The notes below the pieces were generated by a model, which saw only the letters and a program-made list of their open reading frames with translations, was not told where the DNA came from and did not search any database. From Angelakisella sp. (GTDB lineage: Bacteria > Bacillota > Clostridia > Oscillospirales > Ruminococcaceae), in the NCBI GenBank assembly GCA_022794295.1, contig JAAWEO010000001.1, positions 6,969 to 70,968 on the forward strand: a stretch of 64,000 nucleotides of DNA. The letters run 5' to 3'. Made by a program: the position numbers and the translations under genes. Of this stretch, positions 1 through 64,000 are shown in pieces. Every line of letters starts with the position of its first letter. The first letter of the stretch is position 1.

Positions 1-1065
1 GCATCCCAAAAGGCCCACAATGCCCTGCGGTGGCTAATAGCCAATCAGGGGGTCTCCTTTGGCGGGCGGACCTTCCTTTGCTGGAATCCCCAGGGGATAC
101 AGCCCCCGCCGGTCACCGGCTTTATGAACAGAGGCAGCGCCCGGCAGAGGGCGGCAAGCCCCACCCAATACCGCAAGCAGCTGAAAGAGGCCCTTTCCGG
201 CTGGAAAGAACGGCTTTCCAACATCTCTGCCAAGTCCGGGGTGGTCATTGCCGCCTTTGACGCAGCCACCACCGGACGCCTGGCGGTGGCCTACTACAAC
301 GAGCTGAGGGCCTCCGATTACCTCGACCGCCTTTACCACTGGGAAAATACCTGCTGCTGGGAGGGCAGGTCCCGGGATGACGGGTGGTGTCCCTCCTTGT
401 ATAGCTTGGTGAACTGGTCCTTTGGCACCCTTCGGAACGGAAGGCCGGAGACGGACGAGCGAATCCTGGGGCAGCAGTTCCAACGGCTGGTGGCCTGCCG
501 GGTAGACTGTGCCCCCTTTCCCCTGGATATGAAGCGTGCCCTGGTGGAGCGGGCCTCCAGCCTGCAGAGCTGCAAGGGCCGGAGCCCGGAGGATACCGGG
601 AAGCTGCGAAGTGAGCTCCTGTTTACAGCCTGTGCGGCGATTCGGAAATATTACATCGACTATAAAAAGGAGGAGTGGGATATGGCATTAGACAAGGACT
701 GCACCGACCGCAGCTATCTGTTTGGGCGTCTGTTAGCCATTGCAGACGGGGTGGAGCGCAGCACCTACAAAAAAGGGGAGGAACGGGAGACTAACGCCCT
801 GCGGATGCAAAAGGCCTTTTCGCTTCGGCCCTTGTCCACCTGGCGGATCCTGGTGGAAAAGCTGGGCCCCTACTACCGTCAGCTGAAGCGCACCAGTCCC
901 GGCCTGGAGCAGTACTTCTGCAAATTGACCCAGGAGATCACAGACAGGCTGCCGGCTTCCGGGAATGGCCTGAACCAAAAGCTGGAGGACATTTATCTGC
1001 TGGGCTATTACCACCAGCGGGCCTACCGCGCCGAAAAGGAGGACCCGGAGGAACTGGAGGAATAA
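1..1065 (+). CDS. cas8c: Type I-C Cas8c/Csd1, 5'-truncated by the window edge
   Basis: Frame 1 is open from base 1 (SQKAHNALRWL); contains TTGRLAVAYY, DRSYLFGRLLA and YLLGYYHQ motifs; sits before cas7. Confidence 0.92.
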   Translation, partial: ASQKAHNALRWLIANQGVSFGGRTFLCWNPQGIQPPPVTGFMNRGSARQRAASPTQYRKQLKEALSGWKERLSNISAKSGVVIAAFDAATTGRLAVAYYNELRASDYLDRLYHWENTCCWEGRSRDDGWCPSLYSLVNWSFGTLRNGRPETDERILGQQFQRLVACRVDCAPFPLDMKRALVERASSLQSCKGRSPEDTGKLRSELLFTACAAIRKYYIDYKKEEWDMALDKDCTDRSYLFGRLLAIADGVERSTYKKGEERETNALRMQKAFSLRPLSTWRILVEKLGPYYRQLKRTSPGLEQYFCKLTQEITDRLPASGNGLNQKLEDIYLLGYYHQRAYRAEKEDPEELEE

Positions 1066-1183
1066 GAGCAGGTTCAGCTCCCCGGTCCACCGCCGGGCTC
1101 CGGGTACTGCTTTTGCTGAATCCCCCGATCCCTAAAGAATCTGTAAATCAAAAGAAAGCTTTCTATACAAGGAGGAAAAGTTT

Positions 1184-2035
1184 GTGGGAATTTTACAGAA
1201 CAAAATTGATTTTGTGGCCTTTGTGGCTGTCACAATGGCAAATCCCAACGGAGATCCCCTTAACGGCAACAGCCCCCGTGTCGATTATGCCGGTCTGGGG
1301 GAGATCAGCGACGTGTGCATCAAGCGGAAGCTCCGCAACCGGATGCAGGACCTGGGCCAGGCGGTTTTTGTTCAGTCCGCCGACCGCTGCGATGACGGGT
1401 GCGGCAGCCTGAGCGAACGGGCCTCCGCCGCCCTGGGAAAGGCCAAGGACCAAAAGGACTCGGAGGCCTACGCCCAAAAGGCCTGTGAAACCTGGCTGGA
1501 TGTGCGCTCCTTTGGGCAGGTGTTCGCCTTTAAGGATACCAAGGGGGTCTCCATCGGCGTCAGGGGACCGGTCTCGGTTCACCAAGGGGTGAGTGTTTCC
1601 CCGGTGCAGGTGGAGGATATGCAGATCACCAAAAGCGTAAACGGAGAAAGCGGGGAGAAGGCCCGGACCTCTGACACCATGGGGATGAAGCATTTTGTCC
1701 GCTTCGGCCTTTACAAGATCAAGGGCTCCATCAACGTCCAGCTGGCGGAAAAGACCGGCTTTACCGAGGAGGACGCCCAGGTGCTGAAGGAGTGCCTGCG
1801 CACCCTATTTGTCAACGACGCTTCCTCCGCCCGCCCGGATGGCTCCATGGAGGTATGCAGGCTCTACTGGTTCCGGCACAGCTGCAAGGACGGCCAGTAT
1901 TCCTCCGCTGTGGTCCACCGTTCCGTTCGCGCAGAGCTGAAGGACCCCGATGCCTTTCCCTCCAGCCAGGAGGACTATAAGATGATTTTGGAGCCCCTGG
2001 AAGGGCTGGAACCGGAGATCTTAGATGGAGTATAG
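1184..2035 (+). CDS. cas7: Type I-C Cas7/Csd2
   Basis: ANPNGDPLNGNSPR, SDVCIKRKLRN, DVRSFGQVFA, SDTMGMKH and DASSARP motifs; AAGGAGG RBS. Confidence 0.96.
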   Translation: MGILQNKIDFVAFVAVTMANPNGDPLNGNSPRVDYAGLGEISDVCIKRKLRNRMQDLGQAVFVQSADRCDDGCGSLSERASAALGKAKDQKDSEAYAQKACETWLDVRSFGQVFAFKDTKGVSIGVRGPVSVHQGVSVSPVQVEDMQITKSVNGESGEKARTSDTMGMKHFVRFGLYKIKGSINVQLAEKTGFTEEDAQVLKECLRTLFVNDASSARPDGSMEVCRLYWFRHSCKDGQYSSAVVHRSVRAELKDPDAFPSSQEDYKMILEPLEGLEPEILDGV

Positions 2036-2687
2036 GGAGGAGGACTGGCTCCAGCTTTCCGGTTTGCAGCACTTTGCCTTTTGCCGGCGCCAGTGGGCCC
2101 TGATCCACATGGAAAGCCAGTGGGCGGAAAATTTTCGCACAGTGGATGGGCAGCTTATGCACCAGCATGTCCACGATCAGCAGGCCCGGGAAAGCCGGGG
2201 CAGCCTGCTGATCGTCCGGGGACTGGCGGTCCATTCCGCCCGGCTGGGGATCTCCGGACAGTGCGACGCAGTGGAATTTCACCGTGTTCCGGAGGGAATT
2301 CCCCTGGAGGGCAGGGAAGGGCTCTGGCTCCCCTACCCGGTGGAATACAAACGGGGAAAGCCCAAGGAGTACCAGGCCGACGAGTGGCAGCTTTGCGCCC
2401 AGGCCATCTGCCTGGAGGAGATGCTTTGCTGTAGGATCGCAGAAGGGGCCCTGTACTACGGCGAGCCCCACCGCCGGACAGTCGTCTCCTTTTCTCCGGA
2501 GCTTCGGGAACAGACAGAGGCCGCCCTGGAGGAGATGCACCGGCTATTCCAAAGAAAGCACACCCCCAGGGTGAAGCGCACAAAGGGCTGTAACGCCTGT
2601 TCCCTGAAGGATCTGTGTCTGCCGGGTCTTGGGAACCGGGGTGGGGTTTCAGAGTATCTGGACCAGGCAGTGGAGGAACTGGAATGA
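2025..2687 (+). CDS. cas4: Cas4 nuclease
   Basis: SGLQHFAFCRRQW, PVEYKRG, QLCAQAICLEEM and the CxxCSLKDLC Fe-S cysteines. Confidence 0.96.
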   Translation: MEYREEDWLQLSGLQHFAFCRRQWALIHMESQWAENFRTVDGQLMHQHVHDQQARESRGSLLIVRGLAVHSARLGISGQCDAVEFHRVPEGIPLEGREGLWLPYPVEYKRGKPKEYQADEWQLCAQAICLEEMLCCRIAEGALYYGEPHRRTVVSFSPELREQTEAALEEMHRLFQRKHTPRVKRTKGCNACSLKDLCLPGLGNRGGVSEYLDQAVEELE

Positions 2688-3715
2688 AACAGCTGTTGAA
2701 CACCCTTTACATCCTTTCGGAGGATATTTATCTCTCCCTGGACGGGGAAAATGTAGTGGCCAACCGGGGCAGAGAGGAGGCGGCCCGATACCCCCTGCAT
2801 ACGCTGCAAAACATTGTCACCTTTTCCTATGGGGGAGCGTCCCCGGCATTAATGGGGGTCTGTGCCCAGCGCCAGATCGGGTTTGCATTTTTTACCCCCA
2901 GGGGGAGATTTCTGGCCCGGGTGACCGGGGAGGGTGGCGGCAATGTACTGCTTCGCCGGATCCAGTACCGGGCAGCAGACGATCCCCTCCAGTGTTGCGA
3001 GATCAGCCGCACCATGATTTTCGGAAAGCTTTACAATGCCCGGTGGAGCATGGAACGCACCCGCCGGGATCACGGCCTGCGTCTGGATGGGGAGCAGCTT
3101 ACTGCCGCCTCCCGGCAGATTCAGGACCTTCTTCCCCAGGTCCGGCAGGCCTCCTCTCCGGAGGAGCTGCGGGGCCTGGAGGGAGTGGGGGCGAGCACCT
3201 ACTTTAGGGTTCTGGACCAGATGATCCTGGGGGATAAGGAGACCTTTTTCTTTCACGGCCGCAGCAGGCGTCCTCCCATGGACGCTGTAAATGCCCTGCT
3301 CTCCTTTGCTTACAGTCTGCTGGCACACGACTGTGCCTCCGCCCTGGAGGGGGTAGGGCTGGATTCTTATGTAGGGTTTCTCCACCGCGACCGGCCCGGG
3401 CGGACCTCCCTCGCTCTGGATCTGATGGAGGAGCTGCGCCCCTGTATGGCGGACCGCTTTGTATTGACACTGATCAACAACCGGATGGTCCGGCGGGAGG
3501 ATTTTCTTTCTATGGAAAGCGGAGCAGTGCTGCTGACCGAGGAAGGGCGGCGGGCCTTTTTAAAAGGCTGGCAGGAGAAGAAAAAGGAGAAGCTGACCCA
3601 TCCATACCTGGGGGAAAAGCTCACATGGGGGATGATCCCCCACATTCAGGCATTGCTGCTGGCGCGGTATTTGCGGGGGGACCTTGACGCCTACCCACCC
3701 TTTTTATGGAAGTGA
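2684..3715 (+). CDS. cas1: Type I-C Cas1
   Basis: MKQLLNTLY start overlaps the cas4 stop (ATGA); LRGLEG, NALLSFAY and SLALDLMEELR motifs. Confidence 0.97.
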   Translation: MKQLLNTLYILSEDIYLSLDGENVVANRGREEAARYPLHTLQNIVTFSYGGASPALMGVCAQRQIGFAFFTPRGRFLARVTGEGGGNVLLRRIQYRAADDPLQCCEISRTMIFGKLYNARWSMERTRRDHGLRLDGEQLTAASRQIQDLLPQVRQASSPEELRGLEGVGASTYFRVLDQMILGDKETFFFHGRSRRPPMDAVNALLSFAYSLLAHDCASALEGVGLDSYVGFLHRDRPGRTSLALDLMEELRPCMADRFVLTLINNRMVRREDFLSMESGAVLLTEEGRRAFLKGWQEKKKEKLTHPYLGEKLTWGMIPHIQALLLARYLRGDLDAYPPFLWK

Positions 3716-3719
3716 TGGT

Positions 3720-4010
3720 ATGCTTGTTTTAATCACCTACGATGTCAACACAGAGGATGCGGCCGGGCGCAAGCGTCTGCGTCAGATTGCAAAGCAATGT
3801 ATCAACTATGGCCAGCGGGTACAGAACTCCGTTTTTGAATGTTTGTTGGATACAGCTCAGTGCCGCAGCCTGCAAGCCAAGCTATGCAGGCTTATGGACC
3901 CGGAAAAGGACAGCCTGCGATTTTACTACCTGGGAGACCGGTACGAAAAGAAGATCGAACACTTTGGGGCAAAGGCCGCATATTCCCCGGAAGATGTTCT
4001 GCTTTTGTAG
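3720..4010 (+). CDS. cas2: Cas2
   Basis: MLVLITYDV...YGQRVQNSVFEC...DSLRFY. Confidence 0.96.
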   Translation: MLVLITYDVNTEDAAGRKRLRQIAKQCINYGQRVQNSVFECLLDTAQCRSLQAKLCRLMDPEKDSLRFYYLGDRYEKKIEHFGAKAAYSPEDVLLL

Positions 4011-4178
4011 GTGCGAAGCCCAAGCAAACAGAAAAACCCGGCAGCTTCGCACCGAATCACGGGAGTTTTTAAGGGCGCCAAGGGTGAAAGAGGCGTTCAG
4101 AGGAGAAGAAAAGGAGGCGGAGTTGACGAACGGCATATATTTGCGCATTAAAAATGAGAATTTATAGTTATTTTTGCT
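4011..4178 (+). promoter_or_regulatory. CRISPR leader
   Basis: Between cas2 and the first repeat; GTGCGAAGC...GCTTCGCAC inverted repeat; AT-rich proximal end. Confidence 0.75.
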
Positions 4179-6453
4179 GTCGCCCTTTGTGTGGGGGCGA
4201 GGATTGAAATGGCTATATTGGCATCCTCTGGTTTGAAGAGCTTGAGTCGCCCTTTGTGTGGGGGCGAGGATTGAAATTCCTTAACGAAAAGGTGAAGATC
4301 AACCACCCGAGTCGCCCTTTGTGTGGGGGCGAGGATTGAAATATCCCCACTGCCTGGGCCGCCAGTGCCAGCTGAGTCGCCCTTTGTGTGGGGGCGAGGA
4401 TTGAAATTCTTCCCGATGGGTGAGTTTCGCCCGGTCTGTGTAGTCGCCCTTTGTGTGGGGGCGAGGATTGAAATACCCTGACCAACTTAATGGGAGGACT
4501 GCTTACCAGTCGCCCTTTGTGTGGGGGCGAGGATTGAAATTGGACAGTAGACAATGCCGCAGCATATCCCATGCGTCGCCCTTTGTGTGGGGGCGAGGAT
4601 TGAAATGTCGACATTTTCGTTTCCAGTCGAGGTGCCATCCCGTCGCCCTTTGTGTGGGGGCGAGGATTGAAATGCCGGAAGCGGAAAACGTCTATGCAGA
4701 ATTTGCGTCGCCCTTTGTGTGGGGGCGAGGATTGAAATTGGGTACACCTCCGCCCACGCCTCTCCCCCAAAGGTCGCCCTTTGTGTGGGGGCGAGGATTG
4801 AAATTGGACAGTAGACAATGCCGCAGCATATCCCATGGTCGCCCTTTGTGTGGGGGCGAGGATTGAAATATGATTTTAAGTCCGACGATGTCTTTTTGCT
4901 TGAGTCGCCCTTTGTGTGGGGGCGAGGATTGAAATACTGTGGAGATTGGACGTAGCGCCAGCGGGCGGGTCGCCCTTTGTGTGGGGGCGAGGATTGAAAT
5001 GACTGGACTCCCAGATTTATGAGAGGACACGTATGTCGCCCTTTGTGTGGGGGCGAGGATTGAAATTAATAGCCAGCAACCGGAGACGCCCAGCGTCGAT
5101 GAGTCGCCCTTTGTGTGGGGGCGAGGATTGAAATCGTGAAATCATTAACGTACCGATCCACCCAATGCGTCGCCCTTTGTGTGGGGGCGAGGATTGAAAT
5201 CCCCATTGCTGCTCGTCCATGTGCAGCGCTGGGAAGTCGCCCTTTGTGTGGGGGCGAGGATTGAAATGACAATGGCCGGATACTGACAGCGGAGCGAGTG
5301 GGTCGCCCTTTGTGTGGGGGCGAGGATTGAAATAGCTGTGCACCGGTTGATTCCATGCCGTGACGCGTCGCCCTTTGTGTGGGGGCGAGGATTGAAATCT
5401 ATGGTAATAGGGATTGGATTATCTGTGATAGGTCGCCCTTTGTGTGGGGGCGAGGATTGAAATGAGTGACATCTTACAATAATCGTGTGTACTCGAGTCG
5501 CCCTTTGTGTGGGGGCGAGGATTGAAATTCTGGCGGGATCCGCTTGGTCAGGTCGAACAGGTGTCGCCCTTTGTGTGGGGGCGAGGATTGAAATGCAAGA
5601 GCCGGCTGTGTAGCTACCACCCGGAGGGTCGCCCTTTGTGTGGGGGCGAGGATTGAAATATAACAAAGATGGGGATCTTGGACATACTGTCACGTCGCCC
5701 TTTGTGTGGGGGCGAGGATTGAAATTTCGGCCTGCTCCGCTGTCACAGGATACTCCTCCCGTCGCCCTTTGTGTGGGGGCGAGGATTGAAATGTTCTGAC
5801 GGAAGGAACAGAATACCTTGGTCTGGTCGCCCTTTGTGTGGGGGCGAGGATTGAAATTGATCATGTGCACTCTTTACAGTCTGGGGATTTTGGTCGCCCT
5901 TTGTGTGGGGGCGAGGATTGAAATCTCTCTCCTTAGTATGGGGATAAGTGACGCCCAGAGTCGCCCTTTGTGTGGGGGCGAGGATTGAAATATAGGCGCA
6001 AAATACGGCAATCGCCGCAAGTATGTCGCCCTTTGTGTGGGGGCGAGGATTGAAATTTTGCGAGGACCAACCTCTGCGCGGAATTTCTCCGGTCGCCCTT
6101 TGTGTGGGGGCGAGGATTGAAATGCATATCTTGTGGCCATCGCTGGCGTAAACATAGTCGCCCTTTGTGTGGGGGCGAGGATTGAAATTTGCAGGTTGGA
6201 AGCGTGGTCATTCCGGCCCTGGTCGCCCTTTGTGTGGGGGCGAGGATTGAAATTCTGTCCTGGCGGTGGGGGTAGCTATTGGGCTGTAGTCGCCCTTTGT
6301 GTGGGGGCGAGGATTGAAATATCACGCTGGAGGAGGCAGCGGCTTTTGAGGGCGTGTCGCCCTCTGCATGTGGGCGAGGATTGAAATTGGCTCAAGCCTA
6401 ACCTGATGCAACTCCATAGTAGTCGCCCTTTGCATATGGTCGAGAATTGAAAT
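4179..6453 (+). CRISPR. Type I-C array, 35 repeats and 34 spacers (33-36 nt)
   Basis: 32-bp repeat GTCGCCCTTTGTGTGGGGGCGAGGATTGAAAT counted by hand; last two repeats (6356-6387, 6422-6453) are degenerate. Confidence 0.98.
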
Positions 6454-6511
6454 CGAACAACAGTATAATGTATAGTGTGTCACAGAAACAGAAAAAGAAA
6501 GCGGGTGCAAT

Positions 6512-7315
6512 ATGAAAATAAAATCGATATTTTACGCCTTTACATTGTTCTCATTGCTGTTCCTGGTGATAGGATGCAGTATGGGGGAGCAGTTGGCAGA
6601 ATGGGCCCCGGGAAAGCTGGAAGAACTCGGCAGCGGTGTCGAAAAAGCTCTTGATGATCTTCACAATGGGGAGCATAAAGGCGGCCCGTTTGAGAACGAT
6701 CTGGAGTCTGCGCGGGCATATTTGCTGACACAGCTGCAAGAAAAGTATGGGCTACAATTTGCTGTTGTCGGGAATGAAAACCTGGAAAATTATGGGCCGC
6801 TGGCCGGAGCCACCTATACCTGCGATGCTGCACCGGTAAGTGCGCCGGAGCAGGTGACAACGGCCCTTGTATCCCAGACGATGTATCAGGATGTTCGGGA
6901 CGGTTACGCCGTGTATTTCTTCAAGGAAGAGGCAGAGGAGCCTGTTTTGACGCTTTGCGAAAGTAAAGCTTATGTGATCGGTCAAAACATTTCTTTAGAG
7001 ATGCCCGAAACTGCATATACATGGACTGCCGGTGATGGCCTGGAAAAGTTTCTTTCAGAGAGCGGTGCGTATGTTAGGCTTACGCTCTATCTTGAAAATG
7101 ATTTAGATACCAAGACTTATGCAGAACAGATATTAGATTTTCTTAGTAGTATAGATCAGCTTGACTGTAACCTGGTTGTTCAGCCGAGAGCGAATGACAC
7201 TTATATTTTCTTTACCGAGGCCCAAATTCTGGACGGATTTGATGCTGACAATTATACACTGGAAGAAATTGAAAAGATGGTAAAGCGCCGCCTTAAAACA
7301 GGCGACCCGAAATAG
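6512..7315 (+). CDS. Hypothetical lipoprotein
   Basis: Basic N-terminus, hydrophobic stretch and lipobox-like LVIGC; acidic mature part. Confidence 0.7.
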   Translation: MKIKSIFYAFTLFSLLFLVIGCSMGEQLAEWAPGKLEELGSGVEKALDDLHNGEHKGGPFENDLESARAYLLTQLQEKYGLQFAVVGNENLENYGPLAGATYTCDAAPVSAPEQVTTALVSQTMYQDVRDGYAVYFFKEEAEEPVLTLCESKAYVIGQNISLEMPETAYTWTAGDGLEKFLSESGAYVRLTLYLENDLDTKTYAEQILDFLSSIDQLDCNLVVQPRANDTYIFFTEAQILDGFDADNYTLEEIEKMVKRRLKTGDPK

Positions 7316-7393
7316 TACCGGCTTTCCTGTGTAGAAGCTGCAAAATTGGCTGATACAAATGAAAGAAGGAAGATTGCTATTTCGGAATAGAAC

Positions 7394-7422
7394 TTGAACG
7401 CTGGTTTGCTTTGTGCTATACT
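7394..7422 (+). promoter_or_regulatory. sigmaA-type promoter
   Basis: TTGAAC-N17-TATACT with an extended -10 TG. Confidence 0.55.
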
Positions 7423-7471
7423 TTACAGAAACGATCCGACAAATGGGAAGCGATATGGGAGGTGCTGTTAA

Positions 7472-8038
7472 ATGGATTTTATTAAAATGCTCCGTGAAGA
7501 TCATGACCTGTCAGATTTGCTGTGTGATGTTTGTGATATAGAAATTCTTCCGGAATTTACGGCACCCCAGGACGAAGGCGGACACCTGACTTATAATATC
7601 TCTGGGAAAACATTTGCCAAAGCAGGGAGTGGAAGCGAATACATTTTGCTGGAGGATGGTTCGATCGGTTTTTGGGGAAGCGAAGGGGCGTGCGGAAGAA
7701 TTGCGGATGATCTAAAAGAGTTCTTTGAATTTATGGTAAATTGCCCCTATTGGTTGGATTATTTAGAGGAAGATGAATATAGGGACAAGGATGACCTTAG
7801 TGAGTTTGCAAAGGAGATCTTTAAAGAACATGCAGAAAACGCCAGAGACATTGATCTTGACTTGCCGGAAGCGCAGCAGGAATTAGCAGCCCGTTTGGGA
7901 ATCGAAAAGAAAGAGGATGCTGCAGATATCTTGCTGCGGTTTTACCATTGCACAACACGTGAGCCTCGCTTTCTTTCAACCTATACAGAGGATGATGGCA
8001 GCGCACACAGCGGCACAGGTTCGTTATTTGATCGATAA
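7472..8038 (+). CDS. Acidic hypothetical protein, possibly SMI1/KNR4 (SUKH)-like immunity protein
   Basis: GGAGG RBS; the FAKAGSGSEYILLEDGSIGFWGSEG...IADDLKEFF segment resembles SUKH-like proteins (recalled, unverified). Confidence 0.55.
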   Translation: MDFIKMLREDHDLSDLLCDVCDIEILPEFTAPQDEGGHLTYNISGKTFAKAGSGSEYILLEDGSIGFWGSEGACGRIADDLKEFFEFMVNCPYWLDYLEEDEYRDKDDLSEFAKEIFKEHAENARDIDLDLPEAQQELAARLGIEKKEDAADILLRFYHCTTREPRFLSTYTEDDGSAHSGTGSLFDR

Positions 8039-8051
8039 AGGCTTTTCTTTC

Positions 8052-8203
8052 TGTGGGCGAGGATTGAAATTCACGAAATATCAACCGGAAATGCCGGGGT
8101 CGATGTCGCCCTTCGTGTATGGGCGAGGATTGAAATAGCCCGGAAGGGTCGTGCCATTCGTCCAACTTGTGGTCGCCCTTTGTGTATGGGCGAGGATTGA
8201 AAT
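8052..8203 (+). CRISPR. Remnant mini-array: one 5'-truncated repeat, two variant repeats, two spacers
   Basis: TGTGGGCGAGGATTGAAAT (8052-8070), GTCGCCCTTCGTGTATGGGCGAGGATTGAAAT (8105-8136), GTCGCCCTTTGTGTATGGGCGAGGATTGAAAT (8172-8203); spacers of 34 and 35 nt. Confidence 0.92.
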
Positions 8204-8424
8204 AGATTGTGGATTTTCTCCCACTGCTCATATCCCCGCCGTATTTTCCAGGGCGGCCAAGATCAGCACCCTATACCCTGAAAACCAGCCGGCAGCTTGC
8301 AGACAAAAATGCAGGTGTCGGCTTTTCCTATGGAAGTAGAGGTGTTTCAATTTTTTTGACAGGCCAGTCTGAAAAACACTGCCGGAAAACCCTCTGTCCG
8401 CCTATTATTCCCAGGCGTTCTTTC

Positions 8425-8470
8425 TTGACATCGGAGGCGGTGCAGGGTATAATGGTCAAAACAAATGTTC
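8425..8470 (+). promoter_or_regulatory. Consensus sigmaA promoter with a downstream LexA (Cheo) box
   Basis: TTGACA(8425)-N17-TATAAT(8448); AAAC-aaat-GTTC at 8459-8470 matches GAAC-N4-GTTC with 1 mismatch. Confidence 0.8.
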
Positions 8471-8559
8471 ACGACCGGTTCTGTCACAGCTTTACCATGT
8501 TAACTCCTGCTGTGCCAGTTCCCGGGTCTTGCTTTGAGAATTGTTTGATGGGGGAAACC

Positions 8560-10065
8560 GTGAAAGGAAACGTTTATATCGCCATCGATTTAAAATCCTT
8601 TTACAGCTCCGTGGAATGTATGGAACGGGGGCTGGATCCCTTGACCACAAACCTGGTGGTAGCGGATCAAAGCCGGACCGAAAAGACCATTTGCCTGGCA
8701 GTAACCCCCGCCTTGAAAAGCTATGGCATTCCCGGCAGGGCGCGGCTGTTTGAGGTGGTCCAGAGGGTAAAAGAAATTAACTGGCAAAGGCAAAAGAGTG
8801 TGCCAGGACAGGTGCTTGTTGGCAGCTCCTTCGATGCCGGTGAGCTAACGGCGTCCCCGGAATTGGCCCTGGATTACATTGTAGCCCCGCCCCGAATGGC
8901 CCTCTATCTGGAATACAGCACCAGGGTCTATGAGGTCTACCTGAAGTACATTGCCCCGGAGGACATCATCTCCTACTCCATTGACGAAGTGCTGATGGAT
9001 GTGACCCACTATCTTGCTGCCTATAAGCTGTCCCCCCGCGGCCTGGCTATGAAAATGATGCTGGATGTGCTGGAGACCACCGGGGTCACCGCCACGGCAG
9101 GGATCGGGCCGAATCTGTACCTGGCCAAGATCGCCATGGATATCTGGGCCAAGCATATCCCGCCGGATAAAAACGGCGTCCGTATCGCCCAGCTGGACGA
9201 AATCAGCTACCGCCGCAATCTGTGGGACCACCAGCCCCTTACCGATTTCTGGCGGGTGGGCAAGGGCTATACAAAAAGGCTAAGGGAGCACGGAATGTTT
9301 ACCATGGGGGATATTGCCCGGCGCTCCCTTCAGGATGAGGACAGCCTGTACCGGCTTTTCGGTGTCAATGCAGAGCTTTTGATCGACCACGCCTGGGGGT
9401 GGGAGCCCTGCACCATTGCCGATGTGAAGGCCTACAGGCCGGATTCCAACAGCATCAGCTCCGGGCAGGTTTTGCAGTATCCCTACCCGGCGGAAAAGGC
9501 CCGGCTGGTGGTCCATGAAATGGCCGATGCTTTGGCCCTGGACCTGGTAGAAAAGCGGATGGTGACCGATCAACTGATACTGACCATTGGGTACGACATC
9601 GAAAATCTTACCGATCCGGAGCGAAGGAAGCGATACAAAGGTCCGGTCACAGTGGATCAATATGGCCGTTCCGTGCCCAAGCATACCCATGGGACAGAAA
9701 ATCTGAGAAAGTATTCTTCTTCCGGCAGGGAGATCGCCAAAGCCGTGCTTGCCCTGTTTGACCGGGTGGTGGATGGCAGCCTTCTTATCCGGCGGCTGAA
9801 CCTTACAGCGGCCCATGTGGTGGGAGAAAAGGAGATCCCGGAAAGCCCCTCGGTGGAGCAGATGGATCTGTTTACCAGCTATCCGGCCCAGGAAAAACAG
9901 GAGGAAAAGGAAGCGGCAGACCTGGAACGGGAGCGGCGGATGCAGGAGGCCATCCTGCGGATCAAAGGCAGGTACGGAAAAAATGCCATCCTCAAGGTGC
10001 ATTCGCTGGAGGATGGCGCAACAGCGAAGGAACGAAACGGAACGATTGGGGGGCACAAGGCATGA
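8560..10065 (+). CDS. Y-family DNA polymerase (UmuC/ImpB/UvrX-like), copy 1
   Basis: IDLKSFYSSVEC and YSIDEV catalytic motifs; QMDLF clamp motif; probable GTG start at 8560. Confidence 0.9.
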   Translation: MKGNVYIAIDLKSFYSSVECMERGLDPLTTNLVVADQSRTEKTICLAVTPALKSYGIPGRARLFEVVQRVKEINWQRQKSVPGQVLVGSSFDAGELTASPELALDYIVAPPRMALYLEYSTRVYEVYLKYIAPEDIISYSIDEVLMDVTHYLAAYKLSPRGLAMKMMLDVLETTGVTATAGIGPNLYLAKIAMDIWAKHIPPDKNGVRIAQLDEISYRRNLWDHQPLTDFWRVGKGYTKRLREHGMFTMGDIARRSLQDEDSLYRLFGVNAELLIDHAWGWEPCTIADVKAYRPDSNSISSGQVLQYPYPAEKARLVVHEMADALALDLVEKRMVTDQLILTIGYDIENLTDPERRKRYKGPVTVDQYGRSVPKHTHGTENLRKYSSSGREIAKAVLALFDRVVDGSLLIRRLNLTAAHVVGEKEIPESPSVEQMDLFTSYPAQEKQEEKEAADLERERRMQEAILRIKGRYGKNAILKVHSLEDGATAKERNGTIGGHKA

Positions 10066-10496
10066 AGGGAAAATATGATGATATCCTCCATCTGCCCCAC
10101 CATGTTTCTCCCACCCGCCGCAGGATGACCATGGCGGAACGGGCGGCGCAGTTTTCCCCCTTTGCGGCGCTTGTGGGATACGAGGAGGCGATCCGGGAAA
10201 CCGGCCGGCTGACAGGGCAGCAGGTGGAGCTCAGTGAGGAGGAGAAGGCCATACTGGACCAAAAACAGCAGATCATCCTGGCGGCACTGGAGCAGGGAGA
10301 GCGTCCGGAGATAACAGTCGTCTATTTTCAGCGGGATAAGAAGAAGGCTGGCGGAGAATACACAGATTTTACCGGACTGGTCAAACAGGGGAAGGAGGTC
10401 GAAAACGTTCTTCTTTTTACCGACGGAACAGAAATTCCGTTTTCTGATATTATTGAGATCAACAGCGAATGGCTTGAGGGGTATTTTGACCCATGA
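10062..10496 (+). CDS. YolD-like protein, copy 1
   Basis: YDDILHLPHH...ERAAQFSPFAAL; translationally coupled to the Y-polymerase. Confidence 0.85.
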   Translation: MKGKYDDILHLPHHVSPTRRRMTMAERAAQFSPFAALVGYEEAIRETGRLTGQQVELSEEEKAILDQKQQIILAALEQGERPEITVVYFQRDKKKAGGEYTDFTGLVKQGKEVENVLLFTDGTEIPFSDIIEINSEWLEGYFDP

Positions 10497-10592
10497 CTCC
10501 AGGGGCGCGCATTTGAGGGCCGCCGGTTCCGGGAAGCTCCTTTTTGCCTGGCGCGTTTCCCTGGAGGAAAAGAAAAACTGTACTGACACAGC

Positions 10593-10624
10593 AAAAAGCA
10601 CCAGTCATTTGACCGGTGCTTTTT
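10593..10624. terminator. Bidirectional intrinsic terminator near the probable left ICE boundary
   Basis: AAAAAGCACCAGTC-attt-GACCGGTGCTTTTT between convergent genes. Confidence 0.7.
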
Positions 10625-10790
10625 GTTTGTAACACCCGAACACTTTAGATGCAGTGTTCTTCACCCTCGCAAACCCGCTTGTTTCCAAGAATCGCGGCAA
10701 ACTCAGCCCAAAACCAATGTGCTGCTTGTGAAAGCCCTTCCATCACCGTATTATAAAGTTTTCAAAAAGCGAACTGACATGGGCGGCTTC

Positions 10791-11495
10791 TCAGACAATG
10801 CAGATACCCTCTGCACAGGCAACCTCCGCGGCCATTCCTGCTCTTACCGGAGAATTGCCGCTTGGAGATATCCGGCGATGCCCCCATATACTGTGGTACC
10901 GCCCATTTAACCCAAGCGTGATACCCTTTTGCCAAAAGAGGCGAAGTTTCCATAACCAATTATACCAAAGTCTTTCCAGAAAATCTACTATCAAAATTCT
11001 GCAATGGCAGATCCTTATCCGCAGGAACGATTTTGCAGGAAATTCTTTGCAGTCGCCCTCCTGTACTTCTTCCTCTATGCTGCTTGCCAGATGAGCGTCA
11101 GCGGCGATTTTCTCTACCAGCTCCGCTTTAGACCATCCGTATTTCTGAACTGCCAGCAGATACCAGCGCCGGGTATCCATCTCCAAGTCAGCTTCCATGA
11201 TGACAATATTCTGCGTCCAGCCAACCTTCATGGCCTGTTCCAAAATATCGGGACGCCCTTCATACATCCGAAAGAAGTCCCGCATCCGGCGCAGGTTACG
11301 AGGGGAGAAACCAGTCCGGTCGGGATAGCTGACGGTGATATATTCCGCTGCCATCACAGCGGCTCCTTTTTCCGGCCTGTCGCTCACCAGTCTGCCCAAC
11401 TCCAGATACAGTTCCACTTGGGGAAGATTACCGGCAAGCACTTTATCAATCCCAGCATAAAGGTCGCTGTAATCAATGCTCTTCCGAATATTCAT
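10791..11495 (-). CDS. DUF1016 N-terminal domain protein
   Basis: GFSPRNLRRMRDF and GWTQNIVI motifs. Confidence 0.75.
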   Translation of the reverse strand: MNIRKSIDYSDLYAGIDKVLAGNLPQVELYLELGRLVSDRPEKGAAVMAAEYITVSYPDRTGFSPRNLRRMRDFFRMYEGRPDILEQAMKVGWTQNIVIMEADLEMDTRRWYLLAVQKYGWSKAELVEKIAADAHLASSIEEEVQEGDCKEFPAKSFLRIRICHCRILIVDFLERLWYNWLWKLRLFWQKGITLGLNGRYHSIWGHRRISPSGNSPVRAGMAAEVACAEGICIV

Positions 11496-11601
11496 AGTCT
11501 CTCCTTTCCGGCGTCAAGCGCCAATTTTATTCAGCATGACAAAGAAAAAGGCGATAACCAATTAGGCTATCGCACTTTTCTCTGTTGTGCTGTTCTTTTA
11601 T

Positions 11602-13224
11602 TTATTCACTGATCTCCTGCTCGATCTGCACCCCGCCCCGGAGGCAGACGATGATCTTCTCCTTGGAGACTACCTTCACCATATCCACCAGCTGTCGGAT
11701 GGTACTTTCCTCCCACTCGGCGATCTCCACAGGCGCCTGCTCCAGCGCTGTGACTGCATTTTCGATCCGTAGGAAGGCTCCAGCGTTTTTTTCTCTCTGC
11801 TCTTGAATGAAAGTGCGTTTTTCTTTCAGTGCAGTTACTTCATCCAGCAGACCCTTTAGCTGTTCTTGGTATTTTTGCATATCGTTTTCGCTGGCAGCGA
11901 GAGCCACCAGCTTTCCCACCTGCTGATCGATTTCCCCCAGCCGGATTTCGATGCCGGCAAGGCTGATCCCCTCTCCGGGGAAGGGGATAACTTCCTGCTC
12001 CATCGCATTTGAGATTTCATGGATGAGGCTGTCCTTTTGGCTCATCCCCTTGTTCACCGCCGCCAGAATTGCCCTCTGGAGGGATCCTTCCTCCAGTGTC
12101 GGGGAGTGATGGCAGTACCTTGTGCCGTAGTCCAAGCGGCTCACACAGCGCCACACGATGCGGGTCACACCGTTGCGCTTCCAAGTGCATCGGCGGTAGC
12201 GTGTCCCACATTCCCCACAGATGAGCCGTTCGGTCAGTGCATATTTGCTGGCGTAGGAGGTCAGCCCTGTGGATGCCGCCTTGGTGGGGCTTTTCTCCGC
12301 TTTGCGCCTTACCATCTCCGCCTGGACAGTATCGTAGGTCCTGCGGTCCACGATACCCTTATGGTGGTTTTGGACCAGATACATAGGCAGCTGCCCGGTG
12401 TTCTTCACCGCCTTTTTGCTGATGCAGTCGGCGATGAAGGTCTTTTGCAGAAGGACATCCCCGCAGTATTTTTCGTTTGTCAGAATGCTGCGGATGGAGG
12501 CGATGCTCCATATGGTACCGCCGGTCACATTGAGGATGTTCTCCGATTCCAGCCAGTCCTTGATCTGCCGCAGGCTGGCTCCAGCGATGTAGCGTTTATA
12601 GATATTTCTTATGATCTCTGCCTGTTTGGGGATGACCTCCGGCTCTCCATCCTCGCCTTTCTGATAGCCATAGAGATATTTGTAGACCATGATGGCCTTG
12701 CCCTCCCGCATGGCTTGGCGCTTGCCCCAGCGGACATTGGCGGAGATGCTCTCGCTTTCCGCTTGGGCGAAAGCCCCCAGCATGGTGATGAGGATCTCGC
12801 TGTCCGAGTCGAGGGTGTTGATATTCTCCTTCTCGAAGATGACCGCGATGCCCTGCTCCTTCAAGAGCCGGATGTACTTGAGGCAATCCACCGTATTCCG
12901 GGCAAATCGGGAGATGGACTTGGTGAGGATAAGGTCAATTTTTTTCTGCCTGCACTGTCGGATCATCCGCAGGAACTCGGGGCGCTTTCGGGCGGATGTG
13001 CCGGTAATGCCCTCATCGGCGAAGATACCGGCCATGGTCCACTCAGGGTTTCCCATGATCTTATTGGTGTAGAAGCTCTTTTGGGCCTCGTAGCTGCTCT
13101 GCTGTTCTTCCTCTGCGGTGGATACCCGGCAGTAGGCGGCTACCCGCAGCTGGCGCTTTATCTCGGATTGGGCAGATCGGGCTTTGGCAGGGATCACGAT
13201 GACAGTGGGGGTGGCTATGGTCAT
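11602..13224 (-). CDS. Large serine recombinase
   Basis: AAYCRVST catalytic Ser, KSISRFARN, Zn-ribbon CGECG...WRC. Confidence 0.95.
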   Translation of the reverse strand: MTIATPTVIVIPAKARSAQSEIKRQLRVAAYCRVSTAEEEQQSSYEAQKSFYTNKIMGNPEWTMAGIFADEGITGTSARKRPEFLRMIRQCRQKKIDLILTKSISRFARNTVDCLKYIRLLKEQGIAVIFEKENINTLDSDSEILITMLGAFAQAESESISANVRWGKRQAMREGKAIMVYKYLYGYQKGEDGEPEVIPKQAEIIRNIYKRYIAGASLRQIKDWLESENILNVTGGTIWSIASIRSILTNEKYCGDVLLQKTFIADCISKKAVKNTGQLPMYLVQNHHKGIVDRRTYDTVQAEMVRRKAEKSPTKAASTGLTSYASKYALTERLICGECGTRYRRCTWKRNGVTRIVWRCVSRLDYGTRYCHHSPTLEEGSLQRAILAAVNKGMSQKDSLIHEISNAMEQEVIPFPGEGISLAGIEIRLGEIDQQVGKLVALAASENDMQKYQEQLKGLLDEVTALKEKRTFIQEQREKNAGAFLRIENAVTALEQAPVEIAEWEESTIRQLVDMVKVVSKEKIIVCLRGGVQIEQEISE

Positions 13225-13970
13225 GCGAGAACTCTCCTTTCGATAGTCTGGTTATTTTTTAAGCGGATGGTGATGGAATCGCTCTTGATTCTGATTTCTG
13301 ATATTGTGCTTTTCATCAGCTCAGCATCCAGTTCTTCCATCTTTTCTGCCTTGGCGAAGATGTGTCGGAGCCGCTGGGTTTCATATTCCTCGGCGGGGAT
13401 GGCTTCATATTTGGCTGCTGCGATTTGAAGGATCAGCTGACGGGCCTCATCTTCATCGATTGGCTGGCTTTCCATAACGGCTTCCAGCTCCGATTCCTGT
13501 TTTTCTGTGTGATGGAGAGCGATGACCTGTGCCGGTTGTTGGATGATCTCCGGTGATTCCACTAAGCTGTTCAGCAGGGTCAGGATCCGTCGCTCATCCT
13601 CCTTATTCACCTTTTGACCGCTTAGCCTGCGAAGGACCTTCTGCGCTTCGGTCAGCCAGGAAGGAAGCTGTTTGGTGCTGCGTTTTTGGGCGGCCTGCCG
13701 GAACAGGTCACTTTCGATGATCACAGGGCAGCCCTCTTTGCCGATATACCGCTCATCCTCCAAGATTCGGGCGACCATGTTTTTGTTCCACTGCCTGCCG
13801 GTATCGTAGGGGACAGGCTGGGCTTTCAGCATCCTCACCAGATTTAGGTAACTGGCCCCTGTGGTGTACTGCCGGAAGATGGCTGTCACGATCTCCGCTT
13901 CTCTTTGGTCAATGACCGCCTTGCCCTGCTCCATCCGGTAGCCGAAGGGGAACTTTCGATTCTTCACCAC
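13221..13970 (-). CDS. Recombinase-domain protein (middle gene of the triplet, no catalytic domain)
   Basis: PFGYRM...EAEIV...WNKNMVARILEDERYIG. Confidence 0.85.
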   Translation of the reverse strand: MVKNRKFPFGYRMEQGKAVIDQREAEIVTAIFRQYTTGASYLNLVRMLKAQPVPYDTGRQWNKNMVARILEDERYIGKEGCPVIIESDLFRQAAQKRSTKQLPSWLTEAQKVLRRLSGQKVNKEDERRILTLLNSLVESPEIIQQPAQVIALHHTEKQESELEAVMESQPIDEDEARQLILQIAAAKYEAIPAEEYETQRLRHIFAKAEKMEELDAELMKSTISEIRIKSDSITIRLKNNQTIERRVLA

Positions 13971-15553
13971 CGCACCGTCCTTTCTATGGCTTCCGGCAAC
14001 TCCAAGCCGTTTTTCAGCCGGAAGCGTATCCTTTCGTTGCTCTCCACGATGACCTTCTCCACCAGCTCCCCGAACAGGCCGCTGTCGAAGGACTCGAGGA
14101 AATCCGGCCCTGACTCCAGTACATCCAGCATTTCACTGGTATCCTGCAGGGTGGTGTCCTCGTCTGCGTCCAGCAGTCTGGCTTTCTCCTGCTTTGCTGC
14201 GCGGATCTGTACCCCGATGCTGTTCTGTTGGGATATGAAAATGTCAGGATCGATGAGCCCCTGCTTTTTCAGCTGGGACAGTATCTGATCCTGACTGGAT
14301 AGGTCGGCGATCCGCTTATTCAGTTCTACGATGTCCAAGCTCCACAGCATCCTGCGGTTGCGGATAGCTTGAATGGAGGCTTCAATCTGCGTGAGGATCT
14401 CGGGGTGGTGCTTTAGATTGTAGTACAGACGGAGGAAGGCTTTATAGAAGGTTTCCTGTGGAATTTGCTGAATCGGGCATCTTTCTTTTTCTGTATCATG
14501 GGTTCGGCAGGTCCAGTAAATCCTTCCGCCGCACAGCTTTTTTCGGAAAGCAGTTCCGCAGTGACCACAGTATATTTTCTGCGCCAAAGGCATCCCCTGT
14601 GTCCTTGCGGTCGTTACCTTTTTGCAACGCTGTTGGATCAACTGTTGGGCGTTCTCAAAAGTTTCTTTGCTGACGATAGGAGGATTGCTGCCGGGTACAA
14701 AGTATTGTGGGACATCGCCATGGTTTCGCTTTTTGATACGAGGGAAGGTGTCTGTTGTGAATCTCTTTTGCAGAAGCGCGTTTCCGACATATCGTTCATT
14801 TCGCAGGATATATCGAATGATGCCAGGTGTCCAGCTGGGCTTATCATTTCGCTTGGGGATGTCCATTGAAGCAATCTGAGCTGCAATTTTTTCACAACCC
14901 ACTCCAGAGAGAAACTGCCGGAAGATCAGCTGGACGATTTCCGCTTCTTGTGGGTGGATCTGCAGCTTTCCGTCAACCAGACGGTAACCGAAGGGAGCCT
15001 TGCAAGTGTTGAAGCTCCCGTTTTCCATCCGTTTCTGGTAGCTCCACCGCATATTACCGGAGATGCTCTGGCTCTCGGCCTGGGCGCAGGCGGCGAGGAC
15101 TGCGGTGAGCATTTCCCCCGTCATGGCGGAGGTGTCGATGCCTTGTTCCTCGAAGGTGATCCCGACACCCAACTGCTTCAGCTCCCGGATGGCCTCCAAA
15201 CACTCCTTAGTATTTCTGGCGAATCGGGAGACGGACTTGACCAGTACCCGGTCGATCTTTCCCTTCCGGCAGTCGGAGAGGAGCCGCTGGAACTCTTTTC
15301 GCTTCTCTGCGGATGTGCCGGTGATCCCCTCATCGGCGTAGAGGTCTACCATGATCCAGTTCTCCTTGCCGGAGATGAGGGTATTGTAGTAGTTCAGTTG
15401 GGCGGCGTAGGAGTGCAGTTGTTCCTCCGAGGAGGAGCTGACTCTGGCGTAGGCCGCGACCCGGAGTTTTGCGGTCTGAGGCCGCTCAGCGGCTTCAATG
15501 GTAATGACCCGCCGCAGGGCCGATGTGCCGTTGACCAGTTTGTTTTCTGCCAT
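13964..15553 (-). CDS. Large serine recombinase
   Basis: AAYARVSS, KSVSRFARN, CGHCG...WTC. Confidence 0.95.
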   Translation of the reverse strand: MAENKLVNGTSALRRVITIEAAERPQTAKLRVAAYARVSSSSEEQLHSYAAQLNYYNTLISGKENWIMVDLYADEGITGTSAEKRKEFQRLLSDCRKGKIDRVLVKSVSRFARNTKECLEAIRELKQLGVGITFEEQGIDTSAMTGEMLTAVLAACAQAESQSISGNMRWSYQKRMENGSFNTCKAPFGYRLVDGKLQIHPQEAEIVQLIFRQFLSGVGCEKIAAQIASMDIPKRNDKPSWTPGIIRYILRNERYVGNALLQKRFTTDTFPRIKKRNHGDVPQYFVPGSNPPIVSKETFENAQQLIQQRCKKVTTARTQGMPLAQKIYCGHCGTAFRKKLCGGRIYWTCRTHDTEKERCPIQQIPQETFYKAFLRLYYNLKHHPEILTQIEASIQAIRNRRMLWSLDIVELNKRIADLSSQDQILSQLKKQGLIDPDIFISQQNSIGVQIRAAKQEKARLLDADEDTTLQDTSEMLDVLESGPDFLESFDSGLFGELVEKVIVESNERIRFRLKNGLELPEAIERTVRW

Positions 15554-15635
15554 TTCTCTCCCTCCTTTCCAACCAACAATACCACAAAAGTTAAGGTAAA
15601 GCTATCACCAAAGGTAATGAAAATACCGCTGCAGA

Positions 15636-15788
15636 TCAGAGGAAAAGGACAATGTCAACATTGTTTTTCACAGCGATCCGGGCGGCGATTTTTCTGGCTT
15701 CTTTCTCTGTAATGAGGCTGTTTTTTACCAGATGCCGAAGCAGGTTGACGATGCCGCAGTAGTCCACATTCACATTTCTTTCTGTCAC
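15636..15788 (-). CDS. Small SHOCT-like protein
   Basis: GGAGG RBS and GTG start; LVKNSLITEKEA pattern; usual position upstream of recombinase triplets. Confidence 0.6.
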   Translation of the reverse strand: MTERNVNVDYCGIVNLLRHLVKNSLITEKEARKIAARIAVKNNVDIVLFL

Positions 15789-16415
15789 TTTGTAGCCTCC
15801 TTTTTCTTTCTGTCTTGATCTCACAAGAACAGGGGCCTCCTGCCTTTTTTCGTTGGACAGCCTATCGAGTTGGCTAAACGATAGGGCATGGAGACCCCTG
15901 TGGTTTCTAAAATCAAGAGCTTTTCCTGATTTTGGTTGCTTGCCCGTATTCGACACTACTCCCCCAGGCGTGGGCGGCACACAGCACCAGACTTGGCGTC
16001 TCGTCCGAGAATTTCACTCCCCCGAGGATCTCTCCGGGCTGCCCCCATTGCTTGAGGCTGTGGCTGGGCAGGGGTATCATTGTAGGTGGATGAGGTCATG
16101 GCGGGGATGCCTGCCACAGCATCCCTTGGGCTGGATGGATCCGCTCGCCGCCTTATTTGCCGCTTTGACAGAGGATTCAAAACTAAAGAGCTTTTTCTTC
16201 TCAGCTGGCTTTTCTTCTCTCTGCAGGTGGGTCTTGGCGCATCCTGGGCCCGGTCGCTTTTCCCTTCCGGGCTCATCCACTAAGCGTTGCGCTGCTGTCG
16301 GTTATTCGGTTTTCAAGGTTCGTGGCCAACTTCCTTGGCTCAATTTCTATTGTAATCGCTCGGAAAGAGGTTTTCAGTACCCTCGTAGCCACATTTGTGT
16401 GGCTTGTAGCCACAA

Positions 16416-16700
16416 TCACAGTTTTTGAACAAGCGCAGCAAGCTGTCCAACAGCCAAAGTTAGGTCATTTTTCAAGACTTCGTTCTCAGACCGACCAAAC
16501 AGGAGATAGTCAGTGGACACATCGAAGATGCTTGCGAATACGATCAAGAGATCAATCGAGCAGCAACGCTTTCCGTTCTCGATTTTTGCAATATGACTCC
16601 GCTCGGTACTCGCTCTTTCTGCCAGGGTTTCCTGTGTCATTCCTCTGGAAACTCGAAGCTGCTGGATCCTTTCGCCAAACGCTTTCTGGTCAAATCTCAT
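16416..16700 (-). CDS. XRE-family HTH regulator
   Basis: GERIQQLR...MTQETLAE...IENG...VSTDYLLFG. Confidence 0.88.
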   Translation of the reverse strand: MRFDQKAFGERIQQLRVSRGMTQETLAERASTERSHIAKIENGKRCCSIDLLIVFASIFDVSTDYLLFGRSENEVLKNDLTLAVGQLAALVQKL

Positions 16701-16917
16701 TGTAAAAATCCTTTCCGCTGGCCGGGAGCGGAAAGAACGGGATAAAAAAGGAGCCGCATGACGGTGACTGTCTTTGCCTAATACCGTAGAAACAAAAGCC
16801 TTATAGAAAGACTTCTGATTTCATGCGGCTTAGGAAGACAGCACCGTTCAGTGGCTCCATAGCACAGTCCATGTAGTTATTCTATTTTATAGGGCACCCG
16901 CCCTGGGGGAAACAATA

Positions 16918-17148
16918 TCAGATCCGCTTTCTTCTCATGCTGAGGACATCGAAAACAACTTCTTCTCCGCAGTGCTTGCATTTGGTCTGCACATGGCCCC
17001 TGGCGTCTTGAAACACAACGATGGCATTTCTCTGGCAATAGGGGCATTTGATGGTCCTGCGCTGCTGGGAGGCGATAGCTTCTCTTGCCCGGATGACCTT
17101 CGCCATCACCTCCGGGGGCGGAGCAGTTACTCTAATGTTCTTGTTCAT
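16918..17148 (-). CDS. Small Zn-ribbon protein
   Basis: CPYC...CKHC; probable ATG at 17148. Confidence 0.7.
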   Translation of the reverse strand: MNKNIRVTAPPPEVMAKVIRAREAIASQQRRTIKCPYCQRNAIVVFQDARGHVQTKCKHCGEEVVFDVLSMRRKRI

Positions 17149-17150
17149 CT

Positions 17151-17888
17151 TTAAGCCCACCTTATTTTTGGCGGTTCGCAGAATTCCCAGGAAGGATGAT
17201 CTTCCAGGTATCCCAGCTCTCTCAGTCGGATAACCATGGCGGATCGGGATGCCCCGAAGCTCTGGCAAAGATGATCCAGAACCTGCTGATCTGAGAAAGT
17301 GAATCTTCCCTGGTAATTTTTGAAGGGACTTTTCTTTCCCCACTGGCGGATCACGAAAGAAATCTCCCTCTGGGGCATAAGGATCGCCGCCCCCAGCACA
17401 TTGGCCTGCCATTCGTTCCAGTCCTCCCGGGTTTTCAGATCCCGCAGAGAGTATGCTTTTCGGGGGGAGTAGCTTTTTCGGCAGCTGCTCTTTATCTCCT
17501 CTGATTCCATCTGAAAGAGGATCTGGTGGGCGCACTCATGGGCGAGGGTAAATCGCCGCTTGCCGCACAGCCTTTTGACCTGTCCCGGCTGAATAAAGCT
17601 GTCATCCAAGACGACCTCTCCTTCCCGAAGGGGGATCGTCTGGATTCTGCCCTTTTCCTCCAGGATAAACTGGGTATCGGAATAAGCTGTAACCCCGCAG
17701 ACGCTTCCGTCCGAGGAGAGGTGAGCGAAGGACACCTGCAGGTCAAGGTATTCTTTGGCGAACTGGTCGATCATGGTCGGCAGGATGCTGTCCTTTTCTT
17801 CTTCTGGGTTGATCCCGAAAAAGAAGCGGTTAAAGTCATCTGTCACCGCCATCGCCATCTCCTCCAGCTTGGCATGAGATAGGATCAT
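17151..17888 (-). CDS. ImmA/IrrE-family metallopeptidase
   Basis: RFTLAHECAH, EWQANVLGAAILMP. Confidence 0.88.
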   Translation of the reverse strand: MILSHAKLEEMAMAVTDDFNRFFFGINPEEEKDSILPTMIDQFAKEYLDLQVSFAHLSSDGSVCGVTAYSDTQFILEEKGRIQTIPLREGEVVLDDSFIQPGQVKRLCGKRRFTLAHECAHQILFQMESEEIKSSCRKSYSPRKAYSLRDLKTREDWNEWQANVLGAAILMPQREISFVIRQWGKKSPFKNYQGRFTFSDQQVLDHLCQSFGASRSAMVIRLRELGYLEDHPSWEFCEPPKIRWA

Positions 17889-18145
17889 CTCCAGCCCCCC
17901 TTTGCTTCCACAAACCATTTGTCACTTCCGCTTTCGTGGAACAGAAAAGTTTCTTTTCCGCCGATCACCACCGTATAGCGGATCCCAAAACCTCCCACCT
18001 TTGCGGCGGCGCGGCACTTGCGCCTCAGCCTATCGACCTCAAAAGACTGCCCGTCCTCCCAGCGAATGAGCCGGGGCAGAAGGTTGCCCTCCGGATCTAC
18101 ATCCAGATTGACCGATACATATACTTTTCTTCGCTGTATTTCCAT
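17885..18145 (-). CDS. Conserved hypothetical protein
   Basis: AGGAGG RBS; coupled to the ImmA-like gene. Confidence 0.7.
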   Translation of the reverse strand: MEIQRRKVYVSVNLDVDPEGNLLPRLIRWEDGQSFEVDRLRRKCRAAAKVGGFGIRYTVVIGGKETFLFHESGSDKWFVEAKGGWR

Positions 18146-18192
18146 AGTGACCTCCTTGACATCCTTCCGGCTTCGTGATATGATTTCGTTGT

Positions 18193-18267
18193 AAACGTTT
18201 GTTCCTTGGCAGACCCATTATAATACGAACGAGCATTCTTTGTCAATGCTTTTGTGAATATTTGTTC
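18193..18267 (-). promoter_or_regulatory. Leftward sigmaA promoter with three LexA-box-like sites
   Basis: Minus-strand TTGACA (18246-18241)-N18-TATAAT (18222-18217); AAAC-N4-GTTC 18193-18204, GAAC-N4-ATTC 18227-18238, GAAT-N4-GTTC 18256-18267. Confidence 0.72.
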
Positions 18268-18292
18268 GGAAATTTCGAGGAGGGCCTTCAAA

Positions 18293-18721
18293 ATGGATTT
18301 TAAGCATCGCCTGAAGCAAAGAAGGACGGAGTTATCGATGACTCAGACGGAACTGGCCCAAAAGACCGGCGTCACCCTTCGGACAATACAGTATTACGAA
18401 AATGGGGATCGCAGCCCTGCCAACATTGAGATTGCGCAGAAACTGGCGGTCGCGCTGGATACCAATGTGGAATATCTTTTGGGCAGCGGCGGCAAGCTGG
18501 TGGTGATGGCCCATGAGCAGGGCGGCGCAAAAGCCGCCAAAGATGTCGATGAGCTGGTCAGCGAGGTACAGGGGCTCTTTGCCGGGGGCCGCTTAGATGA
18601 TGAAGCGATGGATGGCGTGATGGAAGCTCTGTTCACCGCTTATATGATGGCGAAAAAGAAAAACCGGAAATACACGCCGAAGAAGTATCGAAAAGATAAA
18701 CCGGAAGAACCAAAGGCGTGA
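18293..18721 (+). CDS. XRE-family repressor (ImmR-like)
   Basis: RLKQRR...MTQTELAQKTGVTLRTIQYYENG; GAGGAGG RBS. Confidence 0.88.
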   Translation: MDFKHRLKQRRTELSMTQTELAQKTGVTLRTIQYYENGDRSPANIEIAQKLAVALDTNVEYLLGSGGKLVVMAHEQGGAKAAKDVDELVSEVQGLFAGGRLDDEAMDGVMEALFTAYMMAKKKNRKYTPKKYRKDKPEEPKA

Positions 18722-18767
18722 AATATTCCTAATTTTTGATCCCTCACCGGATACAGGAGGTGGGACA

Positions 18768-19277
18768 GTGAATTCTGAATATCTTTATGAGGCCGGCAGC
18801 CGCATTGTAAAACGCTGTGGAAATAGGGATCCTTTTGCGATTGCAGAAAATCTGGGGATAGAGGTCATATACTGCAACCATTTTGGCCCTCTCAAAGGGA
18901 TGTATCGTGTCGTGAAACGATGCCGCTTTATTTTTATCAACAATGCTCTGTCGGAGCGAATGCAGAAGATCGTCTGCGCCCATGAGATCGGTCATGACCA
19001 ACTTCATCGTCATCTGGCAAAGGGTGGGGCGATCCGGGAGTTTATGCTGTACGATATGACCATCCGGCCCGAATACGAGGCAAATGTGGTAGCGGCAGAT
19101 ATGCTTTTGGATACAGAGGAAATACTGGAATATATTTATGAGGATCACTACTCTGTGGAGCAGATCACCAAGGCGATGGGAACTGACCAGAATCTGGTGG
19201 CACTGAAGATCGAGTGTCTGGTCAACGCTGGATATGAGCTGCCCAAAATGGCCCACCGAAGTGATTTCTTGGCTTAA
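18768..19277 (+). CDS. ImmA/IrrE-family metallopeptidase
   Basis: RDPFAIAE, CAHEIGH, EYEANVVAA. Confidence 0.88.
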   Translation: MNSEYLYEAGSRIVKRCGNRDPFAIAENLGIEVIYCNHFGPLKGMYRVVKRCRFIFINNALSERMQKIVCAHEIGHDQLHRHLAKGGAIREFMLYDMTIRPEYEANVVAADMLLDTEEILEYIYEDHYSVEQITKAMGTDQNLVALKIECLVNAGYELPKMAHRSDFLA

Positions 19278-19294
19278 CGGGGAATACTGACACT

Positions 19295-20797
19295 ATGGAA
19301 AAGATCTACGCCGCCATCGACCTGAAAAGTTTTTACGCCTCTGTCGAGTGCATCGAACGGGGCCTGGACCCGCTGACCACTGATCTGGTGGTGGCGGACA
19401 AAAAGCGCACCGAAAAAACCATCTGTCTGGCGGTCACCCCTGCCCTGAAAAGCTATGGCATCCCCGGCAGAGCCCGGCTGTTCGAGGTGGTGCAGAAGGT
19501 CCGGGAGGTCAACCGGCAGCGGCAAAGGAAAGCGCCGGAGGGGAGATTTTCCGGCAGCTCCAGCGATGCAAACGAACTGAACACCCGCCCGGAGCTGGAG
19601 CTGGACTATATCGTCGCCCCGCCCCGGATGGCCCTGTACATGGAGTACAGCACCAGAGTTTATCAGGTCTACCTCAAATACATCGCCCCGGAGGACATTA
19701 TCAACTATTCCATTGATGAAGTGCTGATGGACCTGACCCCCTATCTGAACACCTACCGGCTGCCGCCCCGGGAACTGGTGGCGAAGATCATGCAGGATGT
19801 CCGGGAGACCACCGGCATCACCGCCACCGCCGGCATCGGCTCCAACCTGTACCTGGCAAAAATCGCGATGGATATTTGGGCCAAGCGCATCCCGCCGGAC
19901 AGGGACGGGGTCCGCATCGCCCAGTTGGATGAACAGAGCTACCGCCGCAACCTGTGGGAGCATCGGCCCCTCACCGACTTTTGGCGGGTGGGGCCGGGGT
20001 ACGCCAAAAAGCTGGAGGAACACGGGATGTTCACCATGGGGGATGTGGCCCGGCGCTCCATCCAGAATGAGGATACTTTGTACCGGTTGTTTGGTGTAAA
20101 TGCAGAGTTGCTCATCGACCACGCTTGGGGCTGGGAGCCCTGCACCATCGCAGATATTAAGGCATACAAGCCGGAAACCAACAGTCTTGGCTCCGGGCAG
20201 GTACTGCAATATCCCTATACCGTCGAAAAGGCCCGATTGGTGGTACATGAGATGGCAGATGCCCTCGCCTTAGACCTGCTGGAAAAACGGATGGTCACCG
20301 ACCAGCTTGTACTGACTGTTGGATATGACATCGAAAATCTCACCGACCCGGAGCGGAGAAAGCGGTACAAAGGGCCGGTCACCGTCGACCGCTACGGGCG
20401 GTCTGTGCCGAAGCACGCCCATGGGACGGAGCATCTGGCGAGATACACTTCCTCCGGGCGGGAGATCGTCTGGGCGGCGCTGGCGTTGTTTGACCGGGTT
20501 GTGGACGGGGAACTTCTCATCCGGCGGCTGAACCTCACCGCTTGTAATGTAATTGGTGAAAATGCTGTTCCGGAGGCCCCGGTGGTGGAGCAGTTAGACC
20601 TGTTCACCGACTATTCCGCAAGGGAGGAACAGCAGGCGGAGAGATCCGCCCAGTTAGAGCGGGAGCGGCGGATGCAGGAGGCCATCCTGTCCATCAAGGG
20701 CAGATACGGGAAAAACGCCATCCTCAAGGTACATTCCTTGGAGGATGGCGCAACGGCCCGGGAACGAAACGGAACGATCGGAGGGCATCGGGCGTAA
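19295..20797 (+). CDS. Y-family DNA polymerase, copy 2
   Basis: IDLKSFYASVEC, YSIDEV and QLDLF; close paralog of 8560-10065. Confidence 0.92.
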   Translation: MEKIYAAIDLKSFYASVECIERGLDPLTTDLVVADKKRTEKTICLAVTPALKSYGIPGRARLFEVVQKVREVNRQRQRKAPEGRFSGSSSDANELNTRPELELDYIVAPPRMALYMEYSTRVYQVYLKYIAPEDIINYSIDEVLMDLTPYLNTYRLPPRELVAKIMQDVRETTGITATAGIGSNLYLAKIAMDIWAKRIPPDRDGVRIAQLDEQSYRRNLWEHRPLTDFWRVGPGYAKKLEEHGMFTMGDVARRSIQNEDTLYRLFGVNAELLIDHAWGWEPCTIADIKAYKPETNSLGSGQVLQYPYTVEKARLVVHEMADALALDLLEKRMVTDQLVLTVGYDIENLTDPERRKRYKGPVTVDRYGRSVPKHAHGTEHLARYTSSGREIVWAALALFDRVVDGELLIRRLNLTACNVIGENAVPEAPVVEQLDLFTDYSAREEQQAERSAQLERERRMQEAILSIKGRYGKNAILKVHSLEDGATARERNGTIGGHRA

Positions 20798-21222
20798 TGG
20801 GTAAGTATGACGATATTCTCCACCTGCCCCACCATGTCTCCCCCACCCGGAAGCGGATGACCATGGCGGAGCGGGCGGCGCAGTTTTCCCCCTTTGCGGC
20901 GCTGGTGGGGTACGAGGGGGCGGTACAGGAGACCGCCCGAATGACCGACCAGCATATCGACCTGAGCGAGGATGAAAAGGCAGTGCTGGACCAAAAGCAG
21001 CAGATCATTCTGGCGGCACTGGAGCAAGGGGCGCATCCGGAAGTGACTGTTACCTATTTCCAGCCAGATGCCAAAAAGGATGGCGGGACCTATCTGCGCC
21101 ACAGCGGGCAGATCAAAAAGGTGGAGCAGCTCCGAAACGCGCTTGTTTTTACGGATGGGACAGAGATCCCCTGCTCGAATGTCCTCGCCCTGAGTTCCGA
21201 TTTGTTTTCGCAGTTGGTTTGA
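20797..21222 (+). CDS. YolD-like protein, copy 2
   Basis: YDDILHLPHH...ERAAQFSPFAAL. Confidence 0.85.
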   Translation: MGKYDDILHLPHHVSPTRKRMTMAERAAQFSPFAALVGYEGAVQETARMTDQHIDLSEDEKAVLDQKQQIILAALEQGAHPEVTVTYFQPDAKKDGGTYLRHSGQIKKVEQLRNALVFTDGTEIPCSNVLALSSDLFSQLV

Positions 21223-21297
21223 TACCACGATGCATACGAAAAAACCGCGCTTGTGCTGAAATATAGCATAAGCGCGGTTTTTCTAAGCAGCAGAATA

Positions 21298-21516
21298 TTA
21301 CTCCTCGAATGCGGAGATAAAGTCCTCGATGATTTTTGAAAGAGCTTCTCTCTGCTTCGGGGACAGTCGATCCAGTCCGCTGTGACTGGTCGCTGCGTGA
21401 AAAGCAGGCGATTCCCCACACAACAGGTAGTCCGTAGAGATGGAAAGGCACTCACAGATCTTAATGATATTTTCCGGGCGCATGGCCTTGTGCCCGTTTT
21501 CCGCTGCGGACAGCAT
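21298..21516 (-). pseudogene. N-terminally truncated XRE HTH regulator
   Basis: AENGHKAMRPENIIKIC...STDYLL is only the second half of an XRE domain; no RBS. Confidence 0.6.
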
Positions 21517-21548
21517 TTTAGCTGTATCAAGAAGATGATCTTGCCGAT

Positions 21549-21848
21549 ATGGAAAATGAAATCGCGACTTGCTGCAAACTTTACGAGGCGGAAGAAGGAC
21601 GCTGCTTGATCCATGAACTCTTCCTCCGGGCCGAGGTTTTCCAGTACCGGCGGCAGCTGAACCGGGGCAAGGATCATTCTTGGGAGGAATACCTCCAAGA
21701 TGTCATCCAAAATAGCCAGCTGTGGGATGAGCTTGTATTGGCATTCCGCGATGCGTTGCTGCGCTTGGATCTCAAAGCTGTTTGGCGATCAGATGAACTT
21801 GAAGGGCTGGTCAAGGAGATCGAGGCCCGAAAGAAAACAGAGAGCTAA
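21549..21848 (+). CDS. Hypothetical protein, possibly 5'-truncated
   Basis: Frame is open back to 21522; no clear RBS. Confidence 0.45.
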   Translation: MENEIATCCKLYEAEEGRCLIHELFLRAEVFQYRRQLNRGKDHSWEEYLQDVIQNSQLWDELVLAFRDALLRLDLKAVWRSDELEGLVKEIEARKKTES

Positions 21849-21916
21849 AGGGAAGTATGTTTTTTGCGGCCATAACCATTTGGATATTTTATAATTTTTA
21901 GACGAACAGTATTTTC

Positions 21917-21975
21917 AAAAGAAAACCAAGGGCAAAGAACAGAAGGGATCTGTTCTTTGCCCTTGGTTTTCTTTT
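21917..21975. terminator. Perfect 27-bp inverted repeat, bidirectional terminator
   Basis: AAAAGAAAACCAAGGGCAAAGAACAGA-aggga-TCTGTTCTTTGCCCTTGGTTTTCTTTT. Confidence 0.8.
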
Positions 21976-22005
21976 TGCTGCTTGCGGATAGGGGAATTAT
22001 GATAG

Positions 22006-22665
<660 letters not shown>

Positions 22666-22674
22666 ACACAAAAA

Positions 22675-22851
22675 GAACACTATCAAAAGGTATACTTTTT
22701 GGTAGTGTTCAGCTTATGACGATGTTTTGTGCAATTCTGCTTCCAGAACTGCTTTCACTATTGCTTATTCGGTCAATCTACTGAAAACTAAAGGGGTTCT
22801 GCAAAATTTTTTCTTACTATCAAAAGGTATACTTTTTGATAGTAAGAAAAA
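22675..22851. repeat. Pair of 28-bp palindromic recombination-like sites flanking a putative invertible segment
   Basis: ACTATCAAAAGGTATACTTTTTGGTAGT (22679-22706) and ACTATCAAAAGGTATACTTTTTGATAGT (22816-22843), both with a central AT. Confidence 0.85.
22766..22792 (-). promoter_or_regulatory. sigma28 (FliA/SigD)-like promoter inside the putative invertible segment
   Basis: Minus strand TTTAGTTT-N11-ACCGAATA versus consensus TAAAGTTT-N11-GCCGATAA. Confidence 0.45.
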
Positions 22852-22870
22852 GCGCACGGAGGCAGGAAAA

Positions 22871-23152
22871 ATGCTGGTTTTAACACGGAGGCTTGGGGAA
22901 TTTCTGGTCCTGAATGACAACATCTTTATCAGCGTCTTTGAAGGGGGCAACGGCGACCAAGTGAAAATCGCCATCGAGGCCCCGGAGGATGTGAAGATCG
23001 CCCGGAGCGAGATGTTCGCGGACTGCGAGGAGGTCCAGCGGAAGCTGGAGGCCATCCGGTCCAAGAAGGTGGGCAGGCGGACCAAAAAGACCCGGAAGGA
23101 AATGGAGCGGCTGGGCACTGTCAAAAGTCCCTCCCAGGAAGCTCCCCGGTGA
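22871..23152 (+). CDS. csrA: Carbon storage regulator CsrA
   Basis: MLVLTRRLGE...QVKIAIEAPEDVKIARSE plus a basic C-terminal tail. Confidence 0.88.
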   Translation: MLVLTRRLGEFLVLNDNIFISVFEGGNGDQVKIAIEAPEDVKIARSEMFADCEEVQRKLEAIRSKKVGRRTKKTRKEMERLGTVKSPSQEAPR

Positions 23153-23312
23153 CCCTGCGGCGGGAGCCGCACGTAACATCGTTTTCAGCTCCGCCCGGCG
23201 CAGTGCGCGCGGCGTTGGGCGGGGATGAAAAAATATTATTTTGAACAACCGTTATCCCAAAGGTTCAGATAAGGACGCTGAAACTGGATACCGGTTGGAT
23301 GGAGGTATTACA

Positions 23313-25424
23313 ATGGGAATGGTCGTAAGAACCAACACAATGGCGCTCAACGCGTACCGTCAGCTGGGCATGAACAACGCTGCTGTCACAAAGTCTCTGG
23401 AGAAGCTGTCCTCCGGTTTCCGGATCAACCGGGCCGGTGACGATGCCGCCGGTCTGGCCATCAGCGAGAAGATGAAGGCCCAGATCACCGGCCTGGAGAC
23501 CGCCTCCGCCAACGCCCAGGATGGCATCTCCCTCATCCAGACCGCCGAAGGCAACCTCACCGAGGTTCACTCCATGCTGAACCGTATGGTTGAGCTGGCC
23601 ACCAAGTCCGCCAACGGCACCTACACCAGCACCGAGCGTGACGCCCTCCAGGACGAGGTCGATGCCCTGCTGGATGAAATCAACCGTATTTCCAAGTCTG
23701 CCAACTTCAACGGCACCCGCCTGCTGGATGGCTCCATGGGCCTGAATAAGGATGCCTTTGAGATTGGCGCCACAACGGATGCCGCCTCCGGCGCGAAGAT
23801 CACCATTGCCGGTCTGGCTGCCAGCGGTGCCACCACAGCACACACGAATGTCGCCGGGGTACCCTCTCAGGGCGCTGCTTTCAGCATCGACCTGGCTGAC
23901 TTTGTGGGTGACCTCACCAAGGAGACCGTGGCCAATGTCGCCTTCGCTGTCACCATTGCTGGTCAGAAGTTTTCCACCGGCGCCATTGACTGCACTGCTG
24001 CAGCGAACAAGAAAAAGTATACTGGTGCTGACCTGGTCGATAAGATCCTTGCAAACACCGCCAACTTCTATACAACCGCAGCAAGCGCTCCCGGCGGCAC
24101 CGGCAGCACTGACAAATTCGTTGTGCTTGATGGCGCCTTCTATAAGGTAGGCAAGGATGGCTCGAAGCTCACCTTTACCTATGCCGGCGCGGAAGCAAAC
24201 TATGATAAGGCCACAGCAACAGATACTGTCACCACCACAATGGAGGGCATCAACGCCAAGCTTGGCCACAATGTGGAGGTAGCAATCGAAAACGGGAGCA
24301 CCAACGGTGCCGCTTCTACTGGCGCTTCGTATCATGGTGTTGTGGACATCACCAAGGCGCAAGCGAAGGTTGAGGGCAAGCGCGCCGGTATCCAGCTGAA
24401 TCTCGCCCAGATGGCGGATCTGTTCCAGGATGGCGCGCAGCTCAAGATTGATGACACCGTCTTCACCTTCAAGCTCAATGCCAACAGCACCTTCACCGGC
24501 AATGTCATCGACCTGAGCAAGGTAAAGGGTGCCGGCGCTACTCCTACCGCTGCCGAGTATGCCGCCGAGGCTGCCAAGCAGATGTCCAATATGTCCACCG
24601 GCCACTTTGAGATCTCCGCTGCCGGTACTGCTGGTTCCGGCGTAATCAGTGTGGACCAGACCGTTGCGGATTACAATGATGGCGCAAACGCCCCCTATGA
24701 CACCTACCAGAAGCTGGTGGATCTGTTCTCCGCCAACCAGGCCGGGACCGGCGCTTCTATCAATTTGAAGATGGATGTTTCCAAGCTGAATGCCGGTGAC
24801 GCCATTAAGATTGGCAGCAAGACCTACACCTTCGTGAAGGAAAACAGCAACCCCGCCCCCACCGATCCCAATCAGGTGGAGGTTCTGCTGGGCACCAACA
24901 ATGGCGACGCCATCACCAACCTCATCGCCAAGCTGGCGGAGGATGGTCTCACCGCCACCAATAACGCCGGTACCCTGACCATCACCGCCGCGGCCGGAGT
25001 CACAACTCCTCCCACCATCATGGGCGCGGGTCTGACCCTCCAGATCGGCGACACCGCGGATTCCTTCAACAAGATGACGGTTGCTGTCAATGACATGAGC
25101 GCCAAGGGCCTGGGCCTGGATGGTCTGGACATCACCAGCGAGACCAAGGCCAGCGACGCCATCGACAAGATCAAGACCGCCATCAACACCGTTTCCACCG
25201 CCCGTGCCAGCATGGGTGCCCTCCAGAACCGTCTGGAGCACACCATCAACAACCTGGATGTTGCGGTTGAGAACCTGAGTGCTGCTAACAGCCGTATCCG
25301 GGACACCGATATGGCCAAGGAAATGATGAACTACACCAAGATGAATGTCCTGGTGCAGTCCGCCCAGGCCATGCTGGCCCAGGCCAACCAGCAGCCCCAG
25401 AGCGTCCTCCAGCTCCTCCAGTAA
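23313..25424 (+). CDS. fliC: Flagellin, 703 aa, with a large variable domain
   Basis: EKLSSGFRINRAGDDAAGLAISEKM N-terminus; MGALQNRLEH...SRIRDTDMAKEM...AMLAQANQ C-terminus; GGAGGT RBS. Confidence 0.97.
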   Translation: MGMVVRTNTMALNAYRQLGMNNAAVTKSLEKLSSGFRINRAGDDAAGLAISEKMKAQITGLETASANAQDGISLIQTAEGNLTEVHSMLNRMVELATKSANGTYTSTERDALQDEVDALLDEINRISKSANFNGTRLLDGSMGLNKDAFEIGATTDAASGAKITIAGLAASGATTAHTNVAGVPSQGAAFSIDLADFVGDLTKETVANVAFAVTIAGQKFSTGAIDCTAAANKKKYTGADLVDKILANTANFYTTAASAPGGTGSTDKFVVLDGAFYKVGKDGSKLTFTYAGAEANYDKATATDTVTTTMEGINAKLGHNVEVAIENGSTNGAASTGASYHGVVDITKAQAKVEGKRAGIQLNLAQMADLFQDGAQLKIDDTVFTFKLNANSTFTGNVIDLSKVKGAGATPTAAEYAAEAAKQMSNMSTGHFEISAAGTAGSGVISVDQTVADYNDGANAPYDTYQKLVDLFSANQAGTGASINLKMDVSKLNAGDAIKIGSKTYTFVKENSNPAPTDPNQVEVLLGTNNGDAITNLIAKLAEDGLTATNNAGTLTITAAAGVTTPPTIMGAGLTLQIGDTADSFNKMTVAVNDMSAKGLGLDGLDITSETKASDAIDKIKTAINTVSTARASMGALQNRLEHTINNLDVAVENLSAANSRIRDTDMAKEMMNYTKMNVLVQSAQAMLAQANQQPQSVLQLLQ

Positions 25425-25580
25425 GCGGAGCGGCATAACGCTCTCCCTGACTGATTTGCCAGTCACCCAAAACCCGGCCCCCGGCGGGGGCACAGCTCCG
25501 GGGGGCCGCCTTTCGGCGGTCCCCCGGTTGGTATATCAGCGTGCGGCCCGGGCCGGATGCGGAAAAGAGGAAAAAGATCA

Positions 25581-27803
25581 ATGAAAAGCTCCCCCTTACT
25601 CTCCATTGGCATCATCTTCAAAAACGAGGAGCGCTGCATCGAGCGCTGCTTAAAATCCCTGGAGCCCCTGCGCCAGGCCGTTTCCTGCGAGCTCATTATG
25701 GCGGACACCGGCGCGGAGGACGCCAGCCGGGAGATCGCCGAGAGATATGCAGACCAGGTATTTGATTTTCCATGGATCAGCGATTTTGCCGCCGCCCGGA
25801 ATGCCGTGATGGACCGCTGCACCGGCAAGTGGTTTTTGTCCATGGACTGCGACGAATGGCTGGACGCCAGCATTTCAGAGCTGGCAGCCTTTGTGAAAAG
25901 CAAGCGCAGGGACCTGGCGGATCATGGCTTTGTTGTGGTGCGCAATTATAAAACCCCGGAGCTGGAGCAGAGCGAATTGTACGGGGATTTCAACGCCCTG
26001 CGCCTGGTAAGGATGTCCACGGGAGGCCGTTTCCATGGGGCCATCCACGAATATCTGGACTATGTGGAACCGGCGGTGCGCCTCACCCGCACCATCCTGC
26101 ACCATGACGGCTACTGTCTGGAGGATCCCCAGCAGAACAGGGAGAAATACAAGCGCAACATGGAATTGCTGCGCAAGGAGCTGGAGAAAGACCCGGAAAG
26201 CCTGCGGGTGCTGATGCAGTGCATCGAAAGCGAAATGCAGGGTGCGAATCGGGTCCAGTATATCCGTCAGGCCATGGCCCTGATCCAGAGCGGGAAGGCG
26301 GTTGGAATAGAGTTTTTTGCTCCGGTCATCTTGGCCCATGCGGCGGAAAATGCCCGCCTGCTGGAAATGACAGAACAGGAGGAATGGGTCGAGTTTGCCT
26401 TCCGGGAATTCCCCAACTCCATTTTTGTCAAAATTGATGTCAACTACGCCGCCTTTATGGCGGCATATGACGCCAAGGAATGGGAAAAGGCCATCCAATA
26501 CGGCGAAGGCTATCGGGAGGGCTTCGCCGCCTACCACTGTGATTCACCGTCCCCGGAAATACTCATCGAGGCTGGGGCCGGGATCATCCGCGCGGCAAGC
26601 GCGGCCAGCGAACGGATCATCCTGGTGGGTCTTGCGGACGCCTACCTTCACTGCGGCCAGAGGGAAACGGCCCTTCAGATTCTTTCCCAGCTGGATTTTG
26701 AAAAGCTGGAGGGCAAGCAGCTGCAGAACACGGTAGTTGCTCTAAGCCAGATCCACGCCCAGTCCATGCTGGATGTCTCCCCGCTTATGGTCAAGCTTTA
26801 CGGCCAGCCGGACAAGAGTACAGCGGACCAGGCCAGGCAGCAGGCCCGCTTTGACGCCTTTCACACCATCGCCGCGGCCGCCTTTACCGAAAGCTACCGG
26901 GAAGAGGAGACGGAACAGGAGGGCTATTGGCGCCCCGCCTACACCGCTTTTCTCTGTCTGGCCGACCGGTGCGAGGCCGGGCGCGCCGCAGCCATCCTCC
27001 AGGCCGAGACCCCGGAGGAAATGCGCCGCTGGCTCCTTGAGGTGGAGGACTGGCAGGCTCTTCCCATTGAGGCACTGGAATACGCCATCCGGGCGGGGGT
27101 AGATTTCCCTCTGGCGGAAAAGCCCCTGAGTGTCGAGGTGTTGGATGGTCTGGCCACCAAGTTGACCTACGGAGAAAACCTCACCCGTCAGCTGGCCCTA
27201 AAGCCCTCCGGCAGTCTGGGAGATCCCTTCTGGGAGCTGTCGCTTACCTTGGCGGCGATGTATACCTTCAACTGGACCTTGGGCAAGCACAACAAGCCGG
27301 TCAGCCCTTTCCTCTGCCCTGCCAAGCCGGATAAGGATACGAAGCCGGACAAGAGACCCGAGGATACCCCGGAAGTGGGTCTTGCCCTCATCCGCCGCTT
27401 TGCCCAGGTGGAAAGCGCCGCGCTGCCTAAACTGTACGCCGCTTCTATGCTGACCGAGGCGAACATCACCCTGCTGCCCCCTATGCACCGCTGGGGTCTT
27501 TACTGCGCAAGAGCGCTGGAGCTCTTGGACAGCGGCAACCCCCGGGAATATCTTGCCGTTCTGCGCCGGGGCCTGAAAGCCTGCCCCGGGCAAAAGGATA
27601 TGGTGCAGTTCCTGCTGGACCGCTTCCTGGAGGACACCCGCCCCCAGACCAGCCCGGAGCTGCTGGAGCTGGCGGGGAAGATTCGGGAGATTCTCGCCGC
27701 CTGCTCCCCCGACGACCCTGCCGCCAAGGCCATCCGGGAGAGCGATGCCTACCGCCAGGTGGCCTGGCTCATCGAGGAACCAGCCAGCACGATGCTACAG
27801 TGA
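25581..27803 (+). CDS. GT2 glycosyltransferase with TPR-like region, flagellin-glycosylation type
   Basis: SIGIIFKNEERCIERCL, DTG, DFAAARN, MDCDE, IHEYL and HDGY motifs. Confidence 0.88.
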   Translation: MKSSPLLSIGIIFKNEERCIERCLKSLEPLRQAVSCELIMADTGAEDASREIAERYADQVFDFPWISDFAAARNAVMDRCTGKWFLSMDCDEWLDASISELAAFVKSKRRDLADHGFVVVRNYKTPELEQSELYGDFNALRLVRMSTGGRFHGAIHEYLDYVEPAVRLTRTILHHDGYCLEDPQQNREKYKRNMELLRKELEKDPESLRVLMQCIESEMQGANRVQYIRQAMALIQSGKAVGIEFFAPVILAHAAENARLLEMTEQEEWVEFAFREFPNSIFVKIDVNYAAFMAAYDAKEWEKAIQYGEGYREGFAAYHCDSPSPEILIEAGAGIIRAASAASERIILVGLADAYLHCGQRETALQILSQLDFEKLEGKQLQNTVVALSQIHAQSMLDVSPLMVKLYGQPDKSTADQARQQARFDAFHTIAAAAFTESYREEETEQEGYWRPAYTAFLCLADRCEAGRAAAILQAETPEEMRRWLLEVEDWQALPIEALEYAIRAGVDFPLAEKPLSVEVLDGLATKLTYGENLTRQLALKPSGSLGDPFWELSLTLAAMYTFNWTLGKHNKPVSPFLCPAKPDKDTKPDKRPEDTPEVGLALIRRFAQVESAALPKLYAASMLTEANITLLPPMHRWGLYCARALELLDSGNPREYLAVLRRGLKACPGQKDMVQFLLDRFLEDTRPQTSPELLELAGKIREILAACSPDDPAAKAIRESDAYRQVAWLIEEPASTMLQ

Positions 27804-27825
27804 CCAAAGGAAGGGAGAAAGCGCG

Positions 27826-29034
27826 ATGGATAAGCCGCAGATCGAGAAGATCCTTTCCCTGCTGGAGACAATAGGCCAGGGTTTGGAACACCTGCAAACC
27901 CACGAGGACGAAACCGTCCGGCAGGCGGTCCTTGCAGGCAGGAAGGCAGTAACGGCCGAGATCGAGAGTGCCCTTGGCAGGTCCCTGACCCAGCAGATCA
28001 ACGCCAATGCCCTCAACGATGGGGAGTGGCTGGGAGCTATATACCGGATCGTGGAGCAGTTGGCGGATCCTTTTGTGCCCCAAAACACCTATGACCAAGA
28101 GTTTATGAACCTGATAAGTCAGCTTTGGCAGACCAACGAAGCCGCCCTTCTCCAAGGGATGAAACAAGTGCTGCACCAATGGAAACAGAGCGTCAAAGGT
28201 GTAGATGCTTGGAACGCTTTCGTAGAGTATTTCGAGAAATACCCCCTGTGGGGGACCCTCTACCCGGAGCGGGGGGACTTCGACACCCTCCAGCGCCGGG
28301 CGGCGGTCCTCAAGCGCCACAGCTATGACTTTTTGTGGCTCTACCGCCGCTTGGAGGACTACCTTTCCAAGCGCACCCTTGCGGCGATTTTAATTAACTG
28401 GGCGGTCCTGAACATTGATGCCCTGTTAAAGGTCAATTCTATCTTCCCGGACTACTGGGAGCCGGACCTGTTCCCCACCAACAGGGATGATGTTCTGGTG
28501 GATGTGGGGGCCTATACCGGGGATTCCATCGCCCAGTATGTACAGATGTACGGCAAGGAGTACAAACGGATCTATGCCTACGAAATTTCCCCGGAAAGCT
28601 GCGCTGCCATCCGGGATACCGTTAAGAAGCAGGGGCTCCATGATGTGGTCATCTGCAACAAAGGGGCTGGGTCGGCCCCCGGGGAACTGTTCCTCAGCCA
28701 GTCCACCGACGCCTCCGCCAACCAGCTCAGCGCGGAGGAGACCTCCGGCCAGCGCATCCGGGTGGTCCCCCTGGACGATGACCTCCCGGAGCCGGTGACC
28801 TTCCTGAAGATGGACATCGAGGGGGCGGAGTGGGACACGCTGCTGGGCTGCCAGCGGATCATCGCAGAGGAACATCCCAAGCTGGCTATTTGTGTGTATC
28901 ATGGATATGACGACCTGTGGCGCATCCCCGCCCTCATCGACAGCATCTACCCGAATTATGAGTTTTACCTGCGTCACTACGGCGGCAATCTCAACCCCAC
29001 GGAATTTGTGCTGCTCTGCCGGCCCCGCTCTTAA
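27826..29034 (+). CDS. FkbM-family methyltransferase
   Basis: VDVGAYTGD, FLKMDIEGAE, PKLAICVYH. Confidence 0.9.
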   Translation: MDKPQIEKILSLLETIGQGLEHLQTHEDETVRQAVLAGRKAVTAEIESALGRSLTQQINANALNDGEWLGAIYRIVEQLADPFVPQNTYDQEFMNLISQLWQTNEAALLQGMKQVLHQWKQSVKGVDAWNAFVEYFEKYPLWGTLYPERGDFDTLQRRAAVLKRHSYDFLWLYRRLEDYLSKRTLAAILINWAVLNIDALLKVNSIFPDYWEPDLFPTNRDDVLVDVGAYTGDSIAQYVQMYGKEYKRIYAYEISPESCAAIRDTVKKQGLHDVVICNKGAGSAPGELFLSQSTDASANQLSAEETSGQRIRVVPLDDDLPEPVTFLKMDIEGAEWDTLLGCQRIIAEEHPKLAICVYHGYDDLWRIPALIDSIYPNYEFYLRHYGGNLNPTEFVLLCRPRS

Positions 29035-29058
29035 AAACAGGAAGGTTGGTGCGATATT

Positions 29059-30396
29059 ATGGAAAATCAGCAGTCCCTCGATTTTTTGTCCCAGCTTTGG
29101 GAGCTGTTCGGAACGGTGCGGGAGGGGGCGGCCTATCTTGCGGCCCATCCGGAAAATACACAGATGAAAGCCGATGTGTCCGCTGGCTTGCGGGTGCTTT
29201 GCACACACCTTCGAGCGGCTGTTTCCTGCGTGCCGGAACCAAAGGAACTTGCCGATTCGGTTTGTTCCAAGTTCCAGATTCTTGCCGCAGAAGCAGGGGG
29301 AGGAAGTGTGGATAATGTGAAATTAAGTCAAGCAGTTTCCGCATTTACCGATCTTCTTTCCCAGGAGTACATCCACAGGCTCTCCTCGGTGCCGTATCTT
29401 CCCCGGGAACAGGCGGGACCCATCTTCAATTTCTGCGCCGGCGCTCCCCGGGAATATGAAACCATCTACCGCCTGATCTTCATCCTCTGCGAAAAGGCGG
29501 CGGTCTCCATGCCCCGGGAGTCCTTTGACTGGACCATCCGGGCCATGGAGGAACACCCAGAGCTGCTTTCCGGCGACCATATGCCCCACCCAGAGTACCG
29601 GTACCGCCCCTCGAAGCAGCGCACCTTCCACCGCTGCCCCATCTGCGGCGGGGAGGGCACTCCCTATCACCGCGCCTTTGCCTACCGCATGATCGACTTT
29701 GACTACCCCCACCTGCCTGCAAAGCTCTGGATGCGGTGCGGCGGCTGCGGCAACCTGTACACCTATCAGTACCCGGAGGAGCTTCTGACCCAGGCGGACC
29801 ATCCGGCCCTGATCCGGCCGGATCCGGAAAAGGCCCTGACTGCGGTCCGCCAAGCCAACGCCATCATCCTTTCCACCTGGTCCGCCATCCTCAACAAGCT
29901 GGGCGGCTACACAAAGGGCCGGGAGCTGCTGGAAGTGGGGATCGGCGAGGGCTGTCTGTTAGCGGTGGCGCTGGAGATGGGCTACGCGGCGGACGCTGTG
30001 GAGATCGTGGCGCAATCCGCCCAGGAGGTGGCGGACATTTTGAGGATCCCCATCTGGAACGGCGATTTTCTGGACTACCACCCGGACAAGCGTTATTCCG
30101 TCATCATCATGGGGGATGTCATCGAGCATGTCACCGACCCGGAGCGGGCGCTGCGCAACGCCCGGGAGCTGCTCGCCGAGGACGGTGTGCTGTGGCTCTC
30201 CACCCCGAACTTTGAGGGCAGCTTTACCCGGATGCTGAAATTCAGCGACCCCATGTGGCTGGAGCCGTACCACATCAGCTATTTTTCCTTTGCCGGGATA
30301 CGAACTCTCGCCGAAAAGTGCGGCTTTACGGTGCGGGAGTATCTTACCAGCAACCGGTATAACGGGTCGATGGAGTTGATTTTGACGAAGGGGTAA
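29059..30396 (+). CDS. Class I SAM-dependent methyltransferase with a Zn-ribbon
   Basis: CPICG...CGGCG, LLEVGIGEG, GDVIEHV, LSTPN. Confidence 0.88.
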   Translation: MENQQSLDFLSQLWELFGTVREGAAYLAAHPENTQMKADVSAGLRVLCTHLRAAVSCVPEPKELADSVCSKFQILAAEAGGGSVDNVKLSQAVSAFTDLLSQEYIHRLSSVPYLPREQAGPIFNFCAGAPREYETIYRLIFILCEKAAVSMPRESFDWTIRAMEEHPELLSGDHMPHPEYRYRPSKQRTFHRCPICGGEGTPYHRAFAYRMIDFDYPHLPAKLWMRCGGCGNLYTYQYPEELLTQADHPALIRPDPEKALTAVRQANAIILSTWSAILNKLGGYTKGRELLEVGIGEGCLLAVALEMGYAADAVEIVAQSAQEVADILRIPIWNGDFLDYHPDKRYSVIIMGDVIEHVTDPERALRNARELLAEDGVLWLSTPNFEGSFTRMLKFSDPMWLEPYHISYFSFAGIRTLAEKCGFTVREYLTSNRYNGSMELILTKG

Positions 30397-30643
30397 GAGG
30401 GGGAGCAGGGGCTATTCGAGAATAAGGCGGATGAGCAGCCGGTTATGTGTGTATCGGCGGAAATGAGGAGATGTTGAGGTGTGCCAAGGTGAATATATTG
30501 AGCTGGGTTCCCTTGGCACTACAAAGCTAAGTCGAGGTACCCCGAGGATTCAGGTGAGGGTATTGTATGAACCGTCGAAGGTTGGAGTTCATTTTCCTTG
30601 CATTTATAACCTTTATACAAAATAATGTAGGGAGGTTTTTAAT

Positions 30644-31297
30644 GTGCTTGAGTTATTGCGATATATGCTGGAGGGAAATTGGAAGGAGTTAGATAAAACT
30701 TATAAAAGAATCGAAATGACACATCAGGACCAGTTTATTGGTCAGATAATGATGGAAAATGACTACAAGGAAGTAATGGAGTCGATTGAAAAGGCTGAAC
30801 AAGCAATGTCTGCGATCCTCCAAAAAGCAGATGAAAATCGCAAAGAGAAAAAAAAGATTCTTGCTCAGATGCGATTATCATCTTCAGAGTTGCACTATTC
30901 TCTCCAAGAATTGCATCAACATACTGTAACTGTACGCAAAGTTCTCGATGTTGATTTATTTCTGCAATTCGAAAGGGCTTATGAGATTTCATTAACAGGG
31001 AAAACAAATTCATTTCGTGATACTGCATTGGGGTATCGATGCAGTTCCAACATAGTCAAGCTCCAGCTTCATACATTAATTACTCAGATCGACCAACTCA
31101 GTCTCTATTTGGAAAGCGATATTCAGCAAATCAAATACCTTTGGAGTCTATATCAAAAAGAAAGAACAGAGACTCTAAGAAGAGTTCTTTCTAATGCATT
31201 AGCAAATCAAATTTCATTTGATGATGAAAAATCACTACAAGCTTATCTTTACAGTTTTTGTACAATAAAAAAAATAATTGAGAGGGATATGAATTGA
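30644..31297 (+). CDS. Hypothetical helical/coiled-coil protein (AT-rich)
   Basis: GGAGG RBS and GTG start; 217-aa ORF. Confidence 0.7.
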   Translation: MLELLRYMLEGNWKELDKTYKRIEMTHQDQFIGQIMMENDYKEVMESIEKAEQAMSAILQKADENRKEKKKILAQMRLSSSELHYSLQELHQHTVTVRKVLDVDLFLQFERAYEISLTGKTNSFRDTALGYRCSSNIVKLQLHTLITQIDQLSLYLESDIQQIKYLWSLYQKERTETLRRVLSNALANQISFDDEKSLQAYLYSFCTIKKIIERDMN

Positions 31298-31683
31298 GCG
31301 AAGAAATAATGGATCCAATGATGGAAGCTGCAGCAGATAAAATCTTTCCGTATAAAGAAATAATAGCTGCACTAATCGCCAGTGCGGCATCCATACGAAA
31401 TACCGATTGCATAACTCGCGCCATGTACGCACAAATCGATGCACAATTAAAAATATGCAAGGAATATATAAACGAAAATCGTAGTCAGTTTTTTGCACGA
31501 ATGAAAGAAAGGGAATATATTCTAAATGCATATCGAGATATGTTTGATAGCCTTAAAAACCCCCTGCTTCAAGCATCAGGAGAATCCGCATTTCATTGTA
31601 CAAAACTGATGGAAACGATTGTCTTACAAATGTCTGAAATTGGAACAAGCGGTCCCGAGATCATAAAACCCACTTGTTTTTAA
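31294..31683 (+). CDS. Hypothetical protein (AT-rich)
   Basis: Overlaps the upstream stop codon; 129-aa ORF. Confidence 0.6.
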   Translation: MSEEIMDPMMEAAADKIFPYKEIIAALIASAASIRNTDCITRAMYAQIDAQLKICKEYINENRSQFFARMKEREYILNAYRDMFDSLKNPLLQASGESAFHCTKLMETIVLQMSEIGTSGPEIIKPTCF

Positions 31684-31699
31684 TTAGGAGGTCCGCATA

Positions 31700-32560
31700 A
31701 TGCTGCAGGGCATAAGCGCACTTATTGCGCTTGCTATAAACACAGTCATTATTGATATATTTATGTCAAACTATATTGAGAGTGCAATACTGTCATTTGC
31801 CATTTCACTTATTATTGTTCTTATCTCTGCAGGTCTTTTCCTTAGTCCGATAGGAACATGGATCATGCGTGTGCAAAATCATCTGCACACACCAACAGAA
31901 GTTGAGCGACAACGAATAGAGCCCATCTTTTTAGAAATTTATGAAAAAGCAAAGAAAAAAAGTCCATGGATTCCCAAAGATATTCAATGGTTTGTTTTGG
32001 GTGATGATGAACTAAATGCATTTGCTATCGGATTACATACCATAGGTATCCATACAGGATTAATGCAACATTGTAGCGACAGTGAGATTGCCGCTGTTTT
32101 GGCACACGAATTTGGGCATATTGCTCACAGAGACACCATATGTTCAGTTATTGTGACTGAGTGTGGCTTTGTTGTTATGATGTTAAAGAGCTTGCTTTTA
32201 TTATGCTTGAGGGTTATAGTTATTGGAACTTCTTTTATTTGGTCATTAGTCAATGAGAGCGAAATACCATCAATAATAGGCAACTATATTGCTTCATTTC
32301 TCTGCTGGATAGCTAATTATTCTATCTCTGTTGTTTACTACATATGTATCGCCCCATCTTATCCTGCAAGGCGCCAACAAGAATATGCTGCAGATAGATA
32401 CGCTGCTGAACTTGGTGTTTGCAAACCACTAATTACTTTTTTATCCAGATTTCCAACACCTCCACTAACGTTCACATTAACACTTGCTCAAATGTTTTAT
32501 GGCACACATCCCAAAAATGAGAAGAGAATTTCAGAGCTCCAGAAATATATGTCGCAGTAA
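31700..32560 (+). CDS. M48/HtpX-like membrane zinc metalloprotease
   Basis: NAFA, AVLAHEFGH, EYAADRYA and THP motifs; TM segments; AGGAGG RBS. Confidence 0.88.
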   Translation: MLQGISALIALAINTVIIDIFMSNYIESAILSFAISLIIVLISAGLFLSPIGTWIMRVQNHLHTPTEVERQRIEPIFLEIYEKAKKKSPWIPKDIQWFVLGDDELNAFAIGLHTIGIHTGLMQHCSDSEIAAVLAHEFGHIAHRDTICSVIVTECGFVVMMLKSLLLLCLRVIVIGTSFIWSLVNESEIPSIIGNYIASFLCWIANYSISVVYYICIAPSYPARRQQEYAADRYAAELGVCKPLITFLSRFPTPPLTFTLTLAQMFYGTHPKNEKRISELQKYMSQ

Positions 32561-32611
32561 AAACAGATCTTCTGCTTCCTGACAAATGTACACAAGGAGC
32601 ACATTGTTTCT

Positions 32612-33277
<666 letters not shown>

Positions 33278-33447
33278 TATCTGAAATCGCCCGAATGAAA
33301 CGATACCGCTTGTTACAGTATATCTTCCTCCTCTGCCCTTATATTATCTTAAACTGTTCCCTTCCCGGGGGTCCACCATGGACCTCCCCCCGGTCCAGCG
33401 GAAAGGCGCATCTCACCCTTGGTGGCGAGATGCGCCTTTCTGACGGA

Positions 33448-33705
33448 CTATTTTACAAGATAGAGATTCGATGTATCCCCTCCGTTCTCCCGGCTGCGCC
33501 GTTCCCGCCGGAGATAGCCGCTCTGCTCCAGTTCCTTCAGCGCGCGCTTCACCGTACTGCGGGACAGGTGAAGGTCCGCTGCGATCCGCTTGATCCCCGG
33601 CCAGCATTTCCTCTCGCTGTCCATCCGATCCTCCAGATACATATAGACCGCCTTGGCCCGATGCGTGAGGGAATCATCCGCATAGATGCTGTCAAAGTAG
33701 CCCAT
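33448..33705 (-). CDS. Winged-HTH protein (HTH_36-like)
   Basis: AKAVYMYL...CWPGIKRIAADL.LSRSTVKRALKEL...SNLY. Confidence 0.8.
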   Translation of the reverse strand: MGYFDSIYADDSLTHRAKAVYMYLEDRMDSERKCWPGIKRIAADLHLSRSTVKRALKELEQSGYLRRERRSRENGGDTSNLYLVK

Positions 33706-33715
33706 TTCTCACCAC

Positions 33716-35506
33716 CTACACCTTCACACTCTGAGCAGAGCGCTGGAATCCAGCCGCTTGTCCCCCAGCGGCTCCCGACCGCTTCCTTCTCCGGTCAGAA
33801 GCCGCTTGCGTTTCTTCCGGGATCTCCTGCGGATATTTCTCCAAGATACTTTTCCGCAGCTCCTTCCGGCTGGCGTACCTCACAGCGCAGTCCTTCCGCT
33901 TGGGCATTTTGTATGGCTCCTCGAAGGTAATCCCCCAATCCAGAAACAGCCGAAGCCTTGTCCGTATGGGATGGCTGCCGGTTTTCATTATCACAAAGTT
34001 ACCCTTGGGGAGAGATTTCAGCTCATCCGGTGTCATGAGAGGCCGCTCCATCATTTGAAGGGACTGGCTGGGATCATTCTTCCCCCTGCTGACGGACCCA
34101 GAGAGAACTGTTCTGCTGCCAAGGGATTTGGACAACACTTCTGCGGTCTGGCTTCCCGGCGCAAAGCCACCGAAGATGGTATCCTGGCAGTTATCTTGAA
34201 TGATTTCCGCTCCTTCGCGACCATAGTTCTTTTCTAACTGAGCCAGCGACTGAATAATGGGGACCAGCGTTAGCTTTCGGGAGCGTCCTGCACTGAACAG
34301 CGGCAGAACATCGAAGGGCGGCATGGTCCCCAACTCGTCGCAGAATAATACCACCCGATTTTTTAGTTTCCCGCCATTCTCATCCGCCACTGAAAACAGC
34401 TCCCGCGACAGGTTTTGGATCATAAGTCCAGCCATAAAATTCTTACTGGGATCTTCTTCTGGCAAAATGAGGAAGATGGCAGATTTCTCCGCCGCAAAGA
34501 TTTCCGCGTCAATGGAGCTATCGAAGCACAGCACCGCCTCCAGCTCCGAATCCAGAAAGGCGTTCAGCCGGGAGAGGACAGTGGACATGACCGAGGCCAT
34601 CGCTTGATCCGCAGAGTTGAGTGCTGCTCCTGCAAACCATCTGGCCTTATGCTCCGGCGGCAGCATTTTCATGACCATCTGGAAGTGATTCTGGCTCCCT
34701 GCATGGGAAGGCTCCAGCAGATCCTGCACCAGCTTGAACACTGAAACAATGTGCCGCTGGTCGACAGGATCCTTTTCGGTAGGCGGTAGAAATTCCGCCA
34801 GAAGGAGGATAACAGCGGTGAGCAGTCCCTCAGCGGCATCGTAAAAAAAGGCATTTTGCCCATGGTCGGAGTCCTCCGAATTGATGATGGTCTTGGATAA
34901 GATCTTGGCGTACTTTTCAGCCTTTGCTCTGGCGGCAATATCGGTTTCATCCTCCTTAGACGCGTCCATGTATCGGTTGACCAAGGTGAGCAGATTGAAG
35001 CCATCCGACATGGTGGGGTTGCGAAGGTCGATCACCGAAACCCGGTAGCCATAGTATTTCTCAGCGATGGTCCCACAGTTTCTGGCCAGGTCTCCTTTTG
35101 TGTCCATTGCGAGAAAGCTCATCCCGCTGGCACAGGCGTATTCGATGTTAGGGTACAGGAAGAAAGCCGTTTTCCCCACACCGCTGGCTCCGATCATAAG
35201 ACAGTGGACATCGTCGCTGTCCACCAAGGCACACAGCTGTTTCCTCCGCTTTGCGCTGCCAAGAATCAGTCCCTGCTGTGTCGGTCTGTTCCTGCCCTGC
35301 CGCCAATCCTTGACCTTGAAGGGAACTTGGGTGTAGGTCTGCTGAATCTCCTTCGGCGTGGCCCATCTTGCTGTGCCATGCTGACCATCGCCCACAGTCC
35401 GGGCCTTGATGCCGTTAAGGGTATAGTTATCGGACAGCACCGAGATGCCCCCAAAGACCAACACCACCACTCCGGCGACCACGATCAGCATCCAAATGTC
35501 GGACAT
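33716..35506 (-). CDS. virD4: Type IV coupling protein VirD4/TraG
   Basis: N-terminal TM, HGTARWA, Walker A GASGVGKT, DTKGD, CDELG, IQSLAQL. Confidence 0.93.
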   Translation of the reverse strand: MSDIWMLIVVAGVVVLVFGGISVLSDNYTLNGIKARTVGDGQHGTARWATPKEIQQTYTQVPFKVKDWRQGRNRPTQQGLILGSAKRRKQLCALVDSDDVHCLMIGASGVGKTAFFLYPNIEYACASGMSFLAMDTKGDLARNCGTIAEKYYGYRVSVIDLRNPTMSDGFNLLTLVNRYMDASKEDETDIAARAKAEKYAKILSKTIINSEDSDHGQNAFFYDAAEGLLTAVILLLAEFLPPTEKDPVDQRHIVSVFKLVQDLLEPSHAGSQNHFQMVMKMLPPEHKARWFAGAALNSADQAMASVMSTVLSRLNAFLDSELEAVLCFDSSIDAEIFAAEKSAIFLILPEEDPSKNFMAGLMIQNLSRELFSVADENGGKLKNRVVLFCDELGTMPPFDVLPLFSAGRSRKLTLVPIIQSLAQLEKNYGREGAEIIQDNCQDTIFGGFAPGSQTAEVLSKSLGSRTVLSGSVSRGKNDPSQSLQMMERPLMTPDELKSLPKGNFVIMKTGSHPIRTRLRLFLDWGITFEEPYKMPKRKDCAVRYASRKELRKSILEKYPQEIPEETQAASDRRRKRSGAAGGQAAGFQRSAQSVKV

Positions 35507-36402
35507 ACCCTCTGCACCTCCTTCGGCTTCATCATGGTGAGGTCATCATTCCAGTCCTTCAGTTGGGGTGTCAGCCGTTCACAGATGATCTTCTTCTCCG
35601 CCAGCAATCCCGCCATCCGTTTGCTGGCGGTGTGGCCTGCTACATCGTTGTCCAAGCAAAGAAAAACTTCCTCTACTTCCGGCATCCGATCCAGCATCTT
35701 TTCCACTGGAATAAAAGAAACCCCGCAGCAGGCCACATAGTTATGCCTTTCCCAGCCCTCCGGATTAAGAGTGATAAAGGAGAGCATATCGATGGGAGCT
35801 TCAAACACGAAAAGTGTCCCATCTCCGCCGAGGTGGTGAAAACTATATCGGGGGAGCCCTCCCTCTATATTTAAGCGGAAGACTTTGCCAAAACTGTTGG
35901 TACTGCGCTTGTGGGCATGACGGGGGATGCCCTGCTCGTCTGTACCAACGAATACAGCGTTGTGGTACTCCGCATCCTCATAGAGCAGTCCTTCTTGTAC
36001 GAAATGACGCACCACCTCCGGCGCGATCCCCCGGCGCTTTACCAGATAGGCAAATACCCGACGGGCGTCCCCATTTACTGGCGGCAGCACAAACTCCTTG
36101 GGCGGCTCCTGCACCTGCTTTTTCGCAGCAGGGGGAGCAATACCACCGCCCCCCAACAGAAGATTGACTGCATCGGGATAGTTCAAATCATAAAACCGCC
36201 GGACGAAGGAGATCGGCCCGCCGCCTTTTTCCTCGGCATGGTCATACCAGCTGTTATCCCGAATGGTGACACTGTGGTCCCGCTCCAGCCGCATATCCCG
36301 CCCGGAGCGGATAAGTTTCTCTCCTCTGCTCATAAGAAAAGCCGCAAGGTCTACCCCTGCGGCCTGCTCTTTCTGCTGATCTGTAAAATGGATGTAAGGC
36401 AT
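35485..36402 (-). CDS. DUF3991/toprim-domain protein
   Basis: YLVKRRGI, VFEAPIDMLS, LCLDND, KDWND. Confidence 0.85.
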   Translation of the reverse strand: MPYIHFTDQQKEQAAGVDLAAFLMSRGEKLIRSGRDMRLERDHSVTIRDNSWYDHAEEKGGGPISFVRRFYDLNYPDAVNLLLGGGGIAPPAAKKQVQEPPKEFVLPPVNGDARRVFAYLVKRRGIAPEVVRHFVQEGLLYEDAEYHNAVFVGTDEQGIPRHAHKRSTNSFGKVFRLNIEGGLPRYSFHHLGGDGTLFVFEAPIDMLSFITLNPEGWERHNYVACCGVSFIPVEKMLDRMPEVEEVFLCLDNDVAGHTASKRMAGLLAEKKIICERLTPQLKDWNDDLTMMKPKEVQRVCPTFGC

Positions 36403-36416
36403 TACAGCCCTCCTTA

Positions 36417-38585
36417 TCATGTCATCGTTGGCTCATGGTCATCTCGTTTGTGACCCTGGGCCGCTTTCTTTTCCTGTATTTTTCGCTTCAGTTTACTGTC
36501 CACCTTCACTTGGATGCCCTGGGAGGATGGCGGCACTTGCTCCCGAAAGATGTTCCCCAAATGGCGCAGCAGGTTTGTAGTCCCCTGCACAAGAAGATGG
36601 TCGCGGAAATCATTCAGGTGGATCAGGAAATATTGGGCATAGAGATTCCCCTGCCCGGCAGAGAGTGTGAGCCAGTAGACAGCGGTTTCCCGGTCACGCT
36701 CCACCTCTTGACCCAACAGGAACAGCTTGCCCAACACATACTGAGCGTGCTGGTTTCCGGCCTCCGCTGATCTCACCAGCTGATTTATGGCACCTGCTTT
36801 TTCATCGGGGCTGGATGTGGGATCTGCAAAGATCATCTTTGCCAGCTGATACTGCGCCTGCGGGTTTCCCAGCAAAGAAGCCTTTTCAAACCAGCCTTGG
36901 GCAGCAGCTTCATCCTTCTTCGCTCCAACTCCATGAAGGAGCATCCAGCCGATTCGATACTGGAGTTTATCATCGTGGCTTTCCTTTTCCATGGAACGAA
37001 AACCGAAAAGCGCCTGTGAAAAATAGTCCTCCGCTGTTTGACTGTCTTTCTCGCCGCCGATACCGTCCTGGTACATTTTGGCCAGCTCATAGACTGCATA
37101 GGGGAATCCTTTCTGCGCAGCTTTCCGGTAAAGCTCTCTTGCCTTAACAGCGTCCTGTTCAACTCCTTGGCCCTTGAGGTACAACCCCGCCAGAGAGTAC
37201 ATCGCATATTTGTTGTTTTGCTCTGCCGCTTCCCGAAACCAACTGGCGGCTTGCATATAGTCCTGCTCCGTTCCAAGACCGGCGGCATACATCTTGCCGA
37301 TGCGGTACTCGATATAGGGAGTTGGTTCTGCTTTGAGGAAGGCATCGAGAGCCTTTTTATACCAGCTTTGCGCCTGCTCCATGTCGATCTCCCGGCCCAG
37401 ACCATCCGCAAACATTCTGCCAAGGTCATACATGGCAAGGGCGTTTCCGTCCTCAGCTTCTTCCAGAAGAAGGGCAAAGGTTTTCTCGAAATCCGGCGGT
37501 ATATCGCTGTCGCCATAAAGAAAATCCATCGCCATTTTGTAGCGGTCGCTCCAAGAAATCTGCGGGGTGAGGGAATCATCGACCAGATTCTCTTCCTCTG
37601 ATCCTTTATCCAAATCATCCTCCGGAGAAAAATATCCAGTAAATTCTCTTATCTGCATCGCTTCCCGGATGACCAGATTCTTGATCCGCTTGAACTCCTT
37701 CTGCTGAGAGAGTGGCAGCCGTTCCGGCATCTCGTCCCGGTATGTGTGGAGGACATCCTCCCGCATCTGATACCAAAGGTCATAGGCTTCCGCAATGCGA
37801 GGATCCTTCGCCAGCTCGTCCACGATCTCATCCACCACAGCTTTGAGCGGGGCTTTCAGATAGCCATACTGCTTTTTCCCGCTGGTGTGCCGCAGCTTTT
37901 CTACCAGTTGGAGCAGCAGTTCTCCGATCCGCTCATTCTCCAAGCTGCCGGTCTGCATTTCTTGGACAAGCTGTTTCAGCGCATTCTCGCTTTTCCTCGT
38001 GAGCTCATCCCTCCGCCGGGTCTGCTGGGAATAGATCTCGGTCAGCTCCTGCCGGAATATCTCCTTCGCCAATCCAGACTTGATTTTTGCCAGACCGTCT
38101 TTGGTGAGAAAACCGGATTTCCCGTCTGCGCTGAAGCAGACCATATGGACATGAGGATGGTGGCCCTCATCATGAAAGGCGGCGTACCAGCGAAATTGAT
38201 CCAGCGGTATTTTCATAATAGTCGCCATCTCCACAGCATAAGACGAGAGCAGACTTTTCCACGCCCCAGCGTGGTTGTAACCCAGCCGCTCGGCGTCTGC
38301 CCGCTGCAAAGAGATGATAGGCATCCACACATTGCCAGGATGGTTCGCTATCCTCTCTGCCACCTTGGACAGGGAAACGGTTTCGTCTGTTCCAGTAAAA
38401 AGGGCGTGTTCACCAACCCGCTCCGCACGAGGACGGGTGGCAACATAGTTTAAGTAGTTCTCTTTCTGCTGGATCCGCTCCGCGCCATCCCGCAGGGAAA
38501 TGTACCGCACATAATTTTTGAGGTGGGCCGGAGCCCTGCGGCTTTTTCCTTTGATGTACGGAAACTTGACGATCAGCCGGGGCAT
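36417..38585 (-). CDS. Relaxase (MobP3/MobL-like) with SEL1-like repeats
   Basis: YVRYI, YVATRP, WYAAFHDEGHHPHVH (HUH); repeated A.Y.LG.MY..G.G. Confidence 0.88.
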   Translation of the reverse strand: MPRLIVKFPYIKGKSRRAPAHLKNYVRYISLRDGAERIQQKENYLNYVATRPRAERVGEHALFTGTDETVSLSKVAERIANHPGNVWMPIISLQRADAERLGYNHAGAWKSLLSSYAVEMATIMKIPLDQFRWYAAFHDEGHHPHVHMVCFSADGKSGFLTKDGLAKIKSGLAKEIFRQELTEIYSQQTRRRDELTRKSENALKQLVQEMQTGSLENERIGELLLQLVEKLRHTSGKKQYGYLKAPLKAVVDEIVDELAKDPRIAEAYDLWYQMREDVLHTYRDEMPERLPLSQQKEFKRIKNLVIREAMQIREFTGYFSPEDDLDKGSEEENLVDDSLTPQISWSDRYKMAMDFLYGDSDIPPDFEKTFALLLEEAEDGNALAMYDLGRMFADGLGREIDMEQAQSWYKKALDAFLKAEPTPYIEYRIGKMYAAGLGTEQDYMQAASWFREAAEQNNKYAMYSLAGLYLKGQGVEQDAVKARELYRKAAQKGFPYAVYELAKMYQDGIGGEKDSQTAEDYFSQALFGFRSMEKESHDDKLQYRIGWMLLHGVGAKKDEAAAQGWFEKASLLGNPQAQYQLAKMIFADPTSSPDEKAGAINQLVRSAEAGNQHAQYVLGKLFLLGQEVERDRETAVYWLTLSAGQGNLYAQYFLIHLNDFRDHLLVQGTTNLLRHLGNIFREQVPPSSQGIQVKVDSKLKRKIQEKKAAQGHKRDDHEPTMT

Positions 38586-38587
38586 GG

Positions 38588-39031
38588 CTACACCTCATTC
38601 TGGTAGCGCACTGCATCCAGAAAGGTGATGTTCCCGCCGGTCTGCCGCACCTCTTGGACGCACCGCTCCCGCAGACCTTTCAAGGTGCTTTCGCTCACCT
38701 CCATCCCTGCCGCCAAGATATTCATCATCATATCTACTTCCACCGCCAGTTTGAAGAGCAGCCGGGCAAGGCGGCCCTCGCTGTCCCGGATCGTCCCCTT
38801 GAACGCCGCCACCAGCGCCGGCGGCAGATAGGCACAGGCGTCTTTCCCGGAAAGATACCCGGCATAGAACAGCGCAGCTTGATCCAGAAACTCACTCCGG
38901 CTCTTGCAGTTGCCACGCTCCAGCGCGCCATCCATAACCGCCATTGTGGAAGGGTACAGCCAGACCGGGATGCGCTCTTTGACCTCGTCCTTCTTCTCCT
39001 GCTCCGTAACGGCAGGTTCTTTCTTCTCCAT
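38588..39031 (-). CDS. Relaxosome accessory protein (RHH-like)
   Basis: IPVWL...KSRSEFL..A..FY, RLLFKLAVE; directly upstream of the relaxase. Confidence 0.65.
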   Translation of the reverse strand: MEKKEPAVTEQEKKDEVKERIPVWLYPSTMAVMDGALERGNCKSRSEFLDQAALFYAGYLSGKDACAYLPPALVAAFKGTIRDSEGRLARLLFKLAVEVDMMMNILAAGMEVSESTLKGLRERCVQEVRQTGGNITFLDAVRYQNEV

Positions 39032-39440
39032 TCTGAAACTCTCCTTTCCATCTTCCGACCACCTGCCACAGCCACCTCTCGAAATGGCTTGGCAAGCGAT
39101 TCTATTCTTCTTTTTCTCTGTCTTAGACCACCCAACACAGCAATTTGCTTCCTAAACCGACCACCTTTAGAAAACTCCCCGACCCGCATTGCGGGGCGGT
39201 GTGGGCGGCAGGAGGGCGCGAAAGCGACCACCTGCCTTAAACCCGCACTTTTTTCGACCCCAGCACCTGACCTTCAAAGGGTGCTTCTGCTCCTTTTCCT
39301 AACCCCGGTCAAAAAGCCCCAACAGGGGGCCTCACCGCCTCGCAGGGGTACGGATGCCACCCCGCCCCAGAAATCGTCACACAGGGTGAAAACGGGGCGG
39401 ACAGCGGGGATTCGGCTGCTCGGTGTTCACATCATCTGCA
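39032..39440. other. Probable oriT region
   Basis: About 400 bp non-coding with short inverted repeats, upstream of the accessory and relaxase genes; nick site not identified. Confidence 0.4.
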
Positions 39441-39674
39441 TTACCGGGCTGGATCTCTACTTTCCGCCTTTGCCGACCGTCTGGGTCGCTCCCTTGCCGG
39501 AGCGGATCTCCGGTCCAGATACTCCCGTACCGCCTCCGGCACCGTCTGCTCATAGAGGGCCAGCAGCTCCTCCTGCATCTTCTTTTGGACGCTGGACTTT
39601 TCTTTCCGCAGAGAGAACTCCAACGCCTCCAGCTTCTCCTCCTCGAAGGAAAGTGTGATCTCGATTTTCTTCAT
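39441..39674 (-). CDS. Small conserved ICE protein (DUF6103-like)
   Basis: ITLSFEEEKLEAL...LYEQTVPEAVREYL. Confidence 0.7.
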   Translation of the reverse strand: MKKIEITLSFEEEKLEALEFSLRKEKSSVQKKMQEELLALYEQTVPEAVREYLDRRSAPARERPRRSAKAESRDPAR

Positions 39675-39685
39675 AGAGACCTCCT

Positions 39686-40177
39686 TCACCATGGGTAATA
39701 AAATTCCAGCCGAGGATCAAGCTGCGGCTCGTTTCCTTGAAACTGTACCGGCTCCCCGAACATCTCCTGGCACTCCGCCATCTGCTCATCGGTGAGAGAA
39801 ACGAAGCCGCCCTCCCCGTCATCCCCCACAAGGAAGAACGGCCCGCAGACGATGTCCCCGCCCAACCAGCGGTTGGGGGCCATGCCGTTCAGCTTCCCCT
39901 CCTCATTGCAGCAGAGGACGATGCCGTCATCCAGATAGACCGGCTGGAACAGCCCGCCGCCGACCTCCTCCTGGACACTGTGCAGATCATCTTTGATTTC
40001 TTTTTCATAGGGGACTTCTCCCGGCTCCACCTTCAAGATGCGGAGAGGAGATTCCTCCATTTCAATAGGGATCGTAGCGATGGGAATTACATCGAGATTT
40101 CCTTTATCGCCCATCAGCTCCAGCAGTTCGTTTTGGGTCTCTTCATTAAGGTCACCCCAATAGATCTCGTACTCCAT
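39686..40177 (-). CDS. DUF3846-like protein
   Basis: LKVEPG, VQEEVGG, CNEEGKLNG..PNR. Confidence 0.75.
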   Translation of the reverse strand: MEYEIYWGDLNEETQNELLELMGDKGNLDVIPIATIPIEMEESPLRILKVEPGEVPYEKEIKDDLHSVQEEVGGGLFQPVYLDDGIVLCCNEEGKLNGMAPNRWLGGDIVCGPFFLVGDDGEGGFVSLTDEQMAECQEMFGEPVQFQGNEPQLDPRLEFYYPW

Positions 40178-40188
40178 TTTTACCTCCG

Positions 40189-41286
40189 TTACAAATAGTT
40201 TCGTGGGTTCTGTGGCACACCATCCCGAATCACCTCCAGATGGAGATGCGGCCCGGTGCTTCTGCCGGTGCTGCCGCTTTTGGCGATAACATCACCGGCA
40301 GATACGCTCTGCCCCTCGGTCACCAAAATTTCAGAGCAGTGGGCGTACATCGTCACCAGCCCGCCGCCATGGTCAATGGCGACATGGTAGCCATAGCCGG
40401 TCTGCTTGTACCGGACGAATAACACTTTGCCATCCTTCACCGCATGGACTTCTGTCCCCAAAGGGATCGCTATATCCAACCCGGTATGGCCCTCGCTGCC
40501 CGCTCCGGTGGGGTTCTGGCGATACCCAAACTCGCTGGTGACCTTATCACGCCAGCCGCTTTCCAGAGGACTGATAAATCCGGCAGGCGAAGGGACTACC
40601 TCGGAATCTTTGGTCAGCTCTTTGATCAGATCATGGGTCCCATTTCCTCCTTCCAGATTCATGTCTGCGCTCACATCGAAGTTGTTGTACTGCACCCGCA
40701 GGTAGATCTCTGTGATGTTGGCGCTGTCATCCACCGTAACCTCCCGCCCGGCATACCTGCCCACATTGGCATAGATAACAGGCAAATCCCGGATGGGAGC
40801 GGCGACGATGTAGGTTTCTTCTTCCTCGTAGGGATCACCGTTTTCGTCGTACTCGGTCACTGTCCGGGTGCGGGTTTCATAGGTAACGAAGCAATCTACA
40901 AAAGACTTTGCCGCTGCAGACCGCAGCCGCAGGTGATCCTGCCCGAAGTACAGAGCATAGAAAACAGCCTTGACCCGCACCGAATCAAGGCTGTCACTGC
41001 CCTCCATCTCCGATTCCACTGCCGAGATGGCTCTGTCCAACTTGGAGAAACAGGAGCGCATTTCGGTGATATAGGTCTTATACTCGGATGGCATGGTCAG
41101 TGGGATCATCCCGCCCTTGAAGGTGAGCCGCACCGCTGCGTTGTTATGGCTGGCTGTCCCTTGGAGCATGGAGCAGAGGATCACCACGATCAGGAGGAAG
41201 GGGGTGAGGATGGAGGCAACAGCGATTGCCGCCGTTTTCCAGGTCCGCTTATTGGTAAGCAAAACTGCCGCTTTCAGAGTTGTCAT
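40189..41286 (-). CDS. M23 peptidase (conjugative cell-wall hydrolase)
   Basis: HTGLD, YAHCS, STGPHLH. Confidence 0.9.
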   Translation of the reverse strand: MTTLKAAVLLTNKRTWKTAAIAVASILTPFLLIVVILCSMLQGTASHNNAAVRLTFKGGMIPLTMPSEYKTYITEMRSCFSKLDRAISAVESEMEGSDSLDSVRVKAVFYALYFGQDHLRLRSAAAKSFVDCFVTYETRTRTVTEYDENGDPYEEEETYIVAAPIRDLPVIYANVGRYAGREVTVDDSANITEIYLRVQYNNFDVSADMNLEGGNGTHDLIKELTKDSEVVPSPAGFISPLESGWRDKVTSEFGYRQNPTGAGSEGHTGLDIAIPLGTEVHAVKDGKVLFVRYKQTGYGYHVAIDHGGGLVTMYAHCSEILVTEGQSVSAGDVIAKSGSTGRSTGPHLHLEVIRDGVPQNPRNYL

Positions 41287-41291
41287 CTTCG

Positions 41292-42080
41292 TTACCCTCC
41301 ATCATAGCAGCCGCAGGGCAAATCTGTTTCCGGGAACAGACCGCATATTGCTGTTTGCTCTTTGTCACCTTCTACAAAATCCTCCCACGCCCAATTCCGC
41401 CCCAACCCTCTAACTGTAATGAGATTTGGCTTCGCTTTTCGCTCAATGGCGATTGCCCGGTCATACAGATCCCGGTGCCGGTGGTAGAGGGTTCGAATCT
41501 CGCTTTTCTTCATGCTGGGGCAGAAAAAACAGGAGGATTTGCCCGGCTGCGGCAAGCCCTCCTGCTCAATTGCTTTTAGACAGTCCTCTCGAAACCATCC
41601 CCAATCGATGAGAGGATATTCGTTTCGGTATTTCCTGTCTTGGATGTCATAGACAACAGCGTGGTTTCTCCGCCGCTCCTCCCCGGCATCATAGCCGATG
41701 AACTTTACGATCCGCTCCCCCCGATCCCATACCTCCCGGCATAGGGGATGGTTATTGCAGAACTTCTCCTGCGGGGCGACCTTGTGCTTTAGGGAACACG
41801 TTTTATGGCCATAGGCGATGGAGGGGAGAGAAGCAGAACGCAGACACTCCTCCTCCAAGGTCAGCCGATTTCCGTCTTGATCGGTGTACTGCACGATGAT
41901 GATCTTCGGCAGTCCATGGGTTTCCAGCCACTGATCCATAATGGGCAGGTAATCGTAGGTATAAGGCTGTTCCCCGCCAGTGTCGGCAAAAAGGATGAGG
42001 TCTACGGGAATATTTCGCTGATGCAGGCCGATGAGCATAGCGGTGCTGTTGACACCGCCGCCATAGCTGAGGATGTTCAC
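41292..42080 (-). CDS. PAPS-reductase/PP-loop family protein
   Basis: LSYGGGVNSTA, FADTGGE, YPLIDW, SSCFFCP. Confidence 0.75.
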   Translation of the reverse strand: MNILSYGGGVNSTAMLIGLHQRNIPVDLILFADTGGEQPYTYDYLPIMDQWLETHGLPKIIIVQYTDQDGNRLTLEEECLRSASLPSIAYGHKTCSLKHKVAPQEKFCNNHPLCREVWDRGERIVKFIGYDAGEERRRNHAVVYDIQDRKYRNEYPLIDWGWFREDCLKAIEQEGLPQPGKSSCFFCPSMKKSEIRTLYHRHRDLYDRAIAIERKAKPNLITVRGLGRNWAWEDFVEGDKEQTAICGLFPETDLPCGCYDGG

Positions 42081-44443
42081 TATCTACCACCTCCAGTCCC
42101 ATACAGCGCCAGCTTATGCTCCGGCGTTTTCACCACCAAGTTATACCGCTCCGCCCCGCACTGATAAAGACAGCACCCGGTCTGACAGTCCAGGATCAGC
42201 TTGTACTCGGTTTCTTCCAGCTGGAGGGCGTCCATATAGGCCCGTTTATCGATAGTGCCGGGGTGGAACAGAAAATGATGGACAGGAATGGAAAACAGCG
42301 GCTTGGTCATCTCGGCAACATTTTGCAGCAAAAAATCCTCGATATTCTGGCTGGCAAGGACGATCATGCTGTTGCGCTTGCGGACACGCTTCATGGCGTT
42401 GCGGATGTAGGCAACTGCCACCGGATTGGACAGGAAAACATGGAGCTCCTCAAACACACCAGCGGTATTACCCCCAGAGATAAGAGCGTGGCTGATATAC
42501 GAAAGGATATTGAACAGCATGGCATCCTTAATGTTCTTGCCACTCTCCATCAGGTCTTTGACCCCGAAGGTGACAAACCGGCTGGCATCGATGTTGGTGT
42601 GTCCGTTGAAGAACTTGGAATCTGACCCTTTGCAGAGGGAATGGAGACCCAGCAGCGCAGACCGCAGCAGCTCCGGGGTGTACAGCTCCTCCCTTGTTCC
42701 TTCCGCCTTGATTTGCTGGTACTCAGTGTCCATGAGGTCGTACAGGTCGGAGAGGATGGGGTAATCAACAGGGGACAACACAGAAAAATCCGTTGTATCT
42801 TCGATATGCCACCTTTTGTACAACCGCCCCAACATGATCTCAATGGTGTCGATCTGCCCGTCATCGAAGGGCTTATAGCTGCGGAAGAAATCCCGCAGGA
42901 AGGAGATGTGCTGGGAAAGGAGAGTGCTGGCCCGGAATGCTTCCGGTACATCCCCTTCGGAGGAATCATCCATGTTGCTCCACATCCTCGGCTCCAGCAC
43001 ATTGATAAGGTTCTTTCCGCTGGTGAGGTCAAGATAGGCCCCGCCCAGCCTGCGGGTGATCTCCTCGTACTCGTTTTCCGGGTCTAAACAGATCACTCGC
43101 TTGCCGCTCTCCAAAATATTGCAGAGCAGGAGCTTCAGCAGAAAACTTTTCCCCTTGCCGGAACTGCCCAAAATGAGGGTGTTGGCGTTGGACTTATCTG
43201 CCGCTCGCCGCTCCAAATCAACGATGATGGAGGAGCCGTATTTGTCGTACCCGATGTAAAACCCGTTGGGATCGGTCTTGCCAGTATAGGCGAAAGGGAA
43301 CAGATTTGCCACACTGGAGGCCGGGAGCATTCTCTCAAATTCTTCCCCAAAGGCGTTCCAGCCAGATGGCATCACCGAGAGGAATCCGTCCTGCTGGCAG
43401 AGGTGCAGCCGGTCCACGCTGATCTTCCCCCGGCCCAGCTCCGCCTCCACGCTGTCCCGCAGTTCGGAAAACTCCTGCTCACTTTTGGCGATGAGTTCAA
43501 TGTAAACTGCTGTGTGAAAAAACGGTTCTCGGTTACGATGGGCGGTGCGGATCATGTTGGACACATCCTCCAGATTACTTTGGGCCTCCACCATCTCCCG
43601 GATGTCGGTACTTCCACCCTTGAAGCGGTTGGCCTTATCTGCCGCCTGTAAAATTTTCCGCTCCTCTGCCGGAGAAACCAGGCGAGTGTAGATGTGCAGG
43701 GTCACTCCGGCCCGTTCACCCAACCGCTGAAGGAGGGCCTGTTCCTCGGTGGAGGTGGGGTATCCCCGCACTGCCCAGACGCACCGATAGGTGTTGCCCA
43801 CCAGATACCGGTCTATCTCAAATTTAATGGCGGCGGGAGCGATGAGGTCAAGGAAGGTCTGGAGGACTTCATCTTCCTCCATAATGCTTGCGGCTTTGTA
43901 GTCGCTCTGTCCGTTTTTGAGAAGCCACCGCTGTCCGTCGAAATCATCGTACCCCTCACTGATGACATCTTGGGAGAAATAGACCGCAAGGATTCTTTTT
44001 ATATCCTCATATCCGGCCCTGCGGACAGTAAAGCCCTGCTCCCGGATGGTCTTTTCCAGCCGGGAAAGATAGGGGTACATCTCCCGCTCCCCGATGTTGC
44101 GGGGCCGCACGATAAGCATAAACTCTCTGGCAGTGGCGGTGCGGCTCTGGATCTCGTCCAGATGCCGCAGGTCACGCTCCAGCAGGGAACGGATGGGAAT
44201 GCTTTCCTCCTGTTCGATCCTGCCGGTGAGATACCTCTTGTTATGCTCGAAGCTCTCACGAGAATTGAGGCAAAGCAGTTCCACTTCGGTGAAGCCCTTG
44301 AGGACATTCATAAGGGCATTGACCCTTGCCTTGAGACTTTCTCTGGACAGCACCGACACATTGGTGGGCTGGATCAGGAAAAGCACAATTTCTTCGCCTC
44401 TGGGCGTGATGATGCTATGCTCGGTGATCCGCTCCACCTGCAT
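42080..44443 (-). CDS. virB4: VirB4-like conjugation ATPase
   Basis: GSSGKGKS Walker A, LDPENEY, FEELH, KRVRK. Confidence 0.92.
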   Translation of the reverse strand: MQVERITEHSIITPRGEEIVLFLIQPTNVSVLSRESLKARVNALMNVLKGFTEVELLCLNSRESFEHNKRYLTGRIEQEESIPIRSLLERDLRHLDEIQSRTATAREFMLIVRPRNIGEREMYPYLSRLEKTIREQGFTVRRAGYEDIKRILAVYFSQDVISEGYDDFDGQRWLLKNGQSDYKAASIMEEDEVLQTFLDLIAPAAIKFEIDRYLVGNTYRCVWAVRGYPTSTEEQALLQRLGERAGVTLHIYTRLVSPAEERKILQAADKANRFKGGSTDIREMVEAQSNLEDVSNMIRTAHRNREPFFHTAVYIELIAKSEQEFSELRDSVEAELGRGKISVDRLHLCQQDGFLSVMPSGWNAFGEEFERMLPASSVANLFPFAYTGKTDPNGFYIGYDKYGSSIIVDLERRAADKSNANTLILGSSGKGKSFLLKLLLCNILESGKRVICLDPENEYEEITRRLGGAYLDLTSGKNLINVLEPRMWSNMDDSSEGDVPEAFRASTLLSQHISFLRDFFRSYKPFDDGQIDTIEIMLGRLYKRWHIEDTTDFSVLSPVDYPILSDLYDLMDTEYQQIKAEGTREELYTPELLRSALLGLHSLCKGSDSKFFNGHTNIDASRFVTFGVKDLMESGKNIKDAMLFNILSYISHALISGGNTAGVFEELHVFLSNPVAVAYIRNAMKRVRKRNSMIVLASQNIEDFLLQNVAEMTKPLFSIPVHHFLFHPGTIDKRAYMDALQLEETEYKLILDCQTGCCLYQCGAERYNLVVKTPEHKLALYGTGGGR

Positions 44444-44768
44444 GAGGTTTCGGGTGCTTCTTCTTTTTCGCTTCTCTGTAATTTTCGTCTTTGGTCACCT
44501 CCGCATGAAAAGGGGAGGCCCAGCGATACAGCCGAGGCCTCCCGATAAAATAGACGCCTGCCTTGCGGATAAAATCCAAGATACAGGCGTCCTCGAACCG
44601 TATGGTCAAAAACAGATACAGCGTAGCGATGGCAGCAAAAAACGGTGTTCGGAATTGGGCCAGGGCCGCAACGCCGAACACTGCCAGCAGCCCGCCGATT
44701 GCAATGTCCCGCAGCCGCCACAGCCACAGGGTTGGGGCGGCTTTCAGATTTTCCGGGTAGATGTACAT
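44415..44768 (-). CDS. PrgI/VirB3-like membrane protein
   Basis: YIYPENLK start; two TM segments; directly upstream of virB4. Confidence 0.65.
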   Translation of the reverse strand: MYIYPENLKAAPTLWLWRLRDIAIGGLLAVFGVAALAQFRTPFFAAIATLYLFLTIRFEDACILDFIRKAGVYFIGRPRLYRWASPFHAEVTKDENYREAKKKKHPKPHAGGADHRA

Positions 44769-44778
44769 AGAACACCCC

Positions 44779-45633
44779 CTACATCGTCATTTTGGGAAAT
44801 GACTGGCCCTGTTCCATCTCCTGTGCCTGCCGAAGGGTGAGCGGGCGGGACAGGATGCCATCGATCTCCTTCTCCGGCATAAACAAATGCAGATTCTGAT
44901 TGGCGTAGCGGCTTTCGTGGTAGAGCAGTACGCCGCACAGCTCCCCCATCACCTTGCAGGCATCCAAGCTGTTTTCCAGTGTTTTCATGGTCCCCAACGA
45001 AAGGGTATTTTTAGGGCTGCCAAAATCCCCCCGAATAAAGCAATCCACATAGATCCCCTCTGAGCCGCCGAAGCTGGGAACAGCGCAGAGGTCAAACTGA
45101 TAATCCGCTATCAGGGCTTCATCATCTTCTTCAGGCAAAGTATAGTCCTCAATTTCCCCAAAGCGTTCCCAGTCGCCGCTCTCCTTCGCCGATTCCACGA
45201 CCTTCCGAAACAGCTTCCCTCCGGTGAGCCGCATCGCCTTTGCTTCCTTGTGGAGCCACTGTTGAAACTGTTCCTCCGGGGAGTGCCATTGGCATATTTG
45301 TCCTGCTATGACCGGAATCACATCCTCAAAAGGCTGTCCGTCCTCCCCATCGGAGAGCTTTTGCGACAAATCTTCTTTGTCGTCCTCGTTCAGCTTTTCC
45401 AACATGAGGGTCAGCATGACGCAGTCCTTGACGGATGTTCCGGTATTGACAAGCTGTTCCTTCAAAACAGCATCCAACTGATTGTTTCCTGTTTTGAAAG
45501 TGATCTCTGCCTCGCCATAGCTGATGAAATAAGGCACACTGCCCTGTATCAGCTCCGGCAGGGCACAGGGCAGAAAGAGGGAACAGCCATTTCCGGTTCG
45601 CTCGGCCAGTTTGATTTTGATCATATCGTTCAT
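44779..45633 (-). CDS. Hypothetical ICE protein
   Basis: GGAGGTG RBS; FGGSEGIYVDC motif; ends PKMTM. Confidence 0.7.
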   Translation of the reverse strand: MNDMIKIKLAERTGNGCSLFLPCALPELIQGSVPYFISYGEAEITFKTGNNQLDAVLKEQLVNTGTSVKDCVMLTLMLEKLNEDDKEDLSQKLSDGEDGQPFEDVIPVIAGQICQWHSPEEQFQQWLHKEAKAMRLTGGKLFRKVVESAKESGDWERFGEIEDYTLPEEDDEALIADYQFDLCAVPSFGGSEGIYVDCFIRGDFGSPKNTLSLGTMKTLENSLDACKVMGELCGVLLYHESRYANQNLHLFMPEKEIDGILSRPLTLRQAQEMEQGQSFPKMTM

Positions 45634-45713
45634 GTCGTTTCACCTCCGCAAATAAAAAGGCCCTGCGGTTTTTAGCAAGGCCCGGTTTTGATTCAGCTTT
45701 CGCCGCTGACTTT

Positions 45714-46019
45714 TTATTCTTCTGTGCTTTCCTCCCATTCTGCCAGCGCCGCCTCCACCAGTCCTACGATGAATTCTTTTTGGCTCAGCCCATTGTGGGC
45801 GGCAAGGTAAGCCTTAATTTTCTGGAACAATTCCTCCGACACCTGGAATGCCAATGTTCTGGATTTGCTGTTCATATCCTTTTCCCCTCCCTCGAAATGT
45901 TCCCGCAGGATCCGCTCCACATACTGACCCAGTGTCTGCCCCAGCCGCTCCTGTTCCTCTTGGACCTTTCGGTGCAGCTCCGGTGAGATGGGAGCGCACA
46001 GATTCTTTTTCTCTGCCAT
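45714..46019 (-). CDS. Tandem ribbon-helix-helix-like protein
   Basis: KNLCAPIS.ELH and RTLAFQVSEELF repeats. Confidence 0.65.
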   Translation of the reverse strand: MAEKKNLCAPISPELHRKVQEEQERLGQTLGQYVERILREHFEGGEKDMNSKSRTLAFQVSEELFQKIKAYLAAHNGLSQKEFIVGLVEAALAEWEESTEE

Positions 46020-46107
46020 TTTTTCCTCCCCTTTCTGTCTGTGGCAAAGCAAAGTATAGCGGGAACGGGGTGAGAAAGCTATTCACCAAAGGCAACGAAG
46101 AGCTTGC

Positions 46108-46650
46108 CTAAAATGAAGCAAGATCAACATATCTGTTTTTTGTGATTTCCAAGGTGATAGGCTCGATGCATATGATCTCCTTCTTCTGCTGTTGGGCATA
46201 GCGAACTGTTGCCGCTGTTCCTCCAGATGGACTTCCATCGTAGACCGCCAGCAGAATGGAGGCACTGTCCACCAATCGCCTGTTCCGCGCCAGCATACAG
46301 CCGCTGTAATATTGCCGACCAACATATGAGATAGAATCGGCCTGTACCAAAATCTCTCGATAGGCTTTTTGGGCTGGTGGACTCCATCTTTTATCTTGAT
46401 CTTCGCAGGGCAGAACACAGTGAAGTGTTACCGCAGGATCTTCTTTGCGGAGAGCGAGGACAGCCTGTGCGGCCCAAGAATCCACCCCAAGGGCCATCCC
46501 GGAAAAGAAGGCTTTTACCCCCGCCTGATGCAAGGCTTTGATCTCACAGCAAAGGACCGCTTTCAAAGCAGCGCAGCGGGGATCGGTTTCATGAAAGCCC
46601 CAGGGAAAGCGTTGGGGCCGATGACCGGTAAAGGCACAGGAAGTTCCCAT
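46108..46650 (-). CDS. SLOG superfamily protein (YpsA/DUF1273)
   Basis: CAFTGHRP, SGMALGVD, RNRRLVD, SGGTAATVRYA. Confidence 0.85.
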   Translation of the reverse strand: MGTSCAFTGHRPQRFPWGFHETDPRCAALKAVLCCEIKALHQAGVKAFFSGMALGVDSWAAQAVLALRKEDPAVTLHCVLPCEDQDKRWSPPAQKAYREILVQADSISYVGRQYYSGCMLARNRRLVDSASILLAVYDGSPSGGTAATVRYAQQQKKEIICIEPITLEITKNRYVDLASF

Positions 46651-46683
46651 GGTGATCTCTCCTATCATGAATAATACAGTGAT

Positions 46684-46778
46684 TAGTGACATATCACTAC
46701 TATACCACAAATTCCGCAGTTAGTGAACAGTCACTAACAAGCGGTGTTCAAATCATCTACCATAGTGACAAATCACTT
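46684..46778. promoter_or_regulatory. Three palindromic operators TAGTGA-N4-TCACTA
   Basis: 46684-46699, 46721-46736 and 46763-46778 (last with 1 mismatch), between divergent SLOG and XRE genes. Confidence 0.75.
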
Positions 46779-46790
46779 GGAGGGGTTTGT

Positions 46791-47033
46791 ATGAATACCA
46801 GAGAAACTGTTGCCGCCCGGATCCGCCAGCTTTGTGACGAGCGGGGGATCACCCCCAACGGCCTCAGCAACATTTCCGCTGTGCCGCAGGCCACCATAAA
46901 GAGCATCCTCAATGGGGAAAGCCAGAATCCGGGGATCGTCACCATAAAAAAGCTGTGCGATGGCTTTGAGATCACCCTTGGTGAGTTTTTCTCCACACCG
47001 GAGTTTGACGAATTGGAGCAGGAGATCTGCTAA
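46791..47033 (+). CDS. XRE-family HTH regulator
   Basis: RIRQLCDERGIT...TIKKLCDGFEITLGEFF. Confidence 0.85.
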   Translation: MNTRETVAARIRQLCDERGITPNGLSNISAVPQATIKSILNGESQNPGIVTIKKLCDGFEITLGEFFSTPEFDELEQEIC

Positions 47034-47048
47034 AGGAATGATACTGTG

Positions 47049-48767
47049 TCACGACTGCTCTTTTTGTAGAAAATAGGCGATCCCCCGGAGAATGTACTCC
47101 ACGCAGGGGATCGCCACGCTGTTGCCCAAAGCCTTATACCGGGCCGAATCGGCGGCCCCCGGTATGGCTGTCCAGCCATCCGGGAAGCCCTGTAAACGCT
47201 CGCATTCCAGCGGCGTCAGGCGGCGGATCAGCCGGGGTGTTTTGCTTTCCGTATCCAAGATCAAATCCGTAGCGTCTTTATGCTGGCGGGCGCTTTGGGT
47301 GCTGGCAATATCGTCCGGCTGAAATTCATCTACCCGCTGCCGGTTAAAGACTGCATGGTGGTCAACGGCGTTTCCGGTGATACAGTAGACCGGCTCGGTA
47401 TCCGTCTCCACCACAAGAGAGGTATTGTTGCCGCCTGTCCCGTAGGCGGCAGAGATGGTGGGGGCGGCATCGTGGGGGCCGGTGCATCTGCTGTCCAAAG
47501 TGTGATTCTCGAACACCAGCGGCTGATGTCCCCGCATCTGTGCCCGAAGGGTGGCGGTCCGGTCATAGGTGCAGCCCATCCGCTCCCCTCCCTGGTCATT
47601 GAGGCAGAGGACACCCGCCCCTTTGCCGCCCGATTTAAGGGTGGGGGCACAGTCCTCCTGATACCCGATCCCTCTTGCGGAGGCGCTTGTTTCCGGACAA
47701 AAGCCCGCCGCGATGAAGGTCTGCTGTTTCATTCCGGGCTGCGCCCCCAGCGCTCCGGCTATATCATAGAGGTCACGCACCTCATTCCGCTGGTTGGCGG
47801 CAAAAGCAATGACGCCATTCCTCCCTGTGGACATTCCGCAGTTGCTTCCAAGGGTGGCAGAAACATCTCCGGTCAGGTCTCCATTGCAGCCATCGAAGCC
47901 CTCTGCCACAAAGGTCTGCATCTGCATATTGGTGGTAGCCATGAGAGCCCCGGCCACACCCCCCAAGTCTATGGTTTCCTCTCTTTGGTTTATGTGGAAA
48001 GCGAAGATGTCCTTTTCACCCCCGCTTGCAGTTCCAGCGCTTCCCGTAGCTGCGGCGGCAGCTCCTTCCCACGCTCTCTGGCCCTCCGCAGGATCCCCAA
48101 ACAGGCGGCTTTGCTCAAATAGTATTTCGGGAGCGGATGTTCCTCCAAGATCCGCGACAAGGAAGATGCGCCTCCTTCGTTGTGGGGTCTGGGGCCAGTA
48201 TTGAGCATCCAGGACACGCCAAGCGAGGGAGAATCCCGTTCCCAGGATGGCCCCAGCAGGTTCCCACCGCCCGGACGGAGGTCGAGGAACAGATACGGCC
48301 CCGTCCGCGATCCGGCAGGTCTCCTCAAGGACGATGCGGAAGTCCTCCCCTTTTTCCGTCCCGCTGGAGAAGGCCCCGGGGACATTTTCCCACAAAAAGT
48401 ATCTGGGCCGAACAGACTCAGCTGGCCGCCCCCTTCGTAATTCTGCATCTCTCATCTCCTTTGCGATCCGCACCTGTTCCATAAAAAGGCCGGAGCGGGA
48501 GCCGGCGAGACCGGCCCTCGCCCCAGCCACGCTTAAATCCTGGCAGGGCGAGCCTCCACAGATGATGTCCACCGGCGGCAATTCCGCCCCGTTCAGCTGG
48601 GTGATGTCCCCCATATGGGCCATCGCCGGAAATCGGAGCTTTGTCACCCGGATAGGGAAGGCTTCGATCTCGCTGGCCCAAAGAGTAATGATGCCATTGC
48701 GCTGAGCTGCGAGAGGAAATCCGCCAATGCCATCGAAGAGGCTCCCCATTGTCATCATAGAGACCAC
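47049..48767 (-). CDS. DNA (cytosine-5) methyltransferase
   Basis: SLFDGIGG (I), GSPCQD (IV), ENVPG (VI), QRRRRI (VIII), RRLTPLECERLQGFP (IX), GNSV (X). Confidence 0.94.
   Translation of the reverse strand: MVSMMTMGSLFDGIGGFPLAAQRNGIITLWASEIEAFPIRVTKLRFPAMAHMGDITQLNGAELPPVDIICGGSPCQDLSVAGARAGLAGSRSGLFMEQVRIAKEMRDAELRRGRPAESVRPRYFLWENVPGAFSSGTEKGEDFRIVLEETCRIADGAVSVPRPPSGRWEPAGAILGTGFSLAWRVLDAQYWPQTPQRRRRIFLVADLGGTSAPEILFEQSRLFGDPAEGQRAWEGAAAAATGSAGTASGGEKDIFAFHINQREETIDLGGVAGALMATTNMQMQTFVAEGFDGCNGDLTGDVSATLGSNCGMSTGRNGVIAFAANQRNEVRDLYDIAGALGAQPGMKQQTFIAAGFCPETSASARGIGYQEDCAPTLKSGGKGAGVLCLNDQGGERMGCTYDRTATLRAQMRGHQPLVFENHTLDSRCTGPHDAAPTISAAYGTGGNNTSLVVETDTEPVYCITGNAVDHHAVFNRQRVDEFQPDDIASTQSARQHKDATDLILDTESKTPRLIRRLTPLECERLQGFPDGWTAIPGAADSARYKALGNSVAIPCVEYILRGIAYFLQKEQS
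47990..48448 (-). CDS. Nested alternate-frame ORF, M.EcoHK31I beta-subunit-like
   Basis: Own AAGGAG RBS; SLSRILE...KYYLS..AC.GILRRARERGKELP motif. Confidence 0.7.
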   Translation of the reverse strand: MQNYEGGGQLSLFGPDTFCGKMSPGPSPAGRKKGRTSASSLRRPAGSRTGPYLFLDLRPGGGNLLGPSWERDSPSLGVSWMLNTGPRPHNEGGASSLSRILEEHPLPKYYLSKAACLGILRRARERGKELPPQLREALELQAGVKRTSSLST

Positions 48768-48770
48768 CTC

Positions 48771-49622
48771 CTACTTCACTGCGGTTATCAGATTCCGGGA
48801 CAGTCCAACCACCGTCTGGGTGGCATACACTGCTGACATGATATTTGCCCTGGTGCTGGTATCCATCCCGAACTGCTGGGCCACACGAGGAATTTCGGTG
48901 GCGGAGAGCATGAGCCCGCAGCCCAGCAGCATATTGTTGTTCCAAACCATGAGCCCGGCAATCAAAATGGTGGTCTGCAAAAAAGCAGTAAGGCAAAGTC
49001 CTGCGATCTGCCTGCACCAGCTGTAAAAGCCATCGGTATAGCCCCTGGGGACACTGAACAGGTAAAGGCTCCCCACCGCGATCTGGATGAGCAGGATACC
49101 GCCCCTTTTCAGATTAGCGAAGAAGATCTTCACCACCGAATATCCCATGAGGACAAGCAGGAAAATGGACACAAATACACCATATCCATTTAGGGCGGTC
49201 ATTGCCGCTCTTGCCATGCTGCTGATGCCATCGGTATGAGATACCCCGGCGATCCCCTTGGATAAGCTGCCTTGCAGGTCGATGCAGAGCTTGTACAGCT
49301 CTATGGGGACAGTGGTAAACAGGCTGGTGGCAAGGAAACCCTTCATGATCCCCAAGGCCGTATCCCGAACGGCGGTGGTGCGGCCCGATTGGTATTCCAT
49401 GGCGGCGTCAAAGACCGCCACCACGATGCCCACCCCGTAGAGCGCCCAGCCGAAGCAGCGGAAAAACTCCACGATGCCCTGCACCCAGACGAAACCGAAC
49501 AGCTCGGTTCCCATGCCGTTCATCATGGTGAGAAACTCACCGAGAAACTCCACGATCTTACCGTAAACCCAATCGAGAATTTCCCCCAAGACCTTGTCGG
49601 CTAAGAAGTCCCAAATGAACAA
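48771..49622 (-). CDS. VirB6/TrbL-like polytopic membrane protein
   Basis: Multiple TM segments, NLKRGGILL; located in the tra operon. Confidence 0.78.
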   Translation of the reverse strand: MFIWDFLADKVLGEILDWVYGKIVEFLGEFLTMMNGMGTELFGFVWVQGIVEFFRCFGWALYGVGIVVAVFDAAMEYQSGRTTAVRDTALGIMKGFLATSLFTTVPIELYKLCIDLQGSLSKGIAGVSHTDGISSMARAAMTALNGYGVFVSIFLLVLMGYSVVKIFFANLKRGGILLIQIAVGSLYLFSVPRGYTDGFYSWCRQIAGLCLTAFLQTTILIAGLMVWNNNMLLGCGLMLSATEIPRVAQQFGMDTSTRANIMSAVYATQTVVGLSRNLITAVK

Positions 49623-49758
49623 TAAATCATCACTCCTTTCTCTGGAATAAAAACGCTCCCAACCTCTCGAAAGACTGTTGACAAAAACTCCGAACAGAGT
49701 TTATATAACAGCGGCGGGGGCGCCCCGCGACAAAGACGCTTGGAGAGGTTGGGATAAG

Positions 49759-50436
49759 ATGAACCTTTTTGAAAGAATGGATGCCTTTTACGGCAGCGAG
49801 GACAGAGGAAAAGAAAGCGATCCCCTGCTCTCCATCCTCCGGCTGGCAAAAAGAATCCGTCTGAGCCTTGGCCCCAAGGGTTACCTGCTGGACAATTATC
49901 TCGACCTTGTTCTGCAGGGATTGGATATGGGCATCACTTCCGAAGCTGTGGAAGAGGGTCTCGAAACAGCGAATCGCTTTCAACGGCATATCGTATCCTG
50001 CGTTGTAGAAGGGAAGGAGCCGGAAACGCCCAACCCGCTCTATAACCGGGTAAAGGCGCTCTACAAGCAGCATGATGAGTTACAGGCATTTCAGGAACAC
50101 CACACAAGGATATACCTTCTTACCCTGCTGGCAGAAGAAACGCTCATGGAATATGTTGTTTCTGAATTTGCGGCGAAGCAGGAGATCTACCGTCTTGGCT
50201 CCGGCGATATTGCCACTCTGCGAGAGCTTTATGATAAGATCATCTGCGTTGTTGACGAATCGCAGATGGAGGAACTCAACCGCCGGCTGCGGCAGCGGTT
50301 CCAAAGCACCTCGCTGTTCGCGGCCTTTTTGCAGGGCTGTGCCAATGAACTGCTTTATCAGCTCACCTGCCGGGATGAGGAAACCAGCAGACAAATATTC
50401 CAGCTTCTGCTGGATCATCTCCCGGAAGAAAGCTGA
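49759..50436 (+). CDS. Hypothetical protein, opposite to tra operon orientation
   Basis: 225-aa ORF from MNLFERM filling the gap between tra genes. Confidence 0.6.
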   Translation: MNLFERMDAFYGSEDRGKESDPLLSILRLAKRIRLSLGPKGYLLDNYLDLVLQGLDMGITSEAVEEGLETANRFQRHIVSCVVEGKEPETPNPLYNRVKALYKQHDELQAFQEHHTRIYLLTLLAEETLMEYVVSEFAAKQEIYRLGSGDIATLRELYDKIICVVDESQMEELNRRLRQRFQSTSLFAAFLQGCANELLYQLTCRDEETSRQIFQLLLDHLPEES

Positions 50437-50446
50437 TGATCTGTTT

Positions 50447-50602
50447 TTAGATGGTATGCTTGACCCTATCCTTTTCCTCCGCCTGTTTTGCGCTGTTGAA
50501 GCGGTCGGTAGTCCCCACCAGATACCCGGTAATACGGCGGATACGCTCAAATTTAACACCCTGCCCAACCCTGTCAGTTTTATCAGAGGTTCGAATAGCC
50601 AT
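50447..50602 (-). CDS. Stand-alone class III RNR (NrdD) glycyl-radical C-terminal domain
   Basis: RIRRITGYLVG...RFNSAKQAEEKDRVKH; AAGGAG RBS. Confidence 0.78.
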   Translation of the reverse strand: MAIRTSDKTDRVGQGVKFERIRRITGYLVGTTDRFNSAKQAEEKDRVKHTI

Positions 50603-50621
50603 GCTGATCTCCTTCTTTCGC

Positions 50622-50954
50622 TTAGATGCCCAAAATCGTCCAGATGTAGGTGGGAGCGGTGAGGGAAAAGATAAGCCCCGCAAACAGAATGGCGGCAGGT
50701 GTCCATTCGATCTGACCATGCTTGCGGTAGTCGAGGTACAGCCCGCCGATCTTGACAAACAACAAAATGGCCAGGATCATATCCAGCGCCGGAAAGACCA
50801 CCTTGTTGACCACCGTCTTGATTTGCTGGGCGGCAGACCGCCAGGTTTGTTCGAACACCCCGGCCACATTCCCGGTGGTAGCATAGGCCACCGTTGCCAT
50901 TGCCACAATAAGAACAACTGCCAAAACCAGAGCAAAAAGTTTCTTCTTTTTCAT
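50622..50954 (-). CDS. VirB2-like pilin (DUF3852-like)
   Basis: Signal peptide plus two TM segments; QIKTVVNKVVFP. Confidence 0.7.
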   Translation of the reverse strand: MKKKKLFALVLAVVLIVAMATVAYATTGNVAGVFEQTWRSAAQQIKTVVNKVVFPALDMILAILLFVKIGGLYLDYRKHGQIEWTPAAILFAGLIFSLTAPTYIWTILGI

Positions 50955-50974
50955 CAGCAAAACCTCCCTTCAAC

Positions 50975-51298
50975 TTAACCCATCTGCATACTGAGATCCG
51001 CTTTCTGCCGGGGCGGCTCCGGCTGGGCCTGGGCCGCTGTCTGGTGATGCTCCAGCGCCTGATGGTAAGCGGTCACTGCTGCCTCGGTCATCTGCTGGCG
51101 CAGCCCGGCGGTGGTGGGAAAGCAGATGTCCACATACCCGCTCCGCCCCTTATAGCTGGGGAAATTTACAAACAGGCCGTTTTTCCCTTCCATGAGCCGA
51201 AGCCCCCGGATGGCGAAGCAGTCATCCAGTGTGGCGGACAGCCGGGCCAGACACTTGCCCTCCTGCTCCAGCGACTGCACCTTCATGTCAATTTTCAT
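50975..51298 (-). CDS. SpoVG-family nucleic-acid-binding protein
   Basis: FAIRGLRLMEGKNGLFVNFPS...YVDICFP. Confidence 0.85.
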   Translation of the reverse strand: MKIDMKVQSLEQEGKCLARLSATLDDCFAIRGLRLMEGKNGLFVNFPSYKGRSGYVDICFPTTAGLRQQMTEAAVTAYHQALEHHQTAAQAQPEPPRQKADLSMQMG

Positions 51299-51310
51299 CT
51301 TGTCCTCCTT

Positions 51311-51802
51311 TTACATCACAACAGGCATAAAGCCTTCTTCATCCAGATACCAGAACTCCGAGCCGCTCTCATCGTACAGCTCCACCACATCGGAAACGGA
51401 CAGCCGGTGGCCGGTGTAGCCCTTGGGGAGTTTCTCCTCATTGAAAACCTCGTACAGCTGGTTGAGGTCATCGGTATCCAGCCGCCCATCGAAAACTACC
51501 CGGTAGTCCTCCGGGGTGATCCCTCCATACCGCTGGTACAACAGGGCATAACAGATGAACTTCTTCTCCAGCGTGGTCTGGGGCTTCATCTGGTGTACCC
51601 GCACCTTCCGAGGCAGGGGCTTCTTTTCCTCCTCTGCTAAGAGTTTCTGCGCCAGCCCCGGCTCATAGCGCATTTTTGCTCCCCGGTAGGCCAAGTTGTG
51701 CGAGACCTCCCCGGCCCAAAAGTCCTCGTCCAGCACAGCGGTATCCCCATCGAAATACCCGATGGCGATGCCGCCCTGGTGGATCAGCTGACGCTCCATC
51801 AT
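51311..51802 (-). CDS. YodL-domain protein
   Basis: LYEVFN...YTGHRLSVSDVVEL...YLD..GF. Confidence 0.8.
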   Translation of the reverse strand: MMERQLIHQGGIAIGYFDGDTAVLDEDFWAGEVSHNLAYRGAKMRYEPGLAQKLLAEEEKKPLPRKVRVHQMKPQTTLEKKFICYALLYQRYGGITPEDYRVVFDGRLDTDDLNQLYEVFNEEKLPKGYTGHRLSVSDVVELYDESGSEFWYLDEEGFMPVVM

Positions 51803-52371
51803 GCGTTGCTCCCTCCTTTGTATTCGTAGCTGCCGGTGACAGGATCGAAGATAAGGCCGTAGTCCGCGGCCCTGCCGCCGAGGATGTCCAGCGACTTCTC
51901 CACCGCCGCCCTTGTGCCGGGGGTAGGCACAAATTCGATGGTGGCTTCGCCATCCCGAAACTGCACAGCTCCCACGCTGCTCCCTACATCCTCACTGGCC
52001 CAAAGGTAATCCAGTGTTAGTTCCTTGAACACCAGTGACAGCTTACGGACAAGCTCCCGCACATCCCTGTCCTCGGTATCGAAGCGGATCGTAGAGCCGC
52101 CATCGTACTCCTTGGCGGACTTTTCCGGGCGGAGGACATTCTGGGGCGTTCCCCAATGGGTCAGGCACCAACCCCGCGAACAGTTTTCCTCGCCGTACTT
52201 TTCCAGCAGAGCAAGGTTGGTGGGCTGTCGGTAGACCCAGGGCGGCATGGGGGTGATACGGTTAAAGTCCATGCTTCCCCGTCCGTATCGCCGGTCTGCG
52301 ATGAAATCCAGCAGGGCGGCGGCTTTCGCCCCGCCACCTTGGACATTCAGAACATTTCTTACTGTGGGCAT
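51799..52371 (-). CDS. DUF1281/YubB-like hypothetical protein
   Basis: DFNRITPMP, WC..HWGT, IRFDT, WASED.G. Confidence 0.6.
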   Translation of the reverse strand: MPTVRNVLNVQGGGAKAAALLDFIADRRYGRGSMDFNRITPMPPWVYRQPTNLALLEKYGEENCSRGWCLTHWGTPQNVLRPEKSAKEYDGGSTIRFDTEDRDVRELVRKLSLVFKELTLDYLWASEDVGSSVGAVQFRDGEATIEFVPTPGTRAAVEKSLDILGGRAADYGLIFDPVTGSYEYKGGSNA

Positions 52372-52445
52372 ACAAACTCCTTTCCGGGCAGAGCAAAGGG
52401 CGAGGTTCCCCCCGCCCTTTGCCCATGTCCTTTTTTCTTCTGTGC

Positions 52446-55400
52446 TTAGATGCCGGTCTTGGGCAGCTTGCCCTTGGGCTGGCCCCAGACCACAGTGATC
52501 CAGGTATCCTTGGCGGTGATCCACTCATCACCAGTCCTGCCGCCGACATCGGCCCGGTTGATGATGCGGTAGCCGGTGGTCAGATCGGCCAGAACATTCA
52601 CATAAAATACTGGCTTGGTTTCCTCATGGAATCCCGGTTGGACCGTCCCAAACTCAAACTGGATGTCAGTGACATACTCTCCGGCGGCAAGGTCAAGGGC
52701 CTCCCGGCTGCAATCTAAGGTGTGGCTGGTCTTGCTGGACAGATTGGACGCCAGGGTCCGGTAGCTGTCCTTTTTATTGGTGCAATATTCGACCGAGTAG
52801 TTCAACCGTTCGCTCCAAGTGCCGGTGACGATCTTGCTCAGGCGGACCGCATCGGTGGGCAGCTGGTCGTGGAAGTAGAATTCCTCCAAGGCGGTGTTGG
52901 AATCGTTGCGGATATTGCTGAAATCGTAGGACATGATGTCCCCGGCCAGCACCTCCATATTGCCGCGCTTCTCGATGGAAACGCTGACATTTTCGCTGAT
53001 GTTCAGCACCTCAAAACGAACGATGTCATCGTGGATTTTGAGCGTGGCATAGAACACTTTCCCGTCCAGAAGGTAATGCTCCGGGGCGGCGATTTCTTTA
53101 ATGCCATAGGTCCCCATGGGCAGGGGTTTGGTGGTAGCAACGCCCTTGCTGTCGGTGGTGATGGTATCCACTACCTCCAGCTTTTCGTTGTAGACATCGA
53201 ACACAGCCCCCTCCAGCAGAGCGCCGGCCTTGTCCTTGGTGATGGGGTTATCGTCCGCCGCCTTTTTGATGATCTGGATCTGGCCTTTCATCAGTTGGTT
53301 TTCGATGACAACTTCGGTGGTTTCCCCGGACTTCACCTCAATGGTGCGGATGGTGGGGTTTACCACATACCCGTCCGCCTTGATTTCCTTCAGCTTGTAC
53401 TTCCCGGCGGGTAAACCTTTGGAAAACTCGATGATACCCTCCTGGTCGGTGGTGTACTCACCCAAGAGGTTATTTTTTGCGTCATACAGATTGAAGGTAA
53501 CACCATAGATAGGCTCTTTGGTTTCGGCGTCGATTTTCTTGATCCGCAGAGTAGCCTTTTCCTTGTTGAGAATCTCAACAGTGCTGGTCTGGCCCCAAGC
53601 AAGAGTGACCTCCCGGACAGTCTCGTCCAGCTCATACCCCGGTAGGGCTTCTACCTCCTGCACATAAAGGGTTTCACCGCCATCCATGCCAGACAGAAGA
53701 ATCTGCCCCAGCTTGTTGGTGATGTAGGTCCCCATCTCCCTGTGCTGCTTATCGAACACTTTGACCTTTACCCCCTCCAGCGGCTGACGAGTCTCAGCGT
53801 CCAGTTTGACGATTTTGAGGACCGGATAGGGCTGGTTGCGATACTCTACCACATTTAGCTGGCCGGATTTCAGCTCGATGGTTCGAGGGGCAGGGTCGGG
53901 CTTGTAACCGTCTAAGCCCTTGACCTCGGCGATCTGCACCCAGCCTTCCTCCCGGTCGGTGATGTTGATAACGCCATCCGCATCGGTGGTGAAGGTCCCA
54001 ATAACGGCCCCGGAAATCTCAGTGACCTTGAACTGTACCCCTTCCAGCGGCTCTCCGGTCACATCATCCACCTTGCGAATCTGGAGGCCGGTGCGGGGTT
54101 TGTTGGTAAATTCCACAATAGCGGGAGTGGAGAGTTTCAGCTCCACCATTTTAGTCTCATTGCTGGCGATATAGGCAGGATTAGCCTTGACCTCCTTCAC
54201 CAAATACCAGCCGGGGACCACATCCTTGCCGGTAACGGTGACCATGCCATTAGAGCCGGTGCGGTACTCGCCCACCAGCCGTCCGTCCGAATGGGTGACC
54301 AGAAAAACGGTATCCGGGATGGGCTCGCCGGTGATAGCGTCCTTTTTGGCGATGATAAGGGGATGCTCCGGGGTGTTCTGGAGCTTAATAACGCCGTTTT
54401 CGGCTTCCTGCAAGGTAAACTCATGGACAGTATCGTCTGCCAGATACCCCGGCAGTGCCCGGACCTCTTTCACCAGATAGATCTGGTTGGGGTCTGCATC
54501 CTCCAGGACGATTTTCCCTTCTGCATTGGTGCTGAACTGCCCCAGGGATTTGCCATCTTTGATGCTGATCTCAAAGACAACGCCCTCCAGCGGCTGCAAG
54601 GTCATGCTGTCGATCTTCTCAATGGTAAGGGTGGGCTTTTTGCGGTTTTTAATGGTCAGTTCGGCGGTCTTTCCTGCCACCAGCTCCACATCGTAATGGG
54701 TATCATCAGCGGTGTAGCCGGTGGGGCAGCGGAATTCGTAGACCTCGTACCAGCCAGGCTCCAAACCTTCTGCCAGCACAGTCCCGTTGCCCCCGGTGGT
54801 CACATCCACCGATTCCCCGGTGGAGCGATTTGTGACCCGGAACACCGCGCCAGAAAGTCTCATTCCAGAATCAGCGTCGATCTTCTCAAGAAGGAGACCA
54901 GGCTTTTTGCTGTTCTTTACGGTCAGCTCCACTGTTTTGCCCTGAATGAGTTCCACATCATAGTGGGTATCATCCCCTACATATCCGGTAGGGCTGCGAA
55001 GCTCAAAAATCTCGTAATGGTCTGGATCCAAATCCTCCACCAGAACAGTCCCGTTGGAGCCAGTGGTCACATCCACATACTCGGTGGAGCCTTTGCGGGC
55101 TACCCGGAAAACGGCTCCCGGCAGACGCGCTCCGGTATCCGCGTCGATTTTTTCAATGAGCAGACCGGGCTTTTTGCTGTTCTTTACAGTCAGTTCGGAG
55201 GTCTTTCCGGGGATCAGCTCAATGTCATAATGGCCATCATCCGGGGTATACCCTGTAGGGGCGCGGAGTTCGCTGACCTCGTACCAATCCTGCTCCAAAT
55301 TCTCCAGCAGGACAGTGCCATCCGCCCCGGTAGTCACATCCACATATTCAGCGGAGCCGCGGCGGGAGACCCGGAAAGTCGCCCCCGGCAGGCGGATGCC

Positions 55401-57569
55401 GGTCTCAGCATCTACCTTCTCGATGAACAGCTTCGGCTTGGGCATATTGCGGAACACAACGGTCAAATTCCCGTACACCGCCTCCGGCTTGATAAGGACA
55501 GTCTGGGTGCTGTGTTCAGCATCCAGAAAATACCCGTAGGGCGGCTGGGATTCCACAATGGTGTAGTATTTTCCGCTCTCCAGTTTCTGCACTACCACGA
55601 TGCCGTTCTCATTGGTCTGGAAGTCCCCAAGGAACTTTGTAGTTTCGGCAGCGGTGCCCTCGTAGAGCTTGAAAACAGCATTTTGCAGGCCATGACCGTC
55701 GGTGGCATCCACCTTTTTGATGGTCAGGCCGGTCCAAGGCTCGTTCTGAAACTCTACAGTGATGGTCTCGCTGTTCCCTTCGGGGATGTTGACATTGTGG
55801 ACCTTGGTCGTCCCCTGATAATACTGGGGCGGAGATACCTCCTCCACCCGGTACTCACCGGGGATGAGGTTGGAAAAGACCGCCCGGCCATCTGCGCCGG
55901 TGGTCTCGGTAAAGGACTGCCCGGCCTCGAAGGGCGGGGTGTTGGAGCGCAGGAGGGTCGCCTTGATGGAAGCCCCTGCCAGCAGCTGCCTGGTTTGGGC
56001 GTCCTTTTTCAGTACCACCAGCTGGGACTTCTTATCGTTGGGGATGTCCAGCACCTTATGCTCGCCCTTGGCGACGGTCACATCGTAGGTGGTTTTGGCA
56101 TTCATCACATACCCGGCGGGGGCAGACAATTCCTCCACGATCAGCGACCCAGCGTAGGGCAGAGGGATATAGATTTTACCCTCTCTGTTGGTGGTCTCGG
56201 TCCAAGTCTGGGCGGAAATGCTGGGATCAGCGTACCGGATGCGGAAGGAGGCCCCCTCCAGAGCGACGCCCTTGTTCCCGGTCTCGTACTTGTAGATGGT
56301 GAGAGAGCAGGGCATTGCGGTATTGACGAAGGTCATAGTGGTTTCCCGGTCACCCTCAATGAAGTCAGCAAATTCCTCCACCTGGGGGTCACTTTCTGTT
56401 TCGGCGCTGGAGGAAGAACTGCTTTCCGCTACCACCTCGCCGGTCTCGATGTCGATGACAGTGCTGCTGGTGGTCTCGGTGACGATGGTGACAGTCCAGG
56501 TCTCCACATGGGTCACCCGGGTATAGGTGGGGGCCACCACCGCGGTCTGCGGGGTCCGGTCCAGAAGATACCCGTTGGGGGCCTTGACTTCTTTGACGGT
56601 AACGGTGGCAGGATCGTGATTATCGGCGGGATGGGTCCAAGTAAAGAGCCGCGCTCCGTTGTCCACCTCCCAGCCTTCGACGGTGGTGTGGCTGCCATCA
56701 CTGAACGCTACATCTATATCGAACAGCGCACCGTCCAAACTCTTTTCATCCTGGTCATGTTTGCGAATGGTGATCTGCCCGATACTATCGCTGTATTCGT
56801 AGGTTTTTTTGTTCCTGACCTCGGTTTCGGTGCTGGTGTCGGTCTTGACCTCTACCCGGTACTTGCCATCCTCGGTCTCAGGCGGAATGAAGGGGTCATC
56901 ATCATTATCATAGGTGAGGATCTTCTGTGTCCCGCCGCTCCATGTGATGTAGTTATACTTTACATTGGTGTAGTCAGCATCCCCATTAAAAATCTCGTCT
57001 GCAGAGGAGCGGCCGGGGCAGGCGCCCCAGGATGCCACAGAGGTACCCATAAGGTGTGCCCAAATGGCGGCTTGAGCGGCAGCGTAGTCGGCGTTGGTTT
57101 TGCCGGAATTGTGGTAATTGGCAAGGATCTGCTTGATAGCGGGATCACTGCCCTGCCCACTCTGGATATAATCCCCCTCCGGGGGAACGCCGTTCCATTC
57201 TGCGCAAAACGCCACCTTGCCATTCAGAGTGATCTTGGGCATCCCGTCTCCCAAGTAGGCCCCATTGGCAAAAACCAAGCGGTTGCTTTCCCCACTGGCC
57301 CAAGAGATAATGGAAAAGCTGGGAGAGGCGCTCCCGGAAGCGGCTCTCGCTTTTTTGGGGCCGGAAGCCGTTTTTTCGATTTGGGATAGTGCGTACTCTT
57401 GGTAAAGCTGGAGCCAATGCTTCGGTTCCTCTCCGCCGGGAGCGCCGCTGTCCATGATCTGCGGATTATCTCCCGATTCTGCCGCCAAAGCAGACACCGG
57501 CATCATTGTCACCAGCATCATTACAGACAGAAGAAAGCTGAGTACCCGTTTCAATGTTTTCTGCATCAT
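52446..57569 (-). CDS. Large surface adhesin with many SpaA/CnaB-type repeats
   Basis: Signal peptide; repeated I.K.DA.T...L.GA.F and E..AP.GY units; ends LPKTGI. Confidence 0.92.
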   Translation of the reverse strand: MMQKTLKRVLSFLLSVMMLVTMMPVSALAAESGDNPQIMDSGAPGGEEPKHWLQLYQEYALSQIEKTASGPKKARAASGSASPSFSIISWASGESNRLVFANGAYLGDGMPKITLNGKVAFCAEWNGVPPEGDYIQSGQGSDPAIKQILANYHNSGKTNADYAAAQAAIWAHLMGTSVASWGACPGRSSADEIFNGDADYTNVKYNYITWSGGTQKILTYDNDDDPFIPPETEDGKYRVEVKTDTSTETEVRNKKTYEYSDSIGQITIRKHDQDEKSLDGALFDIDVAFSDGSHTTVEGWEVDNGARLFTWTHPADNHDPATVTVKEVKAPNGYLLDRTPQTAVVAPTYTRVTHVETWTVTIVTETTSSTVIDIETGEVVAESSSSSSAETESDPQVEEFADFIEGDRETTMTFVNTAMPCSLTIYKYETGNKGVALEGASFRIRYADPSISAQTWTETTNREGKIYIPLPYAGSLIVEELSAPAGYVMNAKTTYDVTVAKGEHKVLDIPNDKKSQLVVLKKDAQTRQLLAGASIKATLLRSNTPPFEAGQSFTETTGADGRAVFSNLIPGEYRVEEVSPPQYYQGTTKVHNVNIPEGNSETITVEFQNEPWTGLTIKKVDATDGHGLQNAVFKLYEGTAAETTKFLGDFQTNENGIVVVQKLESGKYYTIVESQPPYGYFLDAEHSTQTVLIKPEAVYGNLTVVFRNMPKPKLFIEKVDAETGIRLPGATFRVSRRGSAEYVDVTTGADGTVLLENLEQDWYEVSELRAPTGYTPDDGHYDIELIPGKTSELTVKNSKKPGLLIEKIDADTGARLPGAVFRVARKGSTEYVDVTTGSNGTVLVEDLDPDHYEIFELRSPTGYVGDDTHYDVELIQGKTVELTVKNSKKPGLLLEKIDADSGMRLSGAVFRVTNRSTGESVDVTTGGNGTVLAEGLEPGWYEVYEFRCPTGYTADDTHYDVELVAGKTAELTIKNRKKPTLTIEKIDSMTLQPLEGVVFEISIKDGKSLGQFSTNAEGKIVLEDADPNQIYLVKEVRALPGYLADDTVHEFTLQEAENGVIKLQNTPEHPLIIAKKDAITGEPIPDTVFLVTHSDGRLVGEYRTGSNGMVTVTGKDVVPGWYLVKEVKANPAYIASNETKMVELKLSTPAIVEFTNKPRTGLQIRKVDDVTGEPLEGVQFKVTEISGAVIGTFTTDADGVINITDREEGWVQIAEVKGLDGYKPDPAPRTIELKSGQLNVVEYRNQPYPVLKIVKLDAETRQPLEGVKVKVFDKQHREMGTYITNKLGQILLSGMDGGETLYVQEVEALPGYELDETVREVTLAWGQTSTVEILNKEKATLRIKKIDAETKEPIYGVTFNLYDAKNNLLGEYTTDQEGIIEFSKGLPAGKYKLKEIKADGYVVNPTIRTIEVKSGETTEVVIENQLMKGQIQIIKKAADDNPITKDKAGALLEGAVFDVYNEKLEVVDTITTDSKGVATTKPLPMGTYGIKEIAAPEHYLLDGKVFYATLKIHDDIVRFEVLNISENVSVSIEKRGNMEVLAGDIMSYDFSNIRNDSNTALEEFYFHDQLPTDAVRLSKIVTGTWSERLNYSVEYCTNKKDSYRTLASNLSSKTSHTLDCSREALDLAAGEYVTDIQFEFGTVQPGFHEETKPVFYVNVLADLTTGYRIINRADVGGRTGDEWITAKDTWITVVWGQPKGKLPKTGI

Positions 57570-57616
57570 ATCTTTCCTTTCCAATAAAAATAGTCGCCCG
57601 TTTTACCGAGCGGCGC

Positions 57617-57644
57617 AAAAAAAGGAGCCGGTGAAGGCTCCTTT
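57617..57644 (-). terminator. Intrinsic terminator
   Basis: AAAGGAGCC-ggtgaa-GGCTCCTTT with a U-tract on the minus strand. Confidence 0.55.
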
Positions 57645-57667
57645 GCGATAATGGGGTCTTGTATGGG

Positions 57668-58540
57668 TCAGTCGAGGGAGAAGACCTGCACCCAGTAGAG
57701 GTTTCCGTTTTCAGCTTGATAGCAGGCCGCGCCGATGTGATAGTAGCGGTCCAGTAGGATATTGGTGCGATGGCCCTCCGAATTCATCCAAGATGTGACT
57801 TGTTCTGTCGCCGAGGATCGCTGACCGATGTTTTCCCCGCATCGGTAGACACCCACATTGGTTCCGTCCGGGCGGGTATGGCTGTACTTCTCCCGGAGTT
57901 CCTCCGCCCGTACTCTCGCCAGTTCCATGAGCTCCTCGTCTACCGCCAGCGGCTCCAGCCCATGTGTCTCCCGTTCCAGATTGGTGAGCCGGATGACCTC
58001 ATCGGCTTCCTCCAGGAGACACCCTGCGGTGTAGCTTGGCTCCGGGGCTTCTTCCGGCGTGCCCTCCCAGACATAGTTCGGGTATAGATTTTTCAGATCA
58101 AAGCCGCCGGAGGAGCCGGGAGCCTTGGGCTGAGAGGTTTTTTCCGGCGCGGGTTCCGGCTCCGGCTGAGGCGGCAGGCCCTCTTGGGGCGGTGTGCCCC
58201 CTTGGGAGGAACTGGCCTCCGGCTCCGGCTGGCTTTCCGGGGGCGCCATTGACGCTGATGGTCGGTCCACAGGTGTGTCACCCTTGTTTTGGGCGGGGGG
58301 GACTTCTGGCTGTTTGCCGGCTTCCTCCAGCTGCTTTTTCAGCTCGGCGATCTCCTGGTCTTTTTTTCTCTGTTCTTCCTCGTACTCCTTCAGCCTTTCC
58401 CGGACAGCCTCGTCTACCTCCTGCCGGATGATCTCCTCGGTGTCCGGCGCGTCCGCGGCGGATGGGGCAGCGGGGACCTGGCTCTGGCATCCCGCCAGCA
58501 GGGCAATAATGAGCAGGACAGCAGTCATTTTCTTTTTCAT
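57668..58540 (-). CDS. CAP/SCP-domain lipoprotein
   Basis: LLAGC lipobox; SHTRPDG, GENI, WMNSEGHRTNIL, YWVQVF. Confidence 0.88.
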   Translation of the reverse strand: MKKKMTAVLLIIALLAGCQSQVPAAPSAADAPDTEEIIRQEVDEAVRERLKEYEEEQRKKDQEIAELKKQLEEAGKQPEVPPAQNKGDTPVDRPSASMAPPESQPEPEASSSQGGTPPQEGLPPQPEPEPAPEKTSQPKAPGSSGGFDLKNLYPNYVWEGTPEEAPEPSYTAGCLLEEADEVIRLTNLERETHGLEPLAVDEELMELARVRAEELREKYSHTRPDGTNVGVYRCGENIGQRSSATEQVTSWMNSEGHRTNILLDRYYHIGAACYQAENGNLYWVQVFSLD

Positions 58541-58607
58541 GGCATTCTACCTCCTGCTCATAAGGATACCAGGAAAGATGAAGTAAAGCTATACCCAAAA
58601 CCACCAA

Positions 58608-59357
58608 TTAAACCTCCAAAGCCTGCACCATTAAGCGCATATTGGCCTTGCCGGTGATGCAGGTGATGAGGGTGATCCGGTTGTCCTCGGTGCGGCCAAG
58701 ATAAGACCAGTCATCCTCCACGATCTCCTTCACTTCGCTGACTTTGTACTGCCGTTCGCCGAGAGCGGTTTTATAGAAGATGGTATCGCCCTCTGTCAGC
58801 TGATGGATGTCCCGGAAATAGGCCACCGCTCCGGCGGGGGCAACATTGTGGCTGCAAAGGGCGATGTTCCCGGCCCATGCAGAAGTGGTGGCGAAATGAG
58901 CCACTCCCTTGGTCATGGATTCCATCTCGCCACCCTCCTCGGTTTCGTAGACCGGGGCGGACAGATTCAGGGAGGGGATGGTGAGGACACCCACCGCTCC
59001 GTCCTCCAAAGCAGCTTCTTCCGGCAGGGTATAGCTGTTGGTGGAGAGGGATGCTGTATTCTCCCACACCCGGGCGGGGTCGGGGAGACACTCCACCGGC
59101 TTCGCCTGGGACTTACCCGGCTGTTCGGCGGCAGGGATCACCACCACTCCATCCTCAGCAGTATAGGCTTTGTTAGTGTCCATATCAAAGGTCACTTCGC
59201 TTTCAGCAGGGGGAGCCGCCTCCGTCCGGGGAAGGGAGGTGTAGTCCTTGTGCGCCTGCCCTGCGGTAAGGCCGATTGCCACCACTGCCAGCGGAACACC
59301 CAGCAGCAGAAACCACCCGCCGAAGCGGTACCAGATCTCTTTCAGCTTTTCCTTCAT
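58608..59357 (-). CDS. Class D-like sortase
   Basis: N-terminal TM; LTIPSL, GNIALCSH, TLITC...R. Confidence 0.88.
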   Translation of the reverse strand: MKEKLKEIWYRFGGWFLLLGVPLAVVAIGLTAGQAHKDYTSLPRTEAAPPAESEVTFDMDTNKAYTAEDGVVVIPAAEQPGKSQAKPVECLPDPARVWENTASLSTNSYTLPEEAALEDGAVGVLTIPSLNLSAPVYETEEGGEMESMTKGVAHFATTSAWAGNIALCSHNVAPAGAVAYFRDIHQLTEGDTIFYKTALGERQYKVSEVKEIVEDDWSYLGRTEDNRITLITCITGKANMRLMVQALEV

Positions 59358-60430
59358 CGCTCATCCTCCAGTCCTCTGTCCATCTGCCGGAGCATCTCCG
59401 GGCGGTGCATCTTGGGCCGGTCTGCGTAGGGGTCCTTCTGGACCTTCTTCTTCGGTACCTGCTTGCGGCAGAAGACCACCAGAAAAGCGATGCCTACAGC
59501 CGCGCTTGCGGCAGCGCCGACCACCAGGATCACCAGACCAACGGTTTTCCAAGGAAAGGCGCTGCTCTCCGGCATGATCTCCTTGTACACGATGCTGTAC
59601 ATGACCTGCCCCTTGGCAGTCCGGCTGACCTCGCCGGTGTAGTCGGCAGTGACGGTATAGCCGTCCGCCTTACTGCCCCATGCAGTCCCTGTGTACAGAG
59701 CGGTGGCTTTGAACAGAGAGGGAACCTCGCTGTTGTCCGCGGCACTTGCCATGGGAGTCCAGTCCACATTCGCAAGGGATAGGGTAACGCCGTTTTTCTC
59801 GGCAGTCTTGGGGATGTAGGCCAGATCATTCCGGTCTAAGTTGGGAAATTCTTTTTCCTCCTTTAGGGTGTAGGAGTAGCCGGAGGAGCCGCTTTCCTTG
59901 GCTTTAATACTGTCTTTGTCCAGTGTAAGCACCCCGGCGAAGCCATCTTCCCGGTAGTCCAGAGTGGACTTCAGCAGAGGGAGTATATTTTCCGGCTTAT
60001 CCGTTTCGCTGTTCACGGTCACAGCTTGGGAAACTGTTTTCCGCTCGGTATCCCCGGCCATCTCCCGGCGCAGGATGTCGGTGGCTTCATAGGCCACACC
60101 CCGGCGGGTCAGCTCTTCCTCGATGAGCGCCGAGGGTGCTGTGTCCTCCGGTACAAGGAAGGTCTTGACCAGCAGCCGGACGCCGCCATCCTCGGAGGTC
60201 TGGACTGCCACCGGGTAATAGCTGCTGACTGCGTAGGCTTTCGTTTCATCTTTTTTGCTCTCCTTTTCTGTCTGAGGTTCCGTTTTCTGCTCCCCTCTGG
60301 GGGTGATGTCGGTGATGGCGATGGTCGTCCCGCCCTCACTGCTGCCGATCTCGGCGGCGTGGGCGGTGACGGACAACGCCATCGCTGCCGCCAGCACCAC
60401 CGCCAGGATCAAAGCGATTTTCTTTTTCAT
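59354..60430 (-). CDS. Membrane-anchored surface protein
   Basis: Signal peptide and C-terminal TM. Confidence 0.75.
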   Translation of the reverse strand: MKKKIALILAVVLAAAMALSVTAHAAEIGSSEGGTTIAITDITPRGEQKTEPQTEKESKKDETKAYAVSSYYPVAVQTSEDGGVRLLVKTFLVPEDTAPSALIEEELTRRGVAYEATDILRREMAGDTERKTVSQAVTVNSETDKPENILPLLKSTLDYREDGFAGVLTLDKDSIKAKESGSSGYSYTLKEEKEFPNLDRNDLAYIPKTAEKNGVTLSLANVDWTPMASAADNSEVPSLFKATALYTGTAWGSKADGYTVTADYTGEVSRTAKGQVMYSIVYKEIMPESSAFPWKTVGLVILVVGAAASAAVGIAFLVVFCRKQVPKKKVQKDPYADRPKMHRPEMLRQMDRGLEDER

Positions 60431-60442
60431 CTTTCGTTCCTC

Positions 60443-60865
60443 CTAAAGCGTCATCTGGGGGAATTGACCTTCCACCAGTTGTTCTCTGGCTTCCTGCGCC
60501 ATTTCTTCTACTGCCCGAAGATACTGCCGGACGAAGCCATCCACTACCACGGAGTGAGCATTCAGACTGTAAGCAGGATCTTTGGATGAAGCGGGGCAGG
60601 CATTGGCCCACTCCACCGTCCGGCGGCTGAACCGCTCATCCCAGGAGCGCTCCCGGACAGTGCTGGCCAGCACAGCTTCCACCTGCCGGAGCCCAAATTT
60701 TTCGATTGCATTTCTGGCACAGCCGCTTTTCAGGCAGCTGCCATCGAAGCCATCCCGGAGGATCTCCTCGATCCCGTCCCGGCAGGCGACCTTGGCGAAA
60801 TGCTCATCCAGCCACTGTTCCGCATCCTCTTGATCTCTGGGCGGGTAAACATACGGCTCGATCAT
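60443..60865 (-). CDS. DUF3849-like protein
   Basis: VLASTV...WDERFSR..VEWA...HSVVVDGFV; ends PQMTL. Confidence 0.75.
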   Translation of the reverse strand: MIEPYVYPPRDQEDAEQWLDEHFAKVACRDGIEEILRDGFDGSCLKSGCARNAIEKFGLRQVEAVLASTVRERSWDERFSRRTVEWANACPASSKDPAYSLNAHSVVVDGFVRQYLRAVEEMAQEAREQLVEGQFPQMTL

Positions 60866-61149
60866 GTGTCAGCCCCCTCCTTTCTGGCCCGCTCCAGCAG
60901 CCGGGCGGCAATCGCTATCTGTTTCTCCCTGGGCATCCGGTCGGTGGCGGCGGTGACATACGCCTCCATCGCCTCCGGGGAAAGGTCGCCCATTTCGATA
61001 AGATGGACTTTGCGGAGCTGCACACCGCCCCGCTCCACCAACAGCTTTACGATACACCCCGGCTCCATGCCCAGCCGTTCCCGCAGCTCCTTGGGAATGT
61101 ACACCCGCCCTTTGGCGTCGATGAGCCGATATACAGGTTCCTTCATCAT
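60862..61149 (-). CDS. AbrB/MazE/SpoVT-family DNA-binding protein
   Basis: IDAKGRVYIPKELRERLGMEPG. Confidence 0.85.
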   Translation of the reverse strand: MMKEPVYRLIDAKGRVYIPKELRERLGMEPGCIVKLLVERGGVQLRKVHLIEMGDLSPEAMEAYVTAATDRMPREKQIAIAARLLERARKEGADT

Positions 61150-61571
61150 GCAAACCACCCGTCCCTTTCCAGAATATCCCACACCTCACGAGGGGAGATG
61201 CCGGCGTCCTCCATTACGGCGCACAGTTCCTCCGGCAGCAGCTCGCTGATCTCGTCCCGAATGACTGCCGCCTCCTCATCCTCCAGCGGCTCTACCAAGA
61301 TACGCCCTTTCTCGATAGTGAGGGACACATCCTCCAGCCCGGCGACATGGAAAAGGCCTGCATCCTCCAGCACATCCGCCGGGAGATACAGGCCAGCTTT
61401 CTCAGTCATGGGGTTGCTCCAGTCCACCGCAGCTCTCCGCAGGTGAAGGGCAGTCTTTTCCAGCTCCGCCGCAAGGCTCCGGAACAGCTCCGGCACCGAG
61501 GGACTTCCTTCCATACCGCTGTTCAAGCTGCTCTCGAACAGCCTTGCCATCTTCTTTTCGTTTCTCTGCAT
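61146..61571 (-). CDS. Hypothetical protein with an AbrB-like segment
   Basis: AAGGAG RBS; LYLPADVLEDAGL...IEKGRILVEP. Confidence 0.6.
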   Translation of the reverse strand: MQRNEKKMARLFESSLNSGMEGSPSVPELFRSLAAELEKTALHLRRAAVDWSNPMTEKAGLYLPADVLEDAGLFHVAGLEDVSLTIEKGRILVEPLEDEEAAVIRDEISELLPEELCAVMEDAGISPREVWDILERDGWFA

Positions 61572-62529
61572 TTCTTTCTCCTTTCGCTATCTGCGTGTAT
61601 TTTTTCTCTCCCGGTTCTGCTTCCGGGCTTTGGAACAGGGTCATTTGCCGGGGCTTTGCGTATTCTTCCGGGTCATAGTTGGTGATGATAAGTTCCTTGT
61701 ACTCCCCGCCGCCGCTGTTGTTCCGAAGGGGATTGGGGCGGCTGGTGGAAAACTGCCAGAAGCCTTGGTACAGTTCCCGGATAAAGGGGTGGTCATTGTA
61801 GGACAGCACCACAAAGGACCCTTTACATTCGCAAATCAGCTCTTGCAGCCGCAGATGATCCGCAAAGTTAAAGGGGACATCGTAGCATTCTGCTTCGTAG
61901 TAGGGCGGGTCGAGGTAGAGGAGTGTCCCCGGCGCATCGTAGCGGGGGATCGCCGCCTCATAGCTGAGATTCTCAATGACCACATCCTTGAGCCGCTGGG
62001 AACAAAGCCAGATGTTCGCAAGCCCCCGGCAGATGTCCAGTGGTCTGGCTCCGTAGGAACTGCCCCCTGCTCCGTAGCTGTATCGGATGACTTTGTAATA
62101 GGCGGCGGCCCGCTGAACATCCCACAGGCTGGCCCGTTCCAGAAGGACCTTTTTTAGGATAGCGGCATCTGCCGGGCCGAGAAACTCATTGCAGATCTCC
62201 AGTTCTTCCTGCAGGAAGCAGTTAGCCGGTTCCTTCTGATCCAGAAAATCTCTTAAAACCTGGAAGGATACACGACTGTTCAGCGGCAGCCAGCCTACTT
62301 CCTTGCAAAAGGCCAGCGTTCTGTACTTGACGCAGAGGAACAGGTTCACCAGATCCCGATTCAAATCGTTGTATATCTCGATTTGTCCCCGCTGGGGACT
62401 TCGCCCGAACAGGAGGGCCCCGCTGCCGCCGAACACCTCCACATACCGGTCGAAGCGGTGGGGGAACAGCCGGTACAGGACAGGCCGCAGGGCGGTCTTT
62501 CCTCCCACCCAAGGGATAAAGGGTTTCAA
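61402..62529 (-). CDS. Dam-like (D12 class) N6-adenine DNA methyltransferase
   Basis: WVGGK, YVEVFGGSG, YNDLN, YLDPPY, VLSYND, ELIITNY. Confidence 0.92.
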   Translation of the reverse strand: MKPFIPWVGGKTALRPVLYRLFPHRFDRYVEVFGGSGALLFGRSPQRGQIEIYNDLNRDLVNLFLCVKYRTLAFCKEVGWLPLNSRVSFQVLRDFLDQKEPANCFLQEELEICNEFLGPADAAILKKVLLERASLWDVQRAAAYYKVIRYSYGAGGSSYGARPLDICRGLANIWLCSQRLKDVVIENLSYEAAIPRYDAPGTLLYLDPPYYEAECYDVPFNFADHLRLQELICECKGSFVVLSYNDHPFIRELYQGFWQFSTSRPNPLRNNSGGGEYKELIITNYDPEEYAKPRQMTLFQSPEAEPGEKKYTQIAKGERNAEKRKEDGKAVREQLEQRYGRKSLGAGAVPEPCGGAGKDCPSPAESCGGLEQPHD

Positions 62530-62612
62530 TCATCGCTCACCTCGTTTCAGATCAACAAAAAAGAGCCGTTTCTCCTTGCTCGGAAAAACGGCTCTGGTTT
62601 TTGTTGTTCGTG

Positions 62613-63749
62613 TCAACACATCCCACCCATCGTCATACCGATACCATAGCAATCTGTTTGGGTGTGGGGACTTTCTTCATATATTTCATCGTGCATATCG
62701 TCTATCGCTTTACGGATGACCGGGTCATTGGTCAGGGTCTCATATTGAAAGCCTGTCCGGAGATGATGAGGAAGTTCATCATGGATGACTTGAAGGTATT
62801 TCTGTGCATCGGTGAAATTCCACAGATCGCCGTTGGCAAAGGTCACACGCCCGATAAACTCGCATTCCTCAGTTGGCTCCGGGTCTTGATATTGGAACTG
62901 ATCCTCATGTTCCTGATCTGCGATCTCAAAGACACAGTGTTTTTCCGATTTGTAGAAGTGCAGAGCAGTAAAGGTCTGGTCCACCTTTTGGAGAGCGGAA
63001 CAGAACCAGTCTTTTTGGTCGGGAAGCAGGATGACCCCGTTTGACAGCACAATGCTGTCTGCGGGCTGGTCACAGGGTGGATAATAGGTAAAGGGCGGAT
63101 AATGCGCTTGTGGATCCTCGCAGTCCTTCAGGTTCATTCCACGGAACCCGGGTGCCTCGGCTTGCAGATATTGCAGACCTTCCATAGTCTCTACCCCAGC
63201 ACGCTCCCGTTCTGCCTCTTCCAGCTCTCTGCACAGCCTTTCTATCCCGTATGGAGAAAGCTGCTTCTCACAAAACGCATCCGCGATCTTCGCAGTGCGG
63301 ATCTGGTCTCGGAAAAAGAAGGCATCCCGCAGGATCAAATTCCGCTCCGGCTGGCTGAACACAGGGGCCTTTTGCTCATATTCCTCTAACAGCTCCATCG
63401 CCGGAGAGAGATCATACCCCGCGGCAAAGCCCTCCTCCTGTCGCAGTACGATCTCCCGTTCCACCATCCGGGCAACAACAGGATCGACATGGCCACAGCG
63501 TTTCTCAAAATCACATCGTTCCAAATGCTGTGCCAAGCGTTTCAGCTGCCGCAATTCATGTCCTCCGCAGGAAATATCGATGGTATTGGCATACCGACAC
63601 AGGAGGAGCCATTCATTTGGGGCTCTGATCCGGTCTCTGGCTGCGCTTAGGAAAAACCGCGCCTGCCCAACAGGGGAGCGAATGGGAACGGTCTGGTCGC
63701 GGGATATGTCATAATAGGCACGGTAGTCGAAATCGTAATTTCCGATCAT
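62613..63749 (-). CDS. Hypothetical ICE protein
   Basis: GAGGTG RBS; 378-aa ORF ending GMTMGGMC. Confidence 0.7.
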   Translation of the reverse strand: MIGNYDFDYRAYYDISRDQTVPIRSPVGQARFFLSAARDRIRAPNEWLLLCRYANTIDISCGGHELRQLKRLAQHLERCDFEKRCGHVDPVVARMVEREIVLRQEEGFAAGYDLSPAMELLEEYEQKAPVFSQPERNLILRDAFFFRDQIRTAKIADAFCEKQLSPYGIERLCRELEEAERERAGVETMEGLQYLQAEAPGFRGMNLKDCEDPQAHYPPFTYYPPCDQPADSIVLSNGVILLPDQKDWFCSALQKVDQTFTALHFYKSEKHCVFEIADQEHEDQFQYQDPEPTEECEFIGRVTFANGDLWNFTDAQKYLQVIHDELPHHLRTGFQYETLTNDPVIRKAIDDMHDEIYEESPHTQTDCYGIGMTMGGMC

Positions 63750-63841
63750 GCGAGTTCACCTCGTTTTTGCATCTTATCCCTCATTCCAAGGCATAAAAGA
63801 GGGCCCTCCCTCCCGACGGAGGAAACGGCCCCTTTGTACCT

Positions 63842-64000
63842 TTACATGGTCATGGTCATTGTCATTGTGGATCCTTCTTCGTGCAGACGCTGGAAGGGCT
63901 TTTCATTTCTGCGGATACAGTATCCGTTTCCGGTGGTGATATAGCCCTCATCTTCCATCAGAAGGGAGCCGCATTTTTCCAGATCGAAGCAGCCCGCCTC
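63842..64000 (-). CDS. 3' end of a gene that starts outside the window
   Basis: Hand translation EAGCFDLEKCGSLLMEDEGYITTGNGYCIRRNEKPFQRLHEEGSTMTMTMTM-stop. Confidence 0.6.
   Translation of the reverse strand, partial: EAGCFDLEKCGSLLMEDEGYITTGNGYCIRRNEKPFQRLHEEGSTMTMTMTM

Follow-up and report, generated by a model that had tools for sequence, protein, structure and literature searches.

The 64,000 nucleotides of Angelakisella sp. DNA analysed here (the window) raise the question of whether a short segment lying between a recombinase gene and a csrA-flagellin gene pair can be inverted and, if so, what its inversion would control. The recombinase gene (22060-22665, plus strand) encodes a small serine recombinase of 201 amino acids, presumed to be an invertase, and its stop is separated by 13 bp from the core of the left recombination site. 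This site (22675-22710) is a 36-bp imperfect palindrome with GAAC...GTTC ends; its 28-bp core occupies 22679-22706, and the crossover point, A22692|T22693, falls within GTATAC. The right recombination site (22808-22851) is a 44-bp palindrome whose 22-nt arms are 95% complementary and whose outer arms read TTTTTCTT...AAGAAAAA; its 28-bp core occupies 22816-22843, and the crossover point, 22829|22830, again falls within GTATAC. The two cores differ at one base and lie 137 bp apart, centre to centre, or about 13 helical turns, and they delimit the segment 22693-22829 (no strand applies to the sites or to the segment). Both sites fold as hairpins, at -20.6 kcal/mol for the left palindrome and -23.1 kcal/mol for the other (ViennaRNA). 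The sequence was therefore as the original prediction had described it, with two near-identical 28-bp palindromes at this spacing directly behind the recombinase gene, and each core does extend into a palindrome of its own that differs from the other.

A search for the 28-mer with up to three mismatches returned only these two places in the 64-kb window, whereas 0.00 were expected from 100 shuffles. By its site geometry and by the shuffles, this locus, hereafter switch 1, shows one defining mark of an inverton, namely a segment bounded by inverted recombination sites. Unlike those of most relatives described below, the core of switch 1 has a symmetric AT centre and does not define the orientation of the site. 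In the assembled layout the left site is composed of half-sites A|A' and the right site of half-sites B'|B, and inverting 22693-22829 converts them into two direct A|B hybrids. This conversion had been predicted in silico; the arithmetic was right, and natural counterparts were found in a second switch of the same genome and in a pair of related loci (L073 and L100). In four scanned genomes of the same genus, the 28-mer was not found within two mismatches; the sites vary, so their absence from these genomes is not shown.

Within the segment, on the minus strand, lies a motif resembling a promoter of sigma-28 (FliA/SigD), TTTAGTTT-N11-ACCGAATA (22766-22792), which faces the recombinase gene and is thus OFF for csrA as assembled. 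The motif has no other match in the 64-kb window (0.00 expected by chance), and a relaxed version has only three matches in the 2.39-Mb genome: switch 1, the second switch (switch 2), and C165:631-657, which lies 54 nt upstream of an flgM-like gene followed by flgN- and flgK-like genes. The promoter of switch 2 reads TTTGGTTT-N11-ACCGAATA and that of the orthologous cassette in another genome (G061) reads TTTAGTTT-N11-ACCGAATA; both boxes are conserved in all three cassettes, and the N11 spacers are unrelated. A FliA gene is present in the genome (227 bits against a cut-off of 189.6). The features by which we judged a sigma-28 promoter, that is, a -35 box of the TAAA(GTTT) kind and a -10 box of the (G)CCGA type, their spacing, a late flagellar gene context and the presence of the sigma factor, were all in place. 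Because the motif is common to flgM and the switches, the boxes are conserved and FliA is present, we read it as this organism's sigma-28 promoter carried on an invertible cassette, although its promoter activity is inferred from sequence alone. The earlier claim of a sigma-28-like promoter pointing away from csrA was thereby strengthened. The two boxes match the Escherichia coli sigma-28 consensus only in part (6/8 and 5/8). A sigma-70 scan for a sigma-A promoter in the switch 1 cassette gave only weak candidates (8 and 7 of 13), which were rejected; most other cassettes of the family carry strong sigma-A promoters instead, for example TTGAAA-17-TATAAT.

The first gene past the switch is csrA1 (22871-23152, plus strand; 93 aa; PF02599 CsrA, 4.8e-17). 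It is followed by a spacer (23153-23312, plus strand), by the gene for flagellin 1 (23313-25424, plus strand; 703 aa; Flagellin_N 5.8e-43, Flagellin_C 1.2e-28) and, downstream of both genes, by a GT2 glycosyltransferase gene. The spacer is conserved, with a mean column identity of 83% among locus 1, locus 2 and G061, and contains a GC-rich hairpin and an A/T-rich stretch in which a weak CCG(A/T)T box occurs. It also contains a hairpin with GGA in its loop (23264-23282) and a GGAGG Shine-Dalgarno sequence (23301-23305), both resembling CsrA sites. We take these two elements to be similar to the CsrA sites of the Bacillus subtilis hag leader, from which their function is inferred. Since the conserved spacer may hold a second promoter, flagellin 1 may not depend wholly on the switch.

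These features allow another reading, in which the cassette is an inverton whose main output is CsrA: flagellin would be transcribed from its own promoter in the spacer, and the ON state would yield more CsrA and hence less translation of flagellin, whether of this locus or of the other. That csrA is the first gene past the switch agrees with this, as do the conserved hairpin, the CCG(A/T)T box and the GGA motifs at the hairpin loop and the Shine-Dalgarno sequence. FliW, which antagonizes CsrA in Bacillus, was not found, a point that would also fit, but the genome is 85% complete and no conclusion can be drawn from it. However, the spacer box lacks the TTTAGTTT element common to the switches and flgM, and in one RNA run (X15) a contig runs unbroken over 23006-23353, from within csrA into flagellin. 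The order of csrA then flagellin behind a switch is also kept in three genera, as a single transcription unit would lead one to expect. The whole series, from recombinase through switch and csrA to flagellin, recurs in G061, in which the recombinase is 71% identical, and again in Agathobaculum ammoniilyticum Sanger_34, in which the cassette measures 114 bp and has a ACCGATAT box. Read depth in the RNA runs was unfit to rank csrA against flagellin, because the conserved ends of flagellin genes attract reads from other organisms. We consider it rather unlikely that CsrA, and not flagellin, is the main output of the switch, and retain a promoter cassette serving csrA and flagellin together as the preferred reading.

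When the whole genome was searched, a third site came to light on another contig (C106 of G000). This contig starts exactly at the GTATAC half-site and carries an inner segment homologous to that of switch 1; the missing left half of this second switch was on no other contig end of the genome and was found only in metagenome contigs. Four metagenome contigs were recovered with a degenerate pattern based on the two inner segments, and three of them, L111-L113, give the full context, in the order aminotransferase-like gene, NhaC-like transporter gene, switch 2, csrA2 and flagellin 2 (833 aa). No recombinase or mobile-element genes stand beside switch 2 in these contigs. The flank of C106 is 99% identical to that of L111-L113, and its 137-bp inner segment matches theirs at 133-134 of 137 positions as the reverse complement, against 54-55 of 137 in the same orientation. 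The layout of switch 2 is palindromic in L111-L113 and hybrid in C106; its promoter faces away from csrA2 (OFF) in the former and faces csrA2 (ON) in the latter. In the assembly of this one genome, switch 1 is OFF and switch 2 is ON. It should be noted that C106 is a contig of 3.7 kb and that the genome looks metagenome-assembled (307 contigs, 85% complete), and an origin of C106 from a close strain is possible. CsrA1 and CsrA2 are 89% identical. Between the two flagellins, identity reaches 92% in the N-terminal 142 aa and 84% in the C-terminal 137 aa, and their centres cannot be aligned; flagellin 2 has a surface-exposed central domain different from that of flagellin 1.

What kind of enzyme might flip these segments? 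The product of 22060-22665 matches the Resolvase model PF00239 (1.5e-28; 100 bits against a cut-off of 23.3) and qualifies as having the catalytic domain of a small serine recombinase. Its YGYIRVSS aligns with IGYARVSS of Sin, and residues R7, S9, D66, R67 and R70 are invariant in an alignment of six homologues. Its best solved relative is Sin/Tn552 Bin3 (2r0q; 1e-30, residues 1-157), followed by the gamma-delta (8e-20) and Tn3 resolvases, and the Gin chains score more weakly (4.5e-14 and 8.4e-14). The alignment to gamma-delta and Tn3 reaches residues 189-191 and spans their helix-turn-helix; no Pfam helix-turn-helix model passed 0.001. With Sin and gamma-delta scoring better, a Hin/Gin-type enzyme is not its closest relative, and neither does it belong to the Mpi family as modelled by NF009949 (47.4 bits against a cut-off of 272). 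The original prediction had cited hix and res site I as parallels for the sites; by the scores against solved structures, the enzyme is nearer to Sin and gamma-delta than to Hin/Gin. Judged from these alignments, the enzyme is by lineage a Sin/beta-like small serine recombinase. Sin and the beta recombinase of pSM19035 are small serine resolvases that are also able to invert, and both require Hbsu/HU. An accessory site II of the Sin/beta type, by contrast, was not identified: at this locus only the four half-sites of the two full sites were found with up to three mismatches, and no further ones lie inside or beside the segment.

Orthologues of the recombinase with 64-71% identity directly precede a similar cassette in three other genomes (G061, G078 and G287). 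A paralogous recombinase, 61% identical, is encoded at 32612-33217 in the window, and similar sites were looked for beside it and none were found. That the enzyme encoded at 22060-22665 flips switch 1 is nevertheless an inference, as no experiment ties it to the sites.

Relatives of this recombinase are widespread. In a scan that used one genome per species, at least 565 were found in gut Clostridia, under names that include Oscillospiraceae, Lachnospiraceae and Acutalibacteraceae. Paired sites 114-223 bp apart, starting about 20-30 nt past the recombinase stop, were present at 49 of the 84 loci examined. In most pairs the left site is centred on GTGTAC and the right one on GTACAC, so that the two are genuinely inverted copies around an asymmetric GT/AC crossover, to which the AT centre of switch 1 is a minority variant; for serine recombinases, an asymmetric crossover in inverted orientation leads to inversion. 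The distances between paired sites fall into classes of 114, 125-127, 135-139, 145-148, 156-158, 166-169, 176-177, 188-190 and 223 bp, with none between, and show a period of about 10.5 bp (resultant length 0.76; the loci are not all independent). This quantization suggests that the synapse is looped and forms only when the two sites lie on the same helical face.

These observations bear on the possibility that the enzyme is the resolvase of a mobile element, its palindromes being crossover sites of the res type, at which cointegrates or multimers are resolved or excision takes place, and their position before csrA being incidental. The closest solved relatives are indeed resolvases (Sin and gamma-delta, at the values given above), the genes upstream (HTH_3, ImmA/M78 peptidase and Y-family polymerase) look like mobile-element cargo in sequence, and the symmetric AT core would permit deletion besides inversion. 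Yet no extra half-sites that could serve as accessory sites occur in or near the cassette, switch 2 has neither recombinase nor mobile-element genes as neighbours, and helically phased site pairs surround a promoter beside a regulated gene in dozens of unrelated contexts, most of them inverted with an asymmetric centre and thus suited to inversion, not resolution. Excision of the segment through the AT core, which the original prediction had allowed for, is possible in principle, but no joint deleting the 137 bp was present in the contigs of four sequencing runs, and contigs cannot show absence. We regard the resolvase explanation as very improbable and continue with inversion of a promoter cassette.

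If the cassette is an inverton, both orientations should occur in natural populations. The switch 1 stretch is found in mouse-gut metagenomes and metatranscriptomes from 10 studies, and we compared the Logan contigs of four runs with positions 21900-23700; the evidence on orientation at switch 1 consequently comes from assembled contigs and not from raw reads. In one metatranscriptome (X16, study P9), a contig of 155 nt with a depth of 3.7 matches 22827-22936 without mismatch and continues from the csrA side into 22696-22740 on the opposite strand, with six ambiguous letters corresponding to GTATAC. This joint is exactly the junction predicted for inversion between the two site centres. The OFF and flipped states have only GTATAC in common, differing from the fourth base off the centre and again from the fourteenth, and for this reason words of k = 31 taken from the OFF state cannot build the junction seen in X16. 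In the same run the depth is zero over 22510-22692, where the recombinase gene has its 3' end, and also over 22754-22814, and is above zero over 22693-22753 and from 22815 into csrA. This pattern suggests a transcript of the flipped state starting near 22757. Since the library may contain DNA, the X16 contig demonstrates the flipped form itself and only suggests transcription from the flipped promoter.

A DNA run from a different study (X14) yielded a contig that ends at 22695, a contig of 143 nt covering 22690-22832 and a contig that starts at 22827, and these boundaries are the exact points at which the two orientations are predicted to diverge. In a further run (X12), a contig crosses the switch 1 cassette in the reference orientation. 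The support for the flipped form of switch 1 thus consists of one low-depth contig together with contig break points. Further support comes from homologous loci, the comparison of which had been proposed as a check: besides switch 2, which occurs in both orientations, the isolate Faecalicatena faecalis AGMB00832 (L073) and L100 have identical flanks (300/300 on both sides) around 145-bp inner segments that are exact reverse complements, the one in L100 directing a TTGAAA-17-TATAAT promoter at the gene downstream. Taken together, X16 and X14, switch 2 and the L073/L100 pair show both orientations in natural populations, and the proposal of an ON/OFF promoter switch assembled in its OFF state held up on the strength of the flipped junction in X16 and the two orientations of the paralogous switch 2.

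The orientation of the cassettes goes together with the layout of their half-sites. Among the family loci, the palindromic layout was clearly favoured (margin of at least 5) in 25 and the hybrid one in 2; several others, with all four half-sites alike, could not be scored. Palindromic sites with the promoter OFF were found at switch 1, L021, L027, L052, L073, L074 and L111, and hybrid sites with the promoter ON at L100 and C106, so that the palindromic layout accompanied a promoter facing the recombinase in all cases in which both could be clearly called. The palindromic layout, A|A' with B'|B, is therefore the resting state of these cassettes and not the scar of a single past event, as had been proposed when it was attributed to an inversion between two A-B copies. 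A static region, in which the palindromes would be operators or hairpin terminators, the recombinase would merely bind DNA and the segment would never flip, could draw on the strong hairpins of both sites, on the palindromic layout in most assemblies and on X12, which crosses the cassette in the reference orientation only, but is hardly tenable against the flipped junction in X16, the breaks of X14 at the predicted points, the two orientations of switch 2 and L073/L100 within matching flanks, and resting-state promoters that point at nothing useful.

The resting layout may have a function in transcription. Read from the minus strand, 22660-22710 would give an RNA in which the hairpin of the left palindrome is followed by UUUUUGUGUU, a terminator-like element that is inferred and has no experimental support. 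The right hybrid site of the ON state folds at only -9.8 kcal/mol and lacks a U tract (ViennaRNA), and a run of A precedes the left site in many loci of the family. Termination of transcripts from the parked promoter in the OFF state is a possible reason for the palindromic resting layout, on inference only.

From the orientations and site geometry observed, and from the promoter motif that the cassette has in common with flgM, the segment 22693-22829 is very probably an invertible promoter cassette that is OFF for csrA as assembled. Dimers of the adjacent 201-aa recombinase would bind the two 28-bp two-fold sites and synapse across the 137-bp loop of 13 helical turns, probably aided by a DNA-bending protein. 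Ser9 would then cut both sites at the central AT, and rotation of the subunits followed by religation would flip the segment. In the OFF state the promoter would fire toward the recombinase gene and meet the left palindrome and its U tract about 65 nt on, where termination is inferred; in the ON state it would face csrA1, and its transcripts, after crossing the hybrid site with its weaker fold, would enter csrA1 and proceed toward flagellin 1; any consequence for flagellin protein is likewise an inference. Because the second cassette has no recombinase gene beside it, one recombinase probably flips both switches in trans. The outcome would probably be phase and antigenic variation of flagella under the control of the flagellar sigma factor.

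A more far-reaching version can be put forward only tentatively, and we doubt that all of its parts hold together. Two antigenically different flagellins would alternate by means of two sigma-28 invertons served in trans by one Sin-like recombinase; CsrA co-transcribed at the locus that is ON would silence the flagellin mRNA made from the other locus, much as FljA does in Salmonella; and the half-site layout would bias switching toward OFF, hairpin insulators being present only in that state. If true, Clostridia would have arrived at Hin-type flagellar phase variation a second time, convergently and in modular form.

Several known systems resemble the promoter cassette described here in part. 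As in the Hin/hix system of Salmonella fljBA, and in Gin, Cin and Pin, a small serine recombinase is predicted to flip a promoter between two-fold sites with a 2-bp crossover. As in fljBA, the target includes a flagellin and a post-transcriptional regulator of flagellin mRNA (FljA there, CsrA here), and, as in Salmonella, a second flagellin locus exists. Unlike hin, which has a Fis-bound enhancer and sits inside its invertible segment of about 1 kb, the present recombinase gene is placed outside the 137-bp segment, and its product is nearer in sequence to Sin and gamma-delta than to Gin. Salmonella also differs from the present system in that here the cassette carries a sigma-28-type promoter, each of the two flagellin loci has its own switch, and the host is a Gram-positive gut anaerobe. 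The similarity to Sin (Staphylococcus aureus pI9789/Tn552) lies in the best structure match, the conserved catalytic residues and, in common with beta, a palindromic crossover site of about 28-30 bp with a central dinucleotide. By analogy with Sin and beta, the short, helically phased distance suggests that a DNA-bending protein may be needed here as well. Unlike in Sin/beta, no accessory site II was found, and the sites bracket a promoter as a gene switch and do not serve plasmid or transposon resolution.

The arrangement also recalls Mpi of Bacteroides fragilis, in which a serine recombinase acts on several short promoter cassettes. Here, too, the enzyme apparently works in trans on cassettes of about 140-200 bp, with two cassettes in the present genome and 6-7 sites, making up several cassettes, next to BspA-type leucine-rich repeat (LRR) genes in another genus (g78). 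The phylum, site sequence and promoter types differ from those of Mpi, as does the enzyme (47 bits against a cut-off of 272). Flagellar phase variation in Clostridioides difficile involves Cdi4, a 154-bp invertible element in the flgB leader, for which Rho-dependent termination, and no flipping of a promoter, is described as the mode of action (PMC7446863). In that species RecV is a tyrosine recombinase, and Cdi4 controls the early flagellar operon and not a flagellin gene. In its inferred function switch 1 is a Hin-like flagellar phase switch, and in layout it resembles the Mpi-type promoter invertons, with short cassettes, an enzyme encoded outside the segment and several targets.

In the literature searched we found nothing on this recombinase family in connection with invertons, flagellin or Clostridia, and large inverton surveys may include members of it. 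What is new here is that the cargo is a csrA-flagellin pair, that the cassette carries a sigma-28 promoter and that two such loci stand in opposite states, together with the evidence from contigs of sequencing runs. Both TLR5 and the antibody responses in colitis and Crohn's disease have flagellins of gut Clostridia among their major targets (for example, PMC10441350 and PMC11285207). How commensals control their flagellins is little known, and in the present case a mouse-gut commensal has its flagellin genes downstream of DNA switches that can be reversed, the two alternative products differing in their exposed central domains. This arrangement suggests a concrete mechanism, open to experiment, by which the flagellum of a commensal could vary antigenically as well as between on and off, and flagellin production in this clostridial bacterium is probably phase-switched in a manner similar to that of Salmonella. 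With a sigma-28 promoter fitted to the cassette, the switch would be nested within the flagellar assembly checkpoint.

Beyond flagellin, the family appears as a portable recombinase-plus-promoter module placed before many surface-protein genes. Its cargo is diverse and comprises AMP-binding enzymes, CsrA, BspA-type LRR proteins, pilins, TadZ, kinases and HEPN/helicase proteins. Cultured carriers make experiments feasible, with Agathobaculum ammoniilyticum Sanger_34 representing the csrA-flagellin version and Faecalicatena faecalis AGMB00832 another. In the genus g78, seven sites were found in one genome (G078) and six in a second (G211), with one recombinase orthologue in each, and most of these cassettes stand before LRR surface-protein genes that are paralogues of one another, their promoters pointing away.

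We identified a second invertible cassette in G000, the genome to which the window belongs (contig C106:1-154), and in a metagenome contig (L111, ~3234-3371, reverse strand), in each case upstream of csrA2 and the gene for the 833-aa flagellin 2, and without an adjoining recombinase gene. In G000 this cassette was ON, with its promoter pointing toward the cargo gene, and in each of three metagenome contigs it was OFF. The end of C106 coincides exactly with the crossover of the cassette. The sigma-28-like promoter motif found inside both switches had a sole other match in G000, located 54 nt upstream of a flgM-like gene that is followed by flgN-like and flgK-like genes (C165:631-1025). Between csrA and the flagellin gene, the spacer (window 23153-23312) displayed 83% conservation over three loci and comprises a GC-rich hairpin, an A/T-rich stretch and, near the Shine-Dalgarno sequence, a GGA-loop hairpin (23264-23282) that, judged from its sequence, resembles a CsrA binding site.

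We also examined 84 loci of the recombinase family (L025-L104, the window locus L009, L020, L021 and L023). Where paired sites were present, their centre-to-centre spacing was quantised in steps of ~10.5 bp, falling into classes of 114, 125-127, 135-139, 145-148, 156-158, 166-169, 176-177, 188-190 and 223 bp, which implies that the synapse of the two sites is helically phased. Family members were present in the cultured isolates Faecalicatena faecalis AGMB00832 (L073) and Agathobaculum ammoniilyticum Sanger_34 (L085); the latter, in which a recombinase and a 114-bp switch occur together with csrA and flagellin, could be used for experiments.

Two genomes of another genus within the taxonomic family of the window organism, G078 and G211, contain 6-7 sites each, which form cassettes (loci L005, L006, L010, L013-L017 and L021) whose promoter is of the extended -10 type, TTGCGT-N17-TGGTATGAT. 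Those cassettes that were examined lie upstream of paralogous genes for BspA-type LRR surface proteins, with the promoter pointing away from them (OFF); L013 and L016 are exceptions, as an LRR gene was not located at either. One cassette in G078 begins 8 nt past the recombinase stop codon. At L022 (G211:C17), a site-like start (GCACTGTCAATAGG) follows the recombinase stop codon, after which the sequence diverges and there is no cassette; this site-like sequence may have been left behind by a deletion or by a long-range rearrangement that involved two cassettes.

The window itself encodes a paralogous 201-aa serine recombinase on the minus strand (32612-33217; 61% identical), positioned on the margin of a low-GC insert, and palindromic sites of a similar type were sought beside this gene and not found. 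A number of public contigs terminate at the first site or shortly past it, or within a cassette (L040, L043, L049, L056 and G211:C24, that is, L011), as expected if assembly breaks at switches that exist in both orientations or in numerous copies.

Follow-up and report, generated by a model that had tools for sequence, protein, structure and literature searches.

How does a Gram-positive conjugative element choose the proteins that it passes on, and which proteins beyond the relaxase reach the recipient? A short tail at the C-terminus of the MobL relaxase and of several unrelated soluble proteins raises this question for an ICE of Angelakisella sp., which we analysed in a stretch of 64,000 nucleotides (the window). 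Relaxases are established protein substrates of conjugative T4SSs. One account of conjugation describes the relaxase in this role (PMC5826034). No account of the tail was found in the literature searched.

Extent and conservation of the tail

The first-pass annotation had quoted Met-containing ends for the relaxase and five other ICE proteins. The C-terminal residues of all six were re-read and match exactly (Table 1). The tail is a real, selected and conserved protein-level C-terminal tag, common to the relaxase and to unrelated soluble ICE proteins, and in all carriers and homologues compared its last residue stands directly before the stop. Its description as Met-rich was imprecise: Met is present, but what is conserved is a hydrophobic-x-hydrophobic pattern (Met, Leu or Phe) at the free C-terminus, frequently accompanied by Gly and preceded by an acidic or polar linker that is disordered. 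This core takes the form [P/G/E]-Met-x-[Met/Leu/Phe], which either stops there or continues through Gly to a final Met. The motif is loose, with Met at -1, -2 or -3 and with other endings such as -MG, -MTFG and -MELK.

Table 1. Features of the ICE discussed in the text, with their C-terminal ends and the approximate positions encoding the tails.
Feature	Coordinates	Strand	Assignment and remarks	C-terminal end	Tail encoded at
VirD4-type coupling protein, 596 aa	33716..35506	-	Pfam T4SS-DNA_transf, TraG-D_C, TrwB_AAD_bind; one N-terminal membrane helix
DUF3991-Toprim primase	35485..36420	-	no Met tail here	...RVCPTFGC
MobL relaxase with C-terminal Sel1-repeat domain	36417..38585	-	Pfam MobL, 6 Sel1 stretches; stop codon overlaps an ATG (ATGA)	...DDHEPTMT	~36420-36431
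284-aa protein, no known family	44779..45633	-	no Pfam family	...QGQSFPKMTM	~44782-44799 (SFPKMTM)
ICE-borne SpoVG paralogue	50975..51298	-	Pfam SpoVG	...ADLSMQMG	~50978-50992 (DLSMQMG)
YodL-domain protein	51311..51802	-	Pfam YodL	...EEGFMPVVM
DUF3849 protein	60443..60865	-	Pfam DUF3849	...EGQFPQMTL	~60446-60463 (QFPQMTL)
378-aa protein, no known family	62613..63749	-	no Pfam family	...YGIGMTMGGMC	~62616-62639 (GIGMTMGGMC)
338-aa protein, C-terminal part, running past the window	63842..64000	-	full ORF L049:111-1127, minus strand	...EEGSTMTMTMTM	~63845-63868

In three unrelated families the extreme C-terminus is conserved while the linker varies. Thirteen homologues of the relaxase (49-81% identity) end ...GHKxDDHEPxM[TQI][LMQS], with Met kept in 11 and absent from two (...HENHVQGYDPR and ...HEEQIQQFK). 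The MobL-Sel1 family ending is ...DDHEPxM[TQ][LM], than which the window relaxase is one residue shorter, and PxM[TQ][LM]-COOH is common to relaxases and accessory proteins. Among 16 other full-length homologues of the 284-aa protein (33-70% identity; typical ending ...FPEMTM), nine end [FS]PxM[TAI]M and seven end in longer ...QQM variants (for example ...EMTMGGQQM and ...PEMQMGQQM), and the linker in front is variable; another homologue is without the ending. All 16 database relatives of the DUF3849 protein that were listed (49-99% identity) end FPEMx[LF], FPQMTL, FPKMTL or FPEITL behind a variable linker, ...FPEMTL being typical. AlphaFold2 models the last 12 residues of the relaxase and residues 269-284 of the 284-aa protein, for which there is no fold match in the PDB, as free disordered ends with pLDDT below 50; the relaxase end is undocked.

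The remaining carriers can be compared with copies or unrelated proteins elsewhere. ICE-borne SpoVG copies end ...GPVMEMG (contig C221) and ...EGGPAMSM (the ICE of genome G646), unlike the chromosomal SpoVG of the same genome as the window, which ends ...LGLDSVQGE and has no Met there. By BLASTP, the only stretch that the 378-aa protein has in common with an unrelated G592 ICE protein of 380 aa is MTMGGM, at residues 372-377 and 375-380, respectively. In the tail of the 338-aa protein the Thr codons differ (ACA, ACC), and the repeat is therefore maintained at the protein level.

Six carriers proved to be too low a count, since more lie just past the window end: an ArdA (...LQMGGIGGM), a 103-aa protein (...REGGMTFEQSF) and two DUF4314 proteins (...EQGGMTFG and ...LCQRM). 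The YodL protein is a possible further carrier (its C221 copy ends ...EEGFVPVMM), but its end may be part of the domain because Pfam YodL reaches residue 161 of 163. The claim that T4SS components and cargo genes are free of the tail held: none was seen at the inspected C-termini of VirB4, TrbL_5, the M23 peptidase and the VirD4 coupling protein, or at those of both methyltransferases, the sortase, the adhesin and the TA-like genes. The tail is also missing from some ICE proteins of the window that are probably soluble, namely DUF3846, the primase and both methyltransferases. In other elements with Met tails, the orthologous primases have the ends ...FDIKL, ...FAMKM and ...VRMGFC.

The tail is enriched in the ICE relative to the rest of the genome, a comparison that the first-pass annotation had proposed. 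MT lies within the last seven residues of 4 of 32 ICE ORFs vs 11 of 2331 elsewhere in the genome (Fisher p=3e-5), and MT[ML] occurs in 2 of 32 vs 0 of 2331 (p=2e-4), both counts being based on a crude automatic ORF set of the same genome in which several true ICE genes are displaced by spurious opposite-strand ORFs. In a hand-curated list of minus-strand genes, 6 of ~40 ICE proteins have at least two Met in the last eight residues, against a background of 26 of 2331 (1.1%; hand Poisson estimate, P ~7e-6).

Tail types in other elements

Unrelated ICEs from other Clostridia families have the same tail on 5 to ~22 proteins each, in the form of an acidic or polar linker, then G-M-x-M, often then G-G-M. 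In these ICEs the membrane proteins, VirB4, the coupling protein and the flanking chromosomal genes are without it. At least two Met in the last eight residues were counted for 13 of 55 ORFs in G646:C180 vs the 1.1% background (hand estimate, P ~1e-13), where ~22 ORFs are tailed by eye, a kind of call that can over-count because the motif is loose and its register shifts. Carriers in G646 include the MobL relaxase, three ArdA, DUF4314, SpoVG, DUF3846, DUF3849, LPD28, DUF6329, DUF6550 and DUF7659. In G418, the sister of the G646 element contains two stretches of Sel1. Ends of this kind also occur on an 8.1-kb Subdoligranulum plasmid whose genes are limited to those for a relaxase (...FEPQM), a primase (...VRMGFC) and a coupling protein plus a few small ones, one of them for a 165-aa protein (...TWQMML).

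Within one host family (f42), a Met-tail ICE (G592) is found alongside ICEs with a second tail type, KLxRPLP...K-x-E-[LM]-E (G693 and G643). Tail type tracks ICE lineage and not host family, a pattern that favours a reader encoded by the element. The coupling protein of the window is 56% identical to its counterpart in the Met-tail ICE of G646 and 27-31% identical to coupling proteins from genomes with other-tail ICEs, four of which sit 10-22 kb from the other-tail ICE loci. Because everything in an ICE co-varies by lineage, this correspondence of coupling-protein clade with tail type cannot by itself identify the coupling protein as the reader.

Possible roles of the tail

We put at about an even chance the reading that the tail is a T4SS recruitment or translocation signal, an address label for the DNA-transfer machine of the ICE. 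The tailed elements would form a single lineage of conjugative elements in Firmicutes, with a MobL relaxase, a VirD4-type coupling protein and an MPF-FA channel. Many unrelated soluble proteins of this lineage would have independently acquired the label, a short linear motif, at their free C-termini. It would be bound by a receptor that the element encodes, with the cytoplasmic domain of the coupling protein as the most likely candidate reader, and would so recruit the relaxase and the primase to the mating channel, together with proteins for establishment and anti-restriction (ArdA, SpoVG-like, DUF3849, DUF4314, DUF3846, perhaps YodL, and two unknowns). Export of the tailed proteins through the T4SS into the recipient, with or before the DNA, would be the probable next step. 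The carriers fall in anti-restriction and polyvalent-protein families (ArdA, DUF3849, DUF4314, DUF3846, SpoVG and LPD28).

Several other explanations have to be weighed. That the tail reflects chance, composition or a nucleotide by-product, with ATG starts or ribosome-binding sites of the next genes overlapping gene ends, has scarcely any probability left and is already largely refuted. Close packing of the genes and the overlap of the relaxase stop with an ATG speak for it, but the downstream ribosome-binding sites come after the stop codons, a spacer of more than 80 nt follows two of the tails, and the next gene cannot start at an in-frame ATG that precedes a stop. Moreover, Leu or Phe substitutes for the last Met in homologues, Thr codons vary, the enrichment is strong and the tail is kept across homologues of 33-81% identity. 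The tail could instead be a degron for a host or element protease, by which the carriers would be short-lived in the donor or removed after establishment. Bacterial degrons are usually disordered C-terminal tags, and prolonged activity of the carriers could be costly. We nevertheless consider this rather unlikely: the host tmRNA tag, VNDNRTVAYAA, has a classical Ala-Ala end unlike the Met tail, a search for ssrA-like -[LY]AA found no ICE tail here ending in AA, and the ICE scan yields no protease gene apart from the M23 cell-wall peptidase. Differing tails among ICE lineages in one host family also fit an element-encoded reader over a conserved host protease.

The same variation bears on the idea that the tail works only in the recipient, on a conserved host factor such as a replication or restriction component, and is unrelated to the transfer machine. 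Many carriers, among them ArdA, the SpoVG-like proteins and the primase, have DNA or host defences as their target; however, a ligand of the host should stay constant across ICE lineages in one host family, and carriers of very different activity would need one common host partner, which makes this reading highly improbable. Docking to another element-encoded hub would accommodate the lineage pattern. Such a hub could be the Sel1 domain of the relaxase, through which accessory proteins would join the relaxosome or ride the relaxase: clamping of C-terminal peptides is common among TPR-like repeat domains, the relaxase has six Sel1 repeats, and the MobL+Sel1 architecture is very common (>7,000 database matches). 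Yet the G646 ICE has its ~22 tailed proteins and a MobL relaxase (461 aa) without Sel1, and the window relaxase bears the tail itself, undocked and disordered in the AlphaFold2 model. We regard this as unlikely.

If the tail is a translocation signal, the injected anti-defence set would become predictable for thousands of gut-microbiome ICEs, small plasmids with matching tails that borrow an ICE channel would be accounted for, and there would be a handle on studying or blocking gene spread in the gut. A sequence-readable tag would also bring the substrate question within reach of simple experiments. More tentatively, at somewhat below an even chance, Gram-positive elements may use a modular, lineage-specific C-terminal code matched to their own coupling protein, which would mark up to ~40% of their soluble proteins for injection. 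The variants of such a code would be the Met-ended tail of this ICE, the K-x-E-[LM]-E tail of a second clade and perhaps further types, and the injected set would include the relaxase and the primase as well as SpoVG-like proteins and several copies of ArdA. Under this reading, Firmicutes conjugation would also be a mass protein-injection event, with an injected set that genome sequence alone could reveal.

Comparison with known translocation signals

Substrates of the Agrobacterium VirB/VirD4 system (VirE2, VirF, VirD2 and others) have a C-terminal signal, with a positively charged, Arg-rich consensus, that is read by the VirD4 coupling protein. The ICE tail is likewise short, unstructured and at the extreme C-terminus of unrelated proteins with a relaxase among them, and the ICE is a type IVA-like system that encodes its own VirD4-type coupling protein. 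In contrast to the basic Agrobacterium signal, the ICE tail has an acidic or neutral character and relies on Met, Leu, Phe and Gly, with no Arg pattern or net positive charge in tails such as QEMEQGQSFPKMTM, EGQFPQMTL and DEGYGGMTM. The ICE system also differs in being Gram-positive (MPF-FA) and conjugative, and the role of its tail in translocation is putative.

Signals of Legionella Dot/Icm effectors have a hydrophobic residue near position -3. They also contain an 'E-block' rich in Glu, to which DotM of the coupling complex binds (PMC5802825, PMC7280309). The ICE tail may resemble them in an acidic stretch followed by a hydrophobic residue 2-4 positions before the free end, and its many unrelated carriers would likewise share one machine. 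In the ICE, Met stands at -3 in the ...EMTM and ...EMTL forms, and the linkers are acidic or polar with no fixed E-block and a shifting register. The ICE tail is, however, shorter, more sharply conserved and Met-specific, and the ICE proteins covered by the Pfam scans include no homologue of DotM, DotN or IcmSW.

The T7SS substrate EsxB (CFP-10) has the signal ...L-x3-M-G-F-COOH, of which Met98 and Phe100 enter a pocket of ATPase3 in the FtsK/SpoIIIE-like EccC (PMC6954902), which sets a precedent for chemistry of the kind seen in the ICE tail. The ICE tail resembles it, in sequence only, in its disordered end, Met at -3, Gly and hydrophobic last residue, as can be seen when ...GGMTFG, ...SMQMG, ...VRMGFC and ...GMTM are set beside Met98-Gly99-Phe100; the fit between signal and ATPase is species-specific in the T7SS. 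VirD4 proteins and EccC-type ATPases belong to the same FtsK-HerA ATPase superfamily. The ICE carriers (MobL, ArdA, SpoVG, DUF3849 and others), however, are not WXG100 hairpins and are without the YxxxD/E motif, and the ATPase here is VirD4 in a T4SS, not EccC or EssC.

Finally, Iyer et al. (2017) predict that polyvalent and anti-restriction families of conjugative elements (ArdA, YodL, LPD domains and others) are delivered with the DNA (PMC5512222). These are the same protein families as the tail carriers described here. Text searches of their paper gave no hit for a C-terminal signal, and the tail would be the missing sorting mark of its effector set.

Tail-bearing proteins of the element

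A short Met-containing C-terminal end, here called the tail, is found on unrelated soluble proteins, including the relaxase, of an ICE whose backbone spans 33.7–64 kb of the window and a further 5 kb of contig beyond it, with all genes on the minus strand. The first-pass annotation had quoted six such ends, on the relaxase, SpoVG, DUF3849 and three further proteins; on re-reading, all six are exact, the last being the terminus of a 338-aa protein that lies only partly inside the window. Its count of carriers was too low, since further ones lie past the window end: ArdA (...SSGLQMGGIGGM), a 103-aa protein (...REGGMTFEQSF) and two DUF4314 proteins (...NEQGGMTFG and ...LCQRM). YodL ends in ...EEGFMPVVM, which may be part of its domain rather than a tail. 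The annotation had described the membrane components of the T4SS and the cargo genes as tail-free; their C-termini confirm this, and the T4SS ATPases lack the tail as well.

Tail motifs are commoner at C-termini in the ICE than in the rest of the genome. In a crude, automatic ORF set, in which several real ICE genes were displaced by opposite-strand ORFs, "MT" occurs in the last seven residues of 4/32 ICE ORFs and 11/2331 ORFs elsewhere in the genome (p = 3e-5), and MT[ML] in 2/32 and 0/2331, respectively. In a curated list, six of about 40 ICE proteins have at least two Met in the last eight residues, against a background of 1.1% (P ~7e-6, estimated by hand).

Positions of the element's features and of related loci (window coordinates unless a contig or locus is named; the window corresponds to G000:C206:6969-70968)
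Feature	Position	Strand	Basis
VirD4-type coupling protein	33716-35506	-	Pfam
MobL relaxase with six Sel1 repeats	36417-38585	-	Pfam
DUF3991-Toprim primase, VirB4, TrbL_5, M23 peptidase (transfer machinery)		-	Pfam
284-aa protein	44779-45633	-	
SpoVG	50975-51298	-	Pfam
YodL	51311-51802	-	Pfam
SpaA-type adhesin	52446-57584	-	Pfam
DUF3849	60443-60865	-	Pfam
378-aa protein	62613-63749	-	
DUF3846	ICE	-	Pfam
Sortase, CAP module	ICE	-	Pfam
Two DNA methyltransferases, small antitoxin-like genes	ICE	-	Pfam
ArdA, two DUF4314 proteins	past window end	-	Pfam
Adhesins with the same end	G000:C221:7093-11229; G721:C9 (L065:13933-19461); L006:3-614		
Second ICE clade	L050-L059; e.g. L055:872-9592, L055:9593-10105, L056:1620-9881		

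Three features of individual genes were also recorded. As listed, the primase ORF starts at an ATG overlapping the relaxase stop codon (ATGA, window 36402-36420); a likelier true start is the ATG (MPYIHF...) 18 nt downstream, after an AGGAGG box. A Foldseek search of the 284-aa protein against the PDB returned no match at E <= 0.001. The SpaA-type adhesin has its stop codon directly after the sortase motif, and the same end recurs at three other loci (...LPKTGI, ...LPNTGI, ...LPQTGF and ...LPKTGY, then stop), these adhesins being without the hydrophobic stretch and basic tail that usually complete a cell-wall sorting signal. Because it is present in four separate elements, this end looks like a conserved oddity and not a truncation.

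Conservation and distribution of the tail

The tail is selected at the protein level. The database holds 16 other full-length members of the 284-aa family (33-70% identical): nine end in ...[FS]PxM[TAI]M, and the more distant seven end in ...QQM variants (e.g., ...EMTMGGQQM and ...PEMQMGQQM). The terminus of one additional homologue is unrelated, and the 10-15 residues ahead of the tail vary freely. All 16 database relatives of DUF3849 end in ...FPEMx[LF] or a close variant. The 13 homologues of the MobL-Sel1 relaxase (49-81% identical) follow the pattern ...KKxAxGHKxDDHEPxM[TQI][LMQS], with ends such as HEPEMQL, AQEMTM and HKPTMTL, and the Met is missing in two. A 925-aa MobL-Sel1 relaxase (cluster P0105), attributed by one source to Colidextribacter, represents this ICE lineage too. 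A P-x-M-[T/Q]-[L/M] motif at the free end is common to the relaxase, DUF3849 and the 284-aa family, which are unrelated in fold and sequence. The chromosomal SpoVG of the host genome terminates in ...LGLDSVQGE, and the three ICE-borne SpoVGs examined terminate in ...DLSMQMG, ...GPVMEMG and ...EGGPAMSM. In AlphaFold2 models the pLDDT is <50 over the final 16 residues of the 284-aa protein and over the final 12 residues of the relaxase, so that the tail is modelled as a flexible appendage outside any domain.

Searching 400 Clostridia genomes for the Pfam family DUF3849 and retrieving the surrounding DNA yielded four further elements in hosts of families f42, f48 and f104. Each encodes from 5 to about 22 proteins that end in G-M-x-M, often with G-G-M after it, behind an acidic or polar linker (e.g., ...DEGYGGMTM, ...KDEGMQMGGM, ...EEQGMQMSGM, ...ESAGMNMDGM and ...SEEMTMGGM). 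On a 49.7-kb contig that is entirely ICE (G646:C180), 13/55 ORFs, counted by hand from the ORF ends, have at least two Met among their final eight residues (P ~1e-13 by hand estimate, with the background at 1.1%). The carriers there are a MobL relaxase (...LGIKMG), three ArdA proteins, DUF4314, SpoVG, DUF3846, DUF3849, LPD28, DUF6329, DUF6550, DUF7659 and several unknowns, and the tail is absent from the coupling protein and VirB4, from membrane proteins and from the flanking chromosomal genes. Between the 378-aa protein of the window and a 380-aa protein of another of these elements (in genome G592), the terminal MTMGGM is the sole shared sequence. The tail is confined to certain ICE lineages: it is absent from most of the 48 loci retrieved around the 284-aa protein's distant relatives.

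Related mobile DNA was also encountered. The host genome holds a second, related ICE fragment (C221, 14.2 kb) with its own tailed SpoVG and YodL and a counterpart of the 284-aa protein (39% identical) that ends in ...GPKMEREVQQEAPR, without the tail, possibly through a frameshift. The whole gene content of an 8.1-kb Subdoligranulum plasmid is a MobL-Sel1 relaxase ending in ...FEPQM, a primase ending in ...VRMGFC, a coupling protein and some small genes, the product of one of which ends in ...TWQMML. This circular plasmid (OY725859.1, Subdoligranulum variabile, 8,097 bp; locus L081) has no channel genes and is typed as non-mobilizable in PLSDB; it resembles a mobilizable plasmid equipped with a coupling protein of its own. 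On an Eubacteriales MAG contig (JAUNGB010000001.1, locus L009, ORFs between positions 497 and 17741), six or more neighbouring proteins have -AA as their last residues (RAA, QAA, VAA, EAA, KAA and GAA). These could be a further kind of shared tail on a mobile element, or ssrA-like ends on one.

Candidate readers of the tail

The survey also recovered a second ICE clade, with giant DUF3849-bearing polyvalent proteins of 2,460-2,908 aa, in which several proteins share a different end, KLxRPLP, then 6-12 residues, then K-x-E-[L/M]-E-x. Host family f42 holds both types (Met in G592; the second type in G693 and G643), and tail type goes with the element rather than with the host. The window's coupling protein is 56% identical to that of the Met-tail element in G646 and 27-31% identical to those in second-clade genomes, four of which lie 10-22 kb from the second-clade ICE loci. 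Because tail type follows the element, these sequence comparisons favour an element-encoded reader over a conserved host protease; they do not fix the reader's identity, since all parts of an ICE co-vary by descent.

Several other explanations were weighed. Chance or a coding artefact is essentially excluded; a nucleotide-level origin in a ribosome-binding site or start-codon overlap was rejected, as the downstream ribosome-binding sites sit past the stop codons, a spacer of >80 nt follows two of the tails, the tail Thr codons vary, and Leu or Phe can stand for the last Met. The tail may be a degron, although the host tmRNA tag (VNDNRTVAYAA) is unlike it and lineage-specific tails are a poor fit to a host protease. 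The same lineage argument makes a ligand of a host factor in the recipient less likely. If another hub reads the tail, the Sel1 domain of the relaxase is an attractive candidate, as a clamp for C-terminal peptides, but the G646 relaxase is without Sel1 repeats and its ICE is nevertheless full of tails. Docking of the relaxase tail in cis into its own Sel1 domain finds no support in the AlphaFold2 model (residues 711-722, pLDDT <50), which is not decisive.

A putative T4SS signal and its precedents

T4SSs are established to receive their substrates through the coupling protein, and in conjugation the relaxase is the established protein substrate. The set of anti-restriction and polyvalent-protein families seen here is predicted on other grounds to be delivered with the DNA (PMC5512222), and text searches of that paper turned up no mention of a tail of this kind. 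Because the relaxase shares its tail with these families, we suggest that the tail would recruit its carriers to the element's own T4SS and probably signal their translocation, a reading to which we give about an even chance. A complex prediction that paired residues 30-596 of the coupling protein, on a 30-row alignment, with DUF3849, on a 15-row alignment, scored 0.00, below the tool's mark, and weighs neither way on binding. Full-text literature searches with motif strings and for Gram-positive T4SS signals returned no description of the tail.

The VirB/D4 signal, which is basic, is a functional relative with a different sequence. The same holds for the Dot/Icm E-block, which is bound by DotM (PMC5802825). 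The nearest chemical precedent, by sequence resemblance, is the type VII signal of EsxB (...L-x3-M-G-F-COOH), in which the FtsK-like ATPase EccC takes up Met98 and Phe100 in a pocket and Gly99 is required (PMC6954902). Secretion signals at the C-terminus that are recognised by a secretion ATPase are already known, and the Met tail is a candidate variant of them.
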